NCBI RefSeq assembly: GCF_049969415.1
Contig: NZ_JBMFOX010000003.1
Span: 1-64,000, forward strand
Length of the DNA stretch: 64,000 nucleotides
Source of the DNA: Candidatus Hadarchaeum sp.
Lineage (GTDB): Archaea; Hadarchaeota; Hadarchaeia; Hadarchaeales; Hadarchaeaceae
Reading direction: 5' to 3'
Positions 1 to 64,000 of the stretch are shown here, piece by piece (within the stretch, counting starts at the first letter, position 1; the number at the start of each line of letters is the position of its first letter). The notes under the pieces were generated by a model. That model saw only the letters and a program-made list of their open reading frames with translations. It searched no databases and was not told the origin of the DNA. Made by a program: the position numbers and the translations under genes.

Positions 1-182
1 GAGCGTCGGTCGATGAAATCCTTTCAAGAATTGGCTCGATGAGCCAAACCGGAGCTTGCGCAGGAGATTTCGCGTTTATTTGTGCAACAATGCAGAATTT
101 CGGAGATGATGTGGGAGCAAGGGTGATTTTGCCCAAGGGCAAGCTTTTCATAGCCTTTTGATAATTAGGTTTTGGCGATTGA

Positions 183-1688
183 GTGAGATTTGAACTCAAA
201 GGCAAGCTGGCATTCAGCAGCGAACTATCTGGGCTGACCGGTGAAATCAGTTCCATCATTAAGGGAGCCGAACCCGTTCTCAGCCGCGGGGCGCCAAAGG
301 GCAAGGAGACTGAGGCAGCGAGGGTAGTCGGTTGGCACGTGGCTGGAAGCGAGCTTGAGTTGGAGATAGAGTCTGGGCGGTACGTTAGGGCGCACGACGC
401 TTTGCTCAGGATAGCCAAAGTTTTAGCTACCGAGCTGGGCAAGAAGCATAAGATGGGTCTTAGGGGAATAACGGCCAGTGATTACCGTATAGTTTTACCG
501 ATTGCGGAGGCACCAGCGGAGGCAGTGGCCGAGCTAAAGAAACTGCCCTATGAGGTGACGGTGGGAGAATCCTCGGTTGAGATACACCTAACGGGACTCA
601 GCGAGGCCGACCTGAGAGGCAGGCTGGTGGACCGACTAGTTTCGATGGTCGAGGAAGCTGTTTCGCGAACATCGGTTAGCGCCGCTGAGCCTAAAGTCAT
701 TAGAGAGGGACCTAAGCGTTCACATGCCTTCCGGGAAAACCCATTTGATGTCGCTAGGAAGCTGGGCTGGATTCGAGACTTTCCCGGTCGCGGCCAGTGG
801 ATTTACGAGGGACCGTATGCAAAGCTGTTTCGGGCGATTGAGGACATCATAATTGAAGAGGTGGCCCGGCCGTTGAACTTTGAGGAAGTGATGTTTCCCA
901 AGCTAATACCGCTCGAGGTAATGCAGAGGATGCCGGGCTATCTCGATGGCGTGCCCGAGGGCATGTATTACGTTGCACCGCCACCGCGGGACCCCGAGGC
1001 CTTTAAGGATTTCAAACAGAAGATCAAGCTCACCAAGCGCATCCCGGTCGAGGAGCTCAAAAAGATACTGAAGGAGCCGGCCTACGTGCTGGCCCCAGCC
1101 CAATGTGAGCCCTTCTACGAGAGCTTCGCCTCCAGCCACGTCAGGCTTGAGGACCTCCCGGTGAAACAGTTTGATCGCAGCGGCTGGACCTACCGCTGGG
1201 AGGGCGGCGGCGTCGAGGGGTTGATCAGAACGCAGGAATTTCAACGCATTGAGCTCGTCTTCCTCGGCTCTCCGGAGGACGTGGTTTCAATCCGCGATGC
1301 AGTGGTCGATCGGAGCACCAAGGTGGTGGACCTGCTGGAGATGGAATGGAGGCTCTTGGTCGCCACGCCATTTTACATGAGGGAGGGTGTGGTCGGCGAT
1401 GGCAGCGACAGCAGCAAGGTGGCCACCTACGATATTGAGGTTCTTTTGCCCTACGACGGCAGCTGGCTTGAGATAGGCTCATACAACGTGCATAAGACCA
1501 AGTTCGTGGAAACCTTTAAAATAAAGGAGGTCAAAGGTCGGCAGGTTTGGACGGGCTGCTGCGGCTTCGGGATGAGCCGCTGGGTGGTGGCGTTCCTCGC
1601 CCAGCACGGCTTTGAACCTGCGCGGTGGCCCGAGCCGGTGAGAAAACGGGTTGGCAAGCTGCCTCCCGTTCCAAAGGTGGTTGAGTAA
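183..1688 (+). CDS. serS: Seryl-tRNA synthetase, methanogen type (type 2)
   Basis: N-terminal ESGRYVRAHDALLRI; LAPAQCEPFY, DRSGWTYRWEGGG and VWTGCCGFG motifs. Confidence 0.95.
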   Translation: MRFELKGKLAFSSELSGLTGEISSIIKGAEPVLSRGAPKGKETEAARVVGWHVAGSELELEIESGRYVRAHDALLRIAKVLATELGKKHKMGLRGITASDYRIVLPIAEAPAEAVAELKKLPYEVTVGESSVEIHLTGLSEADLRGRLVDRLVSMVEEAVSRTSVSAAEPKVIREGPKRSHAFRENPFDVARKLGWIRDFPGRGQWIYEGPYAKLFRAIEDIIIEEVARPLNFEEVMFPKLIPLEVMQRMPGYLDGVPEGMYYVAPPPRDPEAFKDFKQKIKLTKRIPVEELKKILKEPAYVLAPAQCEPFYESFASSHVRLEDLPVKQFDRSGWTYRWEGGGVEGLIRTQEFQRIELVFLGSPEDVVSIRDAVVDRSTKVVDLLEMEWRLLVATPFYMREGVVGDGSDSSKVATYDIEVLLPYDGSWLEIGSYNVHKTKFVETFKIKEVKGRQVWTGCCGFGMSRWVVAFLAQHGFEPARWPEPVRKRVGKLPPVPKVVE

Positions 1689-2296
1689 TGGCGGAGGAAA
1701 AAAAGCGAATAATCAAGAAAACCTGGCGGGAGAAGGAATGGTTCGAGGTAGTGGCACCACCGATGTTTGGCAGCCAGAAGATCGGGGAAACCCTGGCCTC
1801 GGAGCCCGAGCAGCTGATAGGCCGGGTGTTTGAGACCACCCTGGGAGACCTCATCGAGGATTTCTCCAAGTCGCACATCAAGCTGTATTTCCAAGTCAAG
1901 GAGGTCAGGGACAGACAGGCGCTGACGAAGTTCATCGGACACGAGATGGCCCGCGACTACATCCGGAGTCAAGTGAGAAGGAGGGCCGGCAAGGTTGATG
2001 ACATCGCGACGGTGACTACTAAGGATGGCTACAAGCTGCGAGTCACCTCGATGGTGACCACACTGCGGAGGGTGCAGAGCACGAAGCTTGATTTAATCCA
2101 CAAGGACATGAGGAAGGTGGTCGAGACCAGAGCGGCCGAGAGAACTCTAGACCAGTTCGTCCAGGAGGCTGTGCTGGGAAAACTTTCGGCCGACATCTAC
2201 AAGGAGGCTAAGAAGTACTGCCCCATCCGCCGGGTTGAGGTTTACAAGAGCAAGGTGCTAAGCGAGCCGGTTCCAGAGCAGGTTAAGAGCCCGTAA
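1688..2296 (+). CDS. rps3ae: 30S ribosomal protein S3Ae (eS1)
   Basis: WREKEWFEVVAPPMFG, GRVFETTLGDL, PIRRVEVYKSKVL. Confidence 0.97.
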   Translation: MAEEKKRIIKKTWREKEWFEVVAPPMFGSQKIGETLASEPEQLIGRVFETTLGDLIEDFSKSHIKLYFQVKEVRDRQALTKFIGHEMARDYIRSQVRRRAGKVDDIATVTTKDGYKLRVTSMVTTLRRVQSTKLDLIHKDMRKVVETRAAERTLDQFVQEAVLGKLSADIYKEAKKYCPIRRVEVYKSKVLSEPVPEQVKSP

Positions 2297-2321
2297 GGTT
2301 ATTTTTAATCCGGATGGTTGT

Positions 2322-3671
2322 ATGGGAAGGCTCTTCGGAACCTCCGGAGTGCGCGGGTTGGTGGGGGAGCGGATTACTCCTGAGCTAGTCATGGGATTGG
2401 GACAGGCGCTCGCCTCCTTTTTGGGTAATTCAGGGACGGTAGTCGTCGGCAAAGACACTAGGACCTCTAGCGATGTGCTGGAGAGCTGTTTGATCTCTGG
2501 ACTCCTTTCGGGTGGATGCGATGTCAAGCGCTTGGGTGTGGTGCCCACGCCGGCGGTCAGTTTTGCCGTTAGAAATTTGAGGGCCAAAGCCGGAGCGATG
2601 ATTACCGCTTCTCATAATCCGCCCGAGTACAATGGGGTCAAGTTATTCGATGGCTCCGGAATGGCCTACACCTCACTGCTCGAGGACAGGGTGGAACGGA
2701 TTTACTTTGGAAAAAAATGGCATCAGGTTTCATGGGATGAGATCGGCGGCGTGGAGGATCTAGATATTATCCCCGATTATATCGGGGCGCTTGCCGGCAT
2801 GGTCGAGATCTCCAAGGAGTACAAAGTCGTGGTTGATTGTGGCAACGGGGCGGCCTCCGTGGTGGCCCCGAGGCTCCTCCGCGAGTTGGGTTGCAAGGTG
2901 GTCTCTTTGAACTCCCAACCCGACGGACTTTTCCCGGGTAGGCCTCTTGAACCCAGCCCGGAGAACTTGGTCGAGCTTTGTCGCGTGGTGAGGTCGACGG
3001 AGTCGGATTTGGGCATTGCTCACGATGGAGATGCCGACAGGGTGGTCATCGTCAGTGAAAAAGGTTCGGTGGCCTCTGGCGATGAAGTTCTGGCAATCAT
3101 GGCCTCGAATCAAGTCGCCAAGAAAGGAGACGTGATAGTTACCACCGTAGACGCCTCTAATGTTGTGGATGAGGTTGTGGCCGATGTTGGGGGCAAGGTT
3201 GTCAGGACTAAAGTCGGAGATGTCAGCGTTGCAGCTGAAATCAACCGCCGTGGCGCCGTTTTCGGGGGCGAGCCTTGCGGGGCTTGGATATTCCCAAGCT
3301 TCAGCATGGCTCCCGAGGGTCTACTTGGCGCTTTGAAAGTGCTGGAGCTTTTGGACGCTTCTGGAACGAAGATTTCCCAACAGCTTGAGCCACTGCCCGA
3401 TTACTTCATGCTTAGAGAAAAAATTGCTTGTCCCGAGGACCGAAAGAGCAAGATCATGGCTCAGGTTTCTAAGCGGCTGGTGAAGGAATTCAGCGAAGCA
3501 ATTGGAGTGATCAAAGTCGACGGTGTTCGCGTGAATTTCCTTGATGGCTGGGTTCTGGTCAGGGCTTCGGGCACGGAGCCGTACATCCGGGTGACGGCTG
3601 AAGCGAGAACTCCTGGGCGGGCGGAGGAAATTCTAAAGGCGACAATAGGCGCCTTGAAGAAGATGCGTTAG
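2322..3671 (+). CDS. glmM: Phosphoglucosamine mutase / phosphohexomutase
   Basis: LFGTSGVRG, ITASHNPPEYNG, DGDADR, RASGTEP. Confidence 0.9.
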   Translation: MGRLFGTSGVRGLVGERITPELVMGLGQALASFLGNSGTVVVGKDTRTSSDVLESCLISGLLSGGCDVKRLGVVPTPAVSFAVRNLRAKAGAMITASHNPPEYNGVKLFDGSGMAYTSLLEDRVERIYFGKKWHQVSWDEIGGVEDLDIIPDYIGALAGMVEISKEYKVVVDCGNGAASVVAPRLLRELGCKVVSLNSQPDGLFPGRPLEPSPENLVELCRVVRSTESDLGIAHDGDADRVVIVSEKGSVASGDEVLAIMASNQVAKKGDVIVTTVDASNVVDEVVADVGGKVVRTKVGDVSVAAEINRRGAVFGGEPCGAWIFPSFSMAPEGLLGALKVLELLDASGTKISQQLEPLPDYFMLREKIACPEDRKSKIMAQVSKRLVKEFSEAIGVIKVDGVRVNFLDGWVLVRASGTEPYIRVTAEARTPGRAEEILKATIGALKKMR

Positions 3672-3673
3672 GT

Positions 3674-4408
3674 TTAGATTTTTATTCCGAAAATTCGGGA
3701 TGCATTTTCTGTCGTTTTTTCAGATAGTTCGGCCTCTTCGACCTCCTTCAGCTGGGCCACGGCCTTCAGCGTTTTGATTATGTGGCTGGGCGTGGCGGCA
3801 ACGCCACGATATTTTACCGGAGAGTCGGTTTCAAGCAGCAGCTGTTCGAGCGGCACCGCTTTGATCGCCGTTCGGTGAGCCTCGCTGAACTCAGCTGCAG
3901 GCGTGGCCGAGACATAATAACCTCGCGCGATGATTTTTTGGAGAACATCCAGCGGGCCACTGTACCAGTGAAAAACCGCCCTGTCGATTCCGGCTCTATC
4001 TACCATCTCGAATGCTTCCCGCCAGGCCCAGCGGGAGTGGATGATAACCGGTTTGTCGTAGTGCGCAGCCAGATCAAGTATCTGAGAGAACGCCTTGATT
4101 TGTAGTTCCTTTGGGGTTTGATATCTGAAGTCTAATCCCACTTCACCCAGAGCAATGCATCTTTCAATATTTTCCTCGATGGACCGGATTGCTCTTTCGA
4201 TGTTTTCACGCAGGTTCCAGGGATGAAGGCCCAAGGCGGGAAGTACGTAGTTGGGATACCGTTGGGAAATATCTTGCACGGCTTTATTGGAATCTTCGTC
4301 AGCGCCGACTGCTATGACAGCTGCCACTCCGTTCTCCTTGGCGATTTTTAGTTCTTGGTCCAGATTGGGCACTTCTTCAAGGTGGGCATGACAATCGATT
4401 ACCCGCAT
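3674..4408 (-). CDS. TatD family hydrolase/DNase
   Basis: IDCHAHL, GLHPW, GEVGLD, IIHSR, LETDSP. Confidence 0.93.
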   Translation of the reverse strand: MRVIDCHAHLEEVPNLDQELKIAKENGVAAVIAVGADEDSNKAVQDISQRYPNYVLPALGLHPWNLRENIERAIRSIEENIERCIALGEVGLDFRYQTPKELQIKAFSQILDLAAHYDKPVIIHSRWAWREAFEMVDRAGIDRAVFHWYSGPLDVLQKIIARGYYVSATPAAEFSEAHRTAIKAVPLEQLLLETDSPVKYRGVAATPSHIIKTLKAVAQLKEVEEAELSEKTTENASRIFGIKI

Positions 4409-4421
4409 AGAATACCCAAAT

Positions 4422-5147
4422 TTATCCCAACCGCAGCATGTTTATCCGTTTCGACGGCCTCAAATCATGGAAAAGATTTTCCGATATTTTTTTCAGCCTT
4501 ATGATTTTCCCCTCCGGTTGGATGAGCCAGGTCATCCAACAGAGCTCTATCGGCCGGTATCCGCAGGCAGCAGCGACCTCTTCGGCTTTTTTTATAAATT
4601 TAATATCATCATTTACCGGTTGTTCGCCCGCGAGCACTAGGATTTCGTTGATTACCCGCTTGACGATTTTGTCCGGCATCACGGTGTCGATACCGCCCAT
4701 CATCCTCAGGTATTGAAAGGTGATCAGGCCGACCCCCTTGATTTTGCCGATGGGGTCTTCACGCCATTTTTCTAGCTGGGAGCTTTTCGCCCAGCTTCGA
4801 AGCGCAGTTCTGTCGTCGCCAACTCAGAGAGATAGGAGGCGATTTCTTTAGCGACTTTCCATGATCTTTCGTTTCGCCATAATTTTTTGAGCTCGTTAAT
4901 ATCCGCTGCGGCGAGATCGGAGAGATTTTTTATCTTGCCAGCTTTCACAAATTTTTTGATTGAATTCGGTGACTTTGGGAACGACAGCCGTAAAGTAGTT
5001 CAACCCGATTGAGGTGAAGGCTGCATCTACTACCATGAGCACCACGTTTCCTCCCCATCGCCTGCTTCTTAGGCACCGGTCGCAGAGTTTTTTCACGCCG
5101 ATGACCTTTTCCATATAACTATCGACAAGTTTCTTCAGCGATGTCAT
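4422..5147 (-). pseudogene. Frameshifted archaeal protein with HhH-like motif
   Basis: ORFs 4896-5147 and 4422-4703 join through frameshifts near 4955 (A6 run) and about 4820 to give ...KLWRNERSWKVAKEIA...DPIGKIKGVGLITFQYLRMMGGIDTVMPD. Confidence 0.7.
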
Positions 5148-5268
5148 CTAACCGTAATCACGTTCAAGCTCAATTTTTATCCTTTCTGAGCGCTTCAAGT
5201 GAAATTTAGCTTCAGGAGAGACTAAGCTGGCCAGACAAAAAAGAATTGTCGCGTCTTAATTTGAGCCG

Positions 5269-5592
5269 TTAAGCCACCGAAGAGCCGCCTTTCAGCACAA
5301 TCTCGTCCCCACCATTGGATTCATCGTACATAATCCAAGTCAACCGGGGTGTTGCTAGCGACATCGTCCTGATTGCCGATAGCAGTTGCATTTTATCTTT
5401 CTCGTTTTTTACCCTTGAGAACCCCCATCTAGCTCCGCTGGGCTCCAAGTGGTTCAAGAGATCGGATTTTCGCCAGAGCTTGATGCGTTCCCAATAGCTT
5501 CGGTTCTCGTTAAACTTTTCCTTAATTCTCAACAGCAGTTTCAGCTCGTCGGGAGTAACGGCCTCGAGGGTTTGGTAGTGGACGAGCTTCAG
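5269..5592 (-). CDS. Hypothetical protein (about 107 aa, probable CTG start)
   Basis: Frame of ORF 5269-5532 stays open upstream (KLVHYQTLEAVTPDELKLLL) to a CTG preceded by GGGAGAG. Confidence 0.5.
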   Translation of the reverse strand: MKLVHYQTLEAVTPDELKLLLRIKEKFNENRSYWERIKLWRKSDLLNHLEPSGARWGFSRVKNEKDKMQLLSAIRTMSLATPRLTWIMYDESNGGDEIVLKGGSSVA

Positions 5593-5709
5593 GCTCTCCC
5601 ATCAGGCCTTTTGAGAAAGGAGGTTTATAAAGGAGAAATGCTCTTATCGCAATGGTTTTTAATTCTCAACGTTTTATTAGCCCTAGCCACCACAATAATG
5701 GTGATAAGG

Positions 5710-7002
5710 ATGAAGGCAGTAATCTTAGCGGCAGGCCTAGGCACGAGAATGAGGCCGTTAACGTTCACCAAACCCAAATTTCTGCTACCGGTGGCGGGCA
5801 AGCCGGCGCTGGATCATGTGATCTCACTCCTCCGCAACGCCGGAGTGGAAAGGGTCGCGATGGTCGTGGGTTTTGGCAAGGACCAGATAATGGAAAGGTA
5901 TGGAGACGGGTCTGGCTTCGGCGTCCACGTGGACTATCTGCACCAAAAGGAGCTGCTTGGAACTGCACATGCAGTTTCGCTGGCCGAGGATTTTGTGGGT
6001 GAGGAACGCTTTGTGGTAATGAATGGAGACACGCTGGTGGATCAGGAATCCTTAAACGCTTTCATTGCCCGCTATCAGAAGCTGAGTGAACGGAGGAACT
6101 TTTCCTGCCTCATGGGGACGATTGAGGTCGAGGATCCGGCCCAGTTCGGCATCGTCTTTGTTAAAGATGACCGGGTAACCGAGATTGTTGAGAAGCCCAA
6201 GCGCGTGAGGAGCCGTCTGGCCAATGCCGGGATTTATGTTTTCGATCCCAAGATATTTGACTTTATTCGGAAAACCAAAAAATCCAAACGCGGGGAATAT
6301 GAAATTACTTCTTCGATTCAGATGATGATAGATGCTGGCGGGGAAGTTTATACCTCCCCACTCGCGCTCTGGGCAGACATCGGTCGGCCTTGGGATTTGC
6401 TCGTGGCCAACGAATACTTCCTCAGGAATCTAAAGGGGGAAATCCACGGAAAGATTGAACACGGTGTTTACATTGAATCCAACGTCTATGTGGGTGAGGG
6501 AACGAGGATCAGGTCCGGTTCTTACATCGAGGGGCCCACCTACATTGGCAATAACTGCGACATCGGCCCCAACTGCTTTATCCGCCCAGCTACTAGCGTT
6601 GGTGATTATGTTAGAATTGGCAATGGTGTTGAGATAAAGAACAGCATTATCATGGACCACACCAATGTGGCTCACCTCTCTTATGTAGGGGACAGCATCA
6701 TCGGGAGCCGGTGCAACTTTGGGGCCGGCACCACCATCGCCAACCTGCGTCTGGATGAAAGCGCGGTTAAGATGAAGATTAGCGGGAGAATTATTGACAC
6801 CGGGAGGAAGAAACTTGGAACGGTGATTGGAGATGATGTTAAAACAGGGGTTAACTCCATGATAAATCCAGGTGTCAAGATAGGCCCGAACGCCGCGGTC
6901 GGTCCAGGTGCGGTTGTCTATGAGGACGTTGAGCCAAACACGTTGGTGATAGCCGAGCCGGTTATCAAAAAGCACAGGTGGCCTCGAAAGACACGGTGGT
7001 GA
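5710..7002 (+). CDS. glmU: Bifunctional sugar-1-phosphate nucleotidylyltransferase/acetyltransferase (archaeal GlmU)
   Basis: MKAVILAAGLGTRMRPLT; hexapeptide repeats; HLSYVGDSIIG; start moved to the ATG after GGTGA. Confidence 0.92.
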   Translation: MKAVILAAGLGTRMRPLTFTKPKFLLPVAGKPALDHVISLLRNAGVERVAMVVGFGKDQIMERYGDGSGFGVHVDYLHQKELLGTAHAVSLAEDFVGEERFVVMNGDTLVDQESLNAFIARYQKLSERRNFSCLMGTIEVEDPAQFGIVFVKDDRVTEIVEKPKRVRSRLANAGIYVFDPKIFDFIRKTKKSKRGEYEITSSIQMMIDAGGEVYTSPLALWADIGRPWDLLVANEYFLRNLKGEIHGKIEHGVYIESNVYVGEGTRIRSGSYIEGPTYIGNNCDIGPNCFIRPATSVGDYVRIGNGVEIKNSIIMDHTNVAHLSYVGDSIIGSRCNFGAGTTIANLRLDESAVKMKISGRIIDTGRKKLGTVIGDDVKTGVNSMINPGVKIGPNAAVGPGAVVYEDVEPNTLVIAEPVIKKHRWPRKTRW

Positions 7003-7003
7003 G

Positions 7004-7345
7004 ATGGGAGATTATTCCGAGGAAGAATTCAGGAAGAAATACCCCAACTTGGCCCGGGAGCTCGGAGGCAAGGGGAGCATCAGGATAAACTCCGTTAGGA
7101 GCACCGTTGACGAGGGGGAACGGGCGGCCTGCTCTGATCACGGTTATCAACCGACGGCGGTGGATTTCATCCGCAGATGCTCGACTGAGGAGCAGGCGCT
7201 GGAGATAATAAACTACCTTGAGGGCAGAAAGGAGATAGATGAAGATCATGCCAAGAGGCTCCGCAGGCAGCTGGTCGAGCGCGGGTTGAACAGCTTCGGC
7301 AGCCACAAGGAGCCGGGATATTACGATCGGGTGGCGAAGGGTTAA
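7004..7345 (+). CDS. DUF2095 family protein
   Basis: EEFRKKYPNLAREL, PTAVDFIRRC, FGSHKEPGYY. Confidence 0.8.
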   Translation: MGDYSEEEFRKKYPNLARELGGKGSIRINSVRSTVDEGERAACSDHGYQPTAVDFIRRCSTEEQALEIINYLEGRKEIDEDHAKRLRRQLVERGLNSFGSHKEPGYYDRVAKG

Positions 7346-7347
7346 TC

Positions 7348-8550
7348 GTGCTTGAGCTGGGATTGGTCGGCAAGCCCAACACGGGCAAGACGACTTTTTT
7401 CAACGCGGTGACCTTGGCCAATGCTCCGGTGGCGGGATATCCCTTCACTACGATCGATGCTAATGTCGGCGTAACTTACGTCCGGAGCAAGTGTCCCTGC
7501 CGGGAGTTTAACGTTGTCTGCAATCCGCAGAATTCCAAGTGCATTAACGGCGTGCGCCATGTACCTGTCAGAATCATCGACGTGGCCGGGCTGGTTGAAG
7601 GCGCGCATATGGGGAGGGGGCTGGGGAATAGATTTCTGGACAACCTGCGCATGGCCGCAGCTTTGATTCACATAATAGATGCTTCTGGCGCCACCGACGC
7701 GGAGGGAAGGCCCTGCCCGCCCGGTACTCATGACCCGTTGAAGGACATCGATTTTCTTGAGGTCGAAATTGCGATGTGGATTCGAGGGCTGCTCGCCAAG
7801 GATTGGCCCAAATTTGCTCGCCGGGCCAAGTACGAGAAGCTGGATTTGGTTAAGGAGATAACGAACCGCCTCAGCGGTTTAGGGGTGAAGCACGGTCACG
7901 TCTATGGGGCCTTCAAGCTGGCGGCCTTAGATCAATCCAATCCGGAAAAGTGGACGGCGGATGATCTGCTCAGATTTGTGGCGGAGTTGCGTAAGGTCAG
8001 CAAGCCGATCATGATTGCGGCCAACAAGGCGGATGTCTCCACTGCGGATGAAAACATCGCGCGTTTGAGGAAGCGCGGCTACATCGTTGTGCCCACCTGT
8101 GCCGAGGCCGAATTGGTCTTGCGGCGAGCGGCGGAGAAAGGGATAGTTGAATATCATCCGGGTGATTCCGAGTTTAAGTTGTTAAAGCCAGAGCTGCTGA
8201 ACGAGCAGCAGAAAATGGCGCTGGAAAAGATCTCGGCCTTGTTGAAAAAGTTCGGTTCGACGGGAGTTCAGCAGGTGGTGGATCGGGCGGTTTATGAGCT
8301 TCTGAATCTGATCGTGGTTTATCCTGTTGATGACGAGCACAAGCTGACGGACAAGAATGGAAATGTCCTTCCCGATGCCTTTCTGGTCCGCAAAGGAACC
8401 ACGGCGCGGGAATTTGCCTACACTATTCACACCGATTTGGGTGAGGCATTCCTCTATGCGATTGATGCACGGACGAAGCGCAGGCTGGGGGAGGACTATG
8501 AGCTGAAAGACCGCGACATCATCAAGATAGTTTCCAGCCGGGGTCGGTAA
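7348..8550 (+). CDS. ychF: Obg-family ATPase YchF with TGS domain
   Basis: GKPNTGKTT, YPFTTI, DVAGLV, ANKAD, IHTDL. Confidence 0.93.
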   Translation: MLELGLVGKPNTGKTTFFNAVTLANAPVAGYPFTTIDANVGVTYVRSKCPCREFNVVCNPQNSKCINGVRHVPVRIIDVAGLVEGAHMGRGLGNRFLDNLRMAAALIHIIDASGATDAEGRPCPPGTHDPLKDIDFLEVEIAMWIRGLLAKDWPKFARRAKYEKLDLVKEITNRLSGLGVKHGHVYGAFKLAALDQSNPEKWTADDLLRFVAELRKVSKPIMIAANKADVSTADENIARLRKRGYIVVPTCAEAELVLRRAAEKGIVEYHPGDSEFKLLKPELLNEQQKMALEKISALLKKFGSTGVQQVVDRAVYELLNLIVVYPVDDEHKLTDKNGNVLPDAFLVRKGTTAREFAYTIHTDLGEAFLYAIDARTKRRLGEDYELKDRDIIKIVSSRGR

Positions 8551-8630
8551 GAAAAACAGCTCTGTAGAAATTGTTTTTAACTTTGACGGCTATAAAAGAG
8601 GGAAAAGTTAAACTGGGGAAGCGTGATTTG

Positions 8631-9539
8631 ATGGTGAAGATTCTGATTACGGACAAGATAGATGAAGAAGGCATCAGGAGGCTCAGGGAGGTCGCCAGTG
8701 TTGATGTGGCTATTGGCTTGAAGCCTCCGGAGCTTTTAGAAAAGATCAAGGATTATGAGGTTTTGGTCGTCAGAAGCGCGACCAAGGTAACGCTGGAGGT
8801 AATTGAAGCTGGAAAGAAGCTCCGCATCATCGGTCGGGCTGGGGCGGGCGTTGACAACATCGATGTTGAGGCCGCGAAGGCTAGGGGAATAAAAGTTCTT
8901 AACACTCCAGAAGCCCCCACCGAGGCTGTGGCCGAGCTGGTAATGGGCCTGATGCTTTCATGGGCTAGGCGTTTGCCACAGGCGGATTTCAGCATGAAGC
9001 AGGGGAAGTGGTTGAAATCTGAGCTGATGGGAACAGAGCTGCGCGGAAAGACCTTGGGCATCATCGGCACGGGCAAGATTGGACAGCGGGTCGGTGCCCT
9101 TGCGGTCGCCTTTGGGATGAGGATAGTTGCCCAGGATTGCGTGATATATCCGGAGTTTGTTGCCAAGACCGCATGCGAGTACACCGATTTGGACACGGTT
9201 CTCAGGCAGGCGGACTATTTGACCATCCATCTGCCTTTGACGCCGGAGACCAAGTACCTGATAGGACAAAGGGAGCTGAGCCTGATGAAGCCGACCGCCG
9301 TCTTGATTAACACTTCTCGGGGTGAAATAGTTGATGAAAACGCTTTGGTCGAGGCCCTTTCGAGCGGCAAAATCGCGGGCGCCTGCCTTGACGTCTTTTC
9401 CCGCGAGCCGCCGGTGGACAGCCCGTTGCTGAAGCTGCCGAACGTGATCCTGACGCCTCACATAGGCGCCTCAACCCACGAGGCCCAAAGGGAGGCAGCC
9501 ATCCTTATATCGGAGAAGATAAAGGAAGCAATAGTGTAA
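8631..9539 (+). CDS. D-3-phosphoglycerate / D-2-hydroxyacid dehydrogenase
   Basis: [30 protein letters not shown]. Confidence 0.9.
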
Positions 9540-9555
9540 CTTTGGTGGTGTTCAC

Positions 9556-10095
9556 TTGGCGACGGAAAAATCGGTGGTGCTGCGAAGCCGCCTGTCCGAA
9601 TGGCGCAGGGCCCCAGCCATCCAGCGCATCGAGGGCCCAACTAATCCGGAACGGGCGAGAGCGCTGGGTTACAAGGCCAAGCAGGGCGTCGTCGTGGTTA
9701 GGGTCCGGGTCAGAAGGGGCGGCAGGAGAAAGGAGAGGCCCTCGCGCGGGAGAAGGCCGAAGCGCATGGGCGTTTTGAAGATAGTGCCCAAGAAGAGCAT
9801 TCAGCTCATTGCCGAGGAGAGGGCGGCGAGGAAGTGCCCCAACCTCGAGGTTCTTAACTCCTACAAGGTTGCTGAGGATGGCACTCACAAATATTACGAA
9901 GTCATCATGCTCGACCCCCATCATCCGGCCATTAAAAGCGACCCTCAGCTGGGCTGGATAGCGGCTAGGAAGCACCGGGGCCGTGTTTACCGGGGGCTAA
10001 CGCATGCCGGGAAGAAGGCCCGCGGGCTGACTAGGAAGGGCAAGGGCGCGGAGCGCATGAGGCCGAGCGTGAGAGCCCGGAAGAGAATAAAGTGA
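9556..10095 (+). CDS. rpl15e: 50S ribosomal protein L15e
   Basis: [28 protein letters not shown]. Confidence 0.96.
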
Positions 10096-10096
10096 G

Positions 10097-10555
10097 TTGA
10101 TGGAGTTTCCCTTCAGCAGCGTGGTAATCAGTCTGCACGTGCATGCCACCGAGGACGAGCAGAAGGTTCTGGAACTGTTGAGAAGTTTTCTACCCGCCTC
10201 GGTGGAGGTGCGCAAGTCACACCTGACCGGACATCACGGAAACCCCATCTCGGTTCTTGAGGCCAGGGTTGGTCAGAAGAAGGAGCTGAGGGAACTGTGG
10301 CGATCAATTCAGATGAAGATGGACGAAGCGGCAGTCTCCTATCTTCGAAAAGCGGTCCGGGAAAGGATTGACGATTCCTGTTTTCTCTACCTCAGGTTTG
10401 ACAAGCAGGCCGCGTGCGAGGGCAGGCTGGTTCTCACCGAGCTGGGTGAGTCAATCCATATAAAGTTCAAGGTGATTTCATTTCCCGCCAAACGTGACGT
10501 GGCTGTGGCTAGGGTGATGGAATTCCTGGAGGCCAGTAGAAATCATGAGGTGTAG
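10097..10555 (+). CDS. DUF54-type RNA-binding protein of the exosome superoperon
   Basis: HVHATEDEQKV, GHHGNPI, YLRFDKQAA; conserved gene context. Confidence 0.85.
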   Translation: MMEFPFSSVVISLHVHATEDEQKVLELLRSFLPASVEVRKSHLTGHHGNPISVLEARVGQKKELRELWRSIQMKMDEAAVSYLRKAVRERIDDSCFLYLRFDKQAACEGRLVLTELGESIHIKFKVISFPAKRDVAVARVMEFLEASRNHEV

Positions 10556-10853
10556 GCGGAGATACGTAGTCTTTGAAGTTGTCGATGGACATCTAAACCT
10601 CGACCAAACCGTTGTCCTGCTTCGTAAAGAGTTGAGGGCGAATCAAAATGGGGTCAGGACAGTTTTTTATGACGTAGATTCGGGGAGGGGGATTCTTTTT
10701 TGCCGCCATCATCTCTTGGACGAACTTAAAAAAAGGATTGTCGAGCGCGGAATTCCGATGAGAGTTGTTGGCGTCTCCGGCACGATTAGAACCGCAAAAA
10801 GAAAGTTTGGATCATCGCAGGCCGGCAGAGGTAGCGCCCGCGGCCGCCGCTAA
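10545..10853 (+). CDS. rnp2: RNase P protein Pop5/Rpp14 family
   Basis: RRRYVVFEV and GVSGTIRTAKRKF; located before psmA. Confidence 0.8.
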   Translation: MRCRRRYVVFEVVDGHLNLDQTVVLLRKELRANQNGVRTVFYDVDSGRGILFCRHHLLDELKKRIVERGIPMRVVGVSGTIRTAKRKFGSSQAGRGSARGRR

Positions 10854-10910
10854 CGTTAAATATGCCTATATCTTACAGTTATTGAATCAGGGTCATAGGT
10901 TTAAGCAAGG

Positions 10911-11672
10911 TTGATGTATATGGCGTTTGTACCACCTGGAGCAGGTTATGACAGGGCAATTACAGTCTTCAGCCCAGATGGTAAGCTCTTCCAGGTTCAA
11001 TACGCCCAAGAGGCCGTCAAGCGCGGGCTGACGGCCCTGGGAATCAAGGTAAATGAAGGAGTGGTTCTGGCTGCGGAAAAAAGGGTTCGTAGTAAGCTAG
11101 TGGAGGAGACTTCGATAGAGAAAATCTTTCAAGTGGACGAGCACATCGGGGCGGCGGCATCTGGTCTGATTGCCGATGCTCGCGTTTTAATAGATCACGC
11201 GCGCATAGAGGCCCAGATTAACCGTTTGCGCTACGACGAGGCGATAAGTGTGGAATCTCTTGCCAAGCGCATCGGTGACACCAAGCAGCTCTACACACAA
11301 CACGGTGGCGTCAGGCCATTCGGAGCGAGACTTCTTATTGCAGGTGTCGATAACAAAAAACCGCGTCTCTTTGAGACAGATCCCAGCGGAGTTGTGGCAG
11401 CTTACAAGTGCCAGGCAATCGGTGGTGGAGCTCAAACGGTGACCGATTTCTTTGAAAAGAATTATGACGAGAAGCTTTCGCTTGAAGATGCCATCCTCCT
11501 CGCGTTGGAGGCGCTTCGGTTGGTAGTTGAGGGAGAGTTTACTGAGGAGAACGTGGAAATGGCGGTTATTCCTGCGAAAACAGGGCGTTTTGAGAAGCTG
11601 AGCAATGAGGAAATCGCCAAGTATATTAAGAAGTTGGGCCCTAAGCCGCAGACCAAGTCCGCGAAGGAGTAG
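10911..11672 (+). CDS. psmA: Proteasome alpha subunit
   Basis: GYDRAITVFSPDGKLFQVQYA. Confidence 0.97.
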   Translation: MMYMAFVPPGAGYDRAITVFSPDGKLFQVQYAQEAVKRGLTALGIKVNEGVVLAAEKRVRSKLVEETSIEKIFQVDEHIGAAASGLIADARVLIDHARIEAQINRLRYDEAISVESLAKRIGDTKQLYTQHGGVRPFGARLLIAGVDNKKPRLFETDPSGVVAAYKCQAIGGGAQTVTDFFEKNYDEKLSLEDAILLALEALRLVVEGEFTEENVEMAVIPAKTGRFEKLSNEEIAKYIKKLGPKPQTKSAKE

Positions 11673-11678
11673 CGGGCC

Positions 11679-12371
11679 ATGGTCAAGTTAGAGGACGCTG
11701 TTGTGGCAAGGCTCTCCAGCCACGGGACGACGTTTGAGGTGCTGGTTGATCCCGAGCTGGCGTTAAGCCTCAGACAGGGGGGCACCGTGGATATGCGCAG
11801 CCTGTTGGCGAGCGACAAGATCTTCAAGGACTCGAAAAAGGGTGATGTAGCCTCTGAGGAAATGATTAAAAAGGTGTTTGGAACCACCGACGTTTTCCAG
11901 GTTGCCGAGCAGATTGTGAAACGGGGGGAGGTTCAGGTCACCACGGAGCAGAGACGGAGAATGCGCGAGCAGAGGTTAAGACAGGTGGTGGCCATGATCT
12001 CCAGACGCGCAGTCAACCCGCAGACGGGGCTGCCCCATCCGCCGGCGAGAATTGAGTCGGCGATCAACGAGGCCAAGGTCCAGATAGACGAGTACAAGAG
12101 CGCCGAGGAGCAGCTTCCCAAGATAGTTAAGGCGCTAACACCGATTCTGCCGCTGAAATTTGAGACGAAAAGGGTGGCGATAAGGATTCCGGCCAGCTAT
12201 GTGGGCCGGGTTCAACGTACGGTGAGGGAGTTTGGGACGGTGAAACAGGAACAGTGGCTCAATGACGGCTCATGGGCTGTGGTGGTGGAAATACCGGCCG
12301 GAGTGCAGGGGGAGTTCTTCGACAGGCTCAACGACCTGACCCGCGGTGAGGTCGAGACCAAGGTGTTGTGA
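11679..12371 (+). CDS. Ribosome maturation factor SBDS
   Basis: FEVLVDP, NPQTGLPHPPARIE. Confidence 0.95.
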   Translation: MVKLEDAVVARLSSHGTTFEVLVDPELALSLRQGGTVDMRSLLASDKIFKDSKKGDVASEEMIKKVFGTTDVFQVAEQIVKRGEVQVTTEQRRRMREQRLRQVVAMISRRAVNPQTGLPHPPARIESAINEAKVQIDEYKSAEEQLPKIVKALTPILPLKFETKRVAIRIPASYVGRVQRTVREFGTVKQEQWLNDGSWAVVVEIPAGVQGEFFDRLNDLTRGEVETKVL

Positions 12372-13063
12372 TGATTTACGTTCAGAATAGGGAGATTGTG
12401 GTTCCTGGGCAGTTGATTGCGGAAGGGGATTATCGGCACCTCGAGGGATCTTACCGCGAGGGCGACAAGATTTACTCGGCAGTGGTGGGGCTGGCCGATG
12501 TTAAGGGAGACAAGGTTAGGGTGATCCCTCTCCAAGGACGCTACATACCGCATGTCGGCGATCTCGTCATCGGGGTCGTCATCGACAACCACTCCTCGGG
12601 CTGGATACTCGATATTAACTCGCCTTACACGGCAAACCTGTTCGTTTCCGAGCTGGTGCATCGCAAGGTTGACCTTAACAAAGAGGACATAAGCAAGTTC
12701 CTCAGCATCGGTGACGTGGTGCTTGCCTTGGTTAAGGAGGTCGACGAGTATATGCGGGTGCTGCTGGAAACCCCGGGTCGCGGTATGGGTAAGATCAAGG
12801 GTGGCAAGTTGGTGGAGATCTCGCCGGCAAAGATACCGCGGGTGCTGGGGCGCAAGGGGTCGATGCTTAAGGTGATAGAATCAAAGACCGGCTGTACCCT
12901 TGCCGTGGGTCAGAACGGAAGGATAATAATCTGGGGGAAGGACCCAGAAAGGATTAACCTAGCCGTGGAGGCAATACTCATGATCGAGCGCGAGGCGCAC
13001 ACCTCTGGTCTCACCGACCGGGTGTCGCTCATGCTTGAGAAAGAAAAATCAGGAGGAAATTGA
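12368..13063 (+). CDS. rrp4: Exosome cap protein Rrp4
   Basis: YIPHVGDLVIG, GQNGRI, EAHTSGLTDRV. Confidence 0.96.
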   Translation: MMIYVQNREIVVPGQLIAEGDYRHLEGSYREGDKIYSAVVGLADVKGDKVRVIPLQGRYIPHVGDLVIGVVIDNHSSGWILDINSPYTANLFVSELVHRKVDLNKEDISKFLSIGDVVLALVKEVDEYMRVLLETPGRGMGKIKGGKLVEISPAKIPRVLGRKGSMLKVIESKTGCTLAVGQNGRIIIWGKDPERINLAVEAILMIEREAHTSGLTDRVSLMLEKEKSGGN

Positions 13064-13786
13064 ATGGAAAAACCGGAAAAATTGTTGATAGATGGAAAAA
13101 GACTTGACGGCCGAGCACCTGACGAGCTCAGGCCGTTGAAAATAAAGGCAGGAGTTCTCGAGCGGGCCGACGGTTCCGCATACGTCGAGCTCGGAAACAA
13201 TAAAGTGTTTGCCGCAGTCTACGGACCGAGGGAAATGCATCCGAGGCACGATCAGCAGCCGGACGCGGCGGTGCTGCGTTGCCGGTACAGCATGGCGCCG
13301 TTTTCGGTAGAGGATCGAAAGAAGCCAGGGCCGGACAGGAGGTCGATGGAGATCTCCAAGGTTACCCAGGAGGCGCTGGAGCCCGTGCTTTTCCTTGAGC
13401 TTTATCCGAGGTCGGTCATCGACGTTTTCATTGAAGTGTTGCAGGCTGATGCCGGGACCAGAACTGCGGGAATTAACGCGGCCGCGGTGGCGCTGGCCGA
13501 TGCCGGCGTGCCGATGAGGGACTTGGTTTCCTCGGTGGCGGTGGGCAAGATAGACGATACCATCGTCCTAGACCTCATGAAGGAGGAGGACCAGTTTGGG
13601 ACGACGGACATGCCCGTGGCGATTATACCGCGGAAGAAGGTGGTCACACTCCTGCAGATGGACGGGCATTTCACCAAGGAGGAGTTCAAGCAGGCTCTGG
13701 ACCTTGCCTTCAAGGGATGTGAGAAGATTTATGAGGTGCAACGGCAAGCGCTAAAGGAGAAGTATGCCATTAAGGAGAGCGAGTAG
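13064..13786 (+). CDS. rrp41: Exosome exonuclease Rrp41
   Basis: [25 protein letters not shown]. Confidence 0.97.
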
Positions 13787-13788
13787 CT

Positions 13789-14553
13789 ATGGATGAAATA
13801 ATTTCCTGCGTTAAAAGGGATTACATAATCGATCTGGTGAAGCAGGGCAAGCGCGTCGATGGTCGCGCTTTGGACCAGCTCCGGGAAGTGGTGGTGGAAA
13901 GGGGCGTGATAAAGACCGCCAACGGGTCAGCGAAGGTGAAGCTGGGCAAGACCCAGGTCCTCGTCGGTGTCAAGCTGATGCATGCGGAGCCTTTTCCGGA
14001 CACCCCTGGGAGCGGGGTCTTGATTGTGAACGCGGAGCTGCTGCCGCTGGCCTCGCCCACCTTTGAGCCCGGACCGCCGCGCGTTGAGGCCATTGAACTG
14101 GCGCGCGTGGTCGACCGTGGCATCAGGGAATCGGATGCCATTGATTTGGAAAAGCTGGGGATAAAGCCGGGAGAGGATGTCTGGTCGGTTTTCATCGACA
14201 TCGACGTGCTGGATCACGACGGCGGGCTCATCGATGCCTCGGCCCTTGCCGCCATAGCCGCGCTTACCGATGTGAAGCCACCGCAGGATGAGGACTGGAA
14301 GCTGCCGGGATTCCCCCTGTCTAAGCTACCTGTGGCGGTGACCGTGGCCAAAATAGACGACAGGCTGGTGGTCGATCCCTGTTTGGACGAGGAGAGGGTT
14401 ATGGATGCTAGGCTGACGATAACTACCATTGAGGACGGCAGCATCTGCTCCATGCAGAAGGGAGGCAGGGGGTACTTTACCCGTGAGGAGCTGGAGCAGG
14501 CCTATGATTTAGCCAGCGCTAAGGGGATGGAGCTTAGGGAGAAGTTGAGGTGA
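13789..14553 (+). CDS. rrp42: Exosome subunit Rrp42
   Basis: [24 protein letters not shown]. Confidence 0.96.
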
Positions 14554-14557
14554 GCCG

Positions 14558-14818
14558 ATGCCCAGAACCAAGAAGGTTGGGTCAGCGGGCAGGTTCGGTC
14601 CTCGCTACGGCACCAAGGTCAGGAAGCTCGTGGTCGAGGTTGAGAAAAAACTTAAGCAGGATTACAAGTGTCCTAGCTGCGGGGCACTGAAGGTCAGAAG
14701 GACATGTTCCTCAATCTGGCAGTGCCGCCGCTGCGGAGCTAAGTTTGCCGGCGGGGCATACACTCCGGCGGCCGTGGCGGCACCGGCCGAGAAGTCGCCA
14801 CCAAAGGAGGGAGCCTAG
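14558..14818 (+). CDS. rpl37ae: 50S ribosomal protein L37Ae (eL43)
   Basis: [14 protein letters not shown], two CxxC motifs, FAGGAY. Confidence 0.96.
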
Positions 14819-14949
14819 TGTACCGATGCGGTGAATGCGGCAGGATGGTGGAGAAGCTTCCGGAGAACCGGCCGCGTTGTCCCTATTGCGGCTCGAAAAT
14901 ACTTTACAAACCGCGCCGGGATGTTATCCGCAAAGTAAAGGCGCGGTGA
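14818..14949 (+). CDS. rpoP: RNA polymerase subunit P (Rpo12), 43 aa, absent from ORF track
   Basis: Manual translation MYRCGECGRMVEKLPENRPRCPYCGSKILYKPRRDVIRKVKAR; GTG overlaps the rpl37ae TAG. Confidence 0.92.
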   Translation: MYRCGECGRMVEKLPENRPRCPYCGSKILYKPRRDVIRKVKAR

Positions 14950-14988
14950 GCGTTCAATTTGACTGGCTCAAAGATAATTGGTAAAGCT

Positions 14989-15522
14989 ATGCTATTAACC
15001 ACCTCGAGGCGGCCATGCCATCTCGCCCGGATTCTGGGCAGAGAGCTGGCTCGTCTCCTGCCAGACAGCGAGTATGTGCCGCGGGGTGTCAAGACAATAG
15101 AAAAAGTAGCTGCGCTGGCCAGGCAGAGGGGCCACCATCGCGTGATCATCATTAACAGTTCTTCAGATCGACCAAGCGAGATGCGATTTCTTGAAGTTGG
15201 GGGCACCTGGCAGTGGCTGAACGCGTCGATGAAGCTCGCCGGAGTAGCGGTTAATCGGGTAAAGATCAAGGGCAAGAATTTTGGCGGGCTAAAGATTTAC
15301 GCTGGTGATCCGGGTTCTTTCAATTTTTCCCGATGGCTGAGCCGGGTTCTGAGTATCGAGTGTACGGATCGGTTGCCTGAGTCGGGGCCCGTAGTTCTTC
15401 TAACTTCAGACGGTGGCTTAAAAATACGTTTCAGGATCATGCCGTGTGCTGAGGAAGTGGGACCAGTGTTGTCGGTAGCCTCTTTTGGCCCCCTGTTTCG
15501 AGGGGCAAATTTGGAGGTGTGA
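14989..15522 (+). CDS. Brix/Imp4-like ribosome biogenesis protein
   Basis: MLLTTSRRP...YVPRGVKTIE; conserved position after rpoP. Confidence 0.8.
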   Translation: MLLTTSRRPCHLARILGRELARLLPDSEYVPRGVKTIEKVAALARQRGHHRVIIINSSSDRPSEMRFLEVGGTWQWLNASMKLAGVAVNRVKIKGKNFGGLKIYAGDPGSFNFSRWLSRVLSIECTDRLPESGPVVLLTSDGGLKIRFRIMPCAEEVGPVLSVASFGPLFRGANLEV

Positions 15523-15794
15523 TGATGGTGCGCTCCGAGAGGGCCAGCGCCGTGGTAAGGCTGGAGTTTGGGAGCGCCCGTGAGGCTGAGGCGGTGAGAC
15601 GTGCCCTTGCCCCGGAGGAGGAGCTGCCGGCAACCTCCCGGTGCCGGGCAAAGATCTTCCGGAGAGAAAATGATTTATTTTTGCAGGTAGATGCAAAAGA
15701 CACAGCGGCCCTGCGTGCAGCGCTCAACTCGTTCATAAGATGGGCGATTGTTGCGCGCGACATGTTGGAGCCAAGGAGGAAAAGAGATGGATAA
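15519..15794 (+). CDS. pcc1: KEOPS subunit Pcc1
   Basis: DAKDTAALRAALNSFIRW. Confidence 0.9.
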   Translation: MMMVRSERASAVVRLEFGSAREAEAVRRALAPEEELPATSRCRAKIFRRENDLFLQVDAKDTAALRAALNSFIRWAIVARDMLEPRRKRDG

Positions 15795-16152
15795 ACTTTC
15801 GCCGCAGCTAAGGCATCAGCTGGCCCAATTTCAGCAGGCGCAACAGCAGGCGCAGATACTGATGAACCAGCGACAGCAGCTGGAACTGCTGCTGCGCGAG
15901 ACTGAGAGGGCACACGAGGAACTGGCTAAACTGCCCGAAGACACCGTGGTCTACAAGAGCGTGGGGACGATTCTGGTTAAAGTCAACAAGGCCGAGCTTC
16001 AGAAGAGCCTTGCCGAGCAGAAGGAAACACTGGACCTGAGGATCAAGACCTTGGAGCGCCAGAGTGAGCGTGCCATCCAGCGCCTGCGGGAGATGCAGGC
16101 CAAGATTGACGAGGCGCTGAAGGGCCAGGGATCAGAGGGCTTGGCGAGCTAG
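15787..16152 (+). CDS. pfdB: Prefoldin beta subunit
   Basis: Coiled coil with VYKSVGTILVK; gene context. Confidence 0.94.
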   Translation: MDKLSPQLRHQLAQFQQAQQQAQILMNQRQQLELLLRETERAHEELAKLPEDTVVYKSVGTILVKVNKAELQKSLAEQKETLDLRIKTLERQSERAIQRLREMQAKIDEALKGQGSEGLAS

Positions 16153-16161
16153 GCGGGCCAG

Positions 16162-17145
16162 ATGAGGGAGGCGGCAGACTTTTTAATCCAAGCTGCTAGC
16201 AGCGGGCAGCGTATTGTCGTGCTTTGCCACCGCAATGCCGACCCCGACGCCGTGGCCAGCGCCGTGGTTCTGGCCGAGGCTATGGCCGGACTGGGGGGCC
16301 GGGTTAAGGCCGCGGCTGCCGACGATCTCGCAGCGATTTCTGAGGCCGTCTTGAACAGCTTTAGTCGGAAGATTGGGGTGAATCCGGAGCTTGATTTCGA
16401 CTTGGCCATCTTCGTCGATACCTCAAGCTTCGGTCACTTGGGTGAATTCGGCCAGAAGCTTAAGGATTCCGGCATCCCCTTCGCCGTTATCGACCATCAC
16501 AAACCCGTGGAGGAAATGAGGCAGCTGGCAAAGTTCTACTATGTTCGTGAGGACATCACCTCGGAGTCGGAACTCATCTACCGTATTCTGACCGAGATGG
16601 GTGTCAAGCTGACGCCCGACCAAGCCTCGCTGCTGCTGGTGGGGGTCATCAGTGACACCGGCCATTTCAGGTTTGCCAATCCAGACACCTTCGCGGTGGT
16701 GGAGGGGCTGCTGAAGGCTGGGGCGGATTACAATCGGGCGCTGGACCTCCTCAAGCCACCCGATGACCTCTCCCGGAGAGTGGCCATGCTCAAGGCCGCT
16801 GGGCGCTCCGAGCTGCAGCGCATAAACGGTCGCTTGATCGTCTTTTCGGACCTAGGTTCTTTCGAGGGTGACGCCGCAGGGATGTTGGTTCGGATTGGGG
16901 CGGATGTGGCCTTCGTTGGTTCTGAGGAAAAAGGGGAGTTCCGGGTCAGCGGCCGGGCCAGTCCTGAGTTCCTTAAGGAGACGGGGCTGCACCTTGGCGA
17001 GATGATGGAGGAACTGGGGAAGCAGTTCAACGGTAGCGGCGGCGGTCACGCGGGCGCCGCCAGCGTTACCGGCAAAGGCTCGTTTGAGGAAGTGAAAAAA
17101 CAGATTGTCAAGATGCTCCAGAAGAAACTGGTCAAGGCGGAGTGA
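16162..17145 (+). CDS. DHH family phosphoesterase
   Basis: HRNADPDA, IDHH, DTGHF, GGGHAGAA. Confidence 0.92.
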   Translation: MREAADFLIQAASSGQRIVVLCHRNADPDAVASAVVLAEAMAGLGGRVKAAAADDLAAISEAVLNSFSRKIGVNPELDFDLAIFVDTSSFGHLGEFGQKLKDSGIPFAVIDHHKPVEEMRQLAKFYYVREDITSESELIYRILTEMGVKLTPDQASLLLVGVISDTGHFRFANPDTFAVVEGLLKAGADYNRALDLLKPPDDLSRRVAMLKAAGRSELQRINGRLIVFSDLGSFEGDAAGMLVRIGADVAFVGSEEKGEFRVSGRASPEFLKETGLHLGEMMEELGKQFNGSGGGHAGAASVTGKGSFEEVKKQIVKMLQKKLVKAE

Positions 17146-17149
17146 CTCG

Positions 17150-18067
17150 ATGTTCATTCCGAGGGATGTGGTTTTGGAGCTGGAGAAGGCGGGCTATCGA
17201 TTTGTGGGCCGGCACCGCCATGCAGCGGTGAAAGTCTGCCACTGGACGAGAAAAAGCCTGCTGAATCGGGGCAGCTGCTACAAGCAGAAGTTCTACGGAA
17301 TCCAAAGCCACCGCTGCCTGCAGTTGGCGCCCGGCCTGCCCCTCTGCGATCATAGGTGCATCTTCTGCTGGCGCAACATCGAGATAACCAACCCGCGCTG
17401 GGAAGGTGAAACTGACGATCCGGCCGAGATTCTGGAGGAGGCCATTGCTGCCCAGCGGCTGCTCCTCAGCGGATTCGGAGGAAATCCTGAGGTTGATAAA
17501 AAAAAGTTCCGGGAGGCGCTGGCACCAAATCACTGTGCTATTTCCCTAGCTGGGGAGCCCACGCTGTATCCTAAGATCAACGGATTGATTGAGGAGTGTC
17601 GGAGGCGCGGGATGACCAGTTTTCTGGTGAGCAATGGGCAGCATCCCGAGGTGCTGGAACGCTTGGTGGAGCCGACCCAGCTCTACATCTCCCTGGTGGC
17701 GCCAGACCCGGAGAGCTATCAGCGGATCTGCCGCCCCGTGCGGAGCGATGGCTGGGAAAGGCTCAGGCGGAGCTTGGAAATCTTGGCCTCGTTCAGCTGT
17801 CGCAAGGTAATCCGGCTGACGCTGGTCAAGGGCCTGAATTTCAGGGATCCTCAGGCCTACGCGAGGATGGTTGAAGACACTGAAGCCGATTTCATTGAGG
17901 TCAAGGCCTACATGTGTGTGGGCTATTCCCGGAGCCGGCTCGGTCTGGAGAACATGCCGCTCCATTCGGAAATAGTTGATTTTGCACGGGCGGTTGCAGA
18001 GGCCACCGGTTACCGGGTTTCTGACGAGGCGGAGCTCAGCCGCGTGGTCCTCCTCAGCAGACGCTAG
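17150..18067 (+). CDS. taw1: 4-demethylwyosine synthase TYW1/Taw1 (radical SAM)
   Basis: VKVCHWT, CYKQKFYGIQSHRC, CDHRCIFCWR, AISLAGEPT. Confidence 0.94.
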   Translation: MFIPRDVVLELEKAGYRFVGRHRHAAVKVCHWTRKSLLNRGSCYKQKFYGIQSHRCLQLAPGLPLCDHRCIFCWRNIEITNPRWEGETDDPAEILEEAIAAQRLLLSGFGGNPEVDKKKFREALAPNHCAISLAGEPTLYPKINGLIEECRRRGMTSFLVSNGQHPEVLERLVEPTQLYISLVAPDPESYQRICRPVRSDGWERLRRSLEILASFSCRKVIRLTLVKGLNFRDPQAYARMVEDTEADFIEVKAYMCVGYSRSRLGLENMPLHSEIVDFARAVAEATGYRVSDEAELSRVVLLSRR

Positions 18068-18129
18068 TGGGAGACGCAGCCACAAGCCTTGAATAGTTTG
18101 ACCTTTTAGTTAGTGAAGGAGGCGCAAAC

Positions 18130-18732
18130 TTGTTGGAACGGATGAGGGCCTATTTTGACAGCCAGGCGGAGCTGAGGGAGCAAGCGCTGGAGGCCTCGCG
18201 GCAGACGATCCGGGCCGCCGCCAAGGCGATTGCGGCCATCCATCGTGGGGAGCAAACGGCGGCGGACAAGTTCCTTGCCGAGGCGCGGGAGGGGCTGAAT
18301 TCATTGGCGAAGCTGACCGCGGATGCCCCGGAGCTGGCGGAGTCGGGAATCGTGCTTTCAGCCCAGCAGGAGTATGGCGAGGCGGAGATAGTTAGGGCGG
18401 CGATCTTGGGAGGGAAGCTGCTGGAGGTCGACGAGATCGGCATCCCCTACAAGCCCTATCTGGCGGCGCTGGCGGACGCGGCTGGTGAGCTGCGGCGCCA
18501 CATCCTAGATTTAATCCGGGCTAACGAAATCGAGCGCGCTGAGGCCATGCTGAAGCTGATGGAGACCATTTTTGAGTTCCTGATGGAGTTCGATTACGCG
18601 GACGCGGTGCTTCCCGGGATGAAGAGGCGGCAGGACATGTTGCGGCAGGTGCTGGAGAGGACCAGAGGGGACCTGACCTTGGCCCTGAGACAGCAGCGGC
18701 TCGAGCGGGCGCTGGAGAAGCGGGGCGGTTGA
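18130..18732 (+). CDS. Translin/TRAX family protein
   Basis: QQEYGEA and YLAALADAAGELRR motifs. Confidence 0.85.
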   Translation: MLERMRAYFDSQAELREQALEASRQTIRAAAKAIAAIHRGEQTAADKFLAEAREGLNSLAKLTADAPELAESGIVLSAQQEYGEAEIVRAAILGGKLLEVDEIGIPYKPYLAALADAAGELRRHILDLIRANEIERAEAMLKLMETIFEFLMEFDYADAVLPGMKRRQDMLRQVLERTRGDLTLALRQQRLERALEKRGG

Positions 18733-20318
18733 GCTTGAAGTTCGATCTCAGGGAAATCAGGTCAAAGGCCGAGAGTGATTATGAGCGGACTTGGCTGGAG
18801 AGCGGGGAGCTGCTCGAGAAAAAGGGCAGGTTTTTCGCCCTGCAGCAAAAGGCTAAGCCCCATCCGCTGCAGGAGCTGATCATCGAGGTTAGGCGGGTTT
18901 TTCTAGAACTGGGATTCACTGAGGTGGTTTTACCCATTATTGTGGACAAGCGGGAGGTGCAGGCCCAGTATGGTCCCGAGGCCGCCGTCATCCTCGACCG
19001 GGTCTTTTTCCTAGCCGGGCTGGAGCGGCCCGATATCGGCATCGGTCGGAAGAAGCTGCAGGAGATAAAAAAGATTGTCCCGGATTTTGATGATCTGAAA
19101 AAGCTTCAGGGGATATTCCGGCGCTACAAAAAAGGAGAGATAGAGGCCGACAGCCTAGTTGAGGTCATGGCCCAGGAGCTGGGGATCAGGGAAGAACAGG
19201 CCACGGCTGTTCTCTCACTTTTTCCTGAGTTCAAGAAGCTCAGGCCGGTCCCGATGGATCTCACCCTGAGATCGCACACCACGGCGGCCTGGTTTGGCGC
19301 CCTCCGGGAGCTTCAGCACCGGGAGCCGCTGCCGCTGCAGCTTTTCTCCATCGGCCCCAAGTTCCGGAGGGAGCAGAGGCTGGACGAAAGCCATCTTTAC
19401 GAATCCTGGACCGCTTCGATGGTCATCATGGCGGAGAGAATGAGCCTGGAGGACGGGGAGGAGATCACTAAGCAGGTTTTTTCCAGGCTGGGGTTCGACG
19501 AGGTCAAGCTGGTCCGGAAGAAGACCACATCGAAGTACTACGCTCCTCAGACGGAATCAGAGGTCTTCGTCAGGCATCCCAAGACCGGAGAATATCTCGA
19601 GGTCGGCGATGCCGGGTTCTACAGCCCGGTGGCGCTGAGCAACTACGACATCGCCTACCCAGTCTTCAACCTGGGCATCGGTCTGGAGCGGTTGCTGATG
19701 ATCCGGACAGGTGAGACGGATATCCGTCGGCTGGTCTTTCCCTATCTCTATGGCACGGTAAAGTTCTCCGATGAGGAGCTGGCGGCGGCGATAAAGCTGC
19801 AGCGGGAGCCCAGCACCGAGGCCGGCAAAAGGATTGCTGAGGCCATCGTGAGGACGGCCCGGGAACACGCCGACGAGCCGAGCCCCTGCGAGTTCAAGGC
19901 CTACGAGGGTGAGTTGGCGGGCAGGCGGGTGGTCGTGAAAGTTGTGGAGCCGGAGAACAGCACCAAGCTCATCGGCCCGGCTGGTTTCAACGAGATTTAC
20001 GTCTACGACGGCAATGTTGTCGGCGTGCCTCCGAAGGGGTGGGAGGACAACAGCTTCCTGAACGCCGTTCGGAGCCGGGGCAGGGCGACTGGAATTTCGT
20101 ACTTGGCTGCATTCGCGGCTCTGGCGGCCGCGGAGATAGAACAGGCAGCCCAGCGAGGTGAGAAGGAGGTAAAAATCCGCGTTCGGGCGGCCAAGTCCCT
20201 AGCTGACGTTAACCTCAGGCTGGACGAGGCGGCGCAGCGCTACATAACCTCGAACAACAAAAAAATCGATGTCAGGGGTCCGGTTTTCACCACGGTGGTG
20301 GCGGAGTTCAAAACCTGA
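18729..20318 (+). CDS. sepS: O-phosphoseryl-tRNA(Cys) synthetase
   Basis: QYGPEAAVILDRVFFLAGLERPDIG, TLRSHTT, FRREQ, SKYY, KKIDVRGPVF. Confidence 0.95.
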   Translation: MSLKFDLREIRSKAESDYERTWLESGELLEKKGRFFALQQKAKPHPLQELIIEVRRVFLELGFTEVVLPIIVDKREVQAQYGPEAAVILDRVFFLAGLERPDIGIGRKKLQEIKKIVPDFDDLKKLQGIFRRYKKGEIEADSLVEVMAQELGIREEQATAVLSLFPEFKKLRPVPMDLTLRSHTTAAWFGALRELQHREPLPLQLFSIGPKFRREQRLDESHLYESWTASMVIMAERMSLEDGEEITKQVFSRLGFDEVKLVRKKTTSKYYAPQTESEVFVRHPKTGEYLEVGDAGFYSPVALSNYDIAYPVFNLGIGLERLLMIRTGETDIRRLVFPYLYGTVKFSDEELAAAIKLQREPSTEAGKRIAEAIVRTAREHADEPSPCEFKAYEGELAGRRVVVKVVEPENSTKLIGPAGFNEIYVYDGNVVGVPPKGWEDNSFLNAVRSRGRATGISYLAAFAALAAAEIEQAAQRGEKEVKIRVRAAKSLADVNLRLDEAAQRYITSNNKKIDVRGPVFTTVVAEFKT

Positions 20319-21147
20319 AAAGATCCTTGGTCCTCTTGAGCCCGGTTTCGCCGATTTCTGTAGGGTCCCTGCCGGCGAGGTGGTGCAGCTCGACGGTGAT
20401 CCAGCCATCGTAGCCGATTTTTCTCAAGGCGTTGACGATGGGCCTGAAGTTTATCGAGCCCTCTCCGGGCGGCAGGTGGTCGTCGTGCCGGCCCCGGTTA
20501 TCGTGAAAGTGGACGTTGACGATGTGGTCTCCGACCAGCTTTATTTCCTCAGCGATTCTTCTCTCCGGGGAGCTGATGTTCTGCCAGATCTTGTTCAGGA
20601 AGGCGTGCCCCACATCGAAGGTTATCCCCAAGCCGTCGAGCTCTTTGACCAGCGGTAGCATTTCTTGGGGAGAGGAGTAGGGAAATTCCGCCGCCATGGG
20701 GAAGTTTTCCAGGGCCAGTTTCACGCCCCGGCTGCGGGCATATTCCAGCGATTCTTGAGTAAATCTCAGGAAACGCTCTCGTGCCGGAGAAAGAAAATTT
20801 TTCACCCGTGGGAAGGGGCATCTTCCCGGATGGACCACCACAATTTCACCACCTAGGGCGCTGCAGACGTCGATGCTTTTCCTCATGTACTTCAGCGCCA
20901 GCCTTCTGATCGTGCTGTGCCAGCTGAGCGGGTTGAGGTCCCAGATCGGCCCGTGGATGGAGGCGCCTAGGCCGTAGGAGTCAATCAGCTTTTTGAGACT
21001 AGGCAGCACCCTCAGGCTGGTGTTCGGGGGAAAGTTGGGCAAGTCGAAGATTAGCTCCACATGATCGGCGCCGAGTTCGCCGATGTTAGTGATCACCTCT
21101 TCTACCGTGGACTCGGGGAAGAGCAGTCCGGAGAGACCGAATTTCAT
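20308..21147 (-). CDS. Sugar phosphate isomerase/epimerase (AP endonuclease 2 TIM barrel)
   Basis: VVHPG, LALEN, TFDVGH, HFHDNRGRHDDHLPPGEG. Confidence 0.88.
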   Translation of the reverse strand: MKFGLSGLLFPESTVEEVITNIGELGADHVELIFDLPNFPPNTSLRVLPSLKKLIDSYGLGASIHGPIWDLNPLSWHSTIRRLALKYMRKSIDVCSALGGEIVVVHPGRCPFPRVKNFLSPARERFLRFTQESLEYARSRGVKLALENFPMAAEFPYSSPQEMLPLVKELDGLGITFDVGHAFLNKIWQNISSPERRIAEEIKLVGDHIVNVHFHDNRGRHDDHLPPGEGSINFRPIVNALRKIGYDGWITVELHHLAGRDPTEIGETGLKRTKDLFRF

Positions 21148-21156
21148 GGCACCACC

Positions 21157-21576
21157 TTAGGGCTCAAGCACGTAAGGATTGAGCACGCCTTGATTTAACA
21201 GGCTGTGGTCCATTTTTCTTTCTAGGTTAAAGCCCAGCGTCTGAATTAAAATTTCGCAGAAGACGGTGACTACCCCCTCCACGAGATGTCCGGTCATGAC
21301 AGTCTTTTCGTTTCCTCCGGCGATGTGTAGGTGGACTTTGACTTTTCCCTCGGCACGGCTTATGTTGCCGTTGCCGATGATTTCGAGGTGTTCGTTAAAT
21401 TCACCCTGGCAACCACGTCGGAAGATGAGAGTGCCGCTCTTAAGCGCTCCCACGGCCGACAGGATGACGCCGCCGGTTACCCCTTCATGGGAGCAGATCC
21501 TCTCTAGCGATTCGATAATTTTTTCATCCTCGTCCAGACGGGCCACGATGAAGTTCTGAAGTCTGCGGTATTTCAA
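21157..21576 (-). CDS. PPC domain (DUF296) protein
   Basis: SAVGAL, HLHI, GHL motifs. Confidence 0.85.
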   Translation of the reverse strand: MKYRRLQNFIVARLDEDEKIIESLERICSHEGVTGGVILSAVGALKSGTLIFRRGCQGEFNEHLEIIGNGNISRAEGKVKVHLHIAGGNEKTVMTGHLVEGVVTVFCEILIQTLGFNLERKMDHSLLNQGVLNPYVLEP

Positions 21577-21604
21577 GCGACCACCTAATTTAGTGATACT
21601 CCCT

Positions 21605-22267
21605 CTATTTAGTCTGCATCGCCCGGGTGGCGATGACGTGGGCGAGCCTCAGCGGCTCGGGCAAGCGATGCTCTCGGGTCGTTTCCAAAGTGATTTTAAT
21701 CGCCGTCGGGAGCGAGATTTTGTGCCCAACGCTGACGTACACGGGCCGGCCTCTGTCTCTGGTCCTGACCACCGCACCGATGGTTTCTCCGTCTTCCTTC
21801 AGCAGGGAAAAGCTGCCCCGCATTTTTCCCGGTTCCTCGGCCCCACCGCAGAGCTTGGATTTGGCCACCCCTAGCGTCGGCCGGTCGAGGATTACCCCGA
21901 GATGGCTGGCGAGCCCCGCCCGTCTCGGGTGAGCGACACCTTGGGCCCCGACCATGTACACGTCCGCCTCAATTCCATGCAGGACCTTAAGCATTCCCTC
22001 CAGCTCCCGGAAGGCGAGGAAGGTGGGCAGGTAAGGAAATTTCAGCTTGAGCTTGATAGCCCTCTGATCAAGAACCTCCAAAGCAGGATAACTCAGGACC
22101 ACCGCGGCCGCAAAGGCCCGGTCGCTTTGGGCAAAGGAGATGTCGCATCCGGCAATCTTCTCCAACTTGCTGAAGCCATCGCTCTGGACGACCCTTTCGG
22201 CGACCCGCTCCTGCACCTTGGCCAGTTCCTTCAGGTCTAGCTTCGGCGGGGTCAGGAGTGGCAGCAT
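21605..22267 (-). CDS. nfi: Endonuclease V
   Basis: AGCDISF, PYLPTFLAFRE, GVAHPRRAGLASHLG, PEPLRLAH. Confidence 0.93.
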   Translation of the reverse strand: MLPLLTPPKLDLKELAKVQERVAERVVQSDGFSKLEKIAGCDISFAQSDRAFAAAVVLSYPALEVLDQRAIKLKLKFPYLPTFLAFRELEGMLKVLHGIEADVYMVGAQGVAHPRRAGLASHLGVILDRPTLGVAKSKLCGGAEEPGKMRGSFSLLKEDGETIGAVVRTRDRGRPVYVSVGHKISLPTAIKITLETTREHRLPEPLRLAHVIATRAMQTK

Positions 22268-22408
22268 CTCATCGGATTAGCTTATCTCTCCCGCGGTTAA
22301 AAACTCCCTGGCCTCCGTAGGGCCACTCAACCTGCCGAAGGGCCGTGGCAAAGCCTCTTATTTGGGTTGAAGTTAATTCTAAGATGTAAACCGGTTCGGG
22401 TGGATTAA

Positions 22409-22579
22409 ATGGTGAAGGGTCCCAAGTGCAAGCTCTGTGGCAAGGCGATTCAGATCATGAGCTACGATTCAGCGTACGTCAAGCTGGTCAAGCCGGGCGA
22501 GGCGAAGGCCACCTTTGTCTGCTGGAGCTGCGCGGAGAAAAAACTTGGCGAGAAGCTGAATGAGATCACCGGGGCTTAG
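22409..22579 (+). CDS. Small zinc-finger protein (56 aa), absent from ORF track
   Basis: MVKGPKCKLCGKAIQIMSYDSAYVKLVKPGEAKATFVCWSCAEKKLGEKLNEITGA; two CxxC motifs; GGTGGA upstream. Confidence 0.75.
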   Translation: MVKGPKCKLCGKAIQIMSYDSAYVKLVKPGEAKATFVCWSCAEKKLGEKLNEITGA

Positions 22580-22593
22580 CTTCTGGTGAGACC

Positions 22594-23673
22594 TTGTCGC
22601 GGGCGACCCCCGAGGATCACGTACTGATGTCGTTGGCGATAAAGAGGGTAGGCAGATTTGTTGAGCTTTCCCATATCCAAGAGAAGATAAGCCGCGATGC
22701 CGGCAGGAAGTTTTCCGAGGAGGAGACGAGACAGCTCCTGGACTCCTTGGTGAAGAATGGCCTAGTGGTGGAGAAGGCGGGCGAGTATTCCCTGTCCGAC
22801 CGCGGCCGGGAATATTTTGAGAAGAGGTGGCGCCAGATCAGGTCGGAGCTGAACCAGGATTATCTCAAGGTCTACCGGGCCAAACGTTATTATCCCCAAG
22901 TGGTCGATGTTCTGCTTGAGTTCTGCCGCGACCGCTGGGTCTCGGTTTTCAGGCTCTTCACCGGCAGGGCTTGGCTGCAGCGGAAGCTGGGGCCCAAATA
23001 CATCACGATCAAGAGCCGAGAGGATATCGAGAGGTGGTTGGATATCCACGGTATCGACTTCATTCCCTACCTGCACCGGGTGGGCAGCGACCGTCCCGAC
23101 TGGCTGGTCATTGACTTTGATGCGGGAAAGGGGGTTCCTCTGGAGGAGACCAAAAAGGTGGTCCGGACGGCGCATGAGGTGTTGGTGGGTTATGGGGTCG
23201 AACCGGCGCTGAAGTTCTCGGGATCGCGCGGTTTCCAGATCTGGGCGCGGTTCAAGCCCCACGAGTTGCCGCCAGACTACCGGCCCAAGCCGCTCAGGAC
23301 CGAGAGGAGGGAGCGCAACCTCTTTAGCTTCTATGCGGACATCGTCAGATTTGTGGAGTCGCGGGTTGCCGAGAAGCTGCCCGGGCTGACGACTTCAGAG
23401 ACGGCGAAAAAGGAGGAACGGGCCAACAAGGTCCTGCTCGATGCCTCGATTATCAAACCCATGGGTGATGTCCGGGCTCCTTACAGCATGCACTACAAGA
23501 CCGGACTGATTTCCATGCCGCTGTCAATTGGGGAGTTGACGAAGTTTGTTCCCGACCGGGCTGACCCCGAGCTGGTGGCCGAACGCTATCGGGAGAGGGG
23601 CAACGAGTTCCAGCCGAGGGAGTGTGACGGAGAGGAACTCTTCAAAGACACCGTGGAATGGTGTCGCGCCTGA
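22594..23673 (+). CDS. LigD-type primase-polymerase (AEP) with probable N-terminal winged helix
   Basis: DRPDWLVIDFD, KFSGSRGFQI, KVLLD, VRAPYS; wing-like GLVVEKAGEYSLSDRGREY. Confidence 0.75.
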   Translation: MSRATPEDHVLMSLAIKRVGRFVELSHIQEKISRDAGRKFSEEETRQLLDSLVKNGLVVEKAGEYSLSDRGREYFEKRWRQIRSELNQDYLKVYRAKRYYPQVVDVLLEFCRDRWVSVFRLFTGRAWLQRKLGPKYITIKSREDIERWLDIHGIDFIPYLHRVGSDRPDWLVIDFDAGKGVPLEETKKVVRTAHEVLVGYGVEPALKFSGSRGFQIWARFKPHELPPDYRPKPLRTERRERNLFSFYADIVRFVESRVAEKLPGLTTSETAKKEERANKVLLDASIIKPMGDVRAPYSMHYKTGLISMPLSIGELTKFVPDRADPELVAERYRERGNEFQPRECDGEELFKDTVEWCRA

Positions 23674-23748
23674 ATTGACTCCCCAAGAACGGAAACCTGC
23701 TTTCTGAAAAGGAATATACGTTATTGAAGTTAGGGGATAGTTAGGGCG

Positions 23749-24966
23749 GTGAGGATGAACTTTTATGCGTTGCCCACTTTAGTCGGCATTATTCTGACCT
23801 TGGTTCTGGCCGCCTTTACGCTCCGGGCCCCTAGGAAAAGGATCAACCTGGTTTTCCTGCTGATGCTCGTCTGCGCTTTTTTCTGGATGCTGAGCGAATT
23901 CATGAGGCGCATTTACTTCAGTTTACCTTCCCCTGATTTTTGGAGCTAGGTGGAAACGGTCGGGGTAATTTTTATCGCCCCTTTCTCTCTCCGTTTTGTC
24001 GCTCTGATCCAAGCTTCCACCAACCCCCGCCTGTTGAACGATAACCGTTTCTGGTGGCTGCTCTTCGGCGTTGGCTGCGCCTTTGTTGTTCTTCTGGTCA
24101 CCGGCAATCTGATCGGTGCAACGGTGCTTTATTACTGGGGCTATGATTACAACCTGAAGCCGGCCTACGCACTTCTTTACGTCTACGTAGTGGTGATTCT
24201 GGTCGTCTCGGCAATCCGTCTCTTCAGGCTCTTTCGACAGATGCAAACCGGATTCTTTCGCAAGTACTTGAGGAACACGCTGGTGGGCTGCTTGCTGGCG
24301 CTGGGATTTTTGTTGGCTGGAGACTTCGCCCTGGTCCTCCTTGATGTCGAGTTCCCATCGACGGCCGCTTTCGGTTTAATCGCAGTGGAGGTCTCGCTGG
24401 GAAGCGCCATAGTCCACCGCGCCTTCATGCCTTTGCCGCCACTGTCGCGGTTTCTGCTGCCGCTTCCCGAGGCCAGCCTCTCCACCCCACGCAGGCACCG
24501 GCTGGCTAAAGGGCGAAGCTATCTGGTTTTGAGTGCCCGGCCGCAGTGGCGGGAGATATTTTTAGATCAGATTATTCACGGTGTTCCAGGGTTCTGGATT
24601 ACCTCGCGAAGCCCAAAGGAGGTGGAAAGGCACGGTCTGCTCCGAACCCCAGTAATTTTTATTTCTTCGCACCGGATTCTCGGGGAGATCGTCATACCTC
24701 CAAAGGAGCTGAATCGATTGAAGGAGTTCGTGGAAAGTCGGCTGAGCTTTGTCCGGGGCAGGTCAGTGGTTCTCTTGGATTGCTTCTACGAGTTGATGGT
24801 GGAAAATGGCTTTAGACGCACGCTTGATTTCGTGCACGAGCTGGCTGAGATCTGTTCTGGACACGCTTCCAACCTCATTGTACCGTTGAACCCGCGAAGG
24901 TTCACGGGGCGTCAGCTCAAGCTGATCGAGGAGGTGCTCGGTGCCATTAGATTGGTCGGAGATTGA
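23749..24966 (+). pseudogene. 7TM sensor-like membrane protein with C-terminal DUF835-like domain, split by one in-frame TAG
   Basis: ORFs 23749-23949 and 23950-24966 share a frame; TAG at 23947-23949; C-terminal SVVLLDCFYELMVENGF. Confidence 0.65.
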
Positions 24967-25021
24967 GGTAGCCATGGACTTTTTATCTCTAGCGGCTGAG
25001 ACATCCCTTGAGTGAGCCGGC

Positions 25022-25183
25022 ATGGCTGAGGAGAAGAAAAAGAGCAGGGCCGAAGAGACCGCCGAGAAGACAGGTGAAGTCTTGGGCAAAGGAGTGAAGA
25101 AGGGCTGGGGCATCGTTAAGGGTGTCGGAAAGGGCCTGGCTAAGGGCGTCAAAGGCAAAGAGGAAAAGAAGGAAGAGGAGTAA
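25022..25183 (+). CDS. Small Lys/Gly-rich protein (53 aa), absent from ORF track
   Basis: MAEEKKKSRAEETAEKTGEVLGKGVKKGWGIVKGVGKGLAKGVKGKEEKKEEE; host-like codon usage. Confidence 0.7.
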   Translation: MAEEKKKSRAEETAEKTGEVLGKGVKKGWGIVKGVGKGLAKGVKGKEEKKEEE

Positions 25184-25392
25184 ACAGGTGCTGCTCGGGC
25201 TGGATCGGCGTGTTATCCCAGCGGTTAAATTATAGGTTTGCCTTCAAACTTTAACGATGGTCTTTATCTTTAAACCAATATGCGGGCAGGGAAATCAGAC
25301 CGAAGGATTAACGACTTCGGTCAGCAGGGCGCCTGTCCCATTAGGCATACAAATCCTGAGCGCTCTATATCCATGGATGTGGCGGTGATGGT

Positions 25393-26451
25393 GTGGTTGC
25401 CACCTTGGTGCTGGAAATAAATCCCGAGTCCCCGGACCTAGAGAAGATCAGGTTTGCGGCCCGCGTTATCAGGGAGGGAGGTCTGGTCGCTTTTCCCACC
25501 GAGACAGTATATGGGCTTGGGGCCAACGCGCTGGATGAGGCGGCCGTGCAGAGAATTTTTCAAGTGAAGAACCGGCCCATGGATAATCCGCTCATCGTTC
25601 ATATTGCCGACAGGGACGACGTGCACTTGCTGGCGGAGACGGTACCTGCTCAGGCGGAGAGGCTCATCGAGACCTTCTGGCCCGGGCCGTTGACGTTGCT
25701 CTTGCCGAAATCAGAGCTTGTGCCCGCCGTCACCACCGCTGGACTGGCCACCGTCGCGGTGAGGATGCCTAGCCATCCCATCGCCCAGTCCCTGATCCGG
25801 GAGGCGGATGTTCCGGTGGCCGCCCCGAGCGCCAACCTCGCGGGCAGGCCGAGCCCGACTTCCGCCAGGCACGTTTGGGAAGACCTTTCCGGCAAGATAG
25901 AGATTCTGATCGATGGCGGTGAGGTGGGTTACGGTGTCGAGTCCACGGTTCTCGATGTGACCTCCGATCCGCCGGTACTGCTGAGGCCGGGCCCGATCAC
26001 GGTCACCGAGCTGAGACGGGTGCTGGGCAGAGTTGAGGTTCATCCTATCGCGCGAGCGGAAATGCCCGTTGAGGCCGCCATCGCGAAGGCGCCGGGCATG
26101 AAGTACCGGCATTATGCTCCCAGAGCGGAGCTGGTGTTGGTCGAGGGCCCGCCCCAGGCAGTGGTCGCTAAGATCAGGGAACTTGCGGCCGGTTATGATG
26201 GTGAGGGAAAAAGGGTCGGCATCATGGCGGTGGCGGAGACCGCCGCGGAATACGGATTAGCCTTGGTGAAGGTGGTCGGGGAGCGCCGGAACCCCCGAAC
26301 CATTGCCAAGGGGCTGTTCAGAACCCTCCGGGAGTTCGACGCGGAGAATGTAAACGTCATCCTCGCCGAGGGTGTTGAACCCACGGGCATCGGCCTTGCG
26401 ATCATGAACAGGCTCCGAAAGGCGGCGGCAAACATCGTCAGGGCCGGATAA
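25393..26451 (+). CDS. sua5: L-threonylcarbamoyladenylate synthase Sua5
   Basis: FPTETVYGLGA, KNRPMDNPLIVH, APSAN, PGMKYRHYAP. Confidence 0.96.
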   Translation: MVATLVLEINPESPDLEKIRFAARVIREGGLVAFPTETVYGLGANALDEAAVQRIFQVKNRPMDNPLIVHIADRDDVHLLAETVPAQAERLIETFWPGPLTLLLPKSELVPAVTTAGLATVAVRMPSHPIAQSLIREADVPVAAPSANLAGRPSPTSARHVWEDLSGKIEILIDGGEVGYGVESTVLDVTSDPPVLLRPGPITVTELRRVLGRVEVHPIARAEMPVEAAIAKAPGMKYRHYAPRAELVLVEGPPQAVVAKIRELAAGYDGEGKRVGIMAVAETAAEYGLALVKVVGERRNPRTIAKGLFRTLREFDAENVNVILAEGVEPTGIGLAIMNRLRKAAANIVRAG

Positions 26452-26534
26452 GTCTTGGCCGACCGGAGAAACGGAATGACCCTTGGGCACGGAAAAGTGA
26501 TTCTTTGGATGCAGATTTTGACAAATTATGTTTA

Positions 26535-26646
26535 TGGCGGGCCCGGTGGGATTCGAACCCACGACCGATCGGTTAGCTCCCAATCGACCGTTAAGAGCCG
26601 ATTGCTTTTGGCCGGAAACCCGACTGCCAGACTGAGCCACGGGCCC
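26535..26646 (-). tRNA. tRNA-Lys(CTT) with two introns (22/23 and 37/38)
   Basis: Removing 26607-26623 and 26574-26591 gives GGGCCCGTGGCTCAGTCTGGCAGAGCAATCGGCTCTTAACCGATCGGTCGTGGGTTCGAATCCCACCGGGCCCGCCA; BHB motif at both introns. Confidence 0.93.
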
Positions 26647-26794
26647 GCTTTCAATATCCGCTTCTAAATTTAAAAAATGGTTGAGCAATTAAAGGTTTCT
26701 CCTTTTTCACGCTAACTATATACAAAAACTATTGAAAATCTTCTTGGTCTTACAATCAAGCTGAACGGATTCAAAATCGTAGCCCGTTTTTTAA

Positions 26795-27997
26795 TTAATC
26801 CCAAGGCTTTAAAATCAGAGCTCTTTTGGGGCAAACTTGTGCGCAGAGTCCGCAGGCATCACATTTTTCTTGGTTGATTTTAGGTAGCCCATCTTCTATC
26901 GTGATGGCCGCAGAACCACCGTCCATACAGGCGATTTGACACAGCCCGCACTTGGTACATCGAGAGGCGTTTAACACCGGTGTTGTCCAATAAGAGTAAT
27001 CCAGATTTTCTTGGCTCTTGATTTTGGGCAAGACGTAACCCACCAATTCCTTTACCGAACCAAACCCCTTGCTGTAGAGATAGGTCGAAACGCCGTCTTT
27101 GAGGTTACTTATAATTCTATATCCTCCGATCATTACGGCGGTGCAGAGTTGGACAGTTGATGCTCCTACCATGAAAAATTCAACCGCGTCTTCCCATTTA
27201 GATATTCCACCGATTCCAGAGATGGGTAACTTAGTTGCTTTTGCTATCTGCGCCACGCAGCGGAGGGAAATGGGTTTGATTGCCGGGCCGGAGATTCCTC
27301 CTAATGCGGATATCCCTTTTACGGAGGGCAAGGGTTCCATTCTTTCGAGGTCTATTCCTATAAGACCCTTGATGGTGTTTATGGCGGAGATGGCGTCGGC
27401 TCCTCCATCTTCGGCCGCCTTTGCCGTTAAGGTTATGTCCGTCACGTTAGGGGTGAGTTTTACCATTATTGGTACGGTTGCGACCTCTTTGGCCAAACTC
27501 GTGGCTTCCCGCGTTAAATTTGGATCTTGCCCCAAGGTTGCGCCTACGGTCCATACTTCATCAGTCAACGGGCAGGATAAATTAAGTTCAATCATATCGG
27601 CTCCGGCCTCCTGCAGGTCTTTAATCATCCGTTGCCAGCACTCCGGTTCCGCGCCGCCCATTAGATTTGGTATCAAGATTTTCTCCGGATATTTTTTCTT
27701 GATTTCCGTGATTTTAGGCAGCCATTCCTTTAAGGGGTAAATCACCGATTCTATATTTTCAATCGCGATTACCTTTCCACCGTAATGTAGGCTGGCTATT
27801 CTGGGATGGGGATCTGGCCGCGGTTTTGAACCCAAAACCTTTGTGACTACACCGGCCCATCCGGCTTCAAAGGCTCTCTCTATCTTGTTGACATTTGCTG
27901 TTGGTGGCCCTGAGGAGAGGAGAAACGGGTTTTCAAATCTGAGCCCGCAGAACTCCATCGACAGATCAACTTTTTTACTATCAGTCGGATTCAACAA
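26795..27997 (-). CDS. preA: Dihydropyrimidine dehydrogenase subunit PreA
   Basis: ENPFLLSSGPPT, ELNLSCP, KLTPNVTDI, two C-terminal 4Fe-4S motifs. Confidence 0.9.
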   Translation of the reverse strand: MLNPTDSKKVDLSMEFCGLRFENPFLLSSGPPTANVNKIERAFEAGWAGVVTKVLGSKPRPDPHPRIASLHYGGKVIAIENIESVIYPLKEWLPKITEIKKKYPEKILIPNLMGGAEPECWQRMIKDLQEAGADMIELNLSCPLTDEVWTVGATLGQDPNLTREATSLAKEVATVPIMVKLTPNVTDITLTAKAAEDGGADAISAINTIKGLIGIDLERMEPLPSVKGISALGGISGPAIKPISLRCVAQIAKATKLPISGIGGISKWEDAVEFFMVGASTVQLCTAVMIGGYRIISNLKDGVSTYLYSKGFGSVKELVGYVLPKIKSQENLDYSYWTTPVLNASRCTKCGLCQIACMDGGSAAITIEDGLPKINQEKCDACGLCAQVCPKRALILKPWD

Positions 27998-28006
27998 TTT
28001 TACCCC

Positions 28007-28705
28007 CTATGTTATTCTCGAATAAATATCTGGGACTTTTCTTGTCCTCAGTAGATTCTCAATCTCCTTTCCGCTTCGGATCTTTGAGGCATCGAACCTA
28101 TCGAGGTGCGTGAATTCATCTACCGGCCGCCTGAAACGCGGTGAGACGCGCTTCGCAGGGAAACCGAGCTGGAGGACTTCAATTATCTTGATGCATGGTA
28201 AGACACCTAAGAGTCGGCTGAGCCGCTTCCTGGTCAAGTGAAAATTTACGGTTCCCCAGCTGAGCCCTAGCCCGAGGGCCCTTGCTGCCAAGATCATGTT
28301 CTGAATGGCCGCCCCCATGCTGACATCTAAGATTTCTTCTCTGTAGCTGGTCTTTGGATAAGCCCTTGTGAATCGTTTGTCGGCGCAGACCACGATCAAA
28401 ACGGGAGGTTCAGTGAACCTCCTTCGTAAAACCTCACTGCTGTAGAAGGGAAATTTCCTGTCCAATTTTTTGGCCCTTTCGTAAGTCTCGGCGAAAATTT
28501 GGGCTATTTTCTCCTTTACTTCTGAATCCTTCACCACGATGAAGTCCCATGGCTGTGTATTGGCACCTGATGGGGCCCACCTAGCGGCCTCAAGTATTTT
28601 TTCTATAAGTTTGTCAGGAACAGATTTGGGCTTAAAGTGTCGGACGGTGCCCTGCCCGCTCATGAGCTTGAGCAGTGTTTCGAACTCAGATTTTCCAGCT
28701 GACAC
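28007..28705 (-). CDS. Nitroreductase family flavoprotein
   Basis: AARWAPSGANTQPWDFIVV, AAIQNMILAARALGLG. Confidence 0.9.
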   Translation of the reverse strand: MSAGKSEFETLLKLMSGQGTVRHFKPKSVPDKLIEKILEAARWAPSGANTQPWDFIVVKDSEVKEKIAQIFAETYERAKKLDRKFPFYSSEVLRRRFTEPPVLIVVCADKRFTRAYPKTSYREEILDVSMGAAIQNMILAARALGLGLSWGTVNFHLTRKRLSRLLGVLPCIKIIEVLQLGFPAKRVSPRFRRPVDEFTHLDRFDASKIRSGKEIENLLRTRKVPDIYSRIT

Positions 28706-29943
28706 CTTTGTCCCCCCTTTCTATAATCCCGTCGAATATACTTACCCCATCCGGGTTTGCTCACGATTTCACCGTCCTCCATCACGATTTTTCCACGCAC
28801 CAAGGTTAACCACGGCACGCCCACAATCTCCCAACCAGCAAAGGGTGTGTAACCAGCTTTAGTATGCAAATTCTCTATCTTTATTCTGGTCCTTTTCCTT
28901 AAATCAATGATTGTTAAATCGGCATCCGCCCCTACTCTTATTGACCCCTTCCGCGGGTAAAGGCCTAATCTCCGAGCCGGGTTCTCGGAAGTGACTTTCA
29001 CAAAGGTTTCCATTGAAATTAAATTTTTTCTTACACCGTAGGTCAGCAAGAGTGGTATTCTTGTTTCGACCCCGGCCACACCCGACCCCGCTTTCCAGAT
29101 ATCTTTCCATCCCGCTTCAACTTCGGAGAGCGGCATTGGCCAGTGATCACTCGAGACCATATCTATTCCTCCGTTTTTCAATCCCTTCCAAAGGGCCACT
29201 CTGTTTTCCTCGCTTCTTATGGGAGGATTGCATTTCAAATATGGGCCGAGTTTCTTCATGTCTTCTTTCCGGAAAAGAAGGTGATGGGGAAGGGCCTCGG
29301 TGCTTACATCCTGCCCGTGGGCCCTTGCACGCACCACCAGATCAAGGCCGAGCTTCGTGCTCAAGTGGAAAATATGGAGGCGAACGCCCGCCTCACGTGC
29401 AAAAAGTAATGCCTTTGAGATCGCCTCTGCCTCTGCTATCTCTGGCCTAGCTTCACAGTGTGCGAGGGGATCCTTTCTTCTCTTAAGTTTTTTCATAAAG
29501 TGGGAGACGATTTCCCAGTTTTCCGCATGAACCCCGGCGATGCAGCCCGTTTTTCCGATGATTTTAAAAGCATCGAGCAGGGTGCCGTCTTCAACCCTCT
29601 CGAGTTCAGGTATGGATTCAGCCATGTAAATTTCACCGAATGCCATCACGCCTTCAGCAGCGAGCTTCGGCAGCTGGTCCAAGTTTTTTGACGTGACCGC
29701 ACCGTTAATTCCGAAGTCCACGATCGCTTTCCCTTCCGCAGCCTTGATAATCTCCCTTAGATTTTTTGGGCTGGTTGATGGTGGGTTGGTGTTGCCATGG
29801 TCGACCACCAAAGTGGTGCCACCCGCGGCCGCGGATTCTGTTCCCGTTTTCCAGTCCTCCCTGTAAGTGTAACCCGGATCTTGAAAGTGCACATGAAAAT
29901 CTATCCCGCCAGGAAGGACAATTTTTCCATTGCAATTTATCAC
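28660..29943 (-). CDS. Cyclic amidohydrolase (dihydroorotase/allantoinase/dihydropyrimidinase), N-terminally truncated
   Basis: LPGGIDFHVH, CNPPIR, SSDH, GADADL; in-frame TAA just upstream of ADRVINCNGK. Confidence 0.8.
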   Translation of the reverse strand: MINCNGKIVLPGGIDFHVHFQDPGYTYREDWKTGTESAAAGGTTLVVDHGNTNPPSTSPKNLREIIKAAEGKAIVDFGINGAVTSKNLDQLPKLAAEGVMAFGEIYMAESIPELERVEDGTLLDAFKIIGKTGCIAGVHAENWEIVSHFMKKLKRRKDPLAHCEARPEIAEAEAISKALLFAREAGVRLHIFHLSTKLGLDLVVRARAHGQDVSTEALPHHLLFRKEDMKKLGPYLKCNPPIRSEENRVALWKGLKNGGIDMVSSDHWPMPLSEVEAGWKDIWKAGSGVAGVETRIPLLLTYGVRKNLISMETFVKVTSENPARRLGLYPRKGSIRVGADADLTIIDLRKRTRIKIENLHTKAGYTPFAGWEIVGVPWLTLVRGKIVMEDGEIVSKPGWGKYIRRDYRKGGQRCQLENLSSKHCSSS

Positions 29944-29999
29944 CCTGTCGGCGGGCGGCCGAATTTATTTCTCACAGGGAAACCTCAACAGAGCTATCG

Positions 30000-30903
30000 G
30001 GTACAATTCCGTTCCGACGTCCAGAAATCAGGTGCTCGATTTCATCATTTGAAGCCCGGATTTCTCCACCAACACGCCAACCGCAAATTTCTTCATCCAG
30101 AACGGGGTGCCGGCCTCAAACGGAAAGAATCTCTTCGTTACCTCTGACTTTGATCGAAAGCTCTACGTCTGGAAAAGCCTTCCCGACCAAAGCGGCGCCT
30201 TTCCGGACATAGTGTATTCTCTGCAGGATGGGCCTTCACCGCGCTGTGGGAGAACACCCTCGCGCTCGCGGGGCAGAAAACTGTATATTTGGAGGAAACT
30301 CCCGCTGGAGGGGGACCTGCCGGACACGATCATCCAGGGTAGGATGGGGAGCATCGCCTTTCAAGATCTGAAGGGAGTAGCTTTGGACGACCGCTATTTC
30401 TACCTGGCGGACTATGGCGCGGAAAAGGTTTACGTATGGGAGGGGTTGCCGGACGAGAACCTGAATCCCTCACCCAAGTTCACTCTGAATGAAGACCCTC
30501 GGCGACTTTATTCTGAAGGCGAGTACCTCTCAGTCGACACAATCTACGACCATTCCGTCAAGATTTACCGGGTGGCAGAGATTTCAAACAACGCTGCTCC
30601 CGTTGCCTCTGTCGGCGGTCCAGGGCGGATGAACGGGCCCTAGGGCGCAGCAGTGAGACAGGGACATCTGTTCCTTGCGGATACGGGCTTCCACCGTGTT
30701 CTGGTCTGGGAGGACGTTGAGGAGGCGATATCAGGAAAATGGCCGCCGGATGTCATCTTGGGGAAGGGAGGCATCGTGATCGTCAGCCCAGAATCGGTCG
30801 TGACAGCCTCTTCAATCCGGCCGGAATTTGCTTTGACGGTGATTATCTCTGGGTCGGGGAGTTCAAGTTCTCAAACAGGATAGTGAGGTTCAGCCCTTTG
30901 TAG
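30000..30903 (+). pseudogene. Degraded NHL-repeat beta-propeller gene (boundaries approximate)
   Basis: Repeats such as LFVTSDFDRKLYVW, YLADYGAEKVYVW and LFLADTGFHRVLVW; in-frame TAG at 30641-30643 plus apparent frameshifts. Confidence 0.65.
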
Positions 30904-30979
30904 ATCAAGTTGCTCCGGATTCAGCCGTTTATCAAAAATGAAAAAAGGCAGCCACCCTAAGAGAGTTCTGTGGTGGAAG

Positions 30980-31771
30980 ATGTTGACTTTTATCGGGCTC
31001 GGGCTTGGGGCCGATGGGATTTCGCTGCAGGGGCTCAGGGCGGCCCAGGAGGCCGACGTCGTTTATGCTGAGCTGTACACCAGCCTGCTGCCCGGCCTGG
31101 TCCTAGCCCAGCTGGAGAAAAGGATCGGAAAGCGGGTCCGTGTGGTCAGCCGCAGAGATGTAGAGGAGGACCCCGGAGAAATTCTGGATCATGCCCGGTG
31201 GAAAAAGGTAGCTTTCTTGGTCCCCGGAGACCCGATGATCGCGACCACGCACGTCGACCTGCGCCTCCGCGCCGCCAAGGCCGGAATCGGGACCAAGATC
31301 GTGCACGCGGCCTCGATAGCCTCCGCGGCCGCCGGGTTGCTCGGCCTGCAGAGCTACAAGTTCGGGCCTTCGGCAACGGTTCCCTTTCCCGACAATCCTT
31401 CAACCCGACCCTACGAGGTCCTGGCAGAAAACCTGAAGCACGGCTGGCACACGATGCTGTTCCTTGATCTCCGGGACAAGGAGAGGGCCATGACCGCCCC
31501 GGAGGCGATCCGGTTGCTGTTAGGGCTGGAGGAGCGGCTAAGGGGAGGCTTTTTCACCCCCGATCTCCTCTTGGCCGTGGTGGCCCGGGCGGGGGCCGAC
31601 GATTGTTTGGTCCGTGCCGATCAGGTGGAGAGGCTGCAACGCGAGGATTTCGGCCCGCCGCCCCACCTGCTGGTGGCTCCCGGCCGGCTGCATTTTGTTG
31701 AGGCCGAGGCGTTGCAGGTGTTTGCGGGAGCGCCGAAGGAGGTGCTGGTATGGCATATGACACGGCGATAA
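30980..31771 (+). CDS. dph5: Diphthine synthase
   Basis: MLTFIGLGL, AELYTS, GDPMIATTH, GLQSYKFG, HTMLFLD. Confidence 0.95.
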   Translation: MLTFIGLGLGADGISLQGLRAAQEADVVYAELYTSLLPGLVLAQLEKRIGKRVRVVSRRDVEEDPGEILDHARWKKVAFLVPGDPMIATTHVDLRLRAAKAGIGTKIVHAASIASAAAGLLGLQSYKFGPSATVPFPDNPSTRPYEVLAENLKHGWHTMLFLDLRDKERAMTAPEAIRLLLGLEERLRGGFFTPDLLLAVVARAGADDCLVRADQVERLQREDFGPPPHLLVAPGRLHFVEAEALQVFAGAPKEVLVWHMTRR

Positions 31772-32442
31772 CTCCCGAGGAGATGAGGGCCATCGAGGCT
31801 CGTGCTGAACGACTGGGGGTCACCCGGCTGCAGCTGATGGAAAACGCGGGCAAGGGGGTGGCCGATTTCATCGCCCGGATGGATCCAGCGGGGATGAAGG
31901 TGGTGGTCGTGGCGGGCACGGGGAACAACGGCGGCGATGGCTTCGTCGTCGCCAGGCACATGGCCGCCTACGAGTCGTTGGTCAAGGTCTTCCTCCTGGG
32001 CCGGGATGAGGAGGTTAAGACCGCCGAGGCCGCGCACAACCTGAGGATACTGAGACAGATGAGGGGGAGCGTGGAGCTGGTTACCCTTGCCGGCGCCGAT
32101 TTCATGGAAAGGCTCGGGAAGGCGCTCGCCGAGGCCGACGTCATCGTCGACGCCATCTTCGGCACCGGGATCAAGGGACAGCTCCGGGAGCCCCACGCCT
32201 CGGTGATTGACATGATTAACCGCAGCCGGGCCTACCGGCTCGCGGTCGATGTTCCCTCAGGGCTGGACCCTCTCACCGGTGAGGTCTGCGGCCGGGCGGT
32301 GCGGGCCAACGCCACCCTCACCTTCCACCGGCCGAAGAAGGGGCTGCTGCTCCGCGGGGACCTCGTCGGGGAGCTGCTGGTGGTGAACATTGGGATACCT
32401 CCCGAGGCCGATGTGGGTGGTGGGGATGAAGCTGGAAGATGA
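31750..32442 (+). CDS. nnrE: NAD(P)H-hydrate epimerase (YjeF N-terminal domain)
   Basis: LMENAG, GTGNNGGDG, DAIFGTG, VDVPSG. Confidence 0.92.
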   Translation: MAYDTAITPEEMRAIEARAERLGVTRLQLMENAGKGVADFIARMDPAGMKVVVVAGTGNNGGDGFVVARHMAAYESLVKVFLLGRDEEVKTAEAAHNLRILRQMRGSVELVTLAGADFMERLGKALAEADVIVDAIFGTGIKGQLREPHASVIDMINRSRAYRLAVDVPSGLDPLTGEVCGRAVRANATLTFHRPKKGLLLRGDLVGELLVVNIGIPPEADVGGGDEAGR

Positions 32443-32671
32443 GCTCCGGGCGGAGATCGAGAAGTGGACGCGGCGGCTGGATGAGTCCCTCGCCGGCGTT
32501 CAGCCCTCGGGGGAGCATGGCGCTAGGATGCTGGAGAACATCCGGGCCTACCGCGCTGACTCGGGACATTTCTATCAACGTGGGGACCTGATCCGGAGCT
32601 TCGAATGCCTGGTCTGGGCTTGGGCGATTCTGGAGGTCGGGAAGGAGCTGGGACACCTAACGGGGCCGTAA
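32426..32671 (+). CDS. DUF357 family protein
   Basis: NIRAYRADSGHFYQRGDLIRSFECLVWAWAILE; usually found near dph5. Confidence 0.82.
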   Translation: MKLEDELRAEIEKWTRRLDESLAGVQPSGEHGARMLENIRAYRADSGHFYQRGDLIRSFECLVWAWAILEVGKELGHLTGP

Positions 32672-32737
32672 CTCTGGAAATCCTGGCCGCGGCCGGCGAT
32701 ATCTTAAAAGCCAAGAAATTGATTTTGGTCCAAAGAG

Positions 32738-33517
32738 GTGTGCCTAATGCTGGAGCTGATCCTGTTTTCTTCCGGTCTGCTGATCGCCACCCTGTTCTCC
32801 ATGATCGGGCTGGCGGGCGGCTCCTTCATCGTCCCCATGATGGTTCTCGCCTTTGGCCTGCCCACGCAGCAGGCGGTCGGTGTCAGCCTCTTTGCCGTGA
32901 TGTTCACCACCATCTCCGCGACGCTGGCCTACGCGGTCCAACGAAAGATCCATTTCAAGGTCGGGCTGCTGCTCGACACCTTGGATGTTCCCGGCGCCTT
33001 CCTCGGGGCCTATCTCACCACGCTGGTCGCCTCGAACTGGCTGGCCGGGATGTTCGGTGGGCTGCTGATCTTCCTCGCCGCCCGGATGTTTCAGAGGAGG
33101 AATTCGGTTAGGGAGATTGAAACCACGGAATCACTGCGGCTGAGCCGGCGCGTGGTCGCCGCCACCGTTCTGGGCAGCCTCGCCAGCGGAATCGTCTCGG
33201 GAATGTTCGGGGTCGGCGGCGGCGTCATCGATGAGCTGGTCATGATCCTGATGCTGGGCATGAGCATCCGGCTTTCCGCGGGCACGGCGATGTTCGGCAT
33301 GGCCATCACCACGGTGGCCGCGCTTGTTCCCCACTGGCTGCTGGGCAACGTCCTGCTGGAGTATGCGGTGCCGCTGACGATCGGTTGCGTCATCGGCGGT
33401 CAGATCGGGCCCTACCTCTCCAAGCGGACTTCAGCGGCCATACTGAGGAGGATCCTGGCGGCGGTCTTCGTCGTCATCGGGGTCAGGATGCTGCTGGTGT
33501 CGTTTCTGGGCGGTTGA
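32738..33517 (+). CDS. TauE/SafE family exporter
   Basis: GLAGGSFIVP and GMFGVGGG repeats; about 8 transmembrane segments. Confidence 0.9.
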   Translation: MCLMLELILFSSGLLIATLFSMIGLAGGSFIVPMMVLAFGLPTQQAVGVSLFAVMFTTISATLAYAVQRKIHFKVGLLLDTLDVPGAFLGAYLTTLVASNWLAGMFGGLLIFLAARMFQRRNSVREIETTESLRLSRRVVAATVLGSLASGIVSGMFGVGGGVIDELVMILMLGMSIRLSAGTAMFGMAITTVAALVPHWLLGNVLLEYAVPLTIGCVIGGQIGPYLSKRTSAAILRRILAAVFVVIGVRMLLVSFLGG

Positions 33518-33571
33518 ACCTAGTTTTCGGCGTGAACATTTTTAATCTGAAAAACGAGTTTATTCGGTTGC

Positions 33572-34348
33572 ATGCGGCTGCTGCTCCGGCTGAAGTCGGT
33601 TAAGGATCAGTTCTATGACCTGAGGTACCACCACAAGCTCCAGGGGTTCATCTACAGCCTGCTTGATGGGTCGCCCTACGTCAGGCTGCATGATAAAAGG
33701 GGATACAAGTTCTTCTGCTTCTCGAACATCTTTCCTGAAAGGGGCGAGAAAAATGATCCAGCCCAGGACATGTCGGCAGGCGAGGTCAGGCAGCTTTTGA
33801 TCTCTTCGCCGGAGGTTGGGCTGATCGGGTTTTTGAATGACAGATTGGTTAAGATTGTGGATGAAAGAGCTGAGGTCAACATCGGGGACATGTCCTTTAG
33901 GGTCGAGTCGGTTAACGCCCTTGAGCCTAGACTGGGCAGGTCATGCAGGCTGGTCACCGGGACGCCGATCGTGCTCCGCATACCAAAGGAGAGGTTTGAG
34001 AGCTACGGCATCGTTCCGCCTAGGGATTACGATTACGTTTACTGGAGAAAGGAATGGCCCTTTGAACCCTTCGTAAAGCAGCTGGAGGAAAACCTGTTTA
34101 AGAAATATCGCGAGTTTTACGGCGGGGCGGCCGAGGAGTTCCCCATCTTTGAGCAGTTCGTGTTCAAGAAGACGGTCTGCAATCACGTCGTAATGGGGGG
34201 GAAGGAGGTCAAGATGCTCGGTTCCATCTGGGAGTTCCACTTCAGCTATTTGGAGGGCAAAAAGCGGGAGTTGATTCAGTTTGGTCTGGATGCCGGGTTC
34301 GGAGAGCTGAACTCAATGGGGTTCGGGTTTATGAACGTGGTGAGGTGA
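33572..34348 (+). CDS. cas6: CRISPR-associated endoribonuclease Cas6
   Basis: HDKRGYKFFCFSNIF, ISSP, C-terminal G-rich loop GFGELNSMGFG. Confidence 0.93.
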   Translation: MRLLLRLKSVKDQFYDLRYHHKLQGFIYSLLDGSPYVRLHDKRGYKFFCFSNIFPERGEKNDPAQDMSAGEVRQLLISSPEVGLIGFLNDRLVKIVDERAEVNIGDMSFRVESVNALEPRLGRSCRLVTGTPIVLRIPKERFESYGIVPPRDYDYVYWRKEWPFEPFVKQLEENLFKKYREFYGGAAEEFPIFEQFVFKKTVCNHVVMGGKEVKMLGSIWEFHFSYLEGKKRELIQFGLDAGFGELNSMGFGFMNVVR

Positions 34349-34415
34349 AAAGGGTTGGTTCGGGTCAGATGGTGAAAGCTTATTTTTACAGCGACAGAAT
34401 GTTGGGCGGGAGAAG

Positions 34416-34823
34416 ATGGGTGAAAAAGAGGAGATAATCAAGAAAATCGTGGAGACTCTGTGGGGTTTTAAAGAGGTTGAGCTGGCTTACGTGTTCGGCT
34501 CCTTTTACGCCGGGAGAGAGTTTGAGGACATAGACATCGCGATATTGTTATCGAAGCCACCCTCGGCGTACGAGTCCGAGAGGTTTGCCATGAAGGTCGC
34601 GGGGGCGCTTGAAACTGCGCTGGGGCACAAATTTGAGTTCGACGTGAAGGTTCTCAATTTCTCCCCGATCTACTTCCAGCATGAGGTCATCAGGGACGGC
34701 AAACTGCTCTTTTGCAGGGATGAAACCAAACGGGTCGAGTATGAGGCCGGGGTTCTGTCCGAGTACCTGGACTATCGGGAGGTCCTGGACTGGTTTGATG
34801 AAAAATTGCTCGCGAGGGCTTGA
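34416..34823 (+). CDS. Minimal nucleotidyltransferase (MntA-type antitoxin)
   Basis: AYVFGS...EDIDIAI; FDVKVLN; EVIRDG. Confidence 0.9.
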   Translation: MGEKEEIIKKIVETLWGFKEVELAYVFGSFYAGREFEDIDIAILLSKPPSAYESERFAMKVAGALETALGHKFEFDVKVLNFSPIYFQHEVIRDGKLLFCRDETKRVEYEAGVLSEYLDYREVLDWFDEKLLARA

Positions 34824-34824
34824 G

Positions 34825-35253
34825 ATGTTCGACAAAAGGGGGATAATTGATCACATAAGGGAACTCGAGCAGGCGATGGAGGACTGGCGGAGGTACCGGA
34901 GCATCCCGCTCGAGGAGTTGCGGCGGGATAGGGACAAGCGGAACATGGTCCTGCACGCCCTGCTGGTCGGCATCCAGGCAACGATCGACATAGCGAACCA
35001 CCTGATAGCCGAGCGTAGCCTGAAAAGGCCATCGACCTACCGGGAGAGCTTTCAGATACTCTCGGAGACGGGCTTGATCCCATCCGGGCTCTCCGATGGG
35101 CTGTCGGAACTGGCCGGTTTCAGAAATGTGCTGGTCCACCTCTACTGGGGGCTCGATATCGAAAAGGTTTACGGGGTATTGGTGTCCGGGCTGAAGGTCG
35201 TGGAGGAGTTTGGAAAACTTGTGAAAAAAATGATATCCTCAGGGGGTCCTTAG
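34825..35253 (+). CDS. DUF86/HEPN RNase toxin (HepT type)
   Basis: PSTYRESF and FRNVLVHLY (Rx4H motif). Confidence 0.9.
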   Translation: MFDKRGIIDHIRELEQAMEDWRRYRSIPLEELRRDRDKRNMVLHALLVGIQATIDIANHLIAERSLKRPSTYRESFQILSETGLIPSGLSDGLSELAGFRNVLVHLYWGLDIEKVYGVLVSGLKVVEEFGKLVKKMISSGGP

Positions 35254-35277
35254 AGGTGTTGGCCTTTACTTGCTGGG

Positions 35278-35630
35278 TTGAGGGCCAGAGGGCGGACGCT
35301 GAAAACGCGCAACTACCCTATCGTTCCGGACAGAAAGTCGATGATCGGGCTGGACCTCAAGGGGATTTACGACGAGATGGGCAGGCGCACCTTCGGTAGA
35401 TGGATGTCGTTCAAGGGGATGAATATCCACATGGTCTCAGCTGAGGCGGCGTTCCACACATCGCTGAAGTGATTGCAGTTAAGATGAATATCCACATGGT
35501 CTCAGCTGAGGGCACCATCGCCAGCAAGGTGGTGTTCGGCAGCGAGCAGGACCTAAAGGACGCCGAGGTGAAAGATTGTAGGGGGCATCACCAGATTGGA
35601 ACCTTCCCCCTTTTCATACGCGCTTTTTAG
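35278..35630 (+). pseudogene. Fragment resembling a DUF6036/AbiEii-like nucleotidyltransferase C-terminus, interrupted by the repeat-spacer unit
   Basis: Deleting one 65-nt period restores LDLKGIYDEMGRRTFGRWMSFKGMNIHMVSAEGTIASKVVFGSEQDLKDAE; family call is from motif recall. Confidence 0.5.
35418..35511. CRISPR. Minimal CRISPR-like unit: two identical 29-nt repeats and a 36-nt spacer
   Basis: GATGAATATCCACATGGTCTCAGCTGAGG at 35418-35446 and 35483-35511; internal palindrome CTCAGCTGAG; about 1.1 kb from cas6. Confidence 0.6.
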
Positions 35631-36347
35631 GGGTCCGCTGAAAAGTTTTGAGGACTAGCTGAATCAAGTCGTTGTTCTTGGAAAAAGGGCGGAGATGCCG
35701 GCTCCGTCCTCGGGAGGGAAGCCAGAGAAGGCAGCGAAAGCGACGTTTTGGTGGAGATCGAAAGCAATATGAGTTTGCTCGATTTCGTGGTGGCTCAAGC
35801 CGGAGATAGAAGTTTGGGAGAGAAAAATCGATTTGGTTGAATATGGCATGATTAAGCCCCTTCATAGAGTGAGGATCAAAGAGCAAGCGGCAACCTGCGA
35901 AGAGGGTTGTGAAGGTATACTCCGCAATATCTTAGAAAACATCTTAAAAAATAGAAGAATGCATCAAGGCGGTTTCCAAAATAGGGGACTCGTTTATACT
36001 TTGGTTTTAAATTGGAGAGAACTTTGAAAATAGTTAAAGATTACATTCCGGATTTGGAAGGTAAAATGAAGATGTAAGAAGTTCTCCCAAAAGGAGTCCC
36101 GTAGATACGGCTTTTACGGGAGAAAAGGAAGGCGCTCGGATAAATCCAAGGTGAGTTGGTGCAACTTTCTAATTACAATGACAAACAATGCCTCTGGAGA
36201 GCGGCCCTGTGTCAGCGGACTAATAGTCCATCTCAATTTTTACAAATTCGAAAAAATGGTAACAACCACCCCTCCGGTCAGCTGAGAGCGAGATGACGTT
36301 AAGGAGGAAAAACAGGGCGATTTTAAGATTCCTTGGCGGGGCGGCTG

Positions 36348-37709
36348 TCAGCGCTTGCTGAGGCTCTTTAGAACACCAACGATTTTCCCTGCCTCTTCCA
36401 CCAGTCTGTCTGCGGTTCTCCTCTCCATCGGCGTGGAGATGCAGAACATCCCCCGCGGCGAGATGAAGATGCCCTCGTTGAGCAGGGAGAAGAAGAAGAC
36501 CCGCGCCGCGATCTCGTCAGCGGCCATCGCGCTCCGATAATCGACGACCTCCCCCCTGGTGAAGTGGACATGGCGCAGTGAACCGGCCCCCGTCACCCGT
36601 GCAGCGACATCGGCCTCGGCAAAAATCTTCTTCAGCTCCTGGGCCAAGTATTCCCCCATCCGGTTGATCCTGTCGATGGCCGTGGCGTTCAGTAGCTTCA
36701 GCGTCGCCATGCCCGCCACCATCGCCAGCGCGTTCCCGTTGAAGGTCCCGGCGTGGTGGATGAACTCCCGCCGCTCGGGCGAGAAGAGCTCCATGACTTC
36801 CTCGCGGCCGCCGAAGGCCCCGGCGGGAAGGTCGCCCCCGATTATCTTTCCGAAGGTGGTGACGTCAGAGGTCACGCCGAAGAATTCCTGCGCCCCGCCC
36901 ACGGCCAGCCGCGCCGTCATCACCTCGTCGAAGATCAGCAGGACATCGTTTGCCTCGGTGATCTCCCGCAGGAATTGCAGGTAGCCCGGCCTCGGCGGTA
37001 TCTGCCCAGCGATGCCCAGCATCGGCTCGACGATGACGGCCGCCAGCTCCCTCCGGTTTTGTCTGATGATCCTCTCCGCGGCTTCAGCGTTGTTGAACGG
37101 GGCCACGAGGACCTCCCGGGCGACGCCCTTCGGTATTCCGGGACTGTCGGGCAGGCTCAGCGGGCTCTCGGCCTCTCCGGCAAGCTCCGGGCGCGGTCGG
37201 GCGCTGATCTCGACCTCCGGATAGCTGCCGTGATAGCCCCCTTCCATCTTCAGGATCTTGTCCCTGCCCGTGTAGGCTCGGGCGGCCCGGATGGCCATCA
37301 TGTTGGCCTCGGTGCCCGAGTTGCAGAACCTGATCCTTTCCACAGACCTGAACCTCCGGCAGATGATTTCGGCGAGGCGGTGCTGGGATTCGATGGCGGC
37401 GGCGCAGGTCCAGCCCCTCTCCAGCTGCTCCTTGATCGCCGCGACGATCCGGGGGTGGGCGTGGCCGTGAACTGAGGAGGTATAGTTGTTGACGAAATCG
37501 AGGTACCGGTTGCCGTCGACATCGTAGATCCAGCAGCCGCGGCCCCGCGCCATGACAAAGGGATAGGGACTGAAGTAGACCACGCTGCGCGTGTTCCCCC
37601 CGGGCAGAAATTTCCTCGCCCGTGCATGGATTCTCCTAGAGGCGGGCGTCCTGCGCCGGTACTCCTGCAGGCAGGCTTTCAGCGGGTCAACCCCAGGCAT
37701 AAACTCCAC
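36348..37709 (-). CDS. Class III aminotransferase (glutamate-1-semialdehyde aminomutase-like)
   Basis: FCNSGTEA, GGYHG, IFDEVMT, TFGKIIGG, GTFNGN. Confidence 0.88.
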   Translation of the reverse strand: MEFMPGVDPLKACLQEYRRRTPASRRIHARARKFLPGGNTRSVVYFSPYPFVMARGRGCWIYDVDGNRYLDFVNNYTSSVHGHAHPRIVAAIKEQLERGWTCAAAIESQHRLAEIICRRFRSVERIRFCNSGTEANMMAIRAARAYTGRDKILKMEGGYHGSYPEVEISARPRPELAGEAESPLSLPDSPGIPKGVAREVLVAPFNNAEAAERIIRQNRRELAAVIVEPMLGIAGQIPPRPGYLQFLREITEANDVLLIFDEVMTARLAVGGAQEFFGVTSDVTTFGKIIGGDLPAGAFGGREEVMELFSPERREFIHHAGTFNGNALAMVAGMATLKLLNATAIDRINRMGEYLAQELKKIFAEADVAARVTGAGSLRHVHFTRGEVVDYRSAMAADEIAARVFFFSLLNEGIFISPRGMFCISTPMERRTADRLVEEAGKIVGVLKSLSKR

Positions 37710-37761
37710 TAATTCATCCCAGCTATAAATCCCTGTAAGTTAATTCAAAGCCGACTGAAAT

Positions 37762-38928
37762 TTACCCTTGTTTTTTCACCGAGGCTCGCACCACCGCCGC
37801 GACCCTCCGGGCGATTTTCTTGTCCACCGCCCGGGGCAGGATGTGGTCCACGTCCAGCTCCCCTTTCTTGACTAGCCCGGCGATCGCCCCGGCGGCCGCC
37901 ACCTTCATCTCGTCGGTCACCTTTTTGGCCCGTGAGTCGAGCAGCCCCCGGAAGAAGCCCGGGAAGACGAGGAGGTTGTTGGCCTGGTTGGGGAACTGCG
38001 AGCTGCCCGTGGCGACCACGCGGGCGCCGGCCTTCCGGGCCGCGTCGGGGAGGATCTCGGGATCAGGATTGGTTAGGGCAAAGACGATCGGATCCTCGGC
38101 CATGCTTTTGATCATCTCGGCACTGAGCAGGTTGGGAACTCCCGAGACGCCGATGAAGACGTCGGCGCCCCGCAGGGCCTCGCCCAGCCCGCCCGCGATG
38201 TTGTCCGGGTTGGTGATCTGGGCCAGCGCCTCCTTGAACCGGTTCATTCCCTCCTTTCTGCCCCGGTGGATGATGCCGCGGGAATCCACGACCAGGATCT
38301 TCCTCGCCCCCACCCGATGCAGAATTCTGGCGATCTCATAGCCCGCCGACCCGGCACCGGCAATGGTGATGCTCACCTCATCGAGTCTCTTGTCCACCAC
38401 CTTGAGCGCATTGAGCAGTCCGGCGAGGGCGACCACTGCGGTACCGTCGCCGTCGTCGTGGAAGACCGGGATGTCCAGCTCGTTGATCAGCCTTTCCTTG
38501 ATCTCGAGCACCTTCGGCGTCTCGATGTCCTCAAGGTTGATGCCGCCGAAGCTGGGTGAGACCGCCTTTACAATGGCGATGATCTCCTCGGCGTCCTGGG
38601 TGGAGAGGCAGAGCGGCACCGCGTCCACGTCCCCGAAGGCCTTGAAGAGCGCCGCCTTTCCCTCCATCACCGGCAGGGCCGCCGCGGCACCGATGTTGCC
38701 CAAGCCCAGCACCCGGCTGCCGTCGGTGACCACGGCAATGGTGTTCCACTTGGAGGTATAGTCAAAGACGCTCTCCGGGTTTCTGGCGATTTCCCGGCTC
38801 ACCTCGGCGACCCCGGGGGTGTAGGCTAGGACGAGGTCCCTCTGGTTCCTCAGCGGCACCTTGACCGCGGTCGCAATTTTGCCCCGAAACCTTCGGTGCA
38901 GGGCCAGGGCGTCATCCTTCAGGCTCAT
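37762..38928 (-). CDS. NAD(P)-dependent malic enzyme
   Basis: AYTPGVA, GLGNIG, INLEDI, FHDD, GAGSAG. Confidence 0.93.
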   Translation of the reverse strand: MSLKDDALALHRRFRGKIATAVKVPLRNQRDLVLAYTPGVAEVSREIARNPESVFDYTSKWNTIAVVTDGSRVLGLGNIGAAAALPVMEGKAALFKAFGDVDAVPLCLSTQDAEEIIAIVKAVSPSFGGINLEDIETPKVLEIKERLINELDIPVFHDDGDGTAVVALAGLLNALKVVDKRLDEVSITIAGAGSAGYEIARILHRVGARKILVVDSRGIIHRGRKEGMNRFKEALAQITNPDNIAGGLGEALRGADVFIGVSGVPNLLSAEMIKSMAEDPIVFALTNPDPEILPDAARKAGARVVATGSSQFPNQANNLLVFPGFFRGLLDSRAKKVTDEMKVAAAGAIAGLVKKGELDVDHILPRAVDKKIARRVAAVVRASVKKQG

Positions 38929-39590
38929 GTTTCATCCTCCTCCCGGGAAATCTCGCGAACATCATTGACGACATCTGTTATGGCACACTCTAGAAGCTTC
39001 TCACCCAAATATCTGTCGATCCTGAGCCCCATCCTCTCCACCTCTCGGGCCTGCTCCTCCGCCCAGGAGTACTTCTCCCGGGCAATTTTCATCCCGATGA
39101 AGGCAACCTCCGGATGTTTGGAGAAATCTGAGTGTTCGGCCAGCTTCGACTCATCGGCAATCCCGATGGCGGCCCCCATGCTGAGCTCTCCGGTGCCCGC
39201 GTGCGGCCCCTCGAGGTCGATGATGGTGTTGTTGAAGTGGAGCCGCATGCCCAGCTCCTCCTCGAGGAGGGGGATCCATTCCCGTAGAACTCCGTTGCCG
39301 CCGTGGCCGTTGACGATGACGACCCGGTCTATGCCCAGCTCCTGCCTGACGTAGAGCAGCGCCCGGCGGAGCTCTTCCTTGACCTGGTCCAGCGTCTGGT
39401 GCTCACCGGTGTCTATCTCCGGGAGCTCGTAGGAGGAGCTGAGCACCCCCAGAAACCTCGCCCCGGTTCGCCGCGCCGCCTCCTCAGCCACGTGGGAGGC
39501 CAGTCGGGCATCTGTGTCAGGAGGCAGGGCCGCCCCGTGCCTCTCCCGGTGCGAGCCCAACGCCAGAATACCAACTTCGCCCAACCTCAC
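38925..39590 (-). CDS. arfB: Creatininase-family FAPy deformylase
   Basis: LGSHRERHGAALPPDTD, NGHGGN, HAGTGELS; in riboflavin operon. Confidence 0.88.
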   Translation of the reverse strand: MRLGEVGILALGSHRERHGAALPPDTDARLASHVAEEAARRTGARFLGVLSSSYELPEIDTGEHQTLDQVKEELRRALLYVRQELGIDRVVIVNGHGGNGVLREWIPLLEEELGMRLHFNNTIIDLEGPHAGTGELSMGAAIGIADESKLAEHSDFSKHPEVAFIGMKIAREKYSWAEEQAREVERMGLRIDRYLGEKLLECAITDVVNDVREISREEDET

Positions 39591-40000
39591 ACCTTCTCCA
39601 GCCGCTTGACCATCTTGACCGCGGCCTCCACGGATCTGCGGGCGTAGTCAGTTACCCGTTCAAAGGCCTGCAGGCGCGTCATCCCCGGACCGGAGATGCC
39701 CAGCGTCACCGGCTTGCCGAATTCGACGGATAGGTCGATGATCTTCCTCGTCGCGTGCTGCATCACTATCTCGTCGTGCTCAGTTTCTCCCTCGATAACC
39801 GCCCCAAGTGTCACCACAGCATCGACGTCGTTTCTCTGGACCAGCTTCTTGACCGCCAGAGGCAGGTCGTAGACTCCGGGGACGATGACCTCGACAACGA
39901 TCTGTGCTCCGAGGAACTCGGCATGCCTCCTGGCGAACTCGATCATCGGCGAGACGATGTCGAAGTTGAACTCCGTGGCCGCTAGACCCAGCTTTACCAA
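39587..40000 (-). CDS. ribH: 6,7-dimethyl-8-ribityllumazine synthase
   Basis: VPGVYDLP, LGAVIEGETEHD, LGISGPG. Confidence 0.95.
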   Translation of the reverse strand: MVKLGLAATEFNFDIVSPMIEFARRHAEFLGAQIVVEVIVPGVYDLPLAVKKLVQRNDVDAVVTLGAVIEGETEHDEIVMQHATRKIIDLSVEFGKPVTLGISGPGMTRLQAFERVTDYARRSVEAAVKMVKRLEKV

Positions 40001-40004
40001 TTTA

Positions 40005-41139
<1,135 letters not shown>

Positions 41140-41143
<4 letters not shown>

Positions 41144-41802
41144 AGGAACACCTCCACCTTGATCTGATCGCCGTCCTTAAGGCCCACGGTCTTCCTCAGG
41201 TTCTCCGGGGCGATTATCTCCAGGATGTCCTTATGATGGCTCCGGTTGGGGATGACCACGGCGCTGTCCACGCCCTTTATCTTGGAGGGAAAGAGCTTCA
41301 CCGGCCCGAAGGTCCTCTCACTGGTGCTGAACCCGGCGACCTGCTTGGAGGGCAGCCGCGTCAGCGTTTCCTTTAGCTCCAGCGAGGACCGGTCGAGCTT
41401 GATGTCCAGCGTCCCCGAGTAGGGCAGAAAACCGAGCTCCCGCTGGAACTGTTTCGAGTAACCCGGGTGGCCCACGTAGTAGCTGCCCTCGCCCACCCCC
41501 GTGACCACCGTCCCTGATAGGACGATTTTGGCCGGCTCCTGGGTGAGAATTCTCCCCAGCTCCTGGTGCAGCGCCCGTAGCGCCGACAAGCCCGCCGAGG
41601 TTATCCGGAGGAACTGCCCCCGGGGCTCCACTCGGCGCGAGATCAGCGATTGTTCTTCGAGCTCGGCCAGCTTTCTTATCGCGGTCTGTTTTGACACACC
41701 CAGCTGGCGGGCCAGCGAGGCGGAGGAGACCCTGATTTCTTCCCTGGTCGCCCCCTCCTTCGCCAGGAGCATCAGCATCTCAATCCAGGTCTTTTCCGGC
41801 AA
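41140..41802 (-). CDS. ribK: CTP-dependent riboflavin kinase with N-terminal HTH (RbkR type)
   Basis: LARQLGVSKQTAIRKL HTH; GVGEGSYY, PYSGTLD, EIIAPENLR; start moved to the TTG after GAGGT. Confidence 0.9.
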
Positions 41803-41961
41803 GTTTACCTCTATCACTGGAGCGCGTGCTTCCTTTTTAAATCTTTCCAAAAAAGGAACGCGTCTAAAATTTGGAACGATATGGCGACGGGTAAATTTTA
41901 CCTGTGTATCCCTGCCAGCAAACTTTAAGAGCCGCTTGAGAAAATGACGTTGGGTGATTGA

Positions 41962-43194
41962 ATAGAGGACTTACCCACCCTGGATGAGGCTGATGTTAAG
42001 GAAAAGACCGTGATCGTGAGAATTGATATCAACTCCCCGATGGATCCCGTTACCGGTAAAATTTTGGATGACACCAGGATCAAGGCCTCGGCGGTGACGA
42101 TAAAGGAGCTGGCTGCCAAGGGCGCCAAGCTGGTGCTGCTGGCCCACCAAGGCCGGCTGGGTGACGACGACTTCACCACCTTGGAGCAGCACGCCGAGCT
42201 CCTCAGCCAGGCGACGGGCATAAAGATCAAGTACCTGAAGGACCTTTTCTACGGCGAGCCCGTGGCCCAGGCTATAGAGGAGATGAAGCCCGGAGACGTC
42301 ATCCTGCTGGAGAACGTTCGCTATCTGGCCGAGGAGCCGGTGGCCCGATCGATGGAGGAGCAGGCCAAGACCCGGTTGGTCCAGAACCTCGCCCCGCTGG
42401 CGCAGATTTTCGTCAACGATGCCTTTGCCGCAGCTCAGCGACCTCACGCTTCGATTATCGGGTTTGCCGCGGTGCTGCCCGCCTATGCCGGAAGGGTGAT
42501 GGAGAGGGAGGTCAAGGGGATGTCCCGGGCGCTGAACCCGGAGCACCCCTGCGTCTACATGCTCGGCGGGGCCAAGGCCGAGGACACGATAAAGATCCTA
42601 GAGCACTCGCTCAAGAAGGGGCTGGTGGACACGGTCCTCACCGGCGGAATTCTGGCCAACATCTTTCTCATGGTTTCGGGAAAGGACATCGGGGGACCGA
42701 ACGTCAAGTTGATTACGGACAAGAGCTACATCAAGCTGGTCGACCGCGCCAGGGGCATTTACGCCGACCACGCCCACCTGATTAAGACCCCGCTTGATTT
42801 CGTGGTCGACGTTCAGGGCAAGCCCAAGGTGATTGCGGTGGAGGAGCTGCCGATGAATGTGGAGCTGCTCGACGTGGGACCCAAGACAGTTGCCTATTAT
42901 TCCAAGTTTCTGGCCGAGGCCAAGACAATCGTCGTCAAGGGGCCGATGGGCGTCTTTGAGCGCAAGGGTTACGAGCGCGGGACGCTGGAGCTCTACCGGG
43001 CGGCGGCCAACTCCAAGGCCTTCAAGGTCTTCGGCGGCGGTCACACGGTCACCATCGTGAACGAGGCGGGACTGGCGAGCAAGATCGACCACGTGAGCAC
43101 CGGTGGCGGCGCGGCCGTGAGCTTCCTCTCCGGAGAGCCGATGCCCGGCATCGAGGCGCTGCTCTATTCCAAGCGACGTCGGCAGGGGGGATAG
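41962..43194 (+). CDS. pgk: Phosphoglycerate kinase (probable ATA start)
   Basis: RIDINSP, AHQGR, LLENVR, NDAF, STGGGA; conserved N-terminus extends upstream of the ORF-track start. Confidence 0.93.
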   Translation: MEDLPTLDEADVKEKTVIVRIDINSPMDPVTGKILDDTRIKASAVTIKELAAKGAKLVLLAHQGRLGDDDFTTLEQHAELLSQATGIKIKYLKDLFYGEPVAQAIEEMKPGDVILLENVRYLAEEPVARSMEEQAKTRLVQNLAPLAQIFVNDAFAAAQRPHASIIGFAAVLPAYAGRVMEREVKGMSRALNPEHPCVYMLGGAKAEDTIKILEHSLKKGLVDTVLTGGILANIFLMVSGKDIGGPNVKLITDKSYIKLVDRARGIYADHAHLIKTPLDFVVDVQGKPKVIAVEELPMNVELLDVGPKTVAYYSKFLAEAKTIVVKGPMGVFERKGYERGTLELYRAAANSKAFKVFGGGHTVTIVNEAGLASKIDHVSTGGGAAVSFLSGEPMPGIEALLYSKRRRQGG

Positions 43195-43197
43195 TCT

Positions 43198-44523
43198 TTG
43201 CGGATAGTCATCGTCGGCTTTCAGTCGGCCGGCCTGACCGCGGCGGCCACGGCTAGACTCTACAACCGCGAGGCCGAGATCACCGTTATCGAGAGAAGGA
43301 CCTATGCCACCTACCACCCCTGCGGCCTTCCCTTCGTCATCGGGGGCGAGGTGGCGACCCTGCAGGACTTGGTGGAGGCAATGCCGAGGCTCCAGGGTGT
43401 CGAAGTGCGCTTGGGAGCGGAGGCCAGGTCCATCAATACCGAGGAAAAGACGGTTACGGTACTTGACCTCAGGACGGTTCGGGAGGAGAAAATCCCCTAC
43501 GACAGGTTGATACTGGCCACCGGCAGCCGGGCCCTCAAACCGCCGATTCCCGGCGTTGATCTAGATCACGTTTTCACTTTGCGGACCATTGAGGACGGGG
43601 AGAGGATCCTTGCGGCGCTGCCACGGGCAAAAAGGGCCGTGGTGGTCGGGGCCGGACCCATCGGCGTGGAGACTGCCAGCGCCCTAAAGGAACGCGGTCT
43701 TGAGGTGACGCTGGTCGAGATGCTGCCTGATGTCCTCCCCGGGATGCTCGACCCGGACATGGCGGAGATTGTTGCCGAGCGCCTAGTAAAGTCGGGAATC
43801 CGCGTCATCTGCTCCCGGGCGGTGAAGGAGATCCGCGGCAAGGGAAGCGTCAGCTCGGTGGTTCTCGAGGGAGAGGAGCTTTCGGCCGATATGGTGGTCA
43901 TCGCGGTCGGGGTGAAGCCGGAGATTGAGCTTGCCGTTAAGGCGGGGCTGGCGCTGGGGCCGACGAGGGCGATAGCGGTGGACGACCATCTTCGGACCAG
44001 CGAACCCGACATCTTTGCCATCGGGGATTGCGCTGAGGCCCGCTGTTTCATCACTGGTAGGCCGATTCGGAGCCAGCTGGCCACCACGGCCATCAGGATG
44101 GGCCGGGTCGCGGGAATCAACGCTGCTGGCGGCGATGAAACATTCGAGGGGGTCCTTAATGCCGTCGTTACTATGGCCAGTGGCTTGGAGATAGCCTCGG
44201 CCGGCTTGACCGCGGGGGCGGCCAAGGAGGCGGGAATCGAGGCGGTGTCGGCGCGGGTGAGATGTTTCAGCAAGCCCCATTACTTTCCGGGAGCCGAGCC
44301 GGTGACGATTAAACTGGTTGCCGAGAGGAGGGGACAGAGGCTGCTCGGAGGCCAGGTCATCGGCGCTGGGGCGGCGCTGCGGGTCAACACGCTGGCGCTG
44401 GCGGTTAAAAGGCAGATGACCGCCAAGGAACTTTCCAAAATTGACTACTGCTATGCACCGCCGGTAAGCGAGAGCATCGACCCGCTGGTGGTGGCGGCTG
44501 AAGCGCTTCGCCGGAGAAGGTAA
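43198..44523 (+). CDS. NADH oxidase / CoA-disulfide reductase family flavoprotein
   Basis: YHPCGLP, LILATGS, GAGPIGVE, AIGDC, YAPP. Confidence 0.88.
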   Translation: MRIVIVGFQSAGLTAAATARLYNREAEITVIERRTYATYHPCGLPFVIGGEVATLQDLVEAMPRLQGVEVRLGAEARSINTEEKTVTVLDLRTVREEKIPYDRLILATGSRALKPPIPGVDLDHVFTLRTIEDGERILAALPRAKRAVVVGAGPIGVETASALKERGLEVTLVEMLPDVLPGMLDPDMAEIVAERLVKSGIRVICSRAVKEIRGKGSVSSVVLEGEELSADMVVIAVGVKPEIELAVKAGLALGPTRAIAVDDHLRTSEPDIFAIGDCAEARCFITGRPIRSQLATTAIRMGRVAGINAAGGDETFEGVLNAVVTMASGLEIASAGLTAGAAKEAGIEAVSARVRCFSKPHYFPGAEPVTIKLVAERRGQRLLGGQVIGAGAALRVNTLALAVKRQMTAKELSKIDYCYAPPVSESIDPLVVAAEALRRRR

Positions 44524-44532
44524 GCGGATTAT

Positions 44533-45090
44533 ATGCGGCTGGTGATTGAACACCTCGAGCCGAAGCTCAGCCAATGGCTTTACATCGAGTATTCCCACTC
44601 GGCGAGGATTGCCGGGGATCTGCTGATAACCAACGTCAGGAGGGCCTCCGAACGTCGAAGGCTGTCGCGGGTTGCCTCGGTGGAGAGAAAGAGCGTTGGA
44701 GAAATATTTAGCCAGAGGGGGATTCTCCTGCTGGATCCACTGGCGCGGAAGGTGCTCTCCCCGGATGACCTCCAGGGCAAATCGGTGATTTTGATCGGTG
44801 GCATCCTGGGGAACGACCCGCCCCTGGGCCGGACGAGGGAGCTGCTCGCCAGGAAGCTGCCCCGGGCGACGAGGCGCCACATCGGCCGGCATCAGTTTGC
44901 CATCGACGGAGCGGTTTACGTTGCCCGGCAGGTGGTCGCGGGGAGGAGGGTGGAGGAGATACCTGTCCAGGTGGGGTTGGAAATTCCGATCGAGCCGGGA
45001 TATTCAGTCATCCTTCCCTATGCCTTTCCCATGGTCGGAGGTAAGCCGCTGATCTCGGACGATCTCATCGATTACCTCCGGAGCCACTGA
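44533..45090 (+). CDS. Sfm1-like (DUF431) SPOUT methyltransferase
   Basis: VIEHLE...W..IEY, IGGILGNDPPLGRT, QFAIDGA. Confidence 0.85.
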   Translation: MRLVIEHLEPKLSQWLYIEYSHSARIAGDLLITNVRRASERRRLSRVASVERKSVGEIFSQRGILLLDPLARKVLSPDDLQGKSVILIGGILGNDPPLGRTRELLARKLPRATRRHIGRHQFAIDGAVYVARQVVAGRRVEEIPVQVGLEIPIEPGYSVILPYAFPMVGGKPLISDDLIDYLRSH

Positions 45091-45150
45091 GCCCAGCGGG
45101 ACGGCGGCAAAGCAAACAGATTAATGCCGGTGTTGGGAAATAATTTCGGT

Positions 45151-45287
45151 AGCCCGGTGGGGTAGACCGACTGGGGTCGGGCCCAATGGTCAATCCTGCG
45201 GGCCTTTGGAGCCTGCGACGGCGGAGGGCAATAACCCGCCGAATTCGAACGTCGACGGGTCGACCGAATTTCCGCCCCGGGCTACCA
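45151..45287 (+). tRNA. tRNA-Gln(TTG) with three introns (15/16, 53/54, 59/60)
   Basis: Removing 45166-45186, 45225-45243 and 45250-45270 gives AGCCCGGTGGGGTAGTGGTCAATCCTGCGGGCCTTTGGAGCCTGCGACGGCGGTTCGAATCCGCCCCGGGCTACCA; A1-U72 pair as in archaeal tRNA-Gln. Confidence 0.92.
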
Positions 45288-45387
45288 CGAGAAAGCGATT
45301 TTTCTTTGAGCGGTCATCTTGGCGGGGTAGAAATACTGGAACATTACTCTTTTTTGCTGCCGCGCCATCCTCTAACTCGGGTTGATC

Positions 45388-45813
45388 ATGAAGGGCGAGC
45401 TTCGCTTTGTCGGGGCCGTGGACCGGGTTGAGGGGGAGGAAACGGAGATTGTGATTTATCCCGAATTTTGCCCCGCCCTCAAGGGGATAGAGAACTACTC
45501 CCACCTGATCGTGCTCTACTGGTTCCACCAGCGGGATACACCAGAGGAGAGGCGGGTGCTTCAGGTTATCCCTAAACGGCATCCCGGGGCGCCGCTCGTC
45601 GGTGTCTTTGCCTCCCGAAGCCCGACCCGACCGAACCCGATCGGGATGTGTGTGGTGGAACTCATCAAAGTGGAGGACTGCCGGCTGCGCGTGAAGGGGA
45701 TGGACGCGGCCGAGGGCTCTCCCATCGTGGATATCAAACCCTATCTGCCCCGAGCCGATTCAATCCCCGGGGCCAAGGCTCCGGACTGGATGGCCCACGG
45801 ACCGAGCACCTAG
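45388..45813 (+). CDS. tsaA: tRNA m6t6A37 methyltransferase TrmO/TsaA family
   Basis: GVFASRSPTRPNPIG, PIVDIKPY. Confidence 0.9.
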   Translation: MKGELRFVGAVDRVEGEETEIVIYPEFCPALKGIENYSHLIVLYWFHQRDTPEERRVLQVIPKRHPGAPLVGVFASRSPTRPNPIGMCVVELIKVEDCRLRVKGMDAAEGSPIVDIKPYLPRADSIPGAKAPDWMAHGPST

Positions 45814-46542
45814 TGTTGGCTCAGCAATTTTTTTCACGATGGGTTCCAAGCTCCGGGCGAAGTTGGTCTTTAGCAGCAGGTCGGGATTGCCTAAGGCCTT
45901 TTCCACTCTGGTGTCGAAGGGAAGCCGACCCAGAAGTTTGACCTCCGGTCCTACCACCGGTTGCGCCATGCCTTCGGAAGCGAGGCACATGTTTTCCACC
46001 AGGCCGAGGACCGGGACCTTGAGCTCCTGGAGAAGTTGGCTGAGCCTGGCCACGGTTTTTGCCGCTAGAGCCGACGGCGTGGTGATGATGAGAAACTCGG
46101 CCCTTTTTATCAGGCGGATGATGTCGAGGACCTCCTCGGCAATGCCGGGGGGCACGTCCACCACGAGGTAGTCAAGCTGGTCCCACCGGGTGATGGTCAG
46201 CAGCTCCACGAAGGCGTCCGAGGCCTCATCGCCCCTGAGCGGCAGCGGCCGGTCACCGATGAAGTAGATCATCGACATAAACTTGATCCCGTGAACTTCC
46301 GGAGGCACCAGCCCCCTTGCTTCCTCCGGCTTGGCGTCAGCCGCCCCTAGGATGATGTGGCAGGATGGGCCGTGGAAGTCGAGGTCCAGCAGCCCCACCT
46401 TCCGGCCGCCACGGGCCAGCAGCAGGGAAATCGTGGTCGCGATCAGGCTCTTGCCCACGCCACCCTTCCCGCTGGCGATGATGATGATCCTTTTCACCCG
46501 CCGGAGCCTCCGGTCGATGATCGAGAGGCGCGGGTCAGGCAC
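45760..46542 (-). CDS. Mrp/NBP35 ATPase
   Basis: SGKGGVGKS, LDLDFHGPS, VDVPPG, VENM; start placed at GTG before PDPR. Confidence 0.9.
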   Translation of the reverse strand: MPDPRLSIIDRRLRRVKRIIIIASGKGGVGKSLIATTISLLLARGGRKVGLLDLDFHGPSCHIILGAADAKPEEARGLVPPEVHGIKFMSMIYFIGDRPLPLRGDEASDAFVELLTITRWDQLDYLVVDVPPGIAEEVLDIIRLIKRAEFLIITTPSALAAKTVARLSQLLQELKVPVLGLVENMCLASEGMAQPVVGPEVKLLGRLPFDTRVEKALGNPDLLLKTNFARSLEPIVKKIAEPTLGARSVGHPVRSLGPGD

Positions 46543-46544
46543 CT

Positions 46545-46946
46545 TTACTTTGAGATCTTGAGGTACTCGACCCATACTCCTCTGCCTCCGATTATCTCGA
46601 AGTCCGGACTGCGGCAGCGTGGGCAGCGGATGAAGGCGTGGGCCAGGTCGGGGACGAAGTGGATGGCCTCGGCTTCCTCCTCGTTGACCTCGCCGGAGCT
46701 AGGGTTCCACTCGTGGCCGCAGGCCCGGCATCTGAGGCGCGTTTCCTCCGGCTCCAGCTTGATCTTGGCTTTTTCCAGCAGCGTGCCCTTGGTCAGCTCT
46801 TTAAGGGCATGGGCGAAGATTTCGGTGTCGACGTTTTGCAGTCTCCCCAGCTTTACCTTGGCCTCGGAAACTGACTTGGCTCCCTTCTCCTTGACCACCG
46901 CGAGCATCGTGGACACAACGGCCTCGGCTAGGGCCCATTCGTGCAG
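46545..46946 (-). CDS. hypA: Hydrogenase nickel metallochaperone HypA (CTG start)
   Basis: CTG-CAC-GAA-TGG gives MHEWALAEA; CRACGHEW and CPRCRSPDFEIIGGRGV. Confidence 0.93.
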   Translation of the reverse strand: MHEWALAEAVVSTMLAVVKEKGAKSVSEAKVKLGRLQNVDTEIFAHALKELTKGTLLEKAKIKLEPEETRLRCRACGHEWNPSSGEVNEEEAEAIHFVPDLAHAFIRCPRCRSPDFEIIGGRGVWVEYLKISK

Positions 46947-47102
46947 ATAACCACCGCTTTAACTAGGTGAAGTACCATTTAGACGGTTTCGGAACGCCGG
47001 AGCATGGGCACTGAGTTTGTTCTCAGGGCGAGTTTCCAAAAAATGGACTAGGAAGTAGGCCAATATCAAGGCTTTTTTATCCTTTCGAAGTAGTAATCTT
47101 GT

Positions 47103-47235
47103 AGCCCCGTGGGGTAGACCCGCCGCTGGCGGGGCCCATCGGTCAATCCTGGCGGGCACCAGCTGGCCGCAATCTGGACCCGCTGACCCCGGTTCGAAAT
47201 CGACAGCGTCGACGGGAATCCGGGCGGGGCTACCA
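47103..47235 (+). tRNA. tRNA-Gln(CTG) with three introns (15/16, 32/33, 59/60)
   Basis: Removing 47118-47139, 47158-47172 and 47199-47218 gives AGCCCCGTGGGGTAGCGGTCAATCCTGGCGGGCTCTGGACCCGCTGACCCCGGTTCGAATCCGGGCGGGGCTACCA. Confidence 0.92.
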
Positions 47236-47320
47236 TTTTTCAGAAAAATAAGTCTACTCGCTGGAAATCGTCTGGAGAGGAGGGACAAAATTATAAAAAA
47301 AAGGAAGTCGCGCGGGGAGC

Positions 47321-47554
47321 TCAGACGTCGATGACGATGGCGGTGTTGGTGTCGACTACTCCCTTGATCTTGTGGATGCCCTCGACCACCGCCCGGCTCA
47401 GCGTGTCCATGCTACTGGTATCAACGTGAACGATGATGTCGTAGGGTCCGGTAACGACATGGACATTTTTCACGTCCTGCAGCTTCTTTATCTCCTTGGC
47501 CACCTGCTTCACCTTGCCGATGGCCGCGGTCACCAGGATATATGCCTGTACCAC
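47321..47554 (-). CDS. Stand-alone Lrp/AsnC ligand-binding (RAM) domain protein
   Basis: AYILV, VTGPYDII, IKGVVDTNT. Confidence 0.88.
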   Translation of the reverse strand: MVQAYILVTAAIGKVKQVAKEIKKLQDVKNVHVVTGPYDIIVHVDTSSMDTLSRAVVEGIHKIKGVVDTNTAIVIDV

Positions 47555-47610
47555 AAACTCACCTCAACGTTATCTCGCCCCGGTATTTTAAAGAGCTTTC
47601 GAGCGGAGGC

Positions 47611-47802
47611 TCAGAGCTCCTTTATCGCCAGCTTTTTGTGGAGCACCAGTTCCGCGGACCTGACGACGGAACCGCCCGAGCCTATCGCCCTAGCCGCCTG
47701 CCCCTTGGGGACATAGACGACGAGCTGCTCCCCTTGCTCTTCAATCCTCTCTATGTTAACCCCCAACATCGTTTTCAGTTTTTCCACAATGCCTTGATTC
47801 AC
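47611..47802 (-). CDS. Small KH-domain (NusA-like) protein
   Basis: VPKGQAARAIGSGGSVV GxxG loop; GTG start. Confidence 0.75.
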   Translation of the reverse strand: MNQGIVEKLKTMLGVNIERIEEQGEQLVVYVPKGQAARAIGSGGSVVRSAELVLHKKLAIKEL

Positions 47803-47896
47803 TTGCTCATCTCCACGATATTTTAGGCAACTATTTATAAATCCTATCCAGACCAACTTTAAGGTAGTCTCCCAGCGAAGTTCATTTCTCAATATG

Positions 47897-48595
47897 TCAG
47901 CCTGCTGTGTACTCCAAGTTCAGGCCCCACCTGTTGTCCGTCAGCCGTTTCAGCTCTTCGCAGACACCAGGCACGTGACCGGCGCCTATCACGCAAACCA
48001 CCCTTTTTCCGGAGAGCAGAAGGGACGCCAGCCTCATGGCCATGTGGCGATCTCTCTCCGAGATCAGGACCTCGTAGGCCCTCGGCGATAACTTCCTGAA
48101 CTCCTGCAGCAGGTTTTCCACCACCTGCTCCTCGGTGAGCCGCCCCAGGTCAACGCCCTTGCCCAGCGGCAGCAGGCTGAGGATCAGATTTCCGAAGAGC
48201 CTGAGCTTCTCCCTCATCGACATCCCGCTCAGGAGCCTGTTGAAGGTGGTCCCGATGTCTTGGTCGATGAGGTGGACCTGGGCCCCGATTTCCCTGGCCT
48301 TTTGAATCGCGGTCAGCATCTCCTCTCCGGCCTCCACCCCGGTCTGGCGGGAGAATTTCCCCTGTAGCATCAGGATTAATGCGGTGAGCAGCCAGATGCC
48401 CGGGCCAGCGCGCCAGGCGTCAAGGACCCTAGTCTTGGCGCCGCGCGTCAGCGCCAGATAGCGGGCGGGGTCCAGCTCCACCGCGACGATTTCCGGGCGC
48501 TCGGTCATAATTACTTGTTCGGCCTCGGCAACGCTTTTTGGTAGAACATGCGCCACACCGACGATGGTGAGGCGGTCGCCAATTTTCTTAATCAC
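47897..48595 (-). CDS. TraB/GumN family protein
   Basis: VGVAHV, VAVELDPAR, GEEM, ISERD, IGAGH. Confidence 0.9.
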   Translation of the reverse strand: MIKKIGDRLTIVGVAHVLPKSVAEAEQVIMTERPEIVAVELDPARYLALTRGAKTRVLDAWRAGPGIWLLTALILMLQGKFSRQTGVEAGEEMLTAIQKAREIGAQVHLIDQDIGTTFNRLLSGMSMREKLRLFGNLILSLLPLGKGVDLGRLTEEQVVENLLQEFRKLSPRAYEVLISERDRHMAMRLASLLLSGKRVVCVIGAGHVPGVCEELKRLTDNRWGLNLEYTAG

Positions 48596-49247
48596 GCTTG
48601 GCACCCGCGACCTGGTAAACCAGCAGGACGTCGCTGCCGACTCGGGAAACCTTGGAAAGCTTGAGCCTGACTCCATCTTTTACTCGAGAGAAACCGGTCC
48701 CCCCGACCAGTGTTTTTGCCTCCACCCCACCGACGATCCTAGGTGCGATGGTGATTTGAATCTCGTCCACCAGCCCCTGCGAGATCATGTCCCAGTTCAG
48801 GGTCGAGCCGCCTTCAAGCAGTAGCTTCCTGATGCCCCGGCGGTAGAGTTCCTCGAGGAGCCGGCGCAGATCAATTTTTTCACCCTCGAAGACAATTACC
48901 TCGGCACCAGCCTGACGCAGCCTTTCGACCTTTTCTGCGTCGGCCACGCTAGAGACCGCCACGATGGTCTTGGCCGAGTTGTCCAAAATTTTGGCCCCGT
49001 GAGGGATCCGTGCCCTGCCGTCAACCACCACTCTGGCTGGGTTTCTTCCCTTCACCCGGCGCACGGTCAGCGAGGGATTGTCGGCGAGGATGGTCCCCGC
49101 CCCGACCATGACGGCGTCCATCCGGGACCGGAGCCGGTGCAGGCGGGTGAGGTCGGCCGCGGAGGAAATCTTGCTGTCGCCGCCCGCGGTCGCTATCTTA
49201 CCGTCCAGCGTCATCGCGGCATTCAGGATCACATATGGCCGGGGCAT
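48588..49247 (-). CDS. 2,5-diamino-6-ribosylamino-4(3H)-pyrimidinone 5'-phosphate reductase (RibD C-terminal/Rib7 type)
   Basis: RPYVILNAAMTLDGKIA, DNPSLTVR, LLEGG. Confidence 0.9.
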   Translation of the reverse strand: MPRPYVILNAAMTLDGKIATAGGDSKISSAADLTRLHRLRSRMDAVMVGAGTILADNPSLTVRRVKGRNPARVVVDGRARIPHGAKILDNSAKTIVAVSSVADAEKVERLRQAGAEVIVFEGEKIDLRRLLEELYRRGIRKLLLEGGSTLNWDMISQGLVDEIQITIAPRIVGGVEAKTLVGGTGFSRVKDGVRLKLSKVSRVGSDVLLVYQVAGAKRD

Positions 49248-49472
49248 GTTCTCAACGAGATTTAGGTCAGCCGCCTTTTAAGGGTTTAAAGCTGGTTCAG
49301 TTATTAATCTCGCTGTTTCAAAATATTCTCCAATCTTCGGTTAAAGGTGAAATATTTTCACTATTTTCCGATTTTCCGGCACAATTTCAACGAATTCTCT
49401 TAAGTAGCACAGTGTGGTACCTCTCTCTGGGAGGTTAATTTGGAGGCGCTACAAAGCAAGGGGGTGAAAGAA

Positions 49473-49538
49473 ATGAAGAAAAAGGTCAAAGGCGCCGCGT
49501 CCAAGTCAGTCCGCAATCGCCCGGAAGAATGGGACTAG
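49473..49538 (+). CDS. Putative 21-aa upstream ORF / leader peptide
   Basis: GGGGTGA ribosome-binding site followed by MKKKVKGAASKSVRNRPEEWD*. Confidence 0.4.
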   Translation: MKKKVKGAASKSVRNRPEEWD

Positions 49539-49725
49539 ATCAACTTGGGTTTAAGTGCTCTGTGAGCGTTAAGGATGAGGGCAGGCCTCGACCCCTGCCG
49601 CATTTTTGCAGTGGTTTGGCAAGTTTGAGCATGTGGAATTCATCCCGTGAGGTTCAATGCCTGAGACAGCCGCGATGGGTAGGTTATTTAACGAAAGAAA
49701 GCGTAGAAGGAGCGGACGATTGGCC

Positions 49726-50961
49726 ATGACGAAGATTTACATCATCGACGTCACCAACCGGGACGGGGTGCAGACCTCGAGGATCTGTCTTTCCAAGCTC
49801 GAGAAGACGATGATAAATCTCTACCTGAGCAACATGGGCATCTTTCAATCGGAGTTCGGATTCCCCACGACCAACCACGAGGTCAATTACCTCAACGCTA
49901 ACCTGAAGCTGGCGAGGATGGGTATCTTCGGTGATCTGCGTTTGGGCGGCTGGATTCGGGCCACGGACAAGGATGTGAAGCAGGCGTTCCGAAATGTTCC
50001 CGGCCTGGAGCACGTCAACCTCTCCATTTCGACATCGGACCAGATGATCCTGCACAAGTTCAAGGGGAAAATGAACCATGCGGCGGTAATCCAGGAGATG
50101 ACCGAGGCCGTGGAAACTGCACGCAACCACGGAGCCAAGACCGTCGGCGTCAATGCGGAAGACGCCTCCCGGACGCGGCTGGAGTATCTGATTGATTTCG
50201 GCCTGGCGGCGAAGGAGGCGGGAGCAGACCGACTGCGTTACTGCGACACACTGGGGTATGACAGCCCCTTCACCGTTTACGAACGGGTGAAACAGCTGGC
50301 CCAGGCGATAAAGATGCCCATCGAGCTTCACTGCCATAATGACCTGGGGATGGCGGTGGCGACCTCAGTTTGCGGAGCCATGGCCGCTAACGACGCCGGT
50401 TATGACGCTTACATCAACACCTGCGTCAACGGCATGGGGGAACGCGCTGGCAACGCGGACCTAGTCTCCGTGATTCTGGCCCTGAAGTACAGCAGCGGTG
50501 TTCAGGGCAAGTACCGGCTCGATGAGAAGGTCGATTTGAAGATGGCGTGGAAGCTGTGCAAATACGCTTCCTATGCTTTCCGGGTCCCGATCCCAATCAA
50601 TCAGCCTGGGGTGGGGGCCAACGCCTTCGCCCACGAGTCGGGGATTCACGCCGATGGAGCGCTGAAGGACCGGAGAAATTACGAGCTCTATGATTTCGAG
50701 GAGCTGGGCCGTGGTGAGCCCGAGGTCATCGAGACCGGTCGGGAGATCACCGTGGGGGAGTACTCCGGGATCAAGGGGTTCAGGAACGTGGCCGAAAAGC
50801 TGGAGATCGAGTTCAAGAACGAGGAGGAGGCTAGGAAGATACTGGAACTCGTGCGCTACGCCAACGTCCTGAACCAGAAGCCGCTGGTCGAGGACGAGTT
50901 GCGGTTCATCGTCCAATATCCCGAAATTTGCCGCGAAATAATGGCGATTTCCCCCCCGTGA
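49726..50961 (+). CDS. DRE-TIM acyltransferase (homocitrate synthase / Re-citrate synthase-like)
   Basis: DVTNRDGVQ, AEDASR, HCHNDLG, GMGERAGN, HESGIH. Confidence 0.85.
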   Translation: MTKIYIIDVTNRDGVQTSRICLSKLEKTMINLYLSNMGIFQSEFGFPTTNHEVNYLNANLKLARMGIFGDLRLGGWIRATDKDVKQAFRNVPGLEHVNLSISTSDQMILHKFKGKMNHAAVIQEMTEAVETARNHGAKTVGVNAEDASRTRLEYLIDFGLAAKEAGADRLRYCDTLGYDSPFTVYERVKQLAQAIKMPIELHCHNDLGMAVATSVCGAMAANDAGYDAYINTCVNGMGERAGNADLVSVILALKYSSGVQGKYRLDEKVDLKMAWKLCKYASYAFRVPIPINQPGVGANAFAHESGIHADGALKDRRNYELYDFEELGRGEPEVIETGREITVGEYSGIKGFRNVAEKLEIEFKNEEEARKILELVRYANVLNQKPLVEDELRFIVQYPEICREIMAISPP

Positions 50962-51094
50962 CTGACTGCGGGATTGCTGAGGTGTCAGTCCTTTTGTGTT
51001 TATAAAAAAGAAGACTTTTGAAGTAGCTATGGTTTTTTTGAAGGTTAAAAATTCAAATTACATCCGGACCATAATTTCTTAACCGATGATAAGG

Positions 51095-51169
51095 GGCCAG
51101 GGCCGGGATTTGAACCCGGGACGCAGGCTCCACAGGCCCGAATGTTAACCAAGCTACACCACCCTGGCC
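51095..51169 (-). tRNA. tRNA-His(GTG), intron-less, G-1 encoded
   Basis: G-GCCAGGGTGGTGTAGCTTGGTTAACATTCGGGCCTGTGGAGCCTGCGTCCCGGGTTCAAATCCCGGCCCTGGCC. Confidence 0.95.
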
Positions 51170-51377
51170 ACGGATAAACTTCTCCCTTTTCTTATTTAGG
51201 CTTGAAGCCGTGAAATTTTGGGCATTCAATTTTATATAACAACCGATTTCGGCTGGGGCATATTCATGAAAAGCCAGACGTTGAGCAAACCCCAAACTGG
51301 TGCTCCCACCCGGCTAGCAGCGAAAGGTATTTTAGCGCGCCTCGTGAAGCAGAAACGGAAACTTGGAGAGACAGCGC

Positions 51378-53621
51378 ATGAGCGTGAAGTTCTCCGTTGT
51401 GGGAAAGTCCGTCCCCAAGCTCGACGCGGTTAAGCTCGCCACCGGAAAGGCGGAGTTTTTGGATGACATCAAGCTGCCCGGCGCTCTTTCGGTAAAGCTG
51501 TTTGGCAGCACGCGCGCCCATGCCCGGATAAAGAGGATTGACGTGAGCCGGGCGGAGCGGCTCCCCGGGGTTAGGGGAATCATCACTTACAAGGACGCGC
51601 CGCGGGTGCCGTTCAACCCGGGCGTATATTACCTCCTACCCAAGGACAAATACCTCTTCGATGAGAAGGTGCGCTACGTCGGGGAGCCGGTGGCAGCCGT
51701 GGCGGCGGTGGACGAAGACACCGCCGAGGAGGCGCTCTCACTGATCGAGGTTGAATACGAGGAACTGCCGGCGGTCTTCGACCCGGTAGCCGCCATGGAC
51801 CCCAAGGCACCGCGGATTCACCCGCAAGGAAATGTAGCCGCCCATATCGCGCGGGAGTGGGGGGATGTGGAGAAGGGCTTCCGCGAGGCCGACCATGTCT
51901 TTGAGGGCAGGTACACCACGGGGCGGCAGGTGCACGCCACGATTGAACCCCACGCCTGCGCCGCCTCTTACGAGTCAGGCAAGCTGACGATTTGGACGAC
52001 GAGCCAGATCCCCTTTCACGTCCGTTCCGTGCTCTCCGAGGTCTTCGGCCTTCCCCAGCACCGAATTAGAGTGATCACTTCCTACGTCGGGGGAGGTTTC
52101 GGCGGCAAGGACGAGGTCATCCTCGAGCCCATCTGCGCCCTGATGGCTATCAAGCTTGGCGAAACCGTCAAGCTGAGACTGACCCGGGAGGAGGTCTTTC
52201 AGGCCACTACCACGCGGCATCCTTCCATTGTCTGGTTGAAGACTGGGGTGAAGAAGGACGGCACTCTGGTGGCGCGGCAGGTGAGGGCCATCCTTAACAC
52301 CGGGGCCTACGCCTCCCACGGCCCGTCGGTTGCCGGCGCCATGAGCACGCGGGAACTGGGCCTGTACAGATCACCCAACGTCAGTTTCGAGGCCGATGTC
52401 GTCTACACCAACAGCCCCACCGCCGGGGCCTTCCGCGGCTACGGGAACCCGCAGCAGAGCTTCGCCGTGGAGTCGCAGCTGGATGAGATCGCCGAGGCGC
52501 TGGGAATCGACCGCGTGGAGCTGAGACTGAAGAACACCATCAGCGCCGGGGAGATAAACCCCGGCACCGGCCTGAGGATCGAGAGCTGCGGGCTGCAGGA
52601 ATGCATCCGGAGGGCCACCGAGCGAATCTGCTGGCGGCAGAAGTCGCGGGACATCGAGGCGGGGAAGCTGAGGAACCGGGGCCTGGGCATCGCCTGCCTG
52701 ATGCACAATAGTGGCGCCTTCCCCTACATCAAGGAGTCCTCCTCGGCAATCGTCCAGATCAACGAGGACGGGACGGTACAGGTGATGACGGGTGCGGCCG
52801 AGATCGGGCAGGGGATTACGACGACCATCGCCCAGCTGGTGGCCGAGGAACTGGGCGTGGATCTGGAGAAAGTGGCGGTCACCCGCCCCGACACCGACTT
52901 TGTGCCCGTGGACCGGGGGACCTACGCCAGCGGTGAGCTCTACATCAGCGGCCAGGCGGCGAGGCTGGCCGCCGCGGACGCCAAGCAACAGCTGTTGAGG
53001 AAAGCGGCCGAGGTGATGAAGACCAAGCCGGAGGAACTGGAGGTGGTCCAGGGCATCGTCCGGCTGAAGAAGGACCCCAAGGTCAGGAAAACGATTCAGG
53101 AAATAATTGATGAGGTGGCGATCGTCGGCAAGGCCACCTACATGCCGCCCAGCAACGCCCCAATTTTCGGTGCCATGTGTCTGGAGCTCGAGGTCGATCC
53201 CGAGACCGGGGCGATCAAAGTCCTCGATATTGTCTATGCTGCTGATGTCGGCCGGGCGATAAATCCGTTGATCGTCGAGGGACAGATCGAAGGCGGCGCG
53301 GTGATGGGTATGGGCTTTGCCCTAACCGAGGACCTGGTCCTGGACAGCGGCGGCCGCGTGATCAACCGGAACTTCACCGACTACAAGCTCTTGCATGCCT
53401 CGGACCTGCCGCGGATTGAGCCGGTCATCGTGGAATCCCTTGAGCCGACGGGACCCTTTGCCGCTAAGGGGGTGGGCGAGCCGGCCCTGGTTCCGGTAGC
53501 CCCGGCGATTGCCAACGCGATTTATCAGGCGGCCGGTGTCAGGATAAGAGACCTGCCGATCACCCATGACAAAGTGCTGAAGGCCTTGAAGGAGTTAAGT
53601 TCTCGAAAAGCGTCGGGGTAA
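51378..53621 (+). CDS. Xanthine dehydrogenase family molybdopterin-binding subunit
   Basis: VGGGFGGK, AFRGYG, EIGQG, EGQIEGG, KGVGE. Confidence 0.92.
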   Translation: MSVKFSVVGKSVPKLDAVKLATGKAEFLDDIKLPGALSVKLFGSTRAHARIKRIDVSRAERLPGVRGIITYKDAPRVPFNPGVYYLLPKDKYLFDEKVRYVGEPVAAVAAVDEDTAEEALSLIEVEYEELPAVFDPVAAMDPKAPRIHPQGNVAAHIAREWGDVEKGFREADHVFEGRYTTGRQVHATIEPHACAASYESGKLTIWTTSQIPFHVRSVLSEVFGLPQHRIRVITSYVGGGFGGKDEVILEPICALMAIKLGETVKLRLTREEVFQATTTRHPSIVWLKTGVKKDGTLVARQVRAILNTGAYASHGPSVAGAMSTRELGLYRSPNVSFEADVVYTNSPTAGAFRGYGNPQQSFAVESQLDEIAEALGIDRVELRLKNTISAGEINPGTGLRIESCGLQECIRRATERICWRQKSRDIEAGKLRNRGLGIACLMHNSGAFPYIKESSSAIVQINEDGTVQVMTGAAEIGQGITTTIAQLVAEELGVDLEKVAVTRPDTDFVPVDRGTYASGELYISGQAARLAAADAKQQLLRKAAEVMKTKPEELEVVQGIVRLKKDPKVRKTIQEIIDEVAIVGKATYMPPSNAPIFGAMCLELEVDPETGAIKVLDIVYAADVGRAINPLIVEGQIEGGAVMGMGFALTEDLVLDSGGRVINRNFTDYKLLHASDLPRIEPVIVESLEPTGPFAAKGVGEPALVPVAPAIANAIYQAAGVRIRDLPITHDKVLKALKELSSRKASG

Positions 53622-53746
53622 ATTAATTCCCGGTCTTTGCCAAGAAGGTCAAGCCACCTGAAATAGTTCCGGGTGGTTGGGAAATTTTTGGATCAGCGGT
53701 GCGGATGTTTTTAATACCTTGGAGCCTGAGGCCTGAATGGATTGCC

Positions 53747-53920
53747 ATGCCGAAGCCACCGATTAACAAGGAATTGTTGGATATACTTGCCTGCCCCATC
53801 TGTAAGTCCGGGGTAAGACTGAGGAAGGGCAAGCTCGTCTGCATCCGGTGCGGTCGGGAGTATCCCCTCGTGGACGGAATTCCCATCATGCTGCCGGAAG
53901 AGGCCCGCCTGAAAAATTGA
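53747..53920 (+). CDS. Trm112 family protein
   Basis: LLDILACPICK...CIRCGREYPLVDGIPIML. Confidence 0.9.
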   Translation: MPKPPINKELLDILACPICKSGVRLRKGKLVCIRCGREYPLVDGIPIMLPEEARLKN

Positions 53921-54014
53921 CCCCCTTCCATTTCACCACCGTTATCATCCCGAAATTTTTGCTTTGGTTCGATATCCTTTTAAGCAGGGTTGACCATCCC
54001 TCTTAAGCGATTGG

Positions 54015-54911
54015 ATGCTGAACCAGGCCGAGAGGGTAACGGTAGCGTCAATCATCGTGACGACCCTTTTGGGTGCAGTTGAGGTGGCGGTATTCCTGAG
54101 GTTTGGAATCGTCACCTTCTTCGCTGCCGGGCTGGATGCCCTCTTTGACACCGCCACCTCGATTGGGGTCCTGATCGGTCTCAAGGTCTCGGGACGTCCG
54201 GCGGATCGGGGTCACCTCTACGGGCACATGCAGGCCGAGACGCTGGTTTCACTGTTTCTCGCGGGTGCTTTAATCTTCTCCGCGGTGAGGATAGATCAGC
54301 TGGCGATCGAGAAGATCTTCGCCCAAACGCCGGCCGAAGTCAGCCCGGAGCTTTTCCTTCTGGCGACGTTTACCATAGTTTTGTTCAGCGCCCTAGCAAG
54401 ATACAAGATCAAAATCGGGAGATTGTCTAGAAAAAACTCGGTGGTGGCGGACGGATATCATACCCTCTCAGATGCTTTTTCCTCGGCGACCGTGCTGGCC
54501 GGGCTGGTGCTGATGAAATGGGGATACATCTGGGCGGATGCGGTCGCGTCCATCATCATCTCCCTCGTGATTCTCCGCTGGGGGCTGGCCATTGGTTATG
54601 ACGCGTTAAATGTGCTGATGGGCGCCAGCCCGGGTACAAAATTCATCTCTCGATTGAAGGACATCTGTATGGATGTCCCTGGAGTAAGCGGATGTCACAA
54701 GTGCCGGGCCCGGCGCGTCGGCTCCCGCATCCACGCGGACATGCACGTGCTGGTCGACCCCAAGCTGAGCGTCGAAGACTCGCACAGGGTTGCAACGAAA
54801 GTGGAGCGCAGCCTGAAGACTAGGATTCCGGAGCTGGCCTCGGTTGTCGTGCACATAGAGCCGGTGAGGAAAAACAGCCGTGGGAAAATGCCTCCGAGGC
54901 GCCCGGGCTGA
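54015..54911 (+). CDS. Cation diffusion facilitator transporter
   Basis: PADRGHLYGH, ADGYHTLSD, VVHIEP. Confidence 0.92.
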   Translation: MLNQAERVTVASIIVTTLLGAVEVAVFLRFGIVTFFAAGLDALFDTATSIGVLIGLKVSGRPADRGHLYGHMQAETLVSLFLAGALIFSAVRIDQLAIEKIFAQTPAEVSPELFLLATFTIVLFSALARYKIKIGRLSRKNSVVADGYHTLSDAFSSATVLAGLVLMKWGYIWADAVASIIISLVILRWGLAIGYDALNVLMGASPGTKFISRLKDICMDVPGVSGCHKCRARRVGSRIHADMHVLVDPKLSVEDSHRVATKVERSLKTRIPELASVVVHIEPVRKNSRGKMPPRRPG

Positions 54912-55440
54912 GTTCTTGTTCTTCGCAGCCAGAGCACTAGTTTCAGCTTCTGGACGAGAACCTGAGGAAACCCCTCATCACTTGCGTCATGACCGTGATG
55001 GGGAAAAACGATAATCGGGACCTGAGTTACAGGATCAATGAACAGAGCGAGGTCTCATCGGATAGCGGGGGCCCGAAGCGGTTAATCTCAAAGAGCGGCG
55101 AATGAAGAGGATGGGCTGGAGTGTAAGGTGGTTGCAAGCTCATCAAGATGGGGCCTGATATTCTGGAAAAAGTTATTGTCGGGAGCGTCGTGAATGAGGA
55201 AATTTCAGCGCTAACTTCGGGGCATCACGTTGGTGCGGAGGGATAGAGCGCTGCTATCATTCAAATCTATCAAGCTAAATTTTAAGAACCGGGCAGGATC
55301 TGGGCAGGATTTTTGTGGTCTTTTGGGGGTTGGGTGAAGTCATGGCGCCTACGGTGCCTTTTTTACTAGGAGGGACCGCACAAATCTTGCTCGATGCAGG
55401 AATACCGATGCTTTTATATTAAAAGTAAGACTAGGCTTAC

Positions 55441-55716
55441 TTGGTGGGATACGTGACGCTGGCCGTGACCAAGACCTCCATCAAGGGGCAATTGGTAATC
55501 CCGAAGGAGATAAGGCGGGAACTCGGGATAAAAGAGGGCCAGTTGATGCTGGTTTACGCCGCCGGCGACAGGATCATCTTGAAAAAGGTGGAAGCTCCAG
55601 AGCCGGGTCTGTTTTCAATGCTGGCCGAGCCCATTAGGGCAAAAGCCAGAGAACGGAGAGTTACCCGAAAGGATGTCGAGCGCGCGATCAGAGAGATTCG
55701 TGGGCATGCGGAATGA
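55441..55716 (+). CDS. AbrB/MazE/SpoVT antitoxin
   Basis: KGQLVIPKEIRRELGIKEG. Confidence 0.9.
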   Translation: MVGYVTLAVTKTSIKGQLVIPKEIRRELGIKEGQLMLVYAAGDRIILKKVEAPEPGLFSMLAEPIRAKARERRVTRKDVERAIREIRGHAE

Positions 55717-56126
55717 AGCCTGTGATAGTGGTAGCCGACACGAACGTCCTCGTTTCCTCATTGCTTTGGGAAGGAAACGAATCAAAAATCGTGGAGTTAG
55801 CGGAAATAGGAAAGATAAAGCTACTCACATCAGCTGCACTTCTGGACGAGCTAAAAAAAGTTTTGATGTACGAGAGGTTTGGCTTGGACGAAAAGACGGT
55901 TGATGATAGTGTCAAATACATTTTGACTATCTCCGACATCATCTCGCCAAAGCGCAGTGTCAGGGTAATCCATGAAGATCCGGCCGATAATGAGGTGCTG
56001 GGGTGCGCCTTGGAGGGAAAGGCAAGGTACATCGTTTCTGGTGACAAGCATCTGCCGCGATTGAAGGAATTTGGGAGAATCAAGATAGTACGCGCCAAGG
56101 AACTTCTAAACATCCTCAAGATTTAA
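55713..56126 (+). CDS. PIN-domain toxin
   Basis: VADTNVLVS, EDPADN, IVSGDKHL; overlaps the antitoxin stop. Confidence 0.9.
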   Translation: MKPVIVVADTNVLVSSLLWEGNESKIVELAEIGKIKLLTSAALLDELKKVLMYERFGLDEKTVDDSVKYILTISDIISPKRSVRVIHEDPADNEVLGCALEGKARYIVSGDKHLPRLKEFGRIKIVRAKELLNILKI

Positions 56127-56388
56127 CCGTGCCAAATCCCCATGCATCGCGTGGGTTGCACTGCGCTGCCCAACATCCTCGCTTTGCTGGGGCAGAGTAT
56201 GGTTTGATTTCTATCTCATTTTGTCGGTTTAATTTTTCGCGATGGCGATGGTAGGGCAACAACCGGCGTTTTGAGGGATATAAACCTAGATGGAAATTCA
56301 AACCGTGCTCAAAAATCGATCCTTGTCAATAGGCCTCCTTTGACAGAAATCCGCCGGTATCTTCCTCATTCGGTTCAGTGAAAAAAGG

Positions 56389-56558
56389 TGCGGGGGGAGG
56401 GATTTGAACCCTCAACATTCGGATATCAGACCTAGGAGTCTTCAGTTTTGCCCCTTGAGAGCTGTCCCCCAAGGTCCGACACTATTGAGCCAGGTTTTAC
56501 CTGGTCTCCCATTTCAATCCGGTGGCGGCTTTCCACCAGATGGTTGAGTTACCCCCGC
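56389..56558 (-). tRNA. tRNA-Phe(GAA) with four introns (17/17a, 22/23, 30/31, 37/38)
   Basis: Removing 56512-56541, 56484-56505, 56447-56475 and 56425-56439 gives the 74-nt GCGGGGGTAACTCAACCTGGGAGAGTGTCGGACTGAAGATCCGAATGTTGAGGGTTCAAATCCCTCCCCCCGCA with all four stems paired. Confidence 0.9.
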
Positions 56559-56695
56559 ACCTTCAAATTCTCTGTAGTTTGAAGTTAAAAAATGCTACCC
56601 CACCGCTAGATGTGCGGATGCTCCACGACCAGATAAAACCGGCAGAGTTCGATAAAGGATACGGATTATAAGACCGGGCGCGATAACCTAAGCTG

Positions 56696-58042
56696 ATGGC
56701 GATGACCGGCTACCGGGGTGAGGTGCAGAGAATTTTGCGCGCGGCGTCGGTGAAGGTGGGCGACAAGATCAAGGCGGTGAGCCGCGGCCGCACCTATGTC
56801 GGCGTCCTGATGCCCCGCACCGAGCTGGGCGATCCCGATCATCTGGTCCTCAAGCTGGACAACGGCTACAACATCGGGGTGAAGGTCGGCCGGAGCACCA
56901 AGGTGGCCTTGCTCGAGAGCCGGGAACTGCCGAAGCTGGCGGTGCCCAAACCCGCGGTAGTTCCGGACGCGAGCAAGCCTCGGGTAACGATAGTCGGCAC
57001 CGGGGGAACCATTGCAAGTCGGGTCGATTACCGCACCGGAGCGGTCTATCCCGCGTTCACCGCCGAGGACATCTACAACGCGGTTCCGGAGATAGCTGAG
57101 ATTGCCAACGTCAAGGTGGTCCAGGCCTGCAACGTCTTCAGCGAGCACATGATCCCGGAGCTTTGGGCGAAGGTAGCCCGGATTGTGGCCAAGGAGATCA
57201 ACGACGGGGCCACGGGAGTCGTGGTGGCCCATGGCACCGATACCATGGGGTACACCGCCGCCGCGCTGAGCTTCATGCTTCAGGGATTGTTTCGCCCCGT
57301 GGTTCTGGTCGGGTCGCAGAGGTCCTCCGACCGGCCGAGCAGCGACGCCGCCCTGAACCTGATTTCAGCGGTCGCGGTCGCCGCCAAATCGGACATCGCC
57401 GAGGTGACCGTGGTCATGCACGGGTCAACCGAGGATGATCATTGTCTGATCCACCGGGGAACCAAGGTTCGGAAGTGCCACACCAGTCGCCGGGATGCCT
57501 TTCAGAGCATCAATGATATCCCTTTGGGCATGGTCAGAGAGGGCCAGATCGTGATGTTCCGCGATGACTACCGCCGCGCTGGTTCCGCGGGCCGGGTCAG
57601 GGTGCAGGACAGGCTGGAGAAGAGGGTGGCCTTGGTGAAGACTACACCGGGATTGCCCGCAAGTGTCATCAAGGGCATCATCGCTTCTGGCGACCGCGGA
57701 ATTGTCCTTGAGGGCACGGGGCTGGGCCACGTCCCCCAGACCCTGTTTGAGGGCATTGAACTGGCCCAGAGAAGGAAGATCCCAGTGGTGATGACATCGC
57801 AGTGCCTCTGGGGCAGGGTCGACATGAACGTTTACTCCACGGGCCGTGAACTGCTCCAGCTCGGCGTCATTCCTGCGGAGGACATGCTTCCTGAGGTGGC
57901 TTGGGTGAAGCTGATGTGGGTGCTGGGCAGGACTAGAGATCTGGAAAGGGTTGCCAGGTTGATGCGGCAGAACCTGGCCGGGGAGATAACGCCGCGAACC
58001 CGACCCGATGCTTTTCTTAAACCTCTCTTCACGCCCGGATAG
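56696..58042 (+). CDS. gatD: Glu-tRNA(Gln) amidotransferase subunit D
   Basis: KLDNGYNIG, TGGTIASRVDY, HGTDTM, QRSSDRPSSD. Confidence 0.96.
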   Translation: MAMTGYRGEVQRILRAASVKVGDKIKAVSRGRTYVGVLMPRTELGDPDHLVLKLDNGYNIGVKVGRSTKVALLESRELPKLAVPKPAVVPDASKPRVTIVGTGGTIASRVDYRTGAVYPAFTAEDIYNAVPEIAEIANVKVVQACNVFSEHMIPELWAKVARIVAKEINDGATGVVVAHGTDTMGYTAAALSFMLQGLFRPVVLVGSQRSSDRPSSDAALNLISAVAVAAKSDIAEVTVVMHGSTEDDHCLIHRGTKVRKCHTSRRDAFQSINDIPLGMVREGQIVMFRDDYRRAGSAGRVRVQDRLEKRVALVKTTPGLPASVIKGIIASGDRGIVLEGTGLGHVPQTLFEGIELAQRRKIPVVMTSQCLWGRVDMNVYSTGRELLQLGVIPAEDMLPEVAWVKLMWVLGRTRDLERVARLMRQNLAGEITPRTRPDAFLKPLFTPG

Positions 58043-58048
58043 CCGCCA

Positions 58049-58954
58049 CTATAATACCGCAAGGCCTCGCAGCGCGAAGACCGCCGCCATGCTGAGCAGC
58101 GTGGGCACGAACAGGCTCTGGGAGGTTGCCCTGACGTCAAGGTTGAACCGGGAGATGATCAGCAGGTTGGTCACGGCGGGCGGCATCAGCGCCATGATGA
58201 GGAGGGTGTTTCTCACTGCCTCAGCAGGGTTAAAAATCGCCGCCAGAATCACGGCGATAATTGGGGAGATCACCAGCCGGTTAACCGTGATGAGGCCGGT
58301 GGTGCGGTTGCCGAAGATGAGGAAGGATTCTTTAGAGAGGGGGATGACCATGCCGACCCAGATCAGGCTCAGGTAGACCGTGAGCAGGCCGAACTGATGC
58401 AGCCAGAAAAAAGCCGCCGTTTCCGCAAACCACCCCACCACAGGCTGCAGCAGCAGGCCGAGCAGGAACCCCAACAGCGGCGGGTAGGTGGCGGACCGGA
58501 CTAAAACCTTTTTCTCAAACCTCCCGTGGCCCCAGTAGGAGGCAAGAAAGACCCCGACCGTGTTGTGGAGGATCATCGTGGGCAGCGAGAAGAGCAGGGC
58601 CGCGGAGAGGTCGCCGTAGAAGGCGTAGATGAGGGGGAAGGGCAGGAAGATGTTGTTGAAGAAGGTCGAGTTGATAACGACTGTCCCCAGCTCCCTTTTG
58701 TCAGACCTTCGGGAGGAGAGATAGCTCACGCCGAAGCATAACCCCACGTAGATAACCGAGAGCAGCAGGATGTTTTCCAGTGTGATTCCGGACAGGTCGG
58801 CTTTGAAAATCTCGGCGAACATCAGAATTGGCGCCATGATGTTGATGAGGAGGAACTCGAGATGCTTTGCCTTAAGACCGAACCTGACCCGGCCCAGCAG
58901 GATGCCCAGCAACATCAGCGAAGGCATCAGCACAATGTTGGTTAAGTCGCTCAA
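58049..58954 (-). CDS. AEC (auxin efflux carrier) family transporter
   Basis: About 10 transmembrane segments; NNIFLPFPL, PPL, RLVISP, MPPA; TTG start after a G-rich ribosome-binding site. Confidence 0.82.
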   Translation of the reverse strand: MSDLTNIVLMPSLMLLGILLGRVRFGLKAKHLEFLLINIMAPILMFAEIFKADLSGITLENILLLSVIYVGLCFGVSYLSSRRSDKRELGTVVINSTFFNNIFLPFPLIYAFYGDLSAALLFSLPTMILHNTVGVFLASYWGHGRFEKKVLVRSATYPPLLGFLLGLLLQPVVGWFAETAAFFWLHQFGLLTVYLSLIWVGMVIPLSKESFLIFGNRTTGLITVNRLVISPIIAVILAAIFNPAEAVRNTLLIMALMPPAVTNLLIISRFNLDVRATSQSLFVPTLLSMAAVFALRGLAVL

Positions 58955-59124
58955 TTCATCCCCCCCATCGATACTAATGCTTATGTTGGTGAAATCATAG
59001 TGAATAAGAATCCCTCTGCTGATAAGGTTATTTCTGGAGATTTTCTCCGATGGCGGATCCGTTTTCAGCGATTGGAATCCCGCTGGTACCGCAACCCCTT
59101 TACTAAAATACCTCTTCAGCAAAG

Positions 59125-61032
59125 ATGGATTTGATGGGAAAAACGGACATCGATTATCGCGGGATAGGGCTGCGCGTGGGCTTTGAGATCCACCAGGAGC
59201 TGGAAACGTCCAAGCTCTTCTGCAGCTGTCCCTCCCGGCTCCGTGACGATGTCCCGCGCCTGCAGGTGAGGCGGAGGTTGCGCCCGACCCAGAGCGAGCT
59301 GGGCGAGGTCGACCGCGCTGCCCTTGCCGAGGCGATCAAGGGCAAGGCCTTCAACTATCAGGTTTACCCCGACACCGTCTGCTTGGTCGAGCTTGATGAG
59401 GAGCCGCCCCACCCGGTGAATGAGGAGGCGCTCGATATCGCGCTCGAGGTAGCGCTCCTGCTTGAAGCCAGCCCTGTCGACGAGGTCCACGTGATGAGGA
59501 AGATCGTCATCGACGGCAGCAACACCTGCGGCTTCCAGCGGACGATGCTTGTGGCCACCGATGGCAGCCTCATGATCGACGGCAGGAAAATCGACATCCC
59601 GACGATATGCTTGGAGGAGGATGCCGCTAGGAAGGTGGGTGAGAACGGCGAGGTGGTGGAATACCGTTTGGACCGGCTTGGAATTCCGCTCATCGAGATT
59701 GCCACCGGACCGGACTTTACTGACCCGGAAAATCCGGCCAAGGCGGCGCTTTACATCGGGCAGTTGCTTCGCGCCACCGGTCGGGTGAAACGTGGTCTGG
59801 GGACCATCCGGCAGGACATCAACATCTCCATCGCCGGTGGTGCCCGCCAGGAGATCAAGGGGGTGCAGGAGCTGGGCCTCATCACCACCGTGATCGAGCG
59901 GGAGGTGCAGCGGCAGCTGGCGCTTCTTGAGATTCGTGAGGAGCTGAAGCGGCGCGGCGCGAGGGGAGCGGAGAAAAGAATAGTCGAGGTCACGGAGTTC
60001 TTCTCGAAAACCGGTTCCAAGCTGATTCAGAGGGCACTGGCGGCGGGAGGTTCGGTGCTGGCGTTGAAGCTGGAGAAGTTCGCCGGTCTCCTCGGCAGGG
60101 AGCTTCAGCCCGGGCGAAGGTTTGGAACCGAGCTGTCTGACCGGGCCAAGACCTACGGCAAGGTCGGTGGAATCTTTCACACTGACGAACTTCCCGGCTA
60201 CGGCATCTCCGCCGAGGAAGTAGCCCAAGTGAGGCAGAAGCTAGGTGCCGGAGAACTGGACGCCGTGGTGCTGGTCGCAGAGCGGAGAGAGAAAGCGGTG
60301 GCAGCTCTCGAGGCGGTAGCGGATCGGGCCAATGAGGCGCTGGCCGGAGTTCCCGAGGAAACGCGTCGGGCTTTGGAAGATGGCAACACCGAGTTCATGC
60401 GTCCCCTGCCCGGGGCCAGTCGCATGTATCCCGAGACGGACATCCCGCCCATCCCGATAACCCGAACCAGGATTAAAAAAATCAGGGGCCAGCTCCCCGA
60501 GCTGCCGGAGAGGACGCGGGGCAGGCTCGTGGAAAAATACCGGCTGAGCCAGAACTTGGCCGAGCGGCTGAGCCTTTCCGAGAACCTGAGCTTGTTTGAG
60601 GAGCTGGTAGCAGAGACAAATGCCGACCCGACCTTGGTGGCGGCAACTCTGGAGGAGACCCTCGTCAGCCTGCGCCGCGAGGGGATCAAAGTCGAGGGGA
60701 TAACCAAGGAGCTGCTGCTGGAGATGTTCCGGTGGGTGGCGGACGGAAAGCTGGCCAAGGAGGCTGTCCCCGAGGTGCTCAGGCTGGCGGCGCAGGGCCT
60801 TGGCGTTCCGGAGGCAGTGGAGAGGCTCGGGCTCTCCCGGCTCAGCCCCGAGGAATTGGAAAGGCTGGTCGCCGCGACCGTCGCCGAGAATCGGAAGCTG
60901 GTTCAGGAGAGAGGGATGAATGCCGTTGACCCGCTCATGGGCCTTCTGATGGCCAAGGTCAGGGGAAGGGCCGACGGAAGATTGGTCCATGAGCTTTTGA
61001 GAAAGGAGATTGAAAATTTCCTCAACACCTGA
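59125..61032 (+). CDS. gatE: Glu-tRNA(Gln) amidotransferase subunit E
   Basis: GFEIHQEL, DEEPPH, IDGSNTCGFQRT, RMYPETD. Confidence 0.96.
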   Translation: MDLMGKTDIDYRGIGLRVGFEIHQELETSKLFCSCPSRLRDDVPRLQVRRRLRPTQSELGEVDRAALAEAIKGKAFNYQVYPDTVCLVELDEEPPHPVNEEALDIALEVALLLEASPVDEVHVMRKIVIDGSNTCGFQRTMLVATDGSLMIDGRKIDIPTICLEEDAARKVGENGEVVEYRLDRLGIPLIEIATGPDFTDPENPAKAALYIGQLLRATGRVKRGLGTIRQDINISIAGGARQEIKGVQELGLITTVIEREVQRQLALLEIREELKRRGARGAEKRIVEVTEFFSKTGSKLIQRALAAGGSVLALKLEKFAGLLGRELQPGRRFGTELSDRAKTYGKVGGIFHTDELPGYGISAEEVAQVRQKLGAGELDAVVLVAERREKAVAALEAVADRANEALAGVPEETRRALEDGNTEFMRPLPGASRMYPETDIPPIPITRTRIKKIRGQLPELPERTRGRLVEKYRLSQNLAERLSLSENLSLFEELVAETNADPTLVAATLEETLVSLRREGIKVEGITKELLLEMFRWVADGKLAKEAVPEVLRLAAQGLGVPEAVERLGLSRLSPEELERLVAATVAENRKLVQERGMNAVDPLMGLLMAKVRGRADGRLVHELLRKEIENFLNT

Positions 61033-61083
61033 GCTACCCGCGTTTATTTTAATTTATAGTCACCAGCATACTTGGGTAGTCGG

Positions 61084-62886
61084 ATGTGCGGCATCGTGGG
61101 TTATGTCGGCAACCGGCCAGCGGCGCCGATACTACTGGAGGCGCTCAGGCGTCTGGAGTACCGGGGCTATGATTCCGCCGGGATGGCCACGGTATCAGGA
61201 AGATTGGTCGTCAGGAAAGATCGGGGCAGGATTGCCGACATTGATCGGAAGCTGAAGCTTGTGGAGATGCCGGGCAAAGTGGGCGTGGGGCACACGCGCT
61301 GGGCGACTCACGGCGAACCCTCTCAGGTCAACGCCCACCCTCATGTTGACAACGCGGGTAAAATTGCCGTGGTTCACAACGGAATTATCGAGAACTATTT
61401 GGAGATAAAAAAATTCCTTCAGGACCATGGTTTTCGTTTCGTCTCCAAGACGGATACCGAGGTTGTTCCTCACTTGATTTCCTTTTTCCTCAACAAGGGC
61501 GGGAATCTGGAGGAGAGCGTCAGGCGGGCGGCTAGGAGGCTGCGGGGAAGTTTCGCGCTGGCGGTCATCAGCGCCGAGGAACCCGATAAGATAATCGCGG
61601 TCCGCCAAGATAGCCCCCTGATTCTCGGGCTCGGCAGCGGGGAGATCTTTTTGGCCTCCGACATCCCCGCAATGCTCCAGCACACCAACCGCGTGCTGAT
61701 TTTGGAGAACGGCGAGATGGCGGTCCTGACCTCGGATCGCGTCGTGATTCGGAAGTTCGGCTCCGGCGCTGAGGTCAGGAGGGAGCCGATGGTGGTCAAG
61801 TGGACGGCGGAGATGGCGGAGAAGGGCGGCTATCCCCACTTTACCCTAAAGGAGATCTTTCAGCAGCCCGAGGCGGTCCAAGACACCCTGCGGGCACCGC
61901 CGGAGGAGCTGAGGAGGCTGGCTAAATTCCTCACCAACGCCCGGCGGGTTTATTTCGTCGCCTGTGGCACCTCCTACCATGCCGCGCTGGTGGCGAAATA
62001 TGCTTTGGCCAAGCTGGCCGGTTTCCCGGTCGAGGTGGTGATTTCGTCCGAGTTCGGCGAGATCGGCAGCGTCGACGGCAAAACGGCGGTGCTGGCCATC
62101 ACCCAATCAGGCGAGACGGCCGACACGCTGAAGGCGGTTGAGGCGGCCAGGGCTGCCGGGGCGCGCGTGGCCTGTCTGACTAACGTGGTCGGTAGCTCGA
62201 TAACTAGGATGAGCGACCTCGTCTGCTGCACCCATGCGGGTCCCGAGGTCAGCGTGGTGGCGACGAAGACCTTCGCCGCCCAGGTCGCCTATCTGCTTCG
62301 GCTCGCCGTCGAGGTTGCCGCGGCGCGGGGTCGCTCGGGGCCGCGGTGCCGCCGACTGGCCTCCGGGTTGAAGTCCCTGCCCGAGATTATGCGGAAGAAT
62401 TTGGCAGAACTCGACCCGAGAGTGAGGAGGCTGGCTAGCCGTCTTCTCCGCGCCGAGCACATCTATCTCATCGGCCGCGGCATCGGCTACCCGCTGGTTC
62501 TGGAGGGGGCGCTGAAGCTCAAGGAAATAACCTATATTCATTCCGAGGGCATGCCGGCGGGAGAGCTCAAGCACGGGACGCTGGCGTTAATTGAGGAAGG
62601 AACCCCGGTGATTGCGGTGGTACCGCCAGGAGGGAGCCGGGTAAAAATAGTCAGTAACGTTGAAGAGGTAAAGGCACGGGGAGCCCATGTGGTCGCCATC
62701 GCCGACAACGGCAAGGATCTTGAGGGTCACGTTGATGAGTTGATTTCCATCCCGCACACGGAGGAGCTGTTCAGCCCGCTACTCTTTATCATCCCGCTGC
62801 AGCTGCTCGCCTACCACATCACCGTGGCTAGAGGTCAGGATCCTGACCGGCCCAGGTCGCTGGCCAAGTCGGTCACGGTTGAGTAA
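61084..62886 (+). CDS. glmS: Glutamine--fructose-6-phosphate aminotransferase
   Basis: MCGIVG, EYRGYDSAG, HTRWATHG, AKSVTVE. Confidence 0.97.
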   Translation: MCGIVGYVGNRPAAPILLEALRRLEYRGYDSAGMATVSGRLVVRKDRGRIADIDRKLKLVEMPGKVGVGHTRWATHGEPSQVNAHPHVDNAGKIAVVHNGIIENYLEIKKFLQDHGFRFVSKTDTEVVPHLISFFLNKGGNLEESVRRAARRLRGSFALAVISAEEPDKIIAVRQDSPLILGLGSGEIFLASDIPAMLQHTNRVLILENGEMAVLTSDRVVIRKFGSGAEVRREPMVVKWTAEMAEKGGYPHFTLKEIFQQPEAVQDTLRAPPEELRRLAKFLTNARRVYFVACGTSYHAALVAKYALAKLAGFPVEVVISSEFGEIGSVDGKTAVLAITQSGETADTLKAVEAARAAGARVACLTNVVGSSITRMSDLVCCTHAGPEVSVVATKTFAAQVAYLLRLAVEVAAARGRSGPRCRRLASGLKSLPEIMRKNLAELDPRVRRLASRLLRAEHIYLIGRGIGYPLVLEGALKLKEITYIHSEGMPAGELKHGTLALIEEGTPVIAVVPPGGSRVKIVSNVEEVKARGAHVVAIADNGKDLEGHVDELISIPHTEELFSPLLFIIPLQLLAYHITVARGQDPDRPRSLAKSVTVE

Positions 62887-63834
62887 TTAGACCAGCAGTC
62901 GGCCCGTTTCCATCAGCAGTTTTCCGTCCAGCGTGACGGTGGGGTTCTTGAAGATACCGTCGATGTGAATGCCCGCCTTCACCCGGCCGCCGAAGGTGGA
63001 GTTGTCCCCGAGCGCCACGTGGCAGGTTCCGAGCACCTTTTCGTCCTCCAAGACCTGTCCAATCAATCGAGCCTTGGAGTTGGTGCCGACGCCGAATTCA
63101 GCCAGGTTCCGTGCCTTTGGTCCGGCCTCGTCCAGCATTTTCGTCAGTTTTCTGGCGGCGGACCCGGATATTTTTTTGGCCATTCCCTTCTCGATGATGA
63201 TTTCAGTTCTCCCGGTGGTGGTGTCGATGATGGAGCCGTCGACGACCACCCTTCCCTCTCCGGTTCCCTCCACTGGGGCGATGAAGGCCTCCCCCGCCGG
63301 AAGATTGCCGAAATCTCCCGGTCGGTGGAAGAGGCCGGTGTCGGGATGGGTCTTCCTTCCCTTAATGCTGAAGCTGAGTTCAGTACCGGCCTCTGTAGTG
63401 ACCTCGACTTCTGAAGCCCGGTCGAGGAGAGCGGCGACCTTTTTAGTCAGCCGGGCCACTTCCTGATAGTCGGCCAGCATAGCCCCTTGCTGCATCATCT
63501 CCTCGGTGATGCCCGGCATGGTGGCCACCCTGGCCCCGGCTGCGCAGGCCCTCTTGCGCGCCTGGGTATGGGTAATGGAATAAGTGGTGGGTGCAATGAC
63601 CACGTCAAAATAGGTCATCGCGAGCGCCACCGGTTCAGGCGGTTCCTGTCCGTGTCGTTGACCAACCGGCATGCAGATTAACGTCACCGCCGTCCCGCGC
63701 TCCCGGGCAACATCCGCAATTGTTTCCGCGATTTTCATTTTAGGCGGGTCGGTAACGATAAGGACAGTTTCTCCCCTTCGAATCCTCAGGCAGGTGTCGA
63801 CCACAATTTTGGCGCCGCGGATCATGGGGTTCAT
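62887..63834 (-). CDS. M29-like (thermophilic) aminopeptidase
   Basis: GNLPAGEAF, AEFGVGTN, EDEK, HVALG, HIDG. Confidence 0.88.
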   Translation of the reverse strand: MNPMIRGAKIVVDTCLRIRRGETVLIVTDPPKMKIAETIADVARERGTAVTLICMPVGQRHGQEPPEPVALAMTYFDVVIAPTTYSITHTQARKRACAAGARVATMPGITEEMMQQGAMLADYQEVARLTKKVAALLDRASEVEVTTEAGTELSFSIKGRKTHPDTGLFHRPGDFGNLPAGEAFIAPVEGTGEGRVVVDGSIIDTTTGRTEIIIEKGMAKKISGSAARKLTKMLDEAGPKARNLAEFGVGTNSKARLIGQVLEDEKVLGTCHVALGDNSTFGGRVKAGIHIDGIFKNPTVTLDGKLLMETGRLLV

Positions 63835-63845
63835 GAAAATACCCG

Positions 63846-64000
63846 CTAGATAAGTCCCGCCTTGAACAGTTCCTCACGAAAAGCCGAAAGAATCTCGCGA
63901 ATGGCCCCTTCCTCAGCCGCGTGGATCTCGATGTAGCCATTCGGGAACAGCAGCAGGTAGTTGCCCCGTTTGAGGGTGAATTTTACCACAGTCTTCTTGG
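63846..64000 (-). CDS. Partial hypothetical protein (3' end only)
   Basis: Open frame KKTVVKFTLKRGNYLLLFPNGYIEIHAAEEGAIREILSAFREELFKAGLI*. Confidence 0.65.
   Translation of the reverse strand, partial: KKTVVKFTLKRGNYLLLFPNGYIEIHAAEEGAIREILSAFREELFKAGLI

Follow-up and report, generated by a model that had tools for sequence, protein, structure and literature searches.

In a 64,000-nt stretch of DNA from Candidatus Hadarchaeum sp., hereafter the window, four of the five tRNA genes found between positions 26535 and 56558 are interrupted, together carrying 12 predicted introns at eight distinct positions, and ten of these 12 introns are non-canonical, lying away from 37/38. We consider these to be genuine Hadarchaeota tRNA genes with short BHB introns at many positions, which would be cut by a single alpha4-type EndA and joined by RtcB, a reading to which we assign a probability of about 0.85. 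The occurrence of multi-intron tRNA genes in Hadarchaeota is in itself already known, as an alpha4 EndA together with a marked rise in disrupted tRNA genes was described for Hadesarchaea by Kaneta et al. (2018; PMC5829648, cited throughout from the part of the article available). The first-pass annotation of this DNA had suggested an independent intron expansion, and had named prior documentation in the clade as grounds for refuting it; as the clade is documented for intron-rich tRNAs in that paper, the main claim is not new.

Interrupted tRNA genes in the window

The genes are those for Lys(CUU), His(GUG), Phe(GAA), Gln(UUG) and Gln(CUG) (Table 1), and the counts given in the first-pass annotation (five tRNA genes, 12 introns, eight positions, ten non-canonical introns and ten beginning with A) were all reproduced exactly. 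Intron boundaries were set by restoration of the cloverleaf, and BHB pairing was then scored at the same boundaries. When the 12 stretches were cut out by coordinate, all four products were accepted by ARAGORN as Lys(ctt), Phe(gaa), Gln(ttg) and Gln(ctg), and the spliced cloverleaves contained no mismatches in our own solver. In the Gln D-arm two bases are left between the D stem and the anticodon stem, which ARAGORN draws as an anticodon stem of 6 bp.

Table 1. tRNA genes of the window and their predicted introns (H, central helix, pairs out of four; h', inner helix; h, outer helix).
Feature	Coordinates	Strand	Length (nt)	Intron position	Basis or BHB geometry
tRNA-Lys(CUU), 2 introns; encoded CCA to 26535	26538..26646	-	109		Rfam 44.9 bits with two insertions; own solver; spliced product Lys ctt by ARAGORN
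Lys intron 1, begins with T	26607..26623	-	17	22/23	H 4/4, h' 4 bp, h 1 bp (HBh' form)
Lys intron 2	26574..26591	-	18	37/38 (canonical)	H 2/4 in register
tRNA-Gln(UUG), 3 introns; encoded CCA to 45287	45151..45284	+	134		BHB pairs, then reading; greedy splicing with ARAGORN; spliced product Gln ttg by ARAGORN
Gln(UUG) intron 1	45166..45186	+	21	15/16	H 4/4, h' 6 bp, h 0
Gln(UUG) intron 2	45225..45243	+	19	53/54	H 4/4, h' 3 bp, h 3 bp (strict)
Gln(UUG) intron 3, begins with C	45250..45270	+	21	59/60	H 4/4, h' 6 bp, h 0
tRNA-Gln(CUG), 3 introns; encoded CCA to 47235	47103..47232	+	130		BHB pairs, then reading; spliced product Gln ctg by ARAGORN
Gln(CUG) intron 1	47118..47139	+	22	15/16	H 4/4, h' 6 bp, h 0
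Gln(CUG) intron 2	47158..47172	+	15	32/33	H 4/4, h' 3 bp, h 1 bp
Gln(CUG) intron 3	47199..47218	+	20	59/60	H 4/4, h' 5 bp, h 5 bp (strict)
tRNA-His(GUG), intron-free	51095..51168	-			ARAGORN; Rfam 55.9 bits
tRNA-Phe(GAA), 4 introns	56389..56558	-	170		Own solver; greedy splicing with ARAGORN; spliced product Phe gaa by ARAGORN
Phe intron 1	56512..56541	-	30	17/17a (D loop)	H 4/4, h' 8 bp, h 1 bp
Phe intron 2	56484..56505	-	22	22/23	H 4/4, h' 6 bp, h 0
Phe intron 3	56447..56475	-	29	30/31	H 4/4, h' 9 bp, h 3 bp (strict hBHBh')
Phe intron 4	56425..56439	-	15	37/38	H 3/4, h' 2 bp

At the boundaries that restore the cloverleaf, each of the ten non-canonical introns has a complete central helix (4/4 pairs) between two 3-nt bulges, and their inner helices range from 3 to 9 bp, an inner helix of at least 3 bp being found in 10/12 introns overall. 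The genomic background for the combination of central and inner helix is about 1.1e-3 per position and length, based on a scan of both strands of 1.466 Mb at 59 lengths (190,659 candidates), and the BHB fit of the non-canonical introns exceeds chance. By contiguous pairing, the outer helix reaches at least 2 bp (strict hBHBh') in three of the ten and is 0–1 bp (HBh') in the other seven. The poorest fit was seen in the two 37/38 introns, with central helices of 2/4 (Lys) and 3/4 (Phe); for the Lys intron a better helix is obtained only with a 4-nt 3' bulge, as read by eye. Three alternative slides of the third Gln(CUG) intron lead to an identical product with poor helices.

Detection, genome-wide load and conservation

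Rfam and ARAGORN overlook three of the five window genes, as well as the initiator tRNA elsewhere in the genome. One of the five was reported by ARAGORN under default settings and two with its intron option, Lys then being mislabelled as Arg; the Rfam tRNA search at the gathering score also found two. Of Phe(GAA), Rfam detects the T arm alone, at 14.1 bits. Both Gln genes have T-loop introns and both were undetected by Rfam and by ARAGORN. Scans for acceptor-stem pairs and for an intact T arm recovered the three minus-strand genes alone, and greedy splicing followed by ARAGORN yielded Phe and Gln(UUG) and missed Gln(CUG). Unfiltered BHB listings were too noisy, and it was a stricter list confined to gaps that led to both Gln genes. 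The gaps at 35253-36348 and 54911-55688 were considered as tRNA sites and ruled out on reading, no tRNA being present there. Our own solver, which fits a cloverleaf with jumps, gave obvious false positives under loose settings that allowed up to five jumps and was therefore restricted to regions flagged by another method. As the standard tools overlook genes of this kind, the apparently 'missing' tRNAs of Hadarchaeota MAGs are in part an annotation artefact.

The intron load is not a local feature: across the genome, 17 of the 45 Rfam tRNA matches at or above the cut-off are elongated and further genes are hidden from Rfam. Our own solver resolved 17 of 20 elongated regions, placing 22 introns in them, and left unsolved the matches at C23:7755-7847 (again on a rerun), C87:423-520 and C5:45143-45239. 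For the genome as a whole, 22 tRNA genes are predicted to contain at least 39 introns, a figure obtained with the same solver, which returns several solutions for some genes, and roughly half of the tRNA genes bear introns. The initiator tRNA (Met) gene, outside the window, has five predicted introns, one of them, at 4/5, inside the acceptor stem.

From its gene content the DNA had been attributed to a Euryarchaeota-related lineage, which agrees with the placement of the genome in Hadarchaeota (kingdom Methanobacteriati); the type-2 SerRS and SepRS behind that attribution were confirmed and GatDE was found too, with GatE 82–86% identical to Ca. Hadarchaeum records. The further suggestion that interruption is lineage-wide also holds, as related genomes within the order Hadarchaeales, from several genera and families, also have multi-intron genes for Phe, Gln and initiator Met. 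Full-length matches to the Phe gene were 95–96% identical in four genomes of the same genus and 76% and 70% identical in two other genera. Among eight aligned Phe sequences four have four introns and four have two; the 30/31 intron is present in all eight, as is an intron at the place of 37/38. The Gln(CUG) gene has matches at E<=1e-9 in 17 of 31 genomes, and near full-length matches in nine related genomes. The interruption of tRNA genes is old and still changing within the lineage, with two Phe introns in some genera and four in others, and this genus-level difference provides a natural series for the study of intron gain.

Splicing enzymes and competing readings

Both splicing genes that the first-pass annotation had proposed to look for were found, each as a single copy: endA, encoding a protein of 179 aa on contig C9, and rtcB. 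EndA is 92% identical to a Ca. Hadarchaeum yellowstonense protein and has one PF01974 and one PF02778 match, both in the one 179-aa frame; no other match to either family, and hence no gene for a second EndA subunit, was found in the ~95% complete genome. Residues 15–179 align with the alpha4 EndA of M. jannaschii (1a79) at an E value of 9e-37 with two 1-residue gaps only, the C-terminal halves are of the same length, and no inserted loop of the CSL/L1 or ASL/L2 type is present in this alignment. The enzyme therefore appears to be of the alpha4 type and, judging from its likeness to 1a79 only, would form a homotetramer. Residues Y115, H125 and K156, which we take to be the catalytic Tyr/His/Lys triad, are invariant in 16 relatives. 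The enzyme is of neither the (alpha-beta)2 nor the epsilon2 type, in keeping with the first-pass annotation. The unusual EndA suggested there is not supported, since the architecture is ordinary and the protein can be aligned with alpha4 EndA of M. jannaschii from one end to the other.

In the mechanism that we propose, each intron would pair with the neighbouring exon in the precursor to give a helix of 4 bp with a 3-nt bulge on either side, the alpha4-type EndA would cut behind the second bulge base on each side, and the exons would then be joined by RtcB. EndA may well act alone on all of the introns, the seven HBh' ones included; counting against this single-enzyme step are the outer helices of only 0–1 bp in 7/10 non-canonical introns, together with an EndA that has no insertion relative to that of M. 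jannaschii.

It is possible, though in our view somewhat doubtful, that an ordinary alpha4 EndA of narrow specificity is sufficient and that no broad-specificity system is implied, the missing outer helix being provided by pairing elsewhere in the precursor, or arising after an ordered removal of neighbouring introns. Such an enzyme would find the full central helix, the inner helix and both 3-nt bulges in register in all ten non-canonical introns, three of them strict hBHBh', and the EndA of this genome has no extra loop compared with that of M. jannaschii. The Phe gene is also in keeping with this, since its anticodon stem, the outer helix of the 37/38 intron, is split by the 30/31 intron and so forms only once that intron has been removed or looped out. 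However, the exon bases beside the bulges are unpaired in seven introns (h 0–1 bp), and in the published view HBh' motifs need loop-bearing enzymes (PMC5829648). We think it unlikely that the Hadarchaeota alpha4 EndA has instead been broadened without a large insertion, for which the invariant Gly-Lys-Pro (K36) of the N-terminal domain would be the candidate cause. Here G35 and K36 are invariant and P37 nearly so in 16 aligned relatives, and in pairwise alignments Y34-G35-K36 falls opposite Y160-K161-V162 of ARMAN-2, where Y160 and K161 are key residues of the loop according to the available part of PMC12397907. The opposing stretch of M. jannaschii EndA is Lys-free and two residues shorter, and the enzymes therefore differ around K36 by two residues and a lysine; a conserved lysine thus occupies the aligned place of the specific loop, though the insertion itself is absent. 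This equivalence is one of sequence alignment only, however, the GKP stretch is also present in the non-catalytic unit of the M. kandleri enzyme and in MSBL1-like relatives, and Kaneta et al. indicate a C-terminal loop, the 'L3 loop' that they assign to Hadesarchaea EndA, instead (PMC5829648).

It is very improbable that these genes are pseudogenes in decay, artefacts of assembly or contamination, with working copies elsewhere. The assembly is admittedly a MAG of 138 contigs, ~95% complete with ~2% contamination, and genes for Tyr(GUA), Thr(GGU) and Pro(CGG) were not found in the genome by any method used. However, no second gene for Phe, Gln or Lys(CUU) was detected in it either, the window genes are on a contig of 73 kb that also bears marker genes of Hadarchaeota, their spliced cloverleaves are free of mismatches, and genomes assembled independently from several genera have these genes in interrupted form as well. 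Genuine tRNA genes, spliced by a single alpha4-type EndA and RtcB, are the reading that we prefer.

Comparison with other archaeal systems

The nearest published case is that of Hadesarchaea archaeon YNP_N21 (PMC5829648), which belongs to the same class, Hadarchaeia, but is a different genome from that considered here, and which appears as a bar in Figure 7 without a per-gene list in the available text. The same portion of the article makes no mention of genes with four or five introns or of intron gain between genera. In the literature searched, in part as excerpts, no bench test of an alpha4 EndA on such Hadarchaeota introns was found since the case was flagged in 2018. The first-pass annotation had also suggested that introns may protect tRNA genes from integration; the idea goes back to an older hypothesis, credited to Randau and Soll in the part of PMC4390854 available.

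The multi-intron tRNAs of Thermoproteales are handled by an (alpha-beta)2 heterotetramer with a Crenarchaea-specific loop, whereas the Hadarchaeota genome has one alpha4-type gene without the insertion. The figure in a 2015 review is 'up to three introns' for each gene (PMC4390854), whilst the Hadarchaeota genome has four in Phe and five predicted in initiator Met. ARMAN-2 resembles the present genome in having non-canonical introns, one of them at 59/60 (PMC5829648), but its epsilon2 EndA is a three-unit fusion with an ASL loop, in contrast to the single two-domain unit found here. A very high load, many non-canonical introns and multiple introns per gene are likewise reported for the Asgard Atabeyarchaeia and Freyarchaeia (PMC11291895, available in part); these belong to a different superphylum, however, and bear introns in 92–95% of their genes, compared with roughly half in the Hadarchaeota genome, and an L1 loop is present throughout Asgard EndAs according to Kaneta et al. 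(PMC5829648). The closest match in enzyme form is the alpha4 EndA of M. jannaschii (1a79), which is of the same length class, has both domains and the conserved Tyr/His/Lys triad, and can be aligned end to end. The difference lies in the introns, as strict BHB introns are ascribed to the alpha4 type (PMC5829648) and many of those in the Hadarchaeota genome are HBh'.

Relaxed motifs are known to be cut only by (alpha-beta)2 and epsilon2 EndAs that carry a specific loop, as stated in the available part of PMC5829648, and the rule that relaxed non-canonical introns need such loop-bearing enzymes would be broken by the plain-looking alpha4 EndA of Hadarchaeota. We would suggest, as a tentative proposal, that Hadarchaeales may have the most fragmented intron-bearing tRNA genes described alongside a plain alpha4 EndA (four introns in Phe, five in the initiator), one with no inserted specificity loop that perhaps relies on a new small determinant, e.g., the Gly-Lys-Pro at 36, or on a helper, and that introns may still be being gained between genera.

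Multi-intron tRNA genes in the window

Twelve introns at eight positions interrupt the tRNA genes of the window, of which ten are non-canonical, lying elsewhere than 37/38, and ten have A as their first base, figures which reproduce exactly, by coordinates, those of the first-pass annotation. Once the 12 stretches were cut out by coordinate, all four products were accepted by ARAGORN with the anticodons expected. Both tRNA-Gln genes (45151-45287 and 47103-47235) have encoded CCA ends and an A1 that pairs with U72; two bases separate the D stem from a 5-bp anticodon stem, which ARAGORN draws as 6 bp.

That standard tRNA finders overlook the multi-intron genes here is a practical finding. Default ARAGORN returned a single tRNA gene from the window, that for His(GUG), and the Rfam tRNA model at its gathering score added a 109-nt match with two insertions (26538-26646); a third site, near 56400, was indicated by a T-loop motif search and on reading showed two 7-nt acceptor strands, perfectly paired and 169 nt apart, and an intact T arm. 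Both Gln genes were missed by all scans that presuppose a tRNA model or an unbroken T arm, and were located by listing strong bulge-helix-bulge (BHB) candidates where long reading frames leave gaps; the two sites, on the plus strand near 45170 and 47120, have a pair of BHB candidates apiece with D-loop-like and T-loop-like flanks, and were then examined by reading the sequence. Elsewhere, two direct copies of ~30 nt, 68 nt apart (35416-35447 and 35484-35512), sit in a 1.1-kb gap without a long reading frame, and the stretch 35416-35512 is possibly a remnant repeat array. A short minus-strand region behind an AT-rich box (~55205-55270) is closed by a 7-bp terminal stem and carries motifs resembling C and D boxes; by eye it looks like a C/D box sRNA, and it had no Rfam match.

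With intron boundaries set by the requirement that the cloverleaf be restored, all ten non-canonical introns have a central helix of 4/4, a 3-nt bulge on either side of it and 3-9 bp of inner helix. Genome-wide, 190,659 candidates show this combination, a background of ~1.1e-3 per position and length. Both 37/38 introns (26574-26591 and 56425-56439; central helix 2/4 and 3/4, respectively) fit the BHB more poorly than any of these ten. An outer helix of at least 2 bp is found in only 3/10 of the non-canonical introns; the other seven, judged by simple contiguous pairing, are of the relaxed HBh' form.

Intron load in the genome and the order

Of the 45 tRNA hits that reach the Rfam cut-off in the genome, 17 are elongated and about 28 are of ordinary length. 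Our own solver script resolved 17 of 20 elongated regions: seven with one intron at 37/38, five with one elsewhere (mostly 22/23 or 30/31) and five with two. Greedy splicing, in which strong BHB candidates are removed before ARAGORN is run, recovered the Phe and Gln(UUG) genes together with a hidden initiator-type tRNA-Met, undetected by Rfam and ARAGORN, for which the solver predicts five introns. The genome total is thus predicted to be at least 39 introns, of which 24 are non-canonical, spread over 22 genes, these counts being predictions of our own script, with several solutions for some genes. On four small contigs (C74, C136, C69 and C50) adjacent intron-free tRNA-Ile(GAT) and tRNA-Ala(TGC) genes occur in several copies; in bacteria this gene pair typically occupies the spacer of rRNA operons, so the four contigs may be contamination that inflates the intron-free count.

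Locations and introns of the tRNA genes (L104, a retrieved locus; G000:C24, a contig of the genome's own assembly)
Gene	Coordinates	Strand	Introns	Remarks
Lys(CUU)	26646-26538	-	17 nt at 22/23; 18 nt at 37/38	
Gln(UUG)	45151-45284	+	21 nt at 15/16; 19 nt at 53/54; 21 nt at 59/60	
Gln(CUG)	47103-47232	+	22 nt at 15/16; 15 nt at 32/33; 20 nt at 59/60	
His(GUG)	51095-51168		none	
Phe(GAA)	56558-56389	-	30 nt at 17/17a; 22 nt at 22/23; 29 nt at 30/31; 15 nt at 37/38	
Initiator-type Met(CAT)	L104:250-454 = G000:C24:10949-11153	+	predicted at 4/5 (acceptor stem), 30/31, 37/38, 45/46, 59/60	~205 nt, outside the window; greedy splicing and solver; mismatch-free cloverleaf

The host had been guessed to be Euryarchaeota-related, and this was correct: the window codes for a methanogen-type SerRS, SepRS and GatD/GatE, with GatE sharing 82-86% identity with records that carry the name Candidatus Hadarchaeum, followed by Hadesarchaea and Hadarchaeota MAGs, with Bathyarchaeia much farther off, and NCBI taxonomy places Hadarchaeota in the kingdom Methanobacteriati. 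The proposed lineage-wide expansion is likewise upheld, both by the elongated genes across the genome and by matches to the Phe, Gln(CUG) and initiator genes among 31 genomes of the order, our own included. The Phe gene is matched along its whole length, at 95-96% for four genomes of the same genus and at 76% and 70% for two further genera. Eight of the 12 returned loci were aligned, those excluded being an additional one from family f5 (a family of Hadarchaeales relatives) and three from the same genus that are near-identical; four of the eight carry four introns and four only those at 30/31 and 37/38, with an uninterrupted D arm. As the four-intron version occurs in three genera and the two-intron version in two others and a second family (relatives' loci L087, L093 versus L088-L091), the aligned sequences suggest that it was inside the family that both D-arm introns were acquired, or disappeared. 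Gln(CUG) has matches at E<=1e-9 in 17/31 genomes, near full-length in nine relatives that span six genera; in two other families the match is partial, and there takes in the D-loop intron. The five-intron initiator gene also has matches in 17/31 genomes, full-length in three same-genus genomes; the rest begin past the first intron or span only part of the gene.

The splicing endonuclease

In this genome (~95% complete) the catalytic and N-terminal domains of the endonuclease each gave one match, in the same 179-aa frame adjoining trpS, and the RtcB ligase is present in a single copy. Judged by every testable sequence criterion, EndA is alpha4-type, since residues 15-179 align with 1a79, the homotetrameric enzyme of M. 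jannaschii, with just two single-residue gaps, the insertion typical of crenarchaeal or ARMAN-2 enzymes is absent from the alignment, all the Hadarchaeota relatives of the protein measure about 177-182 aa, and Tyr115, His125 and Lys156 are invariant across 16 aligned relatives; a tetramer would presumably form. The expected enzyme other than (alpha-beta)2 was thus found, but the unusual subunit architecture proposed with it was not.

The gene anatomy fits ordinary archaeal splicing, in which a BHB would form in the tRNA precursor, EndA would cut each intron twice and RtcB would ligate the exons. There are two readings of how an alpha4 enzyme would handle the seven introns without an outer helix. 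Perhaps the ordinary enzyme suffices, the motifs being complete enough with their full central helix, both bulges and inner helix, perhaps with ordered intron removal. Small changes may instead have widened the range of EndA, for which one candidate is a Gly-Lys-Pro at residues 35-37 of the protein (encoded at L081:1246-1785, on contig C9). Across 16 EndAs, from Hadarchaeota and MSBL1-like relatives, this stretch is invariant, or nearly so at P37; it aligns with two residues in the loop of the ARMAN-2 enzyme, Y160/K161 (roles after PMC12397907), within a stretch two residues longer than its M. jannaschii counterpart, although this lead comes from sequence alignment only. The available text of Kaneta et al. 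(2018; PMC5829648) puts L3, the loop which they assign to Hadesarchaea, in the C-terminal region; there this protein equals M. jannaschii EndA in length.

Comparison with known systems

The expansion is already known: in the part available, Kaneta et al. (2018; PMC5829648), whose tRNA gene predictions covered Hadesarchaea archaeon YNP_N21, make the claim for the same class, describing an alpha4-type EndA alongside markedly more disrupted tRNA genes. Nothing beyond that paper was found on tRNA introns or the splicing endonuclease of Hadesarchaea/Hadarchaeota, and Hadesarchaea are absent from a 2025 structural paper on these endonucleases (term search) and from a 2019 review. The shielding of tRNA genes from integration by introns is an existing hypothesis of Randau and Soll, as cited in the accessible part of a 2015 review (PMC4390854), which there credits an archaeal tRNA gene with 'up to three introns'. 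A literature search combining four introns, BHB and tRNA returned only papers on phages and a red alga. An Asgard paper, in the portion available, counts 228 introns in three genomes, and per-gene counts there may be higher than here. Three points may be new: how far single genes are fragmented (with four and five introns), the evidence that introns turned over between genera, and the way standard finders overlook such genes.

Follow-up and report, generated by a model that had tools for sequence, protein, structure and literature searches.

Results

Gene content of the locus

The window, by which we mean the whole 64-kb stretch of DNA that was analysed, has an archaeal gene content, including diphthine synthase, subunits of the exosome and the proteasome, O-phosphoseryl-tRNA synthetase and the archaeal riboflavin pathway. 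Its overall GC content is 0.57. Between a TauE-family gene and an aminotransferase gene there is an islet of lower GC, with values of 0.39-0.59 in 300-nt windows against 0.62-0.67 in the flanks. The islet and its recognised genes ahead of the split gene are the following:

33550..36350, no strand assigned: low-GC islet of about 2.8 kb, holding cas6, mntA-hepT and a split gene, followed by AT-rich non-coding DNA (about 700 nt)
33572..34348, plus strand: lone cas6, encoding a Cas6b-like endoribonuclease of 258 aa (NCBIfam TIGR01877, E=1.7e-30, 107 bits, cut-off 58.65)
34416..34823, plus strand: mntA, nucleotidyltransferase antitoxin of a type VII toxin-antitoxin system (NCBIfam NF047752, E=9.8e-21, 73.6 bits, cut-off 60; Pfam Polbeta)
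34681..35253, plus strand: hepT, HEPN RNase toxin (NCBIfam NF047751, E=1.2e-30, 105.8 bits, cut-off 60; Pfam HepT-like)

The cas6 gene also matches the Pfam families Cas_Cas6_C and Cas6_I-A, and its best PADLOC model is Cas6b (E=1e-55). For hepT, the true start is probably later than 34681, because the family match begins at residue 59. The AT-rich portion at the downstream end of the islet (35631-36347) has a GC content of 0.45 and contains no recognised gene.

As for other CRISPR components, no cas gene besides cas6 was found among the 69 ORFs scanned in the window. In particular, cas1, cas2 and cas4 were not found in the 64 kb, with cas1 and cas2 absent for 33 kb upstream and 28 kb downstream of the locus. 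No CRISPR array was found in the window either.

A perfect duplication around a unique insert

Downstream of hepT, a 29-nt direct repeat, GATGAATATCCACATGGTCTCAGCTGAGG, is present in two copies that are 100% identical and 65 nt apart from start to start. Between them is a 36-nt string, CGGCGTTCCACACATCGCTGAAGTGATTGCAGTTAA (35447-35482). The whole copy-insert-copy unit measures 94 nt and interrupts a small gene, as listed here:

35278..35417, plus strand: 5' part of a small DUF6036-like gene with a TTG start, homologous to the database proteins P0002 and P0004; the codon-usage score is positive in this frame only
35418..35446, plus strand: copy 1 of the 29-nt duplication; coding, with MNIHMVSAE as its in-frame part, and aligned to residues 48-55 of P0004
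35447..35482, plus strand: unique insert of 36 nt, the length of a spacer; in the frame of the gene it adds 8 codons and then a stop at 35470-35472
35483..35511, plus strand: copy 2 of the 29-nt duplication, aligned to residues 48-56 of P0004; its codon phase to the 3' part is the same as in copy 1
35512..35630, plus strand: 3' part of the small gene, with its stop at 35628-35630; it has a motif in common with P0004 up to 35567 and a codon-usage score of 0.60-0.63 per codon

The earlier note on this DNA, made from the sequence alone, had described a perfect 29-nt duplication around 36 unique nucleotides, placed at a palindromic site about 1 kb from cas6. Both descriptions hold. Coordinates and identity match, the 10-nt palindrome CTCAGCTGAG is present in each copy (35436-35445 and 35501-35510), and the distance from the end of cas6 to copy 1 is 1,069 nt. 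The bases bordering the two copies differ on both sides (G and A upstream, C and G downstream), which sets the length of the duplication at exactly 29 nt. The duplicated segment has a G at its first and at its last position, and the 29-nt repeat alone folds weakly (-1.9 kcal/mol).

This pair is the sole one in the 64-kb window among perfect direct repeats of at least 15 nt spaced by up to 150 nt. Approximately 2e-11 perfect 29-nt repeats within 100 nt would be expected per 64 kb, which excludes chance. In a control with 100 shuffled sequences, the spacer pattern was never matched, and the repeat pattern was never matched twice. Further copies of the 29-mer or of the 36-mer, with up to 3 mismatches, were not found in the window.

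We found no source for the insert in the window or in six loci that hold relatives of the cas6 gene (described below), and it is not a diverged copy of its flanks (p=0.12 and 0.72). A likeness to the start of the downstream piece was considered and is at chance level (p=0.12). A viral source, which the earlier note had proposed looking for, and a plasmid source were sought as well: in 50,697 phage and 72,556 plasmid records there was no match with E<1, all matches having E of at least 1. One of these, a Methanosarcinales virus record matching 24 nt at 91.7% (E=5), was treated as chance.

Read directly, the 36 nt carry no terminal inverted repeats. Target duplications made by transposases are usually of 2-15 bp, and those of casposons of 14-15 bp. 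Insertion of a transposon or insertion sequence was rejected, given that inverted ends are missing, that no transposase is present among the ORFs scanned in the window and that the duplication is 29 nt long.

The duplicated segment is part of a small gene

Removal of one 65-nt period had been said to restore a continuous frame, and the ORFs do join. The deletion fuses ORF 35278-35472 with the frame of 35484-35630, giving a rejoined gene of about 95 codons that runs from the TTG at 35278 to the stop ending at 35630. An open frame by itself is weak evidence, since by our estimate 39 extra stop-free codons would occur by chance about 1 time in 5. Codon usage adds to it. The upstream piece with the repeat scores 0.27 per codon and the repeat with the downstream piece 0.60, each solely in the frames linked through the repeat. 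Among true genes of the window, in-frame scores are 0.64 +/- 0.26, and reading out of frame gives about -0.65 +/- 0.25.

A profile was built from the aligned fragments. It kept 63 positions of the first fragment, and the search thus covered the upstream piece alone. Against 1,835,955,588 representatives it returned two matches: one is the ORF of the window itself (P0001), and the other is P0002, a partial protein of 67 aa from a metagenome-assembled genome (MAG), with E=2.3e-4 to the upstream piece. Searching with P0002 then retrieved P0004, a homologue of 111 aa.

P0004 aligns to the window in two pieces. By BLASTP, its residues 8-55 match the upstream piece through copy 1 (16/48 identical, E=1e-6), and its residues 48-74 match copy 2 with the downstream piece, ungapped (16/27 identical, E=2e-10). 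The rejoined peptide, for which a BLASTP search had been suggested, does have homologues. The outcome that the earlier note had named as refuting its reading, a peptide with no homologues together with a repeat of a standard array, was not observed in the arrays compared. With tblastn, residues 8-55 correspond to 35308-35445 in frame 1 and residues 49-74 to 35490-35567 in frame 3, with E=1.8e-8 given for each piece. The two alignments overlap at residues 49-55, which is exactly the peptide encoded by the repeat. P0004 itself carries this segment once, contiguous with both flanks. When the rejoined peptide, built in silico, is compared with P0004, residues 8-74 align as one block with a score of 131, whereas the interrupted ORF scores 62. 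This alignment crosses the junction free of gaps and has a single gap of 2 residues, upstream of the junction.

Since P0004 has the segment once, the single-copy state is ancestral, and the 65 nt represent a target-site duplication plus an insert. Judged by this homology and by codon usage, the repeat belongs to the coding sequence of a small gene, as the earlier note had proposed.

Other searches were of less use. P0002 was tried as arbiter between the rejoined and the as-is readings and gave a score of 93 for both; its tail is unlike the downstream piece, and P0002 seems to be a degraded protein in its own right. With the downstream piece as query, word-index searches yielded none of four candidates in the "longer" set, and in the "near" set solely the window's own 48-aa protein. 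No relative of the split gene was found in the six loci with Cas6 relatives, one of which (L001) ends within mntA.

The gene had been called a remnant, and this is borne out in part. At the 5' end the TTG at 35278 sits 3 codons upstream of the position that matches the first residue of P0004, and this end looks complete. At the other end, the final 20 or so codons of the 3' part have no counterpart in the last 37 residues of P0004, so the 3' end is diverged or damaged. As to the effect of the insert, the frame shift and the stop after 8 foreign codons mean that the protein loses its conserved C-terminal motif. This motif is the best conserved of the family, and the truncated protein is most likely inactive.

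A 65-nt archaeal mRNA intron, or another programmed element whose removal restores the frame, is extremely unlikely. The predicted minimum-energy and centroid folds both form a continuous helix with no bulge-helix-bulge motif, the fold energy does not stand out (z=-1.88; 9 of 200 shuffled sequences fold equally well), and no Rfam family matches. To our knowledge, direct repeats at both borders mark DNA insertion and are not found in known archaeal introns. What speaks for such an element is that 65 is not a multiple of 3 and that its removal restores a conserved protein, together with the pairing of the two palindromes in the predicted RNA fold, where a helix of about 13 bp loops out the insert.

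Protein family of the interrupted gene

The rejoined peptide had been likened to the C-terminal pattern of DUF6036/AbiEii-like nucleotidyltransferases. P0004 matches Pfam DUF6036 (PF19502) with E=4.2e-4 and 20.6 bits, below the cut-off of 23.6. This match spans positions 82-133 of the 164 in the profile, that is, its C-terminal half, and is preceded by 39 residues of P0004. For the pieces from the window, Pfam and PADLOC yield nothing at E up to 10.

The ESM Atlas points the same way. For the downstream piece, 13 of 30 ESM Atlas matches fall in clusters with some DUF6036 members (25% in the cluster listed), and 3 matches are in clusters bearing AbiEii (PF08843). The scores are 0.90-0.92, and 4-10% of shuffled proteins score in that range. 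Against solved structures, the aligned fragments and P0004 gave matches at chance level only (E of at least 0.2).

The likeness of P0004 to DUF6036 is C-terminal and below the gathering score. Furthermore, the full domain has an N-terminal nucleotidyltransferase part, which P0004 and the gene of the window (about 95-111 aa) do not have. The proposed likeness is weakly supported by P0004 and by the ESM Atlas clusters, and fails as an assignment of the window pieces. The split gene thus appears to be distantly DUF6036-like, with no membership in that family.

Arrays beside relatives of the Cas6

In the genome collection we retrieved six loci with a relative of this Cas6. The best match, with 74% identity, is in a Hadarchaeota MAG (L001), and all the nearest relatives retrieved come from metagenome-assembled genomes. 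In two of the six fetched loci (L004 and L005) the Cas6 relative adjoins cas4-cas1b-cas2, followed by an array of 30-nt repeats. In the other four, no array was found within the stretch fetched. L004 contains cas6, a 595-aa protein without a family, cas7, cas5b, cas3, cas4, cas1b and cas2, while L005 contains cas6, csm1-5, cas4, cas1b and cas2. Their cas1b genes match TIGR03641 with E=7.7e-143 and 7.1e-130, respectively. The Cas6 relatives of these two loci are distant, with 44-49% identity, and belong to other phyla.

In terms of spacer length, the two arrays (n=46) have 30 spacers of 36 nt, 14 of 37 nt, and one each of 35 and 39 nt. The insert of 36 nt and the duplication of 29 nt are at or within one base of this geometry, the duplication being 1 nt shorter than the repeats. 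The CRISPR system of Clostridium difficile is of type I-B. In a phage of this species, arrays are described with 29-bp repeats and spacers of 34-37 bp (PMC5127024). Taken together, the lengths of 29 and 36 fit a type I-B-like integrase.

The sequence of the repeat was also compared with arrays of relatives, as the earlier note had advised, and it matches neither the repeats of L004 and L005 nor Rfam. Against the former, the best ungapped match of the 29-mer is 12 bases, a value equalled by 31% of random 29-mers from the window, and the host's own repeat may differ from these. A likeness of its minus strand to I-B repeats, noticed by eye, is at chance level. Among the Rfam CRISPR-DR families none matches at E up to 10 in 34300-36400, and none reaches the gathering score anywhere in the window. 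Finally, no decayed repeats of the L004/L005 type were found in or near 35600-36350; the best match in the window, 19/30, is elsewhere.

These comparisons bear on the idea of a vestigial conventional array, in which the two copies would be the final pair left from a decayed array next to an orphan cas6 and the ORFs would have arisen by chance. The spacing is array-like and cas6 lies 1.07 kb upstream. One of the related loci (L003), with cas6-mntA-hepT, also holds cas3, so the islet may be the remainder of a cas locus. The idea is nevertheless very unlikely. The residues encoded by the repeat, together with the flanks on either side, have their homologue in a single uninterrupted stretch of P0004, and codon usage in the two flanks is gene-like in the frames that the repeat joins; on these two grounds a conventional array appears largely excluded. 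The 29-mer is moreover unlike the repeats of the Cas6 relatives and fits no Rfam CRISPR family, and no degenerate repeats of their type lie nearby.

Origin of the unit

We consider it probable that the 65-nt unit arose by ectopic integration, through a Cas1-Cas2 of type I-B character that acted away from any array. The small gene downstream of cas6-mntA-hepT would have been hit once by such an integrase. Its target strands would have been attacked 29 bp apart, and a 36-bp prespacer would have been joined between the two attack points. Gap repair would then have copied the 29-bp target on both sides, leaving a repeat-spacer-repeat in which the "repeat" is ordinary coding sequence. No other process known to us would leave a 36-bp insert that lacks inverted ends flanked by a perfect 29-bp duplication. 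Counting against ectopic integration, cas1, cas2, cas4 and arrays are missing from the window, the duplication is one base short of the 30-nt repeats of the distant Cas6 relatives, the 29-mer is no closer to those repeats than chance, no protospacer turned up in the phage and plasmid records, and the allele is seen on one contig only. There is also no AT-rich leader, because the 140 nt upstream are coding and homologous to P0002 and P0004.

Some other mutational route is unlikely in our view. It could be repair of a staggered break with filler DNA, template switching in replication, or the attachment sites of an element since deleted down to 36 nt. For all of these the insert would have to come without terminal inverted repeats and without likeness to its flanks or to the rest of the window. 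The attachment sites would need two events, and the double match in length (29 and 36) to the I-B geometry would be a coincidence. On the other hand, the structure alone does not name the enzyme. The window encodes a protein with a LigD primase-polymerase domain (22594-23673; Pfam PF21686, E=2.9e-22), so end-joining repair may exist, and the locus is a low-GC islet of accessory genes. ESM Atlas matches for the upstream piece are integrase fragments, at 0.89, under the level of 0.9 from which a match is more than a lead; P0004 is not an integrase.

An assembly or sequencing artefact, that is, a false loop written into the contig, is quite unlikely. The contig is probably metagenome-assembled, and 29 is the k-mer size of some assemblers. 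In addition, the two database proteins of the locus are seen on one contig only, of 72,959 nt. Such a loop, in turn, could arise only from reads in which the insert adjoins the repeat at each end, and we infer that the 94-nt unit fits in one short read. The unique insert does not resemble a strain variant of the flanks, and nothing else in the window looks misassembled.

If the unit was made by ectopic integration, its age can be approached through the copies. Identical repeats around a single spacer are readily lost by recombination, as described for synthetic one-spacer arrays (PMC10328091). This easy loss, with the perfect identity of the two copies, suggests that the event is recent.

As for function, a working array is improbable, because the unit has one spacer, no leader, a repeat unlike those beside the Cas6b relatives and weak self-structure. 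Most likely it is an inert scar, left by an event that inactivated a small accessory gene. We see a slim chance that it is instead a nascent CRISPR array, which has a single spacer so far and lies next to an orphan cas6, and that ordinary coding sequence has been recruited as a new repeat family. A read-through transcript from cas6-mntA-hepT would then be cut at the palindrome-bearing repeat by Cas6b or another nuclease, and the cut RNA would guide an effector encoded elsewhere in the genome. The earlier note had offered the unit as a natural "neo-CRISPR" from ectopic integration. The part on integration is backed by the geometry of the arrays beside Cas6 relatives; the label is overstated for a single spacer with no leader and a repeat unlike theirs.

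The scar of ectopic integration would be a new natural example of a known phenomenon, one event on one contig. Natural cases that show both the target and its uninterrupted state are few, and arguments on how new arrays originate have mostly relied on E. coli experiments and orphan-array surveys. In the present case a homologue reveals the state before insertion and the borders are exact, which would make the locus a clean natural record of mis-aimed adaptation, with a gene knocked out. The cost side of adaptation would thereby be visible in an uncultured archaeon. The locus counts as a good example rather than as a new principle.

Comparison with known systems

One close experimental parallel is in E. 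coli, where Nivala, Shipman and Church in 2018 reportedly described off-target (non-canonical) spacer integration by Cas1-Cas2 of the type I-E system ("neo-CRISPR"). The locus resembles it in having an insert of spacer length, a duplication of repeat length at a non-CRISPR site and the form of a one-spacer array. It is unlike it in being natural, in an uncultured archaeon and inside a coding gene, with type I-B-like lengths of 29 + 36 and an integrase that is not in the window. As described in bioRxiv 10.1101/148544, the work of Nivala et al. (2018) had off-target integration founding new arrays in E. coli, with circumstantial evidence in two other species.

In Pyrococcus furiosus, Cas1-Cas2 is described as carrying out full-site integration at non-CRISPR sites, with attack points 30-31 bp apart, which is one repeat length, and with G/C attacked (PMC6698737). 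This system, studied in vitro (Grainy et al. 2019, PMC6698737), is archaeal, with 30-bp repeats and 37-bp spacers, and the segment duplicated here likewise begins and ends with G. The off-target sites in that account have several bases in common with the native repeat (PMC6698737), whereas here the borders are 29 bp apart and the likeness to the repeats beside Cas6 relatives is at chance level.

Lastly, the introduction of PMC13142298, citing Shmakov et al. 2020, gives off-target spacer acquisition as one of three proposed origins of isolated arrays. Isolated or orphan arrays, as presented there, are alike in having a repeat-spacer-repeat away from cas1-cas2, with off-target acquisition proposed as the origin (PMC13142298). 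The unit described here differs from them in having one spacer, a repeat that is demonstrably coding, and a single-copy homologue in hand.

Association of cas6 with mntA and hepT

Across the seven loci compared (the window and six fetched loci holding relatives of its Cas6), mntA lies directly 3' of cas6 in three: the window, L001 and L003. These genes form the following groups:

33572-35253, window: cas6-mntA-hepT
9986-11823, L001 (the closest relative, a Hadarchaeota MAG): cas6-mntA
5504-7119, L003 (a Thermoplasmatales MAG): cas6-mntA-hepT-doc

Together, mntA and hepT make up a type VII toxin-antitoxin pair, with a nucleotidyltransferase antitoxin and a HEPN RNase toxin. Wherever the contig extends far enough, as in the window and L003, hepT then follows mntA. 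In L001, around 850 nt separate cas6 from mntA, and the contig end falls inside the latter. In L003, cas3 is found 2 kb beyond the group. Because the order cas6-mntA(-hepT) recurs in three of the seven loci, and these belong to differing lineages, the three genes may travel together or have a joint function.

A further locus with a Cas6 relative, L004, carries cas4-cas1b-cas2 and an array of 30-nt repeats. At 20353-20484 of this locus, two adjoining array units share one spacer: located at 20353 and 20419, each comprises 66 nt (repeat plus spacer), and they are 100% identical.

The low-GC islet and the split gene

Positions 33550-36350 of the window form an islet of low GC content (0.39-0.59 vs 0.62-0.67 in the flanks), with a TauE-family gene on one side and an aminotransferase gene on the other. 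This islet may be a horizontal acquisition or the remains of a cas locus. At 35631-36347, in approximately 700 nt of AT-rich sequence (GC 0.45), no gene was recognised. An inverted repeat is present at 36014-36089, with an 11-nt arm, a 10-nt arm and about 55 nt between them. For this repeat, both strands give weak Rfam matches of hairpin type, with E-values of 1.1 and 4.8 and far under the gathering scores.

As for the split DUF6036-like gene, its only close relative besides P0004, the 111-aa homologue with the duplicated segment in single copy, is P0002 (67 aa, partial), from a Euryarchaeota MAG. The likeness of P0002 to P0004 stops right past the segment matching the 29-nt repeat. P0002 itself appears damaged, at almost the same point as the split gene.

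Other features of the window

22594-23673, + strand: LigD primase-polymerase domain (PF21686, E=2.9e-22) in a protein of 359 aa
26538-26646, - strand: 109-nt tRNA (Rfam, 44.9 bits; absent from the ARAGORN calls)
45149-45187 and 47101-47139: pair of 39-nt GC-rich copies, 77% alike

The LigD-type protein has a weak winged-helix match below the cut-off (HTH_45, E=0.0019), and the ligase domain is absent from the same ORF. The GC-rich copies are spaced 1,952 nt apart, each with a hairpin-like inverted repeat within it.

The tRNA at 26538-26646 probably contains an intron. A stretch of 27 nt at 56385-56411, where neither ARAGORN nor Rfam called a tRNA, shares 81% identity with the terminal part of the tRNA-His gene (51091-51117). 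Possibly it represents a piece of a tRNA, for example a former attachment site.

Follow-up and report, generated by a model that had tools for sequence, protein, structure and literature searches.

The window analysed here, a 64,000-nt stretch of DNA from Candidatus Hadarchaeum sp., carries at positions 45151-45287 of the plus strand a 137-nt tRNA-Gln(UUG) gene in which four exons, coding for a 76-nt spliced tRNA, are separated by three introns. Exon 1 (45151-45165, +) supplies tRNA positions 1-15, namely the 5' strand of the acceptor stem, U8, the 5' strand of the D stem, A14, and G15; it is followed in the D-loop by a 21-nt intron at site 15/16 (45166-45186, +). Exon 2 (45187-45224, +) spans positions 16-53 and comprises the remainder of the D arm, the anticodon arm with UUG, the variable region, and the 5' strand of the T stem. 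The T arm is interrupted twice, by a 19-nt intron at site 53/54 (45225-45243, +) and by a 21-nt intron at site 59/60 (45250-45270, +), between which lies a 6-nt micro-exon, TTCGAA (45244-45249, +), corresponding to T-loop positions 54-59. Exon 4 (45271-45287, +) contributes positions 60-73 (T60, the 3' strands of the T and acceptor stems, and discriminator A) plus an encoded CCA.

An earlier note, made from the letters of this DNA, had proposed a tRNA-Gln(TTG) gene with introns of 21, 19, and 21 nt at 15/16, 53/54, and 59/60, with TTCGAA as a 6-nt exon, with no canonical 37/38 intron, and with an A1-U72 pair. Our analysis recovered exactly this parse, with matching coordinates. There is no 37/38 intron in the gene, the hexamer recurs as the same T-loop, unbroken, in two orthologues (L008 and L009), and the A1-T72 pair is found in this gene and in all 27 tRNA-Gln genes parsed from this and related genomes. 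Upstream of the gene, from -32 to -25 relative to the tRNA start, lies the A/T-rich box GATTAATG (45119-45126, +), whose columns are (nearly) invariant across 8 of the 10 upstream regions aligned from orthologues, with a T-run in its place in the two sequences of genus g5; this box is likely a TATA-like promoter element. Downstream, the T-rich run TTTTTCTTT (45299-45307, +), read from the sequence, starts 12 nt past the CCA and is likely a transcription stop. A gene for a TrmO_N-domain protein, of a tRNA methyltransferase family, is located about 95 nt 3' of the tRNA gene (45382-45813, +).

Standard tRNA finders pass over the unspliced locus. ARAGORN made no call there, its sole call in the window being a tRNA-His, and a search of the locus against Rfam gave no tRNA even at E<=10, just three chance matches to unrelated families; the Rfam tRNAs in the window lie at 51095-51168 and 26538-26646. 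Once the three segments were cut out by their coordinates, ARAGORN called the product tRNA-Gln(ttg) of 76 nt, that is, excision restores a cloverleaf with the identity that had been claimed for it. The three-intron parse scores 127% of the default ARAGORN threshold, which is the top level of the genome and compares with 112-124% for the intron-less tRNAs of the same genome and with 121% and 106% for alternative parses of the locus. In the ARAGORN drawing of this tRNA the anticodon stem has 6 bp and the variable region 3 nt, an apparent anomaly that we dropped after comparison with family f2 and with the Rfam alignment; the equally valid standard register has G26, 5 bp in the anticodon stem, 4 nt in the variable loop, and a U13-U22 mismatch.

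The top score is shared with a paralogue, tRNA-Gln(CUG) (47103-47235, +), which also contains three introns: one of 22 nt at 15/16 (47118-47139), one of 15 nt at 32/33 (47158-47172), and one of 20 nt at 59/60 (47199-47218). In its unspliced form this gene was likewise missed by both ARAGORN and Rfam, and its spliced form reaches 127% of the ARAGORN threshold. Among related genomes, Rfam likewise failed to detect the four-intron gene of L006 and the L012 genes with a single intron, and it scores the intron-less tRNA-Gln(CUG) orthologue of genome G004 at 60.8 bits. Because standard tools miss both Gln genes, Hadarchaeal genomes seem to be without tRNA-Gln unless introns are searched for iteratively.

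Archaeal introns of the bulge-helix-bulge (BHB) type are excised by the endonuclease EndA, which cuts both bulges, and the exons are ligated by RtcB. As the BHB criterion we took two 3-nt bulges on opposite strands around a 4-bp central helix (H), with the cut after the second bulge nucleotide, and we enumerated all position pairs with a 4-bp helix, a 3-nt bulge after each strand, and an inner helix (h') of at least 2 bp. This loose filter yields many candidates in the G+C-rich precursor, among which the three claimed introns stand out. For each of them the enumerator returned the 4-bp helix (GGGT/GCCC, CGGC/GCCG, and TTCG/CGAA, respectively) and the two 3-nt bulges, which bears out the BHB-like hairpin geometry that the note had described. 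The bulges are AG|A and AA|T at 15/16, GG|A and AA|T at 53/54, and AA|C and TT|T at 59/60.

The three motifs differ in their flanking helices. The 53/54 motif, with an h' of 3 bp and an outer helix (h) of 3 bp, has the strict hBHBh' form in the primary transcript. The 59/60 motif has an h' of 5 bp and no outer helix in the primary transcript, and it gains one of 5 bp, the T stem, once intron 2 is computationally removed; it is therefore conditionally strict. The 15/16 motif, with an h' of 5 bp, is of the relaxed HBh' form, and its outer helix is absent in all 26 genes that have this intron. Since the D-loop intron has no outer helix, the enzyme that removes it must tolerate a relaxed motif.

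These differences suggest an order of removal in the T arm. The outer helix of the 53/54 motif, formed by positions 45-47 and 55-57, overlaps the central helix of the 59/60 motif; therefore, the two motifs cannot be fully formed together. After computational removal of intron 2, the minimum free energy (MFE) structure at both 37 and 75 C consists of exactly the T stem, H, the two 3-nt bulges, and h' of the 59/60 motif. Because the primary transcript already has the whole 53/54 motif and the 59/60 motif needs the T stem that forms afterwards, we infer that the 53/54 intron is likely removed first and the 59/60 intron second, in which case the 6-nt exon would never be set free as a separate piece. 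For an enzyme that accepts HBh' motifs, this order would be preferred rather than obligatory. For naked RNA, forming all three motifs at once costs about 29 kcal/mol relative to the MFE at 37 C and about 19 kcal/mol at 75 C, and both the MFE and the centroid structure of the precursor pair the D region otherwise than in the D-loop motif. The folds of the tRNA-Gln(UUG) and tRNA-Gln(CUG) precursors have z-scores of -1.5, with the D-loop motif absent from both MFEs, and we treated these results as uninformative rather than contrary.

We also set the parse against chance in a genome-wide pipeline. Candidates were seeded by a 7-bp acceptor stem with U8, A14, and C61, so that loci deviating from these nucleotides or from a perfect acceptor stem were not seeded; up to four segments of BHB geometry were then removed, and the products were passed through a T-arm filter and through ARAGORN at rising thresholds. 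In the real genome, 10,490 seeds gave 61 that passed the T-arm filter, 995 spliced candidates, and 49 loci, whereas in the reversed genome 10,797 seeds gave 12 past the filter, 33 candidates, and no ARAGORN hit. Two parses produced along the way were rejected. A three-"intron" parse at C14:776-993 is the intact tRNA-Val at C14:922-993, re-derived from an upstream seed with three long "introns," and a three-"intron" tRNA-His(atg) parse of loci L006 and L007, obtained by a non-iterative search, is spurious, since the iterative search reads these loci as four-intron tRNA-Gln genes at 127%. The pipeline can thus mis-parse where a real tRNA exists; therefore, comparative evidence matters.

To obtain such evidence, we searched 41 related genomes at the DNA level, which gave matches in 30, and kept 20 loci; an iterative search with Gln acceptor-motif seeds recovered 27 tRNA-Gln genes (16 UUG and 11 CUG) from 20 genomes. 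Compared with the Hadarchaeum gene, the exons differ at 0 of 76 positions in four genomes of the same genus (G001, G002, G003, and G007) and at 1 of 76 in two genomes of genus g8 (G014 and G021). In contrast, the introns differ at 9-13 of 61 positions in the former and at 17-18 of 61 in the latter, and the 60 nt upstream of the gene differ at 13-36 positions. In the seven genomes compared, which as relatives are not independent, exon versus intron divergence gave Fisher p values between 1e-7 and 5e-4.

The introns vary in sequence within a constant frame. The 15/16 intron is present in 26 of the 27 tRNA-Gln genes, where it measures 15-26 nt and takes 22 distinct sequences; only the CUG gene of G004, which is intron-less, is without it. 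The bulges of this intron are constant, the first being AG|A (AG|G in 4 genes) and the second AA|T or AA|C (AT|T in one gene). Its helices change by whole base pairs: at the second pair of H, 20 genes have G-C and 6 have T-A, with D-stem nucleotide 11 changing in step; h' opens with C-G in 21 genes and with T-A in 5; and at the third position of h', the pair is G-C (10 genes), C-G (11), or A-T (2), with no pair there in the 3 genes that have a 2-bp helix. The T-arm introns are less widespread. The 53/54 intron occurs in 8 of the 16 UUG genes parsed (6 distinct sequences, 17-20 nt) and the 59/60 intron in 8 genes (7 distinct sequences).

According to our parses, the 16 UUG genes have one intron (7 genes), two (2 genes), three (5 genes), or four (2 genes). 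The genes of G020 and G011 contain the 15/16 intron alone, and their T arm is uninterrupted, with a T-loop identical to that predicted for the spliced Hadarchaeum tRNA. Both four-intron genes, L006:1512-1666 (G014) and L007:1512-1665 (G021), belong to genus g8; they carry the 15/16, 53/54, and 59/60 introns and, 5 nt downstream of the first, a second D-loop intron whose central helix cannot be completed until intron 1 has been excised, a dependency of the same kind as that in the T arm. Overall, the comparative data support real introns in a functional gene, since the exons are invariant and the introns vary with compensatory changes and are present or absent among relatives. As a separate observation, the UUG genes of L019:1266-1378 (G037, family f2) and L020 (G028, family f5) combine two introns in the D-loop with an intact T arm; the strict motif filter mis-parsed the L020 gene, which was read by eye and stands outside the 27 parsed genes.

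The genome encodes the enzymes that such a gene would need. A single EndA gene of 179 aa is found at C9:25337-25873, where the profiles PF01974 and PF02778 each have their one match in the genome, and nothing else scored below E 0.1 in a tblastn search of the genome for a second EndA gene. A weaker match at C44:4027-4224 (E 0.49), considered as a potential beta subunit, was rejected, as it reads like a stretch of an unrelated open frame of 335 aa that bears no evident resemblance to EndA. Among 41 Hadarchaeales genomes, PF01974 matches exactly once in 35, twice in 2, and not at all in 4. The RtcB gene is located at C4:14417-15724 (595 bits). As the note had claimed, GatDE is encoded in the window itself: gatD (56795-58003, +; TIGR02153, 584 bits against a cut-off of 324) and gatE (59149-61017, +; TIGR00134, 808 bits against 319.55) both score above the curated cut-offs. 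No GlnRS was found above the cut-off in the genome, the best match to the glnS model having 270 bits against 425.8. UUG and CUG anticodons, encoded GatD and GatE, and no GlnRS found form the combination that marks the GluRS/GatDE route, and A1-U72 is an identity element for GatDE.

By length, collinearity, and catalytic residues, the Hadarchaeum EndA appears to be of the Methanocaldococcus-like alpha4 type represented by M. jannaschii. Its residues 15-179 align to residues 9-171 of M. jannaschii EndA (1a79) with two 1-residue gaps (E 9e-37), and its Tyr, His, and Lys are aligned with the identical Y236, H251, and K282 of ARMAN-2 (Hirata 2012 numbering). The stretch from Tyr to His is 5 residues shorter than in ARMAN-2 and equal in length to that of M. 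jannaschii, and the N-terminal half is without the 9-residue insert of Aeropyrum pernix EndA in a pairwise alignment. With the ARMAN-2 loop positions taken from PMC3488258, pairwise alignments revealed no insertions of the CSL, ASL, or ARMAN-2/NEQ type. With one EndA gene found and that insert missing in the alignment, the enzyme does not match a Thermoproteales-type (alpha-beta)2 EndA with the Crenarchaea-specific loop.

Our results confirm the locus as a genuine interrupted gene of a hot-spring archaeon, with a gene structure known from other archaea. With a probability of roughly 90%, it is the sole tRNA-Gln(UUG) gene found in the genome, with a 137-nt precursor, three BHB introns, splicing by EndA and RtcB, and a product that follows the GatDE route. 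According to this model, which we build from sequence comparisons, the 137-nt precursor with its three BHB introns would be transcribed, and the single EndA would cut within both 3-nt bulges of each motif. RtcB would then join the exons into a 76-nt tRNA with A1-U72 and the encoded CCA, this tRNA would be charged with Glu, and GatDE, encoded 11 kb downstream, would convert the Glu-tRNA to Gln-tRNA.

An intact UUG gene elsewhere, which the note had named as counter-evidence, is absent from the 50 calls of ARAGORN, from the 49 pipeline loci, and from the results of a DNA search. It is very unlikely that this copy is a decaying or silent pseudogene that retains its insertions while UUG is decoded from a gene in the unassembled 5% of the genome. 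The exons are invariant in four other genomes of the same genus while introns and flanks diverge, the intron helices are maintained by compensatory changes, the upstream A/T box is conserved, and the CUG gene is interrupted likewise. An intact copy was found by DNA search in 0 of the four same-genus genomes, each of which has just the UUG gene and its CUG paralogue. Against this, the assembly, in 138 contigs, has a completeness of 95%, and the missing part may hold a second UUG gene; the BHB-competent fold is also thermodynamically unfavoured for naked RNA.

A real gene with other splice boundaries is just as improbable as a pseudogene. One such case is a 19-nt excision in the D arm, at precursor positions 25-43, which still gives tRNA-Gln(ttg) at 121% in an RNA whose G+C richness generates many loose BHB-geometry candidates; yet the three-intron parse scores best (127% versus 121%), its 15/16 intron has an inner helix of 5 bp versus 2 bp in the alternative, and it alone has boundaries, bulges (AG|A and AA|T), and helices that recur in 26 of the 27 genes. 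Finally, that chimeric or mis-joined reads created apparent insertions, as a fragmented metagenome-type assembly with 2% contamination might allow, is hardly credible, since the same four-exon architecture occurs at the same sites in four other genomes of the genus and, expanded by a fourth intron, in two genomes from a different genus, and since the contig is at least 64 kb long with coherent archaeal genes around the locus. The nearby PGK is 90-94% identical to that of Candidatus Hadarchaeum and Hadesarchaea MAGs.

Multi-intron BHB tRNAs are an established class, to which the tRNA-Gln(UUG) gene belongs; less ordinary are the order-wide relaxed D-loop intron, the EndA without known specificity loops, and the four-intron orthologues. 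Our comparisons with known systems draw on the portions of the cited sources that were accessible. A close precedent in architecture comes from Thermoproteales (Sugahara 2007/2008), whose tRNA genes can likewise be split at non-canonical sites by two or three short BHB introns. Reviews give three introns as the maximum in Thermoproteales and name 53/54, 59/60, and 20/21 among the known sites (PMC4033280 and PMC4090602); the list of sites in the accessible sections of these reviews is open-ended ("etc."), and 15/16 is not among the sites named there. However, Thermoproteales belong to the Thermoproteota and have an (alpha-beta)2 EndA with the Crenarchaea-specific loop, whereas the host of the tRNA-Gln(UUG) gene belongs to the Hadarchaeales and has a single 179-aa EndA without that insert. 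Closely spaced introns of which one has to be removed before the next motif forms have been described for tRNAscan-SE 2.0 (PMC8450103).

Heavy disruption of tRNA genes in the same broad lineage was already noted in 2018 for Hadesarchaea (Kaneta et al., PMC5829648, YNP_N21 set), where the tolerance of introns is ascribed to an "L3" loop. The Hadarchaeum EndA shows no insertion relative to M. jannaschii EndA, and a loop-free enzyme, as judged from the alignments, is at odds with this attribution, at least as worded in the accessible part of that paper. In the same source, the M. jannaschii-type EndA is reported to need the outer helix, which is absent from the 15/16 motif, and the strict-motif rule for alpha4 EndA is already questioned for Hadesarchaea (PMC5829648).

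A relaxed D-loop intron outside the TACK group has a precedent in the same paper. Namely, the pre-tRNA-Glu(UUC) of Methanopyrus kandleri, a non-TACK archaeon, likewise has a relaxed HBh' D-loop intron (20b/21) in addition to another intron (PMC5829648). It differs in having two introns, one of them canonical, whereas the Hadarchaeum tRNA-Gln(UUG) has three, none canonical. The EndA of M. kandleri is described as (alpha-beta)2 without a loop, its D-loop intron is removed inefficiently in vitro, and this HBh' intron is poorly removed by enzymes that have no specific loop (PMC5829648). The D-loop intron of Hadarchaeales, by comparison, is fixed in both Gln isoacceptors across an order.

Other lineages show comparable or greater disruption. 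Most tRNAs of the Asgard groups Atabeyarchaeia, Freyarchaeia, and relatives are interrupted (PMC11291895), with up to five intervening sequences reported in one gene (bioRxiv 10.64898/2026.10.13.758758). The Hadarchaeum genes resemble them in having many non-canonical introns, often in the D arm, that standard tools miss, but Asgard archaea form a different phylum and their EndA is described as (alpha-beta)2 with the L1 loop (PMC5829648). The four introns of the g8 genes exceed the "up to three" stated in papers of 2014 and 2021, in the parts of these that were accessible, yet they are no record, because Asgard genes are reported with up to five. Our literature search, whose scope lay outside supplements and the primary Sugahara catalogues, found no paper on archaeal tRNAs with four introns and no paper on Hadesarchaea or Hadarchaeota tRNA introns beyond those cited here. 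Beyond the archaea, the tRNA-Ile(UAU) of Cyanidioschyzon merolae has three BHB introns, in the D stem, the anticodon loop, and the T-loop (PMC3728597). This is, however, a eukaryotic nuclear gene that includes a 37/38 intron, and its ordered removal was shown by RT-PCR, whereas the order for tRNA-Gln(UUG) is our prediction from the motifs.

The inserts L1/CSL, L2/ASL, and L3 have so far been held responsible for broad substrate specificity of EndA. From the sequences, we put forward as a tentative proposal, on which we would not yet bet, that Hadarchaeales may process HBh' D-loop introns with an alpha4 EndA that has none of these three inserts and may tolerate up to four introns and a 6-nt exon. 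If this were true, relaxed BHB recognition would have an additional route, one that either needs no loop or depends on a cofactor, and the 15/16 intron would have been kept in both tRNA-Gln isoacceptors since the origin of the order. An essential tRNA that would depend on the cutting of a relaxed D-loop motif, in a lineage with only an alpha4-like EndA, makes this enzyme and its substrate a clean test of the strict-motif rule. The graded series of one, two, three, and four introns at fixed sites, within one gene family and one order, is convenient for dating intron gain.

Several other tRNA loci of the genome came to light in the same searches. Adjacent, intron-less pairs of tRNA-Ile(GAT) and tRNA-Ala(TGC) lie on two short contigs (C74:2216-2445 and C136:227-381). 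This arrangement is typical of the spacers of bacterial rRNA operons, and the pairs may represent the approximately 2% contamination or collapsed rRNA operons. In the window, the minus-strand tRNA at 26538-26646 is interrupted twice, by a 17-nt intron in the D-loop and by an insertion in the anticodon loop. Excising 18 nt at 37/38 yields a candidate tRNA-Lys(CUU) at 124%, whereas strict 3-4-3 geometry gives a 17-nt excision that leaves an 8-nt loop; therefore, the 3' bulge departs from the regular form and the anticodon is a provisional call. A further tRNA-like locus of 170 nt lies directly upstream of gatD on the minus strand (56389-56558). It has two well-structured D-loop introns, one of 30 nt with an 8-bp inner helix and one of 22 nt with a 6-bp inner helix, as well as an insertion of about 42 nt in the anticodon arm; its best parse is tRNA-Pro(UGG) at 118%, with a third excision that has no good BHB.

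Genome-wide, the pipeline loci amount to 48 (the 49 minus one spurious extension; contigs C1-C31), of which 26 are intron-less and 22 need excision. Among these 22 interrupted loci, 12 are well resolved, at 115% or more of the ARAGORN threshold, and 10 are poorly resolved. The resolved introns lie mostly at linear positions 21-24, in the D-arm region.

Follow-up and report, generated by a model that had tools for sequence, protein, structure and literature searches.

Does an archaeal genome in which standard tRNA finders report no tRNA-Gln lack such genes, or are the genes interrupted to the point of being passed over? The question is raised by two loci in the window, which is the whole 64,000-nucleotide stretch analyzed here, from contig C3 of a Candidatus Hadarchaeum sp. 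assembly (1.47 Mb in 138 contigs, 95% complete, 53.9% G+C). We consider it highly probable that these loci are two functional tRNA-Gln genes, tRNA-Gln(CTG) and tRNA-Gln(TTG), each with three short BHB-type introns that would putatively be cut by EndA and joined by RtcB.

Two interrupted genes and their restored tRNAs

The first-pass annotation had placed introns of 22, 15, and 20 nt at positions 15/16, 32/33, and 59/60 of the CTG gene, and the motif scan together with the restored tRNA reproduces these lengths and positions exactly (Table 1). The scan motif consisted of a 4-nt exon strand and two bulge nucleotides, the cut, and an intron ending in the complementary 4 nt and two bulge nucleotides; the helices that had been quoted (GGGT/GCCC, GCGG/CCGC, and TTCG/CGGG) correspond to its 4-bp central helices, in which the 5′ exon pairs with the 3′ portion of the intron. 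Two intron positions, 15/16 and 59/60, are indeed common to the CTG and TTG genes some 1.8 kb apart, and the stems of these shared introns differ in sequence precisely as had been described (CCGAC/GTCGG versus CCCGCC/GGCGGG; GTCGA/TCGAC versus TCGAC/GTCGA). The two genes are separated by 1,815 nt, with starts 1,952 nt apart, and a gene for an Mrp/NUBPL-type ATPase lies between them; its closest named relatives, at 73-74% identity, belong to Candidatus Hadarchaeum yellowstonense YNP_45, a Hadarchaeum sp., and a Hadesarchaea MAG, which places the organism in the Hadarchaeota, probably in Hadarchaeum itself.

Table 1. Coordinates of the two tRNA-Gln genes in the window, their parts, and the four-intron loci of relatives
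Feature	Position	Strand	Detail or basis
tRNA-Gln(CTG), 3 introns	47103-47235	+	in-silico splicing, BHB-motif scan
TATA-like box TTTTTTAT	47073-47080	+	23-30 nt upstream of CTG gene; read from sequence
CTG exon 1, nt 1-15	47103-47117	+	acceptor 5′ strand, D-stem 5′ strand, A14 G15
CTG intron 1, 22 nt, position 15/16	47118-47139	+	A + CCCGCC-GCT-GGCGGG hairpin + GCCC + AT
CTG exon 2, nt 16-32	47140-47157	+	
CTG intron 2, 15 nt, position 32/33	47158-47172	+	A + CC-AGCT-GG + CCGC + AA
CTG exon 3, nt 33-59	47173-47198	+	anticodon CTG inside
CTG intron 3, 20 nt, position 59/60	47199-47218	+	A + TCGAC-AGC-GTCGA + CGGG + AA
CTG exon 4, nt 60-73 + encoded CCA	47219-47235	+	
Five-T run immediately 3′ of CCA	47236-47240	+	read from sequence
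tRNA-Gln(TTG), 3 introns	45151-45287	+	in-silico splicing, BHB-motif scan
TTG exons	45151-45165, 45187-45224, 45244-45249, 45271-45287	+	
TTG intron 15/16, 21 nt	45166-45186	+	
TTG intron 53/54, 19 nt	45225-45243	+	
TTG intron 59/60, 21 nt	45250-45270	+	
Four-intron TTG loci of relatives	L012:784-938, L013:785-940, L050:4490-4643(-), L052:589-742, L053:2610-2762(-), L105, L106, L107		

Removing the introns by script yields two 76-nt cloverleaf sequences, identified by ARAGORN as tRNA-Gln(ctg) and tRNA-Gln(ttg), with 20 of 20 scored stem pairs intact. Left unspliced, neither gene receives an ARAGORN call or an Rfam match even at E up to 10; all that the two programs report in the 64-kb window is a tRNA-His (51093-51168, minus strand) and one intron-bearing tRNA (26538-26646, minus strand). 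An intron-removal solver assigned the Gln genes cloverleaf scores of 26.95 and 26.45, against 25-28 for intron-less tRNAs of the same genome, while the best of 150 random genomic 130-mers reached 13.4 and the best of 100 gene shuffles 14.3, with none in either control set (0/150 and 0/100) reaching 20. BHB-like matches alone are frequent in GC-rich sequence—the motif scan returns dozens per gene—and what stands above chance is the restored tRNA together with its conservation in relatives, not the matches alone.

The ends of the CTG gene are equally regular: its acceptor strands match, and the discriminator A is followed by an encoded CCA. By its position, the TATA-like box 5′ of the gene fits a putative archaeal promoter, and the five-T run after it is likely a terminator. 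Elsewhere in the assembly, none of the 48 Rfam tRNA matches (45 over the cut-off) is a tRNA-Gln. An ARAGORN tRNA-Gln on contig C4 with a 304-nt "intron" was rejected; it lies inside a long ORF, its "mature" form would have 98 nt, and it has no Rfam match. As judged from these predictions, the 95%-complete assembly has no credible tRNA-Gln gene other than the CTG and TTG genes.

It is conceivable that the two loci are decaying pseudogenes, or carry inserts that are never removed, and that glutamine is decoded by tRNA genes missing from an assembly which is, after all, incomplete, in 138 contigs, and short of about nine expected anticodons by Rfam. We regard this as extremely improbable. Decay is hard to reconcile with stem pairing that is fully intact after splicing, with a TATA-like box, encoded CCA, and T run all in place where no other tRNA-Gln was found, and with a layout that has been kept, with compensatory changes, in five species of the genus and in six other genera.

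The Rfam search recovers no tRNA for Phe, Tyr, Trp, Lys-CTT, Glu-TTC, Thr-GGT, or Arg-TCG, and one of three expected CAT genes. Some of the missing tRNAs may be hidden by several introns, as the Gln genes are, or may lie on unassembled DNA. The intron-bearing tRNA at 26538-26646 of the window is a 109-nt Rfam match (44.9 bits) with two inserts of approximately 17-18 nt, in the D-loop and the anticodon loop. Its anticodon is ambiguous: ARAGORN reads Arg(ccg) and the solver GCT, and by eye CTT (Lys), a tRNA otherwise missing from the assembly, fits too. A rough census of 47 genes (the 45 Rfam matches over the cut-off and the two Gln genes) predicts introns in 18, with two introns in four genes and three in the Gln genes only; the census solver, which uses an explicit cloverleaf score, is unvalidated, and its calls at C6:45731, C87:423, and window 26538-26646 are doubtful. 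Adjacent tRNA-Ile(GAT)/tRNA-Ala(TGC) pairs occur on very short contigs (C136:227-381 and C74:2216-2445). This pairing is the arrangement found in the spacers of bacterial rRNA operons, and contigs C136 and C74 are probably bacterial contamination of the bin.

Junction geometry and predicted splicing enzymes

All six introns of the two genes share the same core: a central helix with four of four positions paired, an inner hairpin of 2-6 bp, and a cut two nucleotides into each bulge. They differ in the outer helix, which has 5 bp at CTG 59/60 and 3 bp at TTG 53/54, would be the T-stem at TTG 59/60 once the 53/54 intron had been removed, and is absent or reduced to 1 bp in both 15/16 introns and in 32/33. 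On this predicted geometry the six comprise three strict motifs and three of the relaxed HBh′ form. Within the CTG gene, intron 1 pairs its GCCC with the exon GGGT and folds locally into exactly a 4-bp helix, 3-nt bulge, and 6-bp hairpin, with no outer helix h (relaxed HBh′). Intron 2, whose CCGC pairs with the exon GCGG, has a weak inner hairpin (2 bp) and an h of 1 bp, and its local fold keeps the 4-bp helix with the bulge shifted. Intron 3, pairing CGGG with the exon TTCG, is a full hBHBh′ motif in which the 5-bp T-stem serves as the outer helix. Across both genes, local folding returned the exact combination of 4-bp helix, 3-nt bulge, and hairpin in two of the six introns and the central helix in all six (in one case with 3 of 4 bp). 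The minimum-energy fold of the whole pre-tRNA did not recover the three motifs, and its energy was not unusual (z -1.49 and -1.54).

Each gene would be transcribed as a pre-tRNA of 133 nt (CTG) or 137 nt (TTG). At every junction the last six exon nucleotides—the 4-nt helix strand and two bulge nucleotides—would face the complementary 4 nt close to the intron's 3′ end. With a small hairpin formed by the mid-intron sequence, both cut sites would be presented in 3-nt bulges. EndA would cut at the bulges, and RtcB would then join the four exons into a 76-nt tRNA. Transcription, the exact bonds cleaved, splicing order, and intron history are all inferred from sequence.

The assembly encodes both enzymes. 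RtcB ligase is matched by PF01139 at 594.6 bits, and EndA by PF01974 at 115.2 bits in a single 179-aa ORF (contig C9, 25337-25873), the only PF01974 match at E up to 0.01. A second EndA, whether a beta subunit or a three-unit fusion, was not found when the EndA protein was searched against the assembly at E up to 10, where it retrieves only itself; a beta subunit may be too divergent for this search, or may lie on an unassembled contig. A 367-aa ORF (L031:1786-2889, contig C9) follows the EndA stop codon with no intervening base, and in it motifs resembling those of class I aminoacyl-tRNA synthetases (...HLGH..., ...KMSSS...) can be seen by eye. The closest solved relatives of EndA are the fused Methanopyrus kandleri enzyme (5x89, E 7.8e-50) and the M. 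jannaschii alpha4 enzyme. To the latter it aligns end to end in phmmer, with a length difference of two residues, and its C-terminal 61 residues (119-179) match M. jannaschii residues 111-171 without a gap. Five extra residues that precede the catalytic His in the EndA of ARMAN-2 are absent here.

These details matter for substrate range. In the portion of Kaneta et al. (2018; PMC5829648) drawn on here, broad-specificity EndA types are described as carrying an inserted specificity loop (L1, L2, or L3), alpha-type EndA is said normally to need the strict motif, and cleavage of relaxed motifs is assigned to the (alpha-beta)2 and epsilon2 types. The same portion attributes an L3 loop to the enzyme of Hadesarchaea YNP_N21. 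The EndA analyzed here is gap-free over the M. jannaschii residues named above, and may or may not have such a loop. It could be proposed that relaxed noncanonical introns, up to four per tRNA in a sister genus, are spliced by a single plain alpha4-type EndA with no insertion relative to that of M. jannaschii; we put this forward tentatively, and consider it more doubtful than probable by a wide measure. If true, a broad substrate range would have arisen here without the known specificity loops or subunit changes, and the highest intron count of any known tRNA gene would belong to this lineage.

Intron distribution, covariation, and history in Hadarchaeota

The conservation of the layout was assessed in 66 genomes of the phylum, from which the Gln loci were taken and their intron positions solved by script. 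For three CTG genes (L014, L048, and L049) the solver failed, and positions were read from an alignment and by eye; it also misplaced the intron of G031, which it reported at "11". Spliced in silico, the Gln genes of relatives were called tRNA-Gln by ARAGORN in 65 of 65 cases, and in 6 of 6 more.

Genera and families are referred to here by database codes (g and f), g1 being the code of the genome that contains the window and g8 that of a sister genus. The three-intron CTG layout of the window occurs in 19 of 39 genomes (g1 5, g3 1, g4 1, g5 2, g8 7, g9 3), followed by 15/16 only in 12 (g11 and families f2, f4, and f5), 15/16 with 32/33 in four (g2 1, g9 3), and no intron in four (G006 of g1 and three of g10). 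TTG genes are more varied. Among 35 genomes, five of g1 have the window's combination of 15/16, 53/54, and 59/60; eight of g8 have four introns (15/16, 20/21, 53/54, and 59/60); one, G009 of g3, has 15/16, 20/21, and 59/60; six from various genera have two introns, the second lying at 25/26 in G015; ten, again from various genera, have one; and five have none (G053 of g8, G022, G016, G031, and G034). The same layout of three and three introns was seen at loci L033-L035, from Candidatus Hadarchaeum yellowstonense YNP_45, a Hadarchaeum sp., and a Hadesarchaea MAG, which, as probable duplicates, do not enter the counts.

The four-intron tRNA-Gln(TTG) genes are 153-156 nt long and belong to eight g8 species (G021, G014, G049, G052, G047, G045, G055, and G048). 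ARAGORN calls all eight as Gln after splicing in silico, and their hairpins differ between species. The published maximum for archaeal tRNA genes is given as three introns in the parts of PMC4033280 and PMC8450103 consulted. Our literature search found no archaeal four-intron tRNA, and supplementary gene lists (for YNP_N21 and Asgard genomes) may contain such genes.

The first-pass annotation had also proposed that selection preserves intron structure, and suggested aligning orthologous loci to look for covariation. That alignment has now been run, and the intron helices prove to be conserved with compensatory changes. In 23 CTG genes, pairing over the four helices that belong to introns 15/16 and 32/33 reaches 94.3%, against 27-48% when partner columns are slid. 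Cells changed on both sides number 27, versus 8.2 in shuffles, and 0 of 500 shuffles reach 27. Double changes occur in 6 of 16 pairs, including three of five in the 15/16 hairpin, where pair 19-30 is AU in 8 genes, GC in 6, CG in 5, and GU in 2, and all three in the 32/33 hairpin, although the latter is paired only in 79% of cases. The central helices hardly vary, as expected because one of their strands is exon. At 59/60, pairing reaches 98.7% across 19 genes, and a single hairpin pair is compensatory (GC 7, AU 6). The number of double-changed pairs does not exceed shuffles in either alignment (67 and 193 of 500 shuffles reach it), and some caution is warranted in general, since related sequences can beat shuffles without structure and a structure derived from the rows themselves partly beats slid controls for that reason. 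Structure appears, then, to have been kept while sequence changed, as had been claimed, with covariation that is thin at 59/60 and with kinship among the sequences to be borne in mind.

Might the introns have work of their own, either as RNA-modification guides like C/D-box introns or as protection from integrating mobile elements? A protective role of tRNA introns against mobile elements is an idea present in the literature, and the persistence of introns over long evolutionary distances, as with 15/16, would suit a function of either kind. A C/D-box guide would need more length than the 15-22 nt of these introns. What is conserved, moreover, is pairing alone and not loop sequence, and close relatives do without: TTG genes in g8 have zero, two, or four introns, and the CTG genes of G006 and g10 have none. 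We consider such a function very unlikely.

The distribution also bears on when each intron arose. Position 32/33 is occupied in 23 of 39 CTG genes versus 0 of 35 TTG genes, and 53/54 in 13 of 35 TTG genes versus 0 of 39 CTG genes. An intron at 32/33 has also been reported from a methanogen tRNA-Pro. The 15/16 intron occurs in families f1, f2, f4, and f5, and the others (32/33, 53/54, and 59/60) were seen in f1 only. Presence in four families points to 15/16 being an old, order-wide intron. By outgroup comparison on database ranks, we infer that 32/33 in the CTG gene, 53/54 in the TTG gene, and 59/60 are later gains within f1. This agrees with the original suggestion that the third intron was gained independently in each gene, 32/33 being confined to CTG and 53/54 to TTG with neither outside f1, and gain being told from loss solely by database family and genus codes. 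A species tree of RtcB (37 rows, quick method) was set aside; it placed f2, f4, and f5 inside f1 and split g8 and g9, contradicting the database ranks, and several of the RtcB genes are interrupted or cut. In G009 (contig C11), G034 (C3), G037 (C5), and G039, the RtcB match falls into two parts, roughly 100 aa at the N terminus and roughly 385 aa at the C terminus. A single open frame of 941-972 aa holds both parts in G034 and G037, and a frame of 874 aa holds the larger part in G009; in G039 the parts are on different contigs. An intein insertion would look like this.

Intron loss occurs as well. The 59/60 intron is absent from three of six g9 species, CTG genes are intron-less in G006 and g10, and the TTG gene is intron-less in G053. 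G006 (L027, genus g1) is peculiar in other respects: its TTG gene has the 20/21 intron only, and the D arms of its Gln genes look like those found in other families, unlike the D arms typical of g1. These genes may have been replaced wholesale.

How the CTG and TTG genes came to share 15/16 and 59/60 is a separate matter. Separate insertion into each gene, for example by the intron transposition documented in Thermoproteales (in the parts of PMC4090602 and PMC4033280 cited here), would explain why the window's two 15/16 introns and two 59/60 introns differ in hairpin sequence, and why 59/60 introns form two distinct lineages, CTG-type and TTG-type, each conserved in g1 and g8. In several relatives, however, the 15/16 introns of the two genes are identical (G056, G020, G009, and G030) or nearly so (G037), and in G056 the whole 3′ module is shared; such identity between the Gln genes indicates gene conversion. 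Separate insertion is also disfavored by a blastn-short search of the six introns against the whole assembly, which found no copies elsewhere and, as best other matches, only stretches of 13-19 nt; three that were inspected (C3:62062, C38, and C9) lie in coding DNA. The transposed intron families of Thermoproteales, said to have been described by Fujishima and colleagues in 2010, reportedly place near-identical introns in tRNA genes of different identity. Near-identical introns in tRNA genes of different identity were not found within this genome; the only identical introns were those shared by the CTG and TTG genes in certain relatives. We judge separate insertion unlikely. The shared introns would be better explained by common descent and gene conversion than by selection on separate insertions, with the Gln genes exchanging segments.

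In G056 (L051:1717-1846(-) and L051:3175-3287(-)) the two Gln genes differ only in the anticodon arm and the 32/33 intron. They are identical on the 5′ side, over exon 1, the 15/16 intron, and the D arm, and again on the 3′ side, over the T arm and its 59/60 intron. The pair looks like the outcome of recent gene conversion or duplication between the genes.

Comparison with known multi-intron tRNA genes

BHB tRNAs with several introns have long been known, and disrupted tRNA genes have already been published for Hadesarchaea. In Thermoproteales (Pyrobaculum, Thermofilum, and Caldivirga) tRNA genes with several introns are described in the part of PMC4090602 considered, as in P. islandicum tRNA-Pro(UGG), with introns at 25/26, 37/38, and 56/57. 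The genes in the window are like those, as portrayed there, in having up to three short BHB or relaxed-BHB introns at noncanonical positions that are removed by EndA (here by prediction). The list of positions in that source, which ends in "etc.", includes 53/54, 59/60, and 20/21, and does not include 15/16 or 32/33. Unlike Thermoproteales, the organism belongs to the phylum Hadarchaeota and not Thermoproteota, and a single alpha-type EndA was found in place of an alpha-beta pair; neither Gln gene has a 37/38 intron, and no sign was seen of one intron spread over unrelated tRNA genes of the assembly.

A closer parallel is Hadesarchaea YNP_N21, of the same phylum, for which disrupted tRNA genes, a marked rise in disruption, and an alpha4-type EndA are reported in the portion of Kaneta et al. 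(2018) drawn on, a summary of one genome. Among Asgard archaea, the lineages Atabeyarchaeia and Freyarchaeia have intron-rich tRNA sets, with introns in 92-95% of tRNA genes according to the part of PMC11291895 consulted, in contrast to the rough 18 of 47 in this different lineage. Methanopyrus kandleri pre-tRNA-Glu(UUC) carries a relaxed HBh′ intron in the D-loop together with a canonical intron, as outlined in PMC5829648. This is likewise a relaxed D-loop intron in a non-TACK archaeon, and one whose enzyme is the closest solved relative of the EndA found here, although M. kandleri differs in having an alpha-beta heterotetrameric enzyme and two introns in the tRNA gene in place of three. Outside Archaea, nuclear tRNA genes of the red alga Cyanidioschyzon merolae have up to three BHB introns, for which stepwise splicing, shown by RT-PCR, is reported in the part of PMC3728597 considered; three introns are distributed over the D region, anticodon loop, and T-loop in both systems, but C. 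merolae is a eukaryote and one of its introns lies at 37/38.

The genes in the window are a further, well-conserved example of a known gene type, and nothing is changed in what is known of how BHB introns work. They do raise a biochemical question, namely how a single alpha-type EndA handles junctions without an outer helix. The orthologue set—39 CTG and 35 TTG genes from one phylum, with zero to four introns—offers a clean small system for studying intron gain, loss, and copying. Both Gln tRNAs are missed here by standard tRNA finders, and automatic annotation would wrongly report tRNA-Gln as absent from this organism.

Follow-up and report, generated by a model that had tools for sequence, protein, structure and literature searches.

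The minus strand of the window, by which we refer to the whole stretch of 64,000 nt that was analysed, carries a gene for tRNA-Phe(GAA) that is interrupted by four introns (Table 1). When the window was cut by script at the respective coordinates, introns accounted for 96 of the 170 nt of the gene and the joined exons amounted to 74 nt. Exon lengths, intron lengths and the intron share match exactly those given in a preliminary description of this DNA, which had left the strand unstated. The positions of the introns within the tRNA refer to a cloverleaf that was numbered by hand.

Upstream of the gene we found an A/T-rich box, TTTTTTAAC, which is a candidate archaeal TATA-like promoter element; similar boxes are visible in the upstream flanks of tRNA-Phe orthologues. 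A six-T run follows the gene shortly after A73 and is likely to represent a transcription stop, judging from its sequence. The trinucleotide directly 3' of the gene is CCT and not CCA, while CCA starts 22 of 27 orthologue flanks. The gene is located between a PIN-domain gene and the genes for GatD and GatE (55713-56126, 56696-58042 and 59125-61032 of the window, all on the plus strand), the latter two of which encode the archaeal Glu-tRNA(Gln) amidotransferase.

Neighbouring genes match Candidatus Hadarchaeum records at 84-88% amino-acid identity. The source assembly (Hadarchaeum, Hadesarchaea; hereafter G000) is metagenome-derived, comprises 1.47 Mb in 138 contigs and is 95.25% complete. A search of sequencing runs for the stretch gave six DNA runs, mostly from hot-spring metagenomes and with small word shares (best 0.22), and no RNA run containing the locus.

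Table 1. Components and flanking elements of the tRNA-Phe(GAA) gene, in window coordinates.
Feature	Position	Strand	Remarks
Whole tRNA-Phe(GAA) gene	56389..56558	-	170 nt, position 1 to discriminator A73
Exon 1	56542..56558	-	17 nt; acceptor 5' strand, D-stem 5' strand and start of D loop
Intron 1	56512..56541	-	30 nt; in D loop; HBh' motif
Exon 2	56506..56511	-	6 nt, TGGGAG; 4 H-helix nt and 2 bulge nt of intron 2
Intron 2	56484..56505	-	22 nt; junction of D loop and D-stem 3' strand; HBh' motif
Exon 3	56476..56483	-	8 nt; D-stem 3' strand, position 26 and start of anticodon stem
Intron 3	56447..56475	-	29 nt; within anticodon stem, tRNA positions 30/31
Exon 4	56440..56446	-	7 nt, ACTGAAG; holds anticodon GAA
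Intron 4	56425..56439	-	15 nt; canonical 37/38 site; weak hBH motif
Exon 5	56389..56424	-	36 nt; anticodon-stem 3' strand, variable loop, T arm, acceptor 3' strand and A73
A/T-rich box TTTTTTAAC	56584..56592	-	26-34 nt upstream of position 1; read from sequence
Six-T run	56381..56386	-	two bases past A73; read from sequence

Detection of the gene and identity of the predicted spliced tRNA

Standard tools did not report the gene. ARAGORN found no tRNA in the 170 nt, either with or without its intron option, and called only a tRNA-His in the window. Rfam at the gathering threshold returned two other tRNAs of the window and nothing at the locus, where its permissive mode yielded only a T-arm fragment of 14.1 bits (E = 4.1). 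For these two programs, the expectation that default annotation would miss the gene was thus borne out.

We also searched the 95.25%-complete G000 assembly for a second tRNA-Phe and found none: ARAGORN -i made 50 tRNA calls with no Phe among them, Rfam produced 45 tRNA matches, none of which lies at the locus, and blastn-short with the spliced sequence recovered only the gene's own exons and T-arm look-alikes. With 95% completeness and 138 contigs, the assembly leaves room for a second copy on missing DNA.

Upon removal of the introns a canonical tRNA is restored, which is one of the criteria for archaeal bulge-helix-bulge (BHB) tRNA introns. ARAGORN called the spliced 74-nt product a tRNA-Phe(GAA), and its minimum-energy fold calculated with ViennaRNA is a cloverleaf at -30.8 kcal/mol, so that both programs agree with the paired 74-nt cloverleaf proposed earlier. 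In a spliced alignment to relatives, the product was identical at 74/74 positions (alignment score 148) to the intronless tRNA-Phe of the relative G024. The latter is recognized over its full length by the Rfam model RF00005 with 69.6 bits (E = 1.1e-14); this score was used in place of the spliced product's own covariance-model score.

In yeast and E. coli, the identity set of tRNA-Phe consists of the anticodon GAA, the discriminator A73 and G20. In the spliced product, GAA occupies positions 34-36, the discriminator base is A and the D loop carries GGG at positions 18-20; the complete set is present.

In addition, we searched for introns ab initio, with the acceptor stem and the T arm as the sole input. 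The solver, which is heuristic, lists BHB-like candidates and then scores the remaining cloverleaf; the same four introns came out at the top of 233 candidate solutions. Slicing and solver thereby reproduced what had been described before, namely a tRNA-Phe(GAA) gene that has four introns of the BHB type and whose micro-exons measure 6, 8 and 7 nt. The top ab initio solution and the 74/74 match to the G024 gene show that the four-intron reading is more than chance. Chance resemblance or an artefact of assembly is further contradicted by loci of 169-170 nt at 95-96% identity in four other genomes of the genus and by more diverged four-intron tRNA-Phe loci in four other genera, and the unspliced 170-nt precursor folds better than 200 of 200 shuffled sequences (z = -4.48). 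We regard this explanation as effectively refuted.

Intron states and covariation across Hadarchaeales

We compared the gene with tRNA-Phe genes in the order, for which 65 genomes including G000 were considered. The gene could be resolved in 38 of them; the other 27 gave no clear match or were outside the survey. Four introns at the same four sites are present in nine genomes from five genera (G000, G001, G002, G003, G007, G018, G019, G009 and G042). Two genomes have three introns and lack the one at 37/38, two have only the two D-arm introns, 15 have only the two anticodon-arm introns, and ten have no intron in tRNA-Phe. Genes with four, two and zero introns occur within the window's own genus alone.

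Three relatives of genus g9 were resolved via the alignment columns of the G000 exons, and the 3' exon of G042 was read by eye and then confirmed in the same way. One match, L030 in G029, proved to be a tRNA-Leu and was excluded from the counts. The four-intron orthologue of G042 (L147:213-400, minus strand) differs in having U rather than A as discriminator base and TTCGATC as T loop, which might reflect genuine variation, decay of this copy or an error in the sequence.

From this distribution we infer that the four-intron state was inherited and has been lost piecemeal in relatives. The occurrence of four, three, two (as two different pairs) or no introns at four fixed sites within one order provides a clean series for studying loss and gain of tRNA introns.

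We next asked whether the helices at the splice sites are maintained. In a set of 11 aligned precursors with 53 pairs (the four BHB motifs plus the acceptor and T stems), 92.7% of the cells were paired, compared to 39.5-56.8% with partners slid by 1-3 columns, and 18 pairs had changed on both sides compared to 10.2 +/- 1.8 in shuffles, a value reached in 0 of 500 shuffles; as the relatives are not independent, these figures describe helix maintenance and are not probabilities. The central helices (H) of introns 1-3 were paired in 100% of the cells, while that of intron 4 was paired in 66.7% (11 relatives). At the inner end of the intron 1 central helix, for example, exon and intron are joined by an A-U pair in six sequences and by G-C in five. 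Positional tables built from 10, 9, 20 and 16 distinct sequences for sites 1 to 4, respectively, gave the same pattern, with the intron 4 helix being the least conserved. The compensatory changes at the sequence level support the predicted helices of introns 1-3.

These comparisons also bear on the idea that the gene is a decaying or silent pseudogene and that a working tRNA-Phe resides on unassembled DNA. The 95% completeness of the assembly would allow for this, and the CCT that replaces the CCA of most orthologue flanks would be in line with decay. However, the exons match, without a single difference, an intronless orthologue that looks functional, and the four-intron form has been kept in nine genomes of five genera with compensatory changes in exon-intron as well as intron-intron helices. 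Moreover, those four-intron genomes showed no second tRNA-Phe among the matches listed. We consider a pseudogene very improbable. With high confidence, we instead interpret the locus as a genuine and almost certainly functional tRNA-Phe gene, the transcript of which would mature by excision of four introns.

Splice motifs, splicing enzymes and probable order of removal

All eight predicted junctions, as placed by the spliced product, follow the second nucleotide of a 3-nt bulge. The central helices comprise TCAA/TTGA at intron 1 (4/4 pairs), TGGG/CTCA at intron 2 (4/4 pairs, one G-U), TGTC/GGCA at intron 3 (4/4 pairs, one G-U) and CTGA/TCTG at intron 4 (3/4 pairs, with a U-U mismatch). Helices, the single mismatch and bulge placement are as described in the preliminary account. 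The motifs differ in their flanking helices. Introns 1, 2 and 3 possess an intron-internal helix (h') of 8, 6 and 9 bp, whereas their outer helix between exons (h) comprises 1 bp, 0-1 bp and 2-3 bp, respectively. They are relaxed HBh' motifs with a strong intron-internal helix and nearly no exon-exon helix. The 37/38 intron, intron 4, represents a weak hBH motif with an h' of 2 bp. Its outer helix is the anticodon stem, which has 1 bp in the primary transcript and 5 bp once intron 3 is removed. Since removal of intron 3 restores the anticodon stem, the outer helix of intron 4 depends on prior removal of intron 3.

In each of the four introns, h or h' spans at least 2 bp, in addition to the 4-bp central helix and the two opposite 3-nt bulges by which BHB tRNA introns are defined. 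Under the strict hBHBh' definition, i.e. h and h' of at least 2 bp and a perfect 3-4-3 core, introns 1, 2 and 4 drop out and only intron 3 is retained.

The motifs are packed as tightly as their geometry permits. The 6-nt exon 2 is the arithmetic minimum of the motif, consisting of four helix and two bulge bases, and its first base doubles as the third base of the 3' bulge of intron 1. Exon 4 (7 nt) can be written as 1 + 4 + 2 and exon 3 (8 nt) as 1 + 1 + 4 + 2. Furthermore, the outer helix of intron 3 occupies two bases that are required by the central helix of intron 4. Because neighbouring motifs abut or share nucleotides, as read from the sequence, the four motifs are never all canonical simultaneously.

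At both 37 and 70 C, we calculated how probable each central helix is in the free-RNA ensembles (ViennaRNA) of the 15 intermediates, and we also determined minimum-energy folds. The probabilities reached at most ~0.37 for introns 1 and 3 and at most 0.04 for intron 2, and were 0.00 for intron 4. As they are low across the 15 intermediates, no splicing order can be read from these thermodynamic data.

The genome encodes both enzymes expected for BHB introns, a splicing endonuclease (EndA) and an RtcB-type ligase, each by a single gene. RtcB matches PF01139 with 594.6 bits. EndA (contig C9, 179 aa) matches PF02778 and PF01974, the latter with 115.2 bits. Among solved structures, its best matches are M. 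kandleri EndA (5x89) and the alpha4 enzyme of M. jannaschii (1a79). It aligns end to end, within 2 residues, with the 171-aa chain of 1a79; the C-terminal domain is free of gaps and the Tyr/His/Lys motif is aligned. An L3 insertion, as ascribed to Hadesarchaeal EndA, was not seen in comparison with the M. jannaschii protein.

A second EndA copy was not detected in G000 by tblastn. The best other match (C44, E = 0.49) lies in a 324-aa ORF and was treated as noise rather than as a second subunit. Five relatives, four of which have a four-intron tRNA-Phe and one of which is a 3-contig genome, contain exactly one EndA gene each above the Pfam cut-off. The EndA proteins of the six genomes have 179-186 aa and, beyond the N-terminus, align with no gap longer than a single residue. 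Based on these sequence features, i.e. a single gene for ~170-180 aa with both domains and the catalytic triad, the enzyme is predicted to be of the alpha4 type.

According to the available text of published reviews, alpha4 EndA cuts only canonical BHB motifs (PMC4033280). An alpha4-like enzyme together with outer helices of 0-1 bp at introns 1 and 2 sits uneasily with this view. The locus offers a compact natural test of the strict-BHB rule for alpha4 enzymes, as it combines four graded motifs and exons as short as 6 nt within 170 nt with one small enzyme.

Taken together, sequence, structure and gene content suggest the following course of maturation. A 170-nt precursor would be transcribed from the A/T-rich box ~30 nt upstream, EndA would excise the four introns at the BHB motifs by cutting after the second base of each 3-nt bulge beside a 4-bp helix, and RtcB would then join the exon pieces. 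Removal would probably be stepwise, with intron 3 preceding intron 4, as far as can be derived from helix arithmetic. Stepwise removal is suggested because the motifs abut or share nucleotides and because the exons of 6-8 nt would not survive cleavage of two adjacent introns ahead of ligation: an exon between two cut introns would be held to an excised intron by only 4 bp.

Closer inspection of intron 4 revealed that it is complementary to a segment of the D loop (56506-56511 plus 56542-56544, minus strand) over 9 contiguous bp including one G-U. Across 18 distinct pairs from orthologues, the longest helix that intron 4 can form with the D loop measures 5-9 bp, with a shuffle p <= 0.05 in 12 of the 18. 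Where the D loop loses a C, intron 4 shifts from ...CCCAGG to ...CCCAGT. On the 11-sequence alignment, 89.9% of the cells of this helix were paired compared to 24-49% when slid, a level that shuffles reached in 87 of 500 cases. Minimum-energy folds of splicing intermediates pair the D arm with intron 4. A like pairing between intron and D loop was absent from the nine other tRNAs of G000 with a canonical intron.

It is conceivable, although we would not consider it likely, that a plain alpha4-type EndA without specificity loop gained broad HBh' specificity in Hadarchaeales, that the four abutting motifs form one after another, and that the conserved pairing of intron 4 with the D loop acts as a folding lock which sets the order of removal and guards the micro-exons. 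If true, the splicing programme of this tRNA would be built in and encoded by its own RNA.

Alternatively, the gene may be real and needed, with the lone alpha4-type EndA being insufficient for all four excisions, so that the relaxed junctions of introns 1, 2 or 4 need an extra factor such as a second divergent subunit, an RNA chaperone or another nuclease. The minimal outer helices of introns 1 and 2, the mismatched central helix of intron 4 and the low probability of the BHB helices in the free-RNA ensemble would agree with such a factor, as would the strictness described for alpha4 enzymes in the available text of PMC4033280 and the lack of an insertion in G000 EndA relative to the strict M. 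jannaschii enzyme. Against it stand the single EndA-domain gene of G000 with one match each in five relatives and the fact that ~20 further non-canonical introns in G000 share the HBh' pattern, which suggests one general enzyme. In addition, Kaneta et al. 2018, in the text available, link the alpha4 enzymes of Hadesarchaea and DPANN to disrupted tRNA genes (PMC5829648). On balance, the involvement of an extra factor appears improbable to us.

Other intron-rich tRNAs and known systems

The four-intron tRNA-Phe is not an isolated case of intron richness in G000. We resolved the tRNA genes of the genome with the same heuristic solver and checked each product with ARAGORN. Next to tRNA-Phe with four introns, the tRNAs for Trp, Tyr, Gln(TTG) and Gln(CTG) have three; Lys(CTT), one Met, Arg(TCG), Arg(TCT), Pro(CGG) and Asn have two, and many others have one or none. 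No tRNA gene with more than four introns was found in G000; neither Thr(GGT) nor a third CAT tRNA could be located there. A total of 236 relaxed T-arm anchors in G000 led to no new tRNA gene. A CCA-anchored search recovered Tyr, Gln(TTG) and a candidate that later turned out to be Gln(CTG). The long anchors C2:45758, C5:13015, C5:18604 and C45:5877 were rejected as tRNAs by ARAGORN.

Besides tRNA-Phe, three of these genes lie in the window. The tRNA-Gln(TTG) at 45151-45284 (plus strand) has three non-canonical introns of 21, 19 and 21 nt, one of which is located in the T loop; it was missed by ARAGORN and Rfam, and ARAGORN confirms its spliced form. The tRNA-Gln(CTG) at 47103-47232 (plus strand) has introns of 22, 15 and 20 nt, the 15-nt one after position 32, and its spliced form is likewise confirmed by ARAGORN. 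At 26538-26646 (minus strand), where Rfam reports a tRNA, the ARAGORN call of an Arg(CCG) with one intron was replaced by tRNA-Lys(CTT), obtained once two introns, a 17-nt one in the D arm and an 18-nt canonical one, had been resolved.

Elsewhere in the genome, tRNA-Tyr(GTA) (C6:21768-21900, minus strand) has three introns, at 37/38, in the variable region and in the T loop, and was missed by both ARAGORN and Rfam. The tRNA-Trp(CCA) with three introns at C18:4353-4505 (minus strand) replaces an ARAGORN call of a Pro with a 65-nt intron. Intronless tRNAs for Ile(GAT) and Ala(TGC) are found on the small contigs C74, C136, C69 and C50 and are adjacent on C74 and C136. A side-by-side pair of Ile(GAT) and Ala(TGC) is the arrangement of bacterial rRNA operon spacers. 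These contigs probably belong to the 2% of the bin that is contamination.

The sole tRNA-Phe found in G000, and at least the tRNA-Tyr and both tRNA-Gln, are thus invisible to ARAGORN and Rfam. As a consequence of such hidden multi-intron genes, metagenome-assembled genomes of this group will seem to lack essential tRNAs.

Regarding the number of introns, reviews up to 2021 and the tRNAscan-SE 2.0 paper, in the text available, give three as the maximum per archaeal tRNA (PMC4033280, PMC4390854, PMC8450103). The preliminary description had named multi-intron tRNAs as best known from Thermoproteales with up to three introns; these sources uphold the number, whereas the framing by Thermoproteales does not apply to a gene from a Hadarchaeum. 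Its suggestion that four introns may be a record for an archaeal tRNA has to be given up: according to the accessible part of a recent preprint, a single Asgard tRNA gene can contain as many as five intervening sequences (bioRxiv, 15 Oct 2026, 10.64898/2026.10.13.758758). The same part gives 2.2 intervening sequences per gene for three Asgard families and names D-arm insertions as those that annotators miss, and Asgard genomes with over half of the tRNA genes being multi-intron have been reported (Valentin-Alvarado et al. 2024).

Apart from this statement on Asgard archaea, a full-text literature search, which covered main texts and not supplements, returned no paper on the present gene or on a "four-intron" archaeal tRNA by that phrase. 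The tRNA-Phe described here hence does not have the largest intron number on record but is an extreme, well-supported case of a precedented archaeal habit, found in a lineage whose splicing enzyme is of another type. What makes the locus valuable is its bearing on mechanism and annotation.

Close counterparts are the multi-intron tRNAs of Thermoproteales, such as tRNA-Glu(UUC) of Pyrobaculum calidifontis and tRNA-Pro(UGG) of P. islandicum. These also combine short BHB-type introns at non-canonical sites with one at 37/38, have relaxed motifs and are missed by standard finders, as stated in the available text of PMC4390854, where the examples have three introns compared to four here. Hadarchaeota, in contrast, are another phylum, a lineage on the euryarchaeal side, and while the EndA of Thermoproteales is a two-subunit (alpha-beta)2 enzyme with a specificity loop, we found one 179-aa gene of the alpha4 type.

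The Asgard tRNAs of the 2026 preprint share annotator-missed D-arm insertions, many multi-intron genes and BHB-compatible boundaries with the genome studied here. They belong to another phylum, and most Asgard genomes of that study (44/60) have two EndA paralogues compared to one in G000. In its accessible part, this census does not extend to Hadarchaeota ('hadarchae', 0 occurrences).

A member of the same class of organism, Hadesarchaea archaeon YNP_N21, was treated by Kaneta et al. 2018 (PMC5829648). There, an L3 loop insertion is attributed to the enzyme, unlike in G000 EndA, and 'four introns' has 0 occurrences in the text available.

A further parallel is provided by the nuclear tRNAs of Cyanidioschyzon merolae, which, as far as the available text of PMC3728597 goes, have introns in the D arm and at 37/38 and additionally in the T arm. 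In contrast to the system described here, C. merolae is a eukaryote with an unknown endonuclease and has three introns at most. RT-PCR data from this alga, reported in the same text, revealed an ordered removal of introns in which the 37/38 intron is the last to be excised (PMC3728597).
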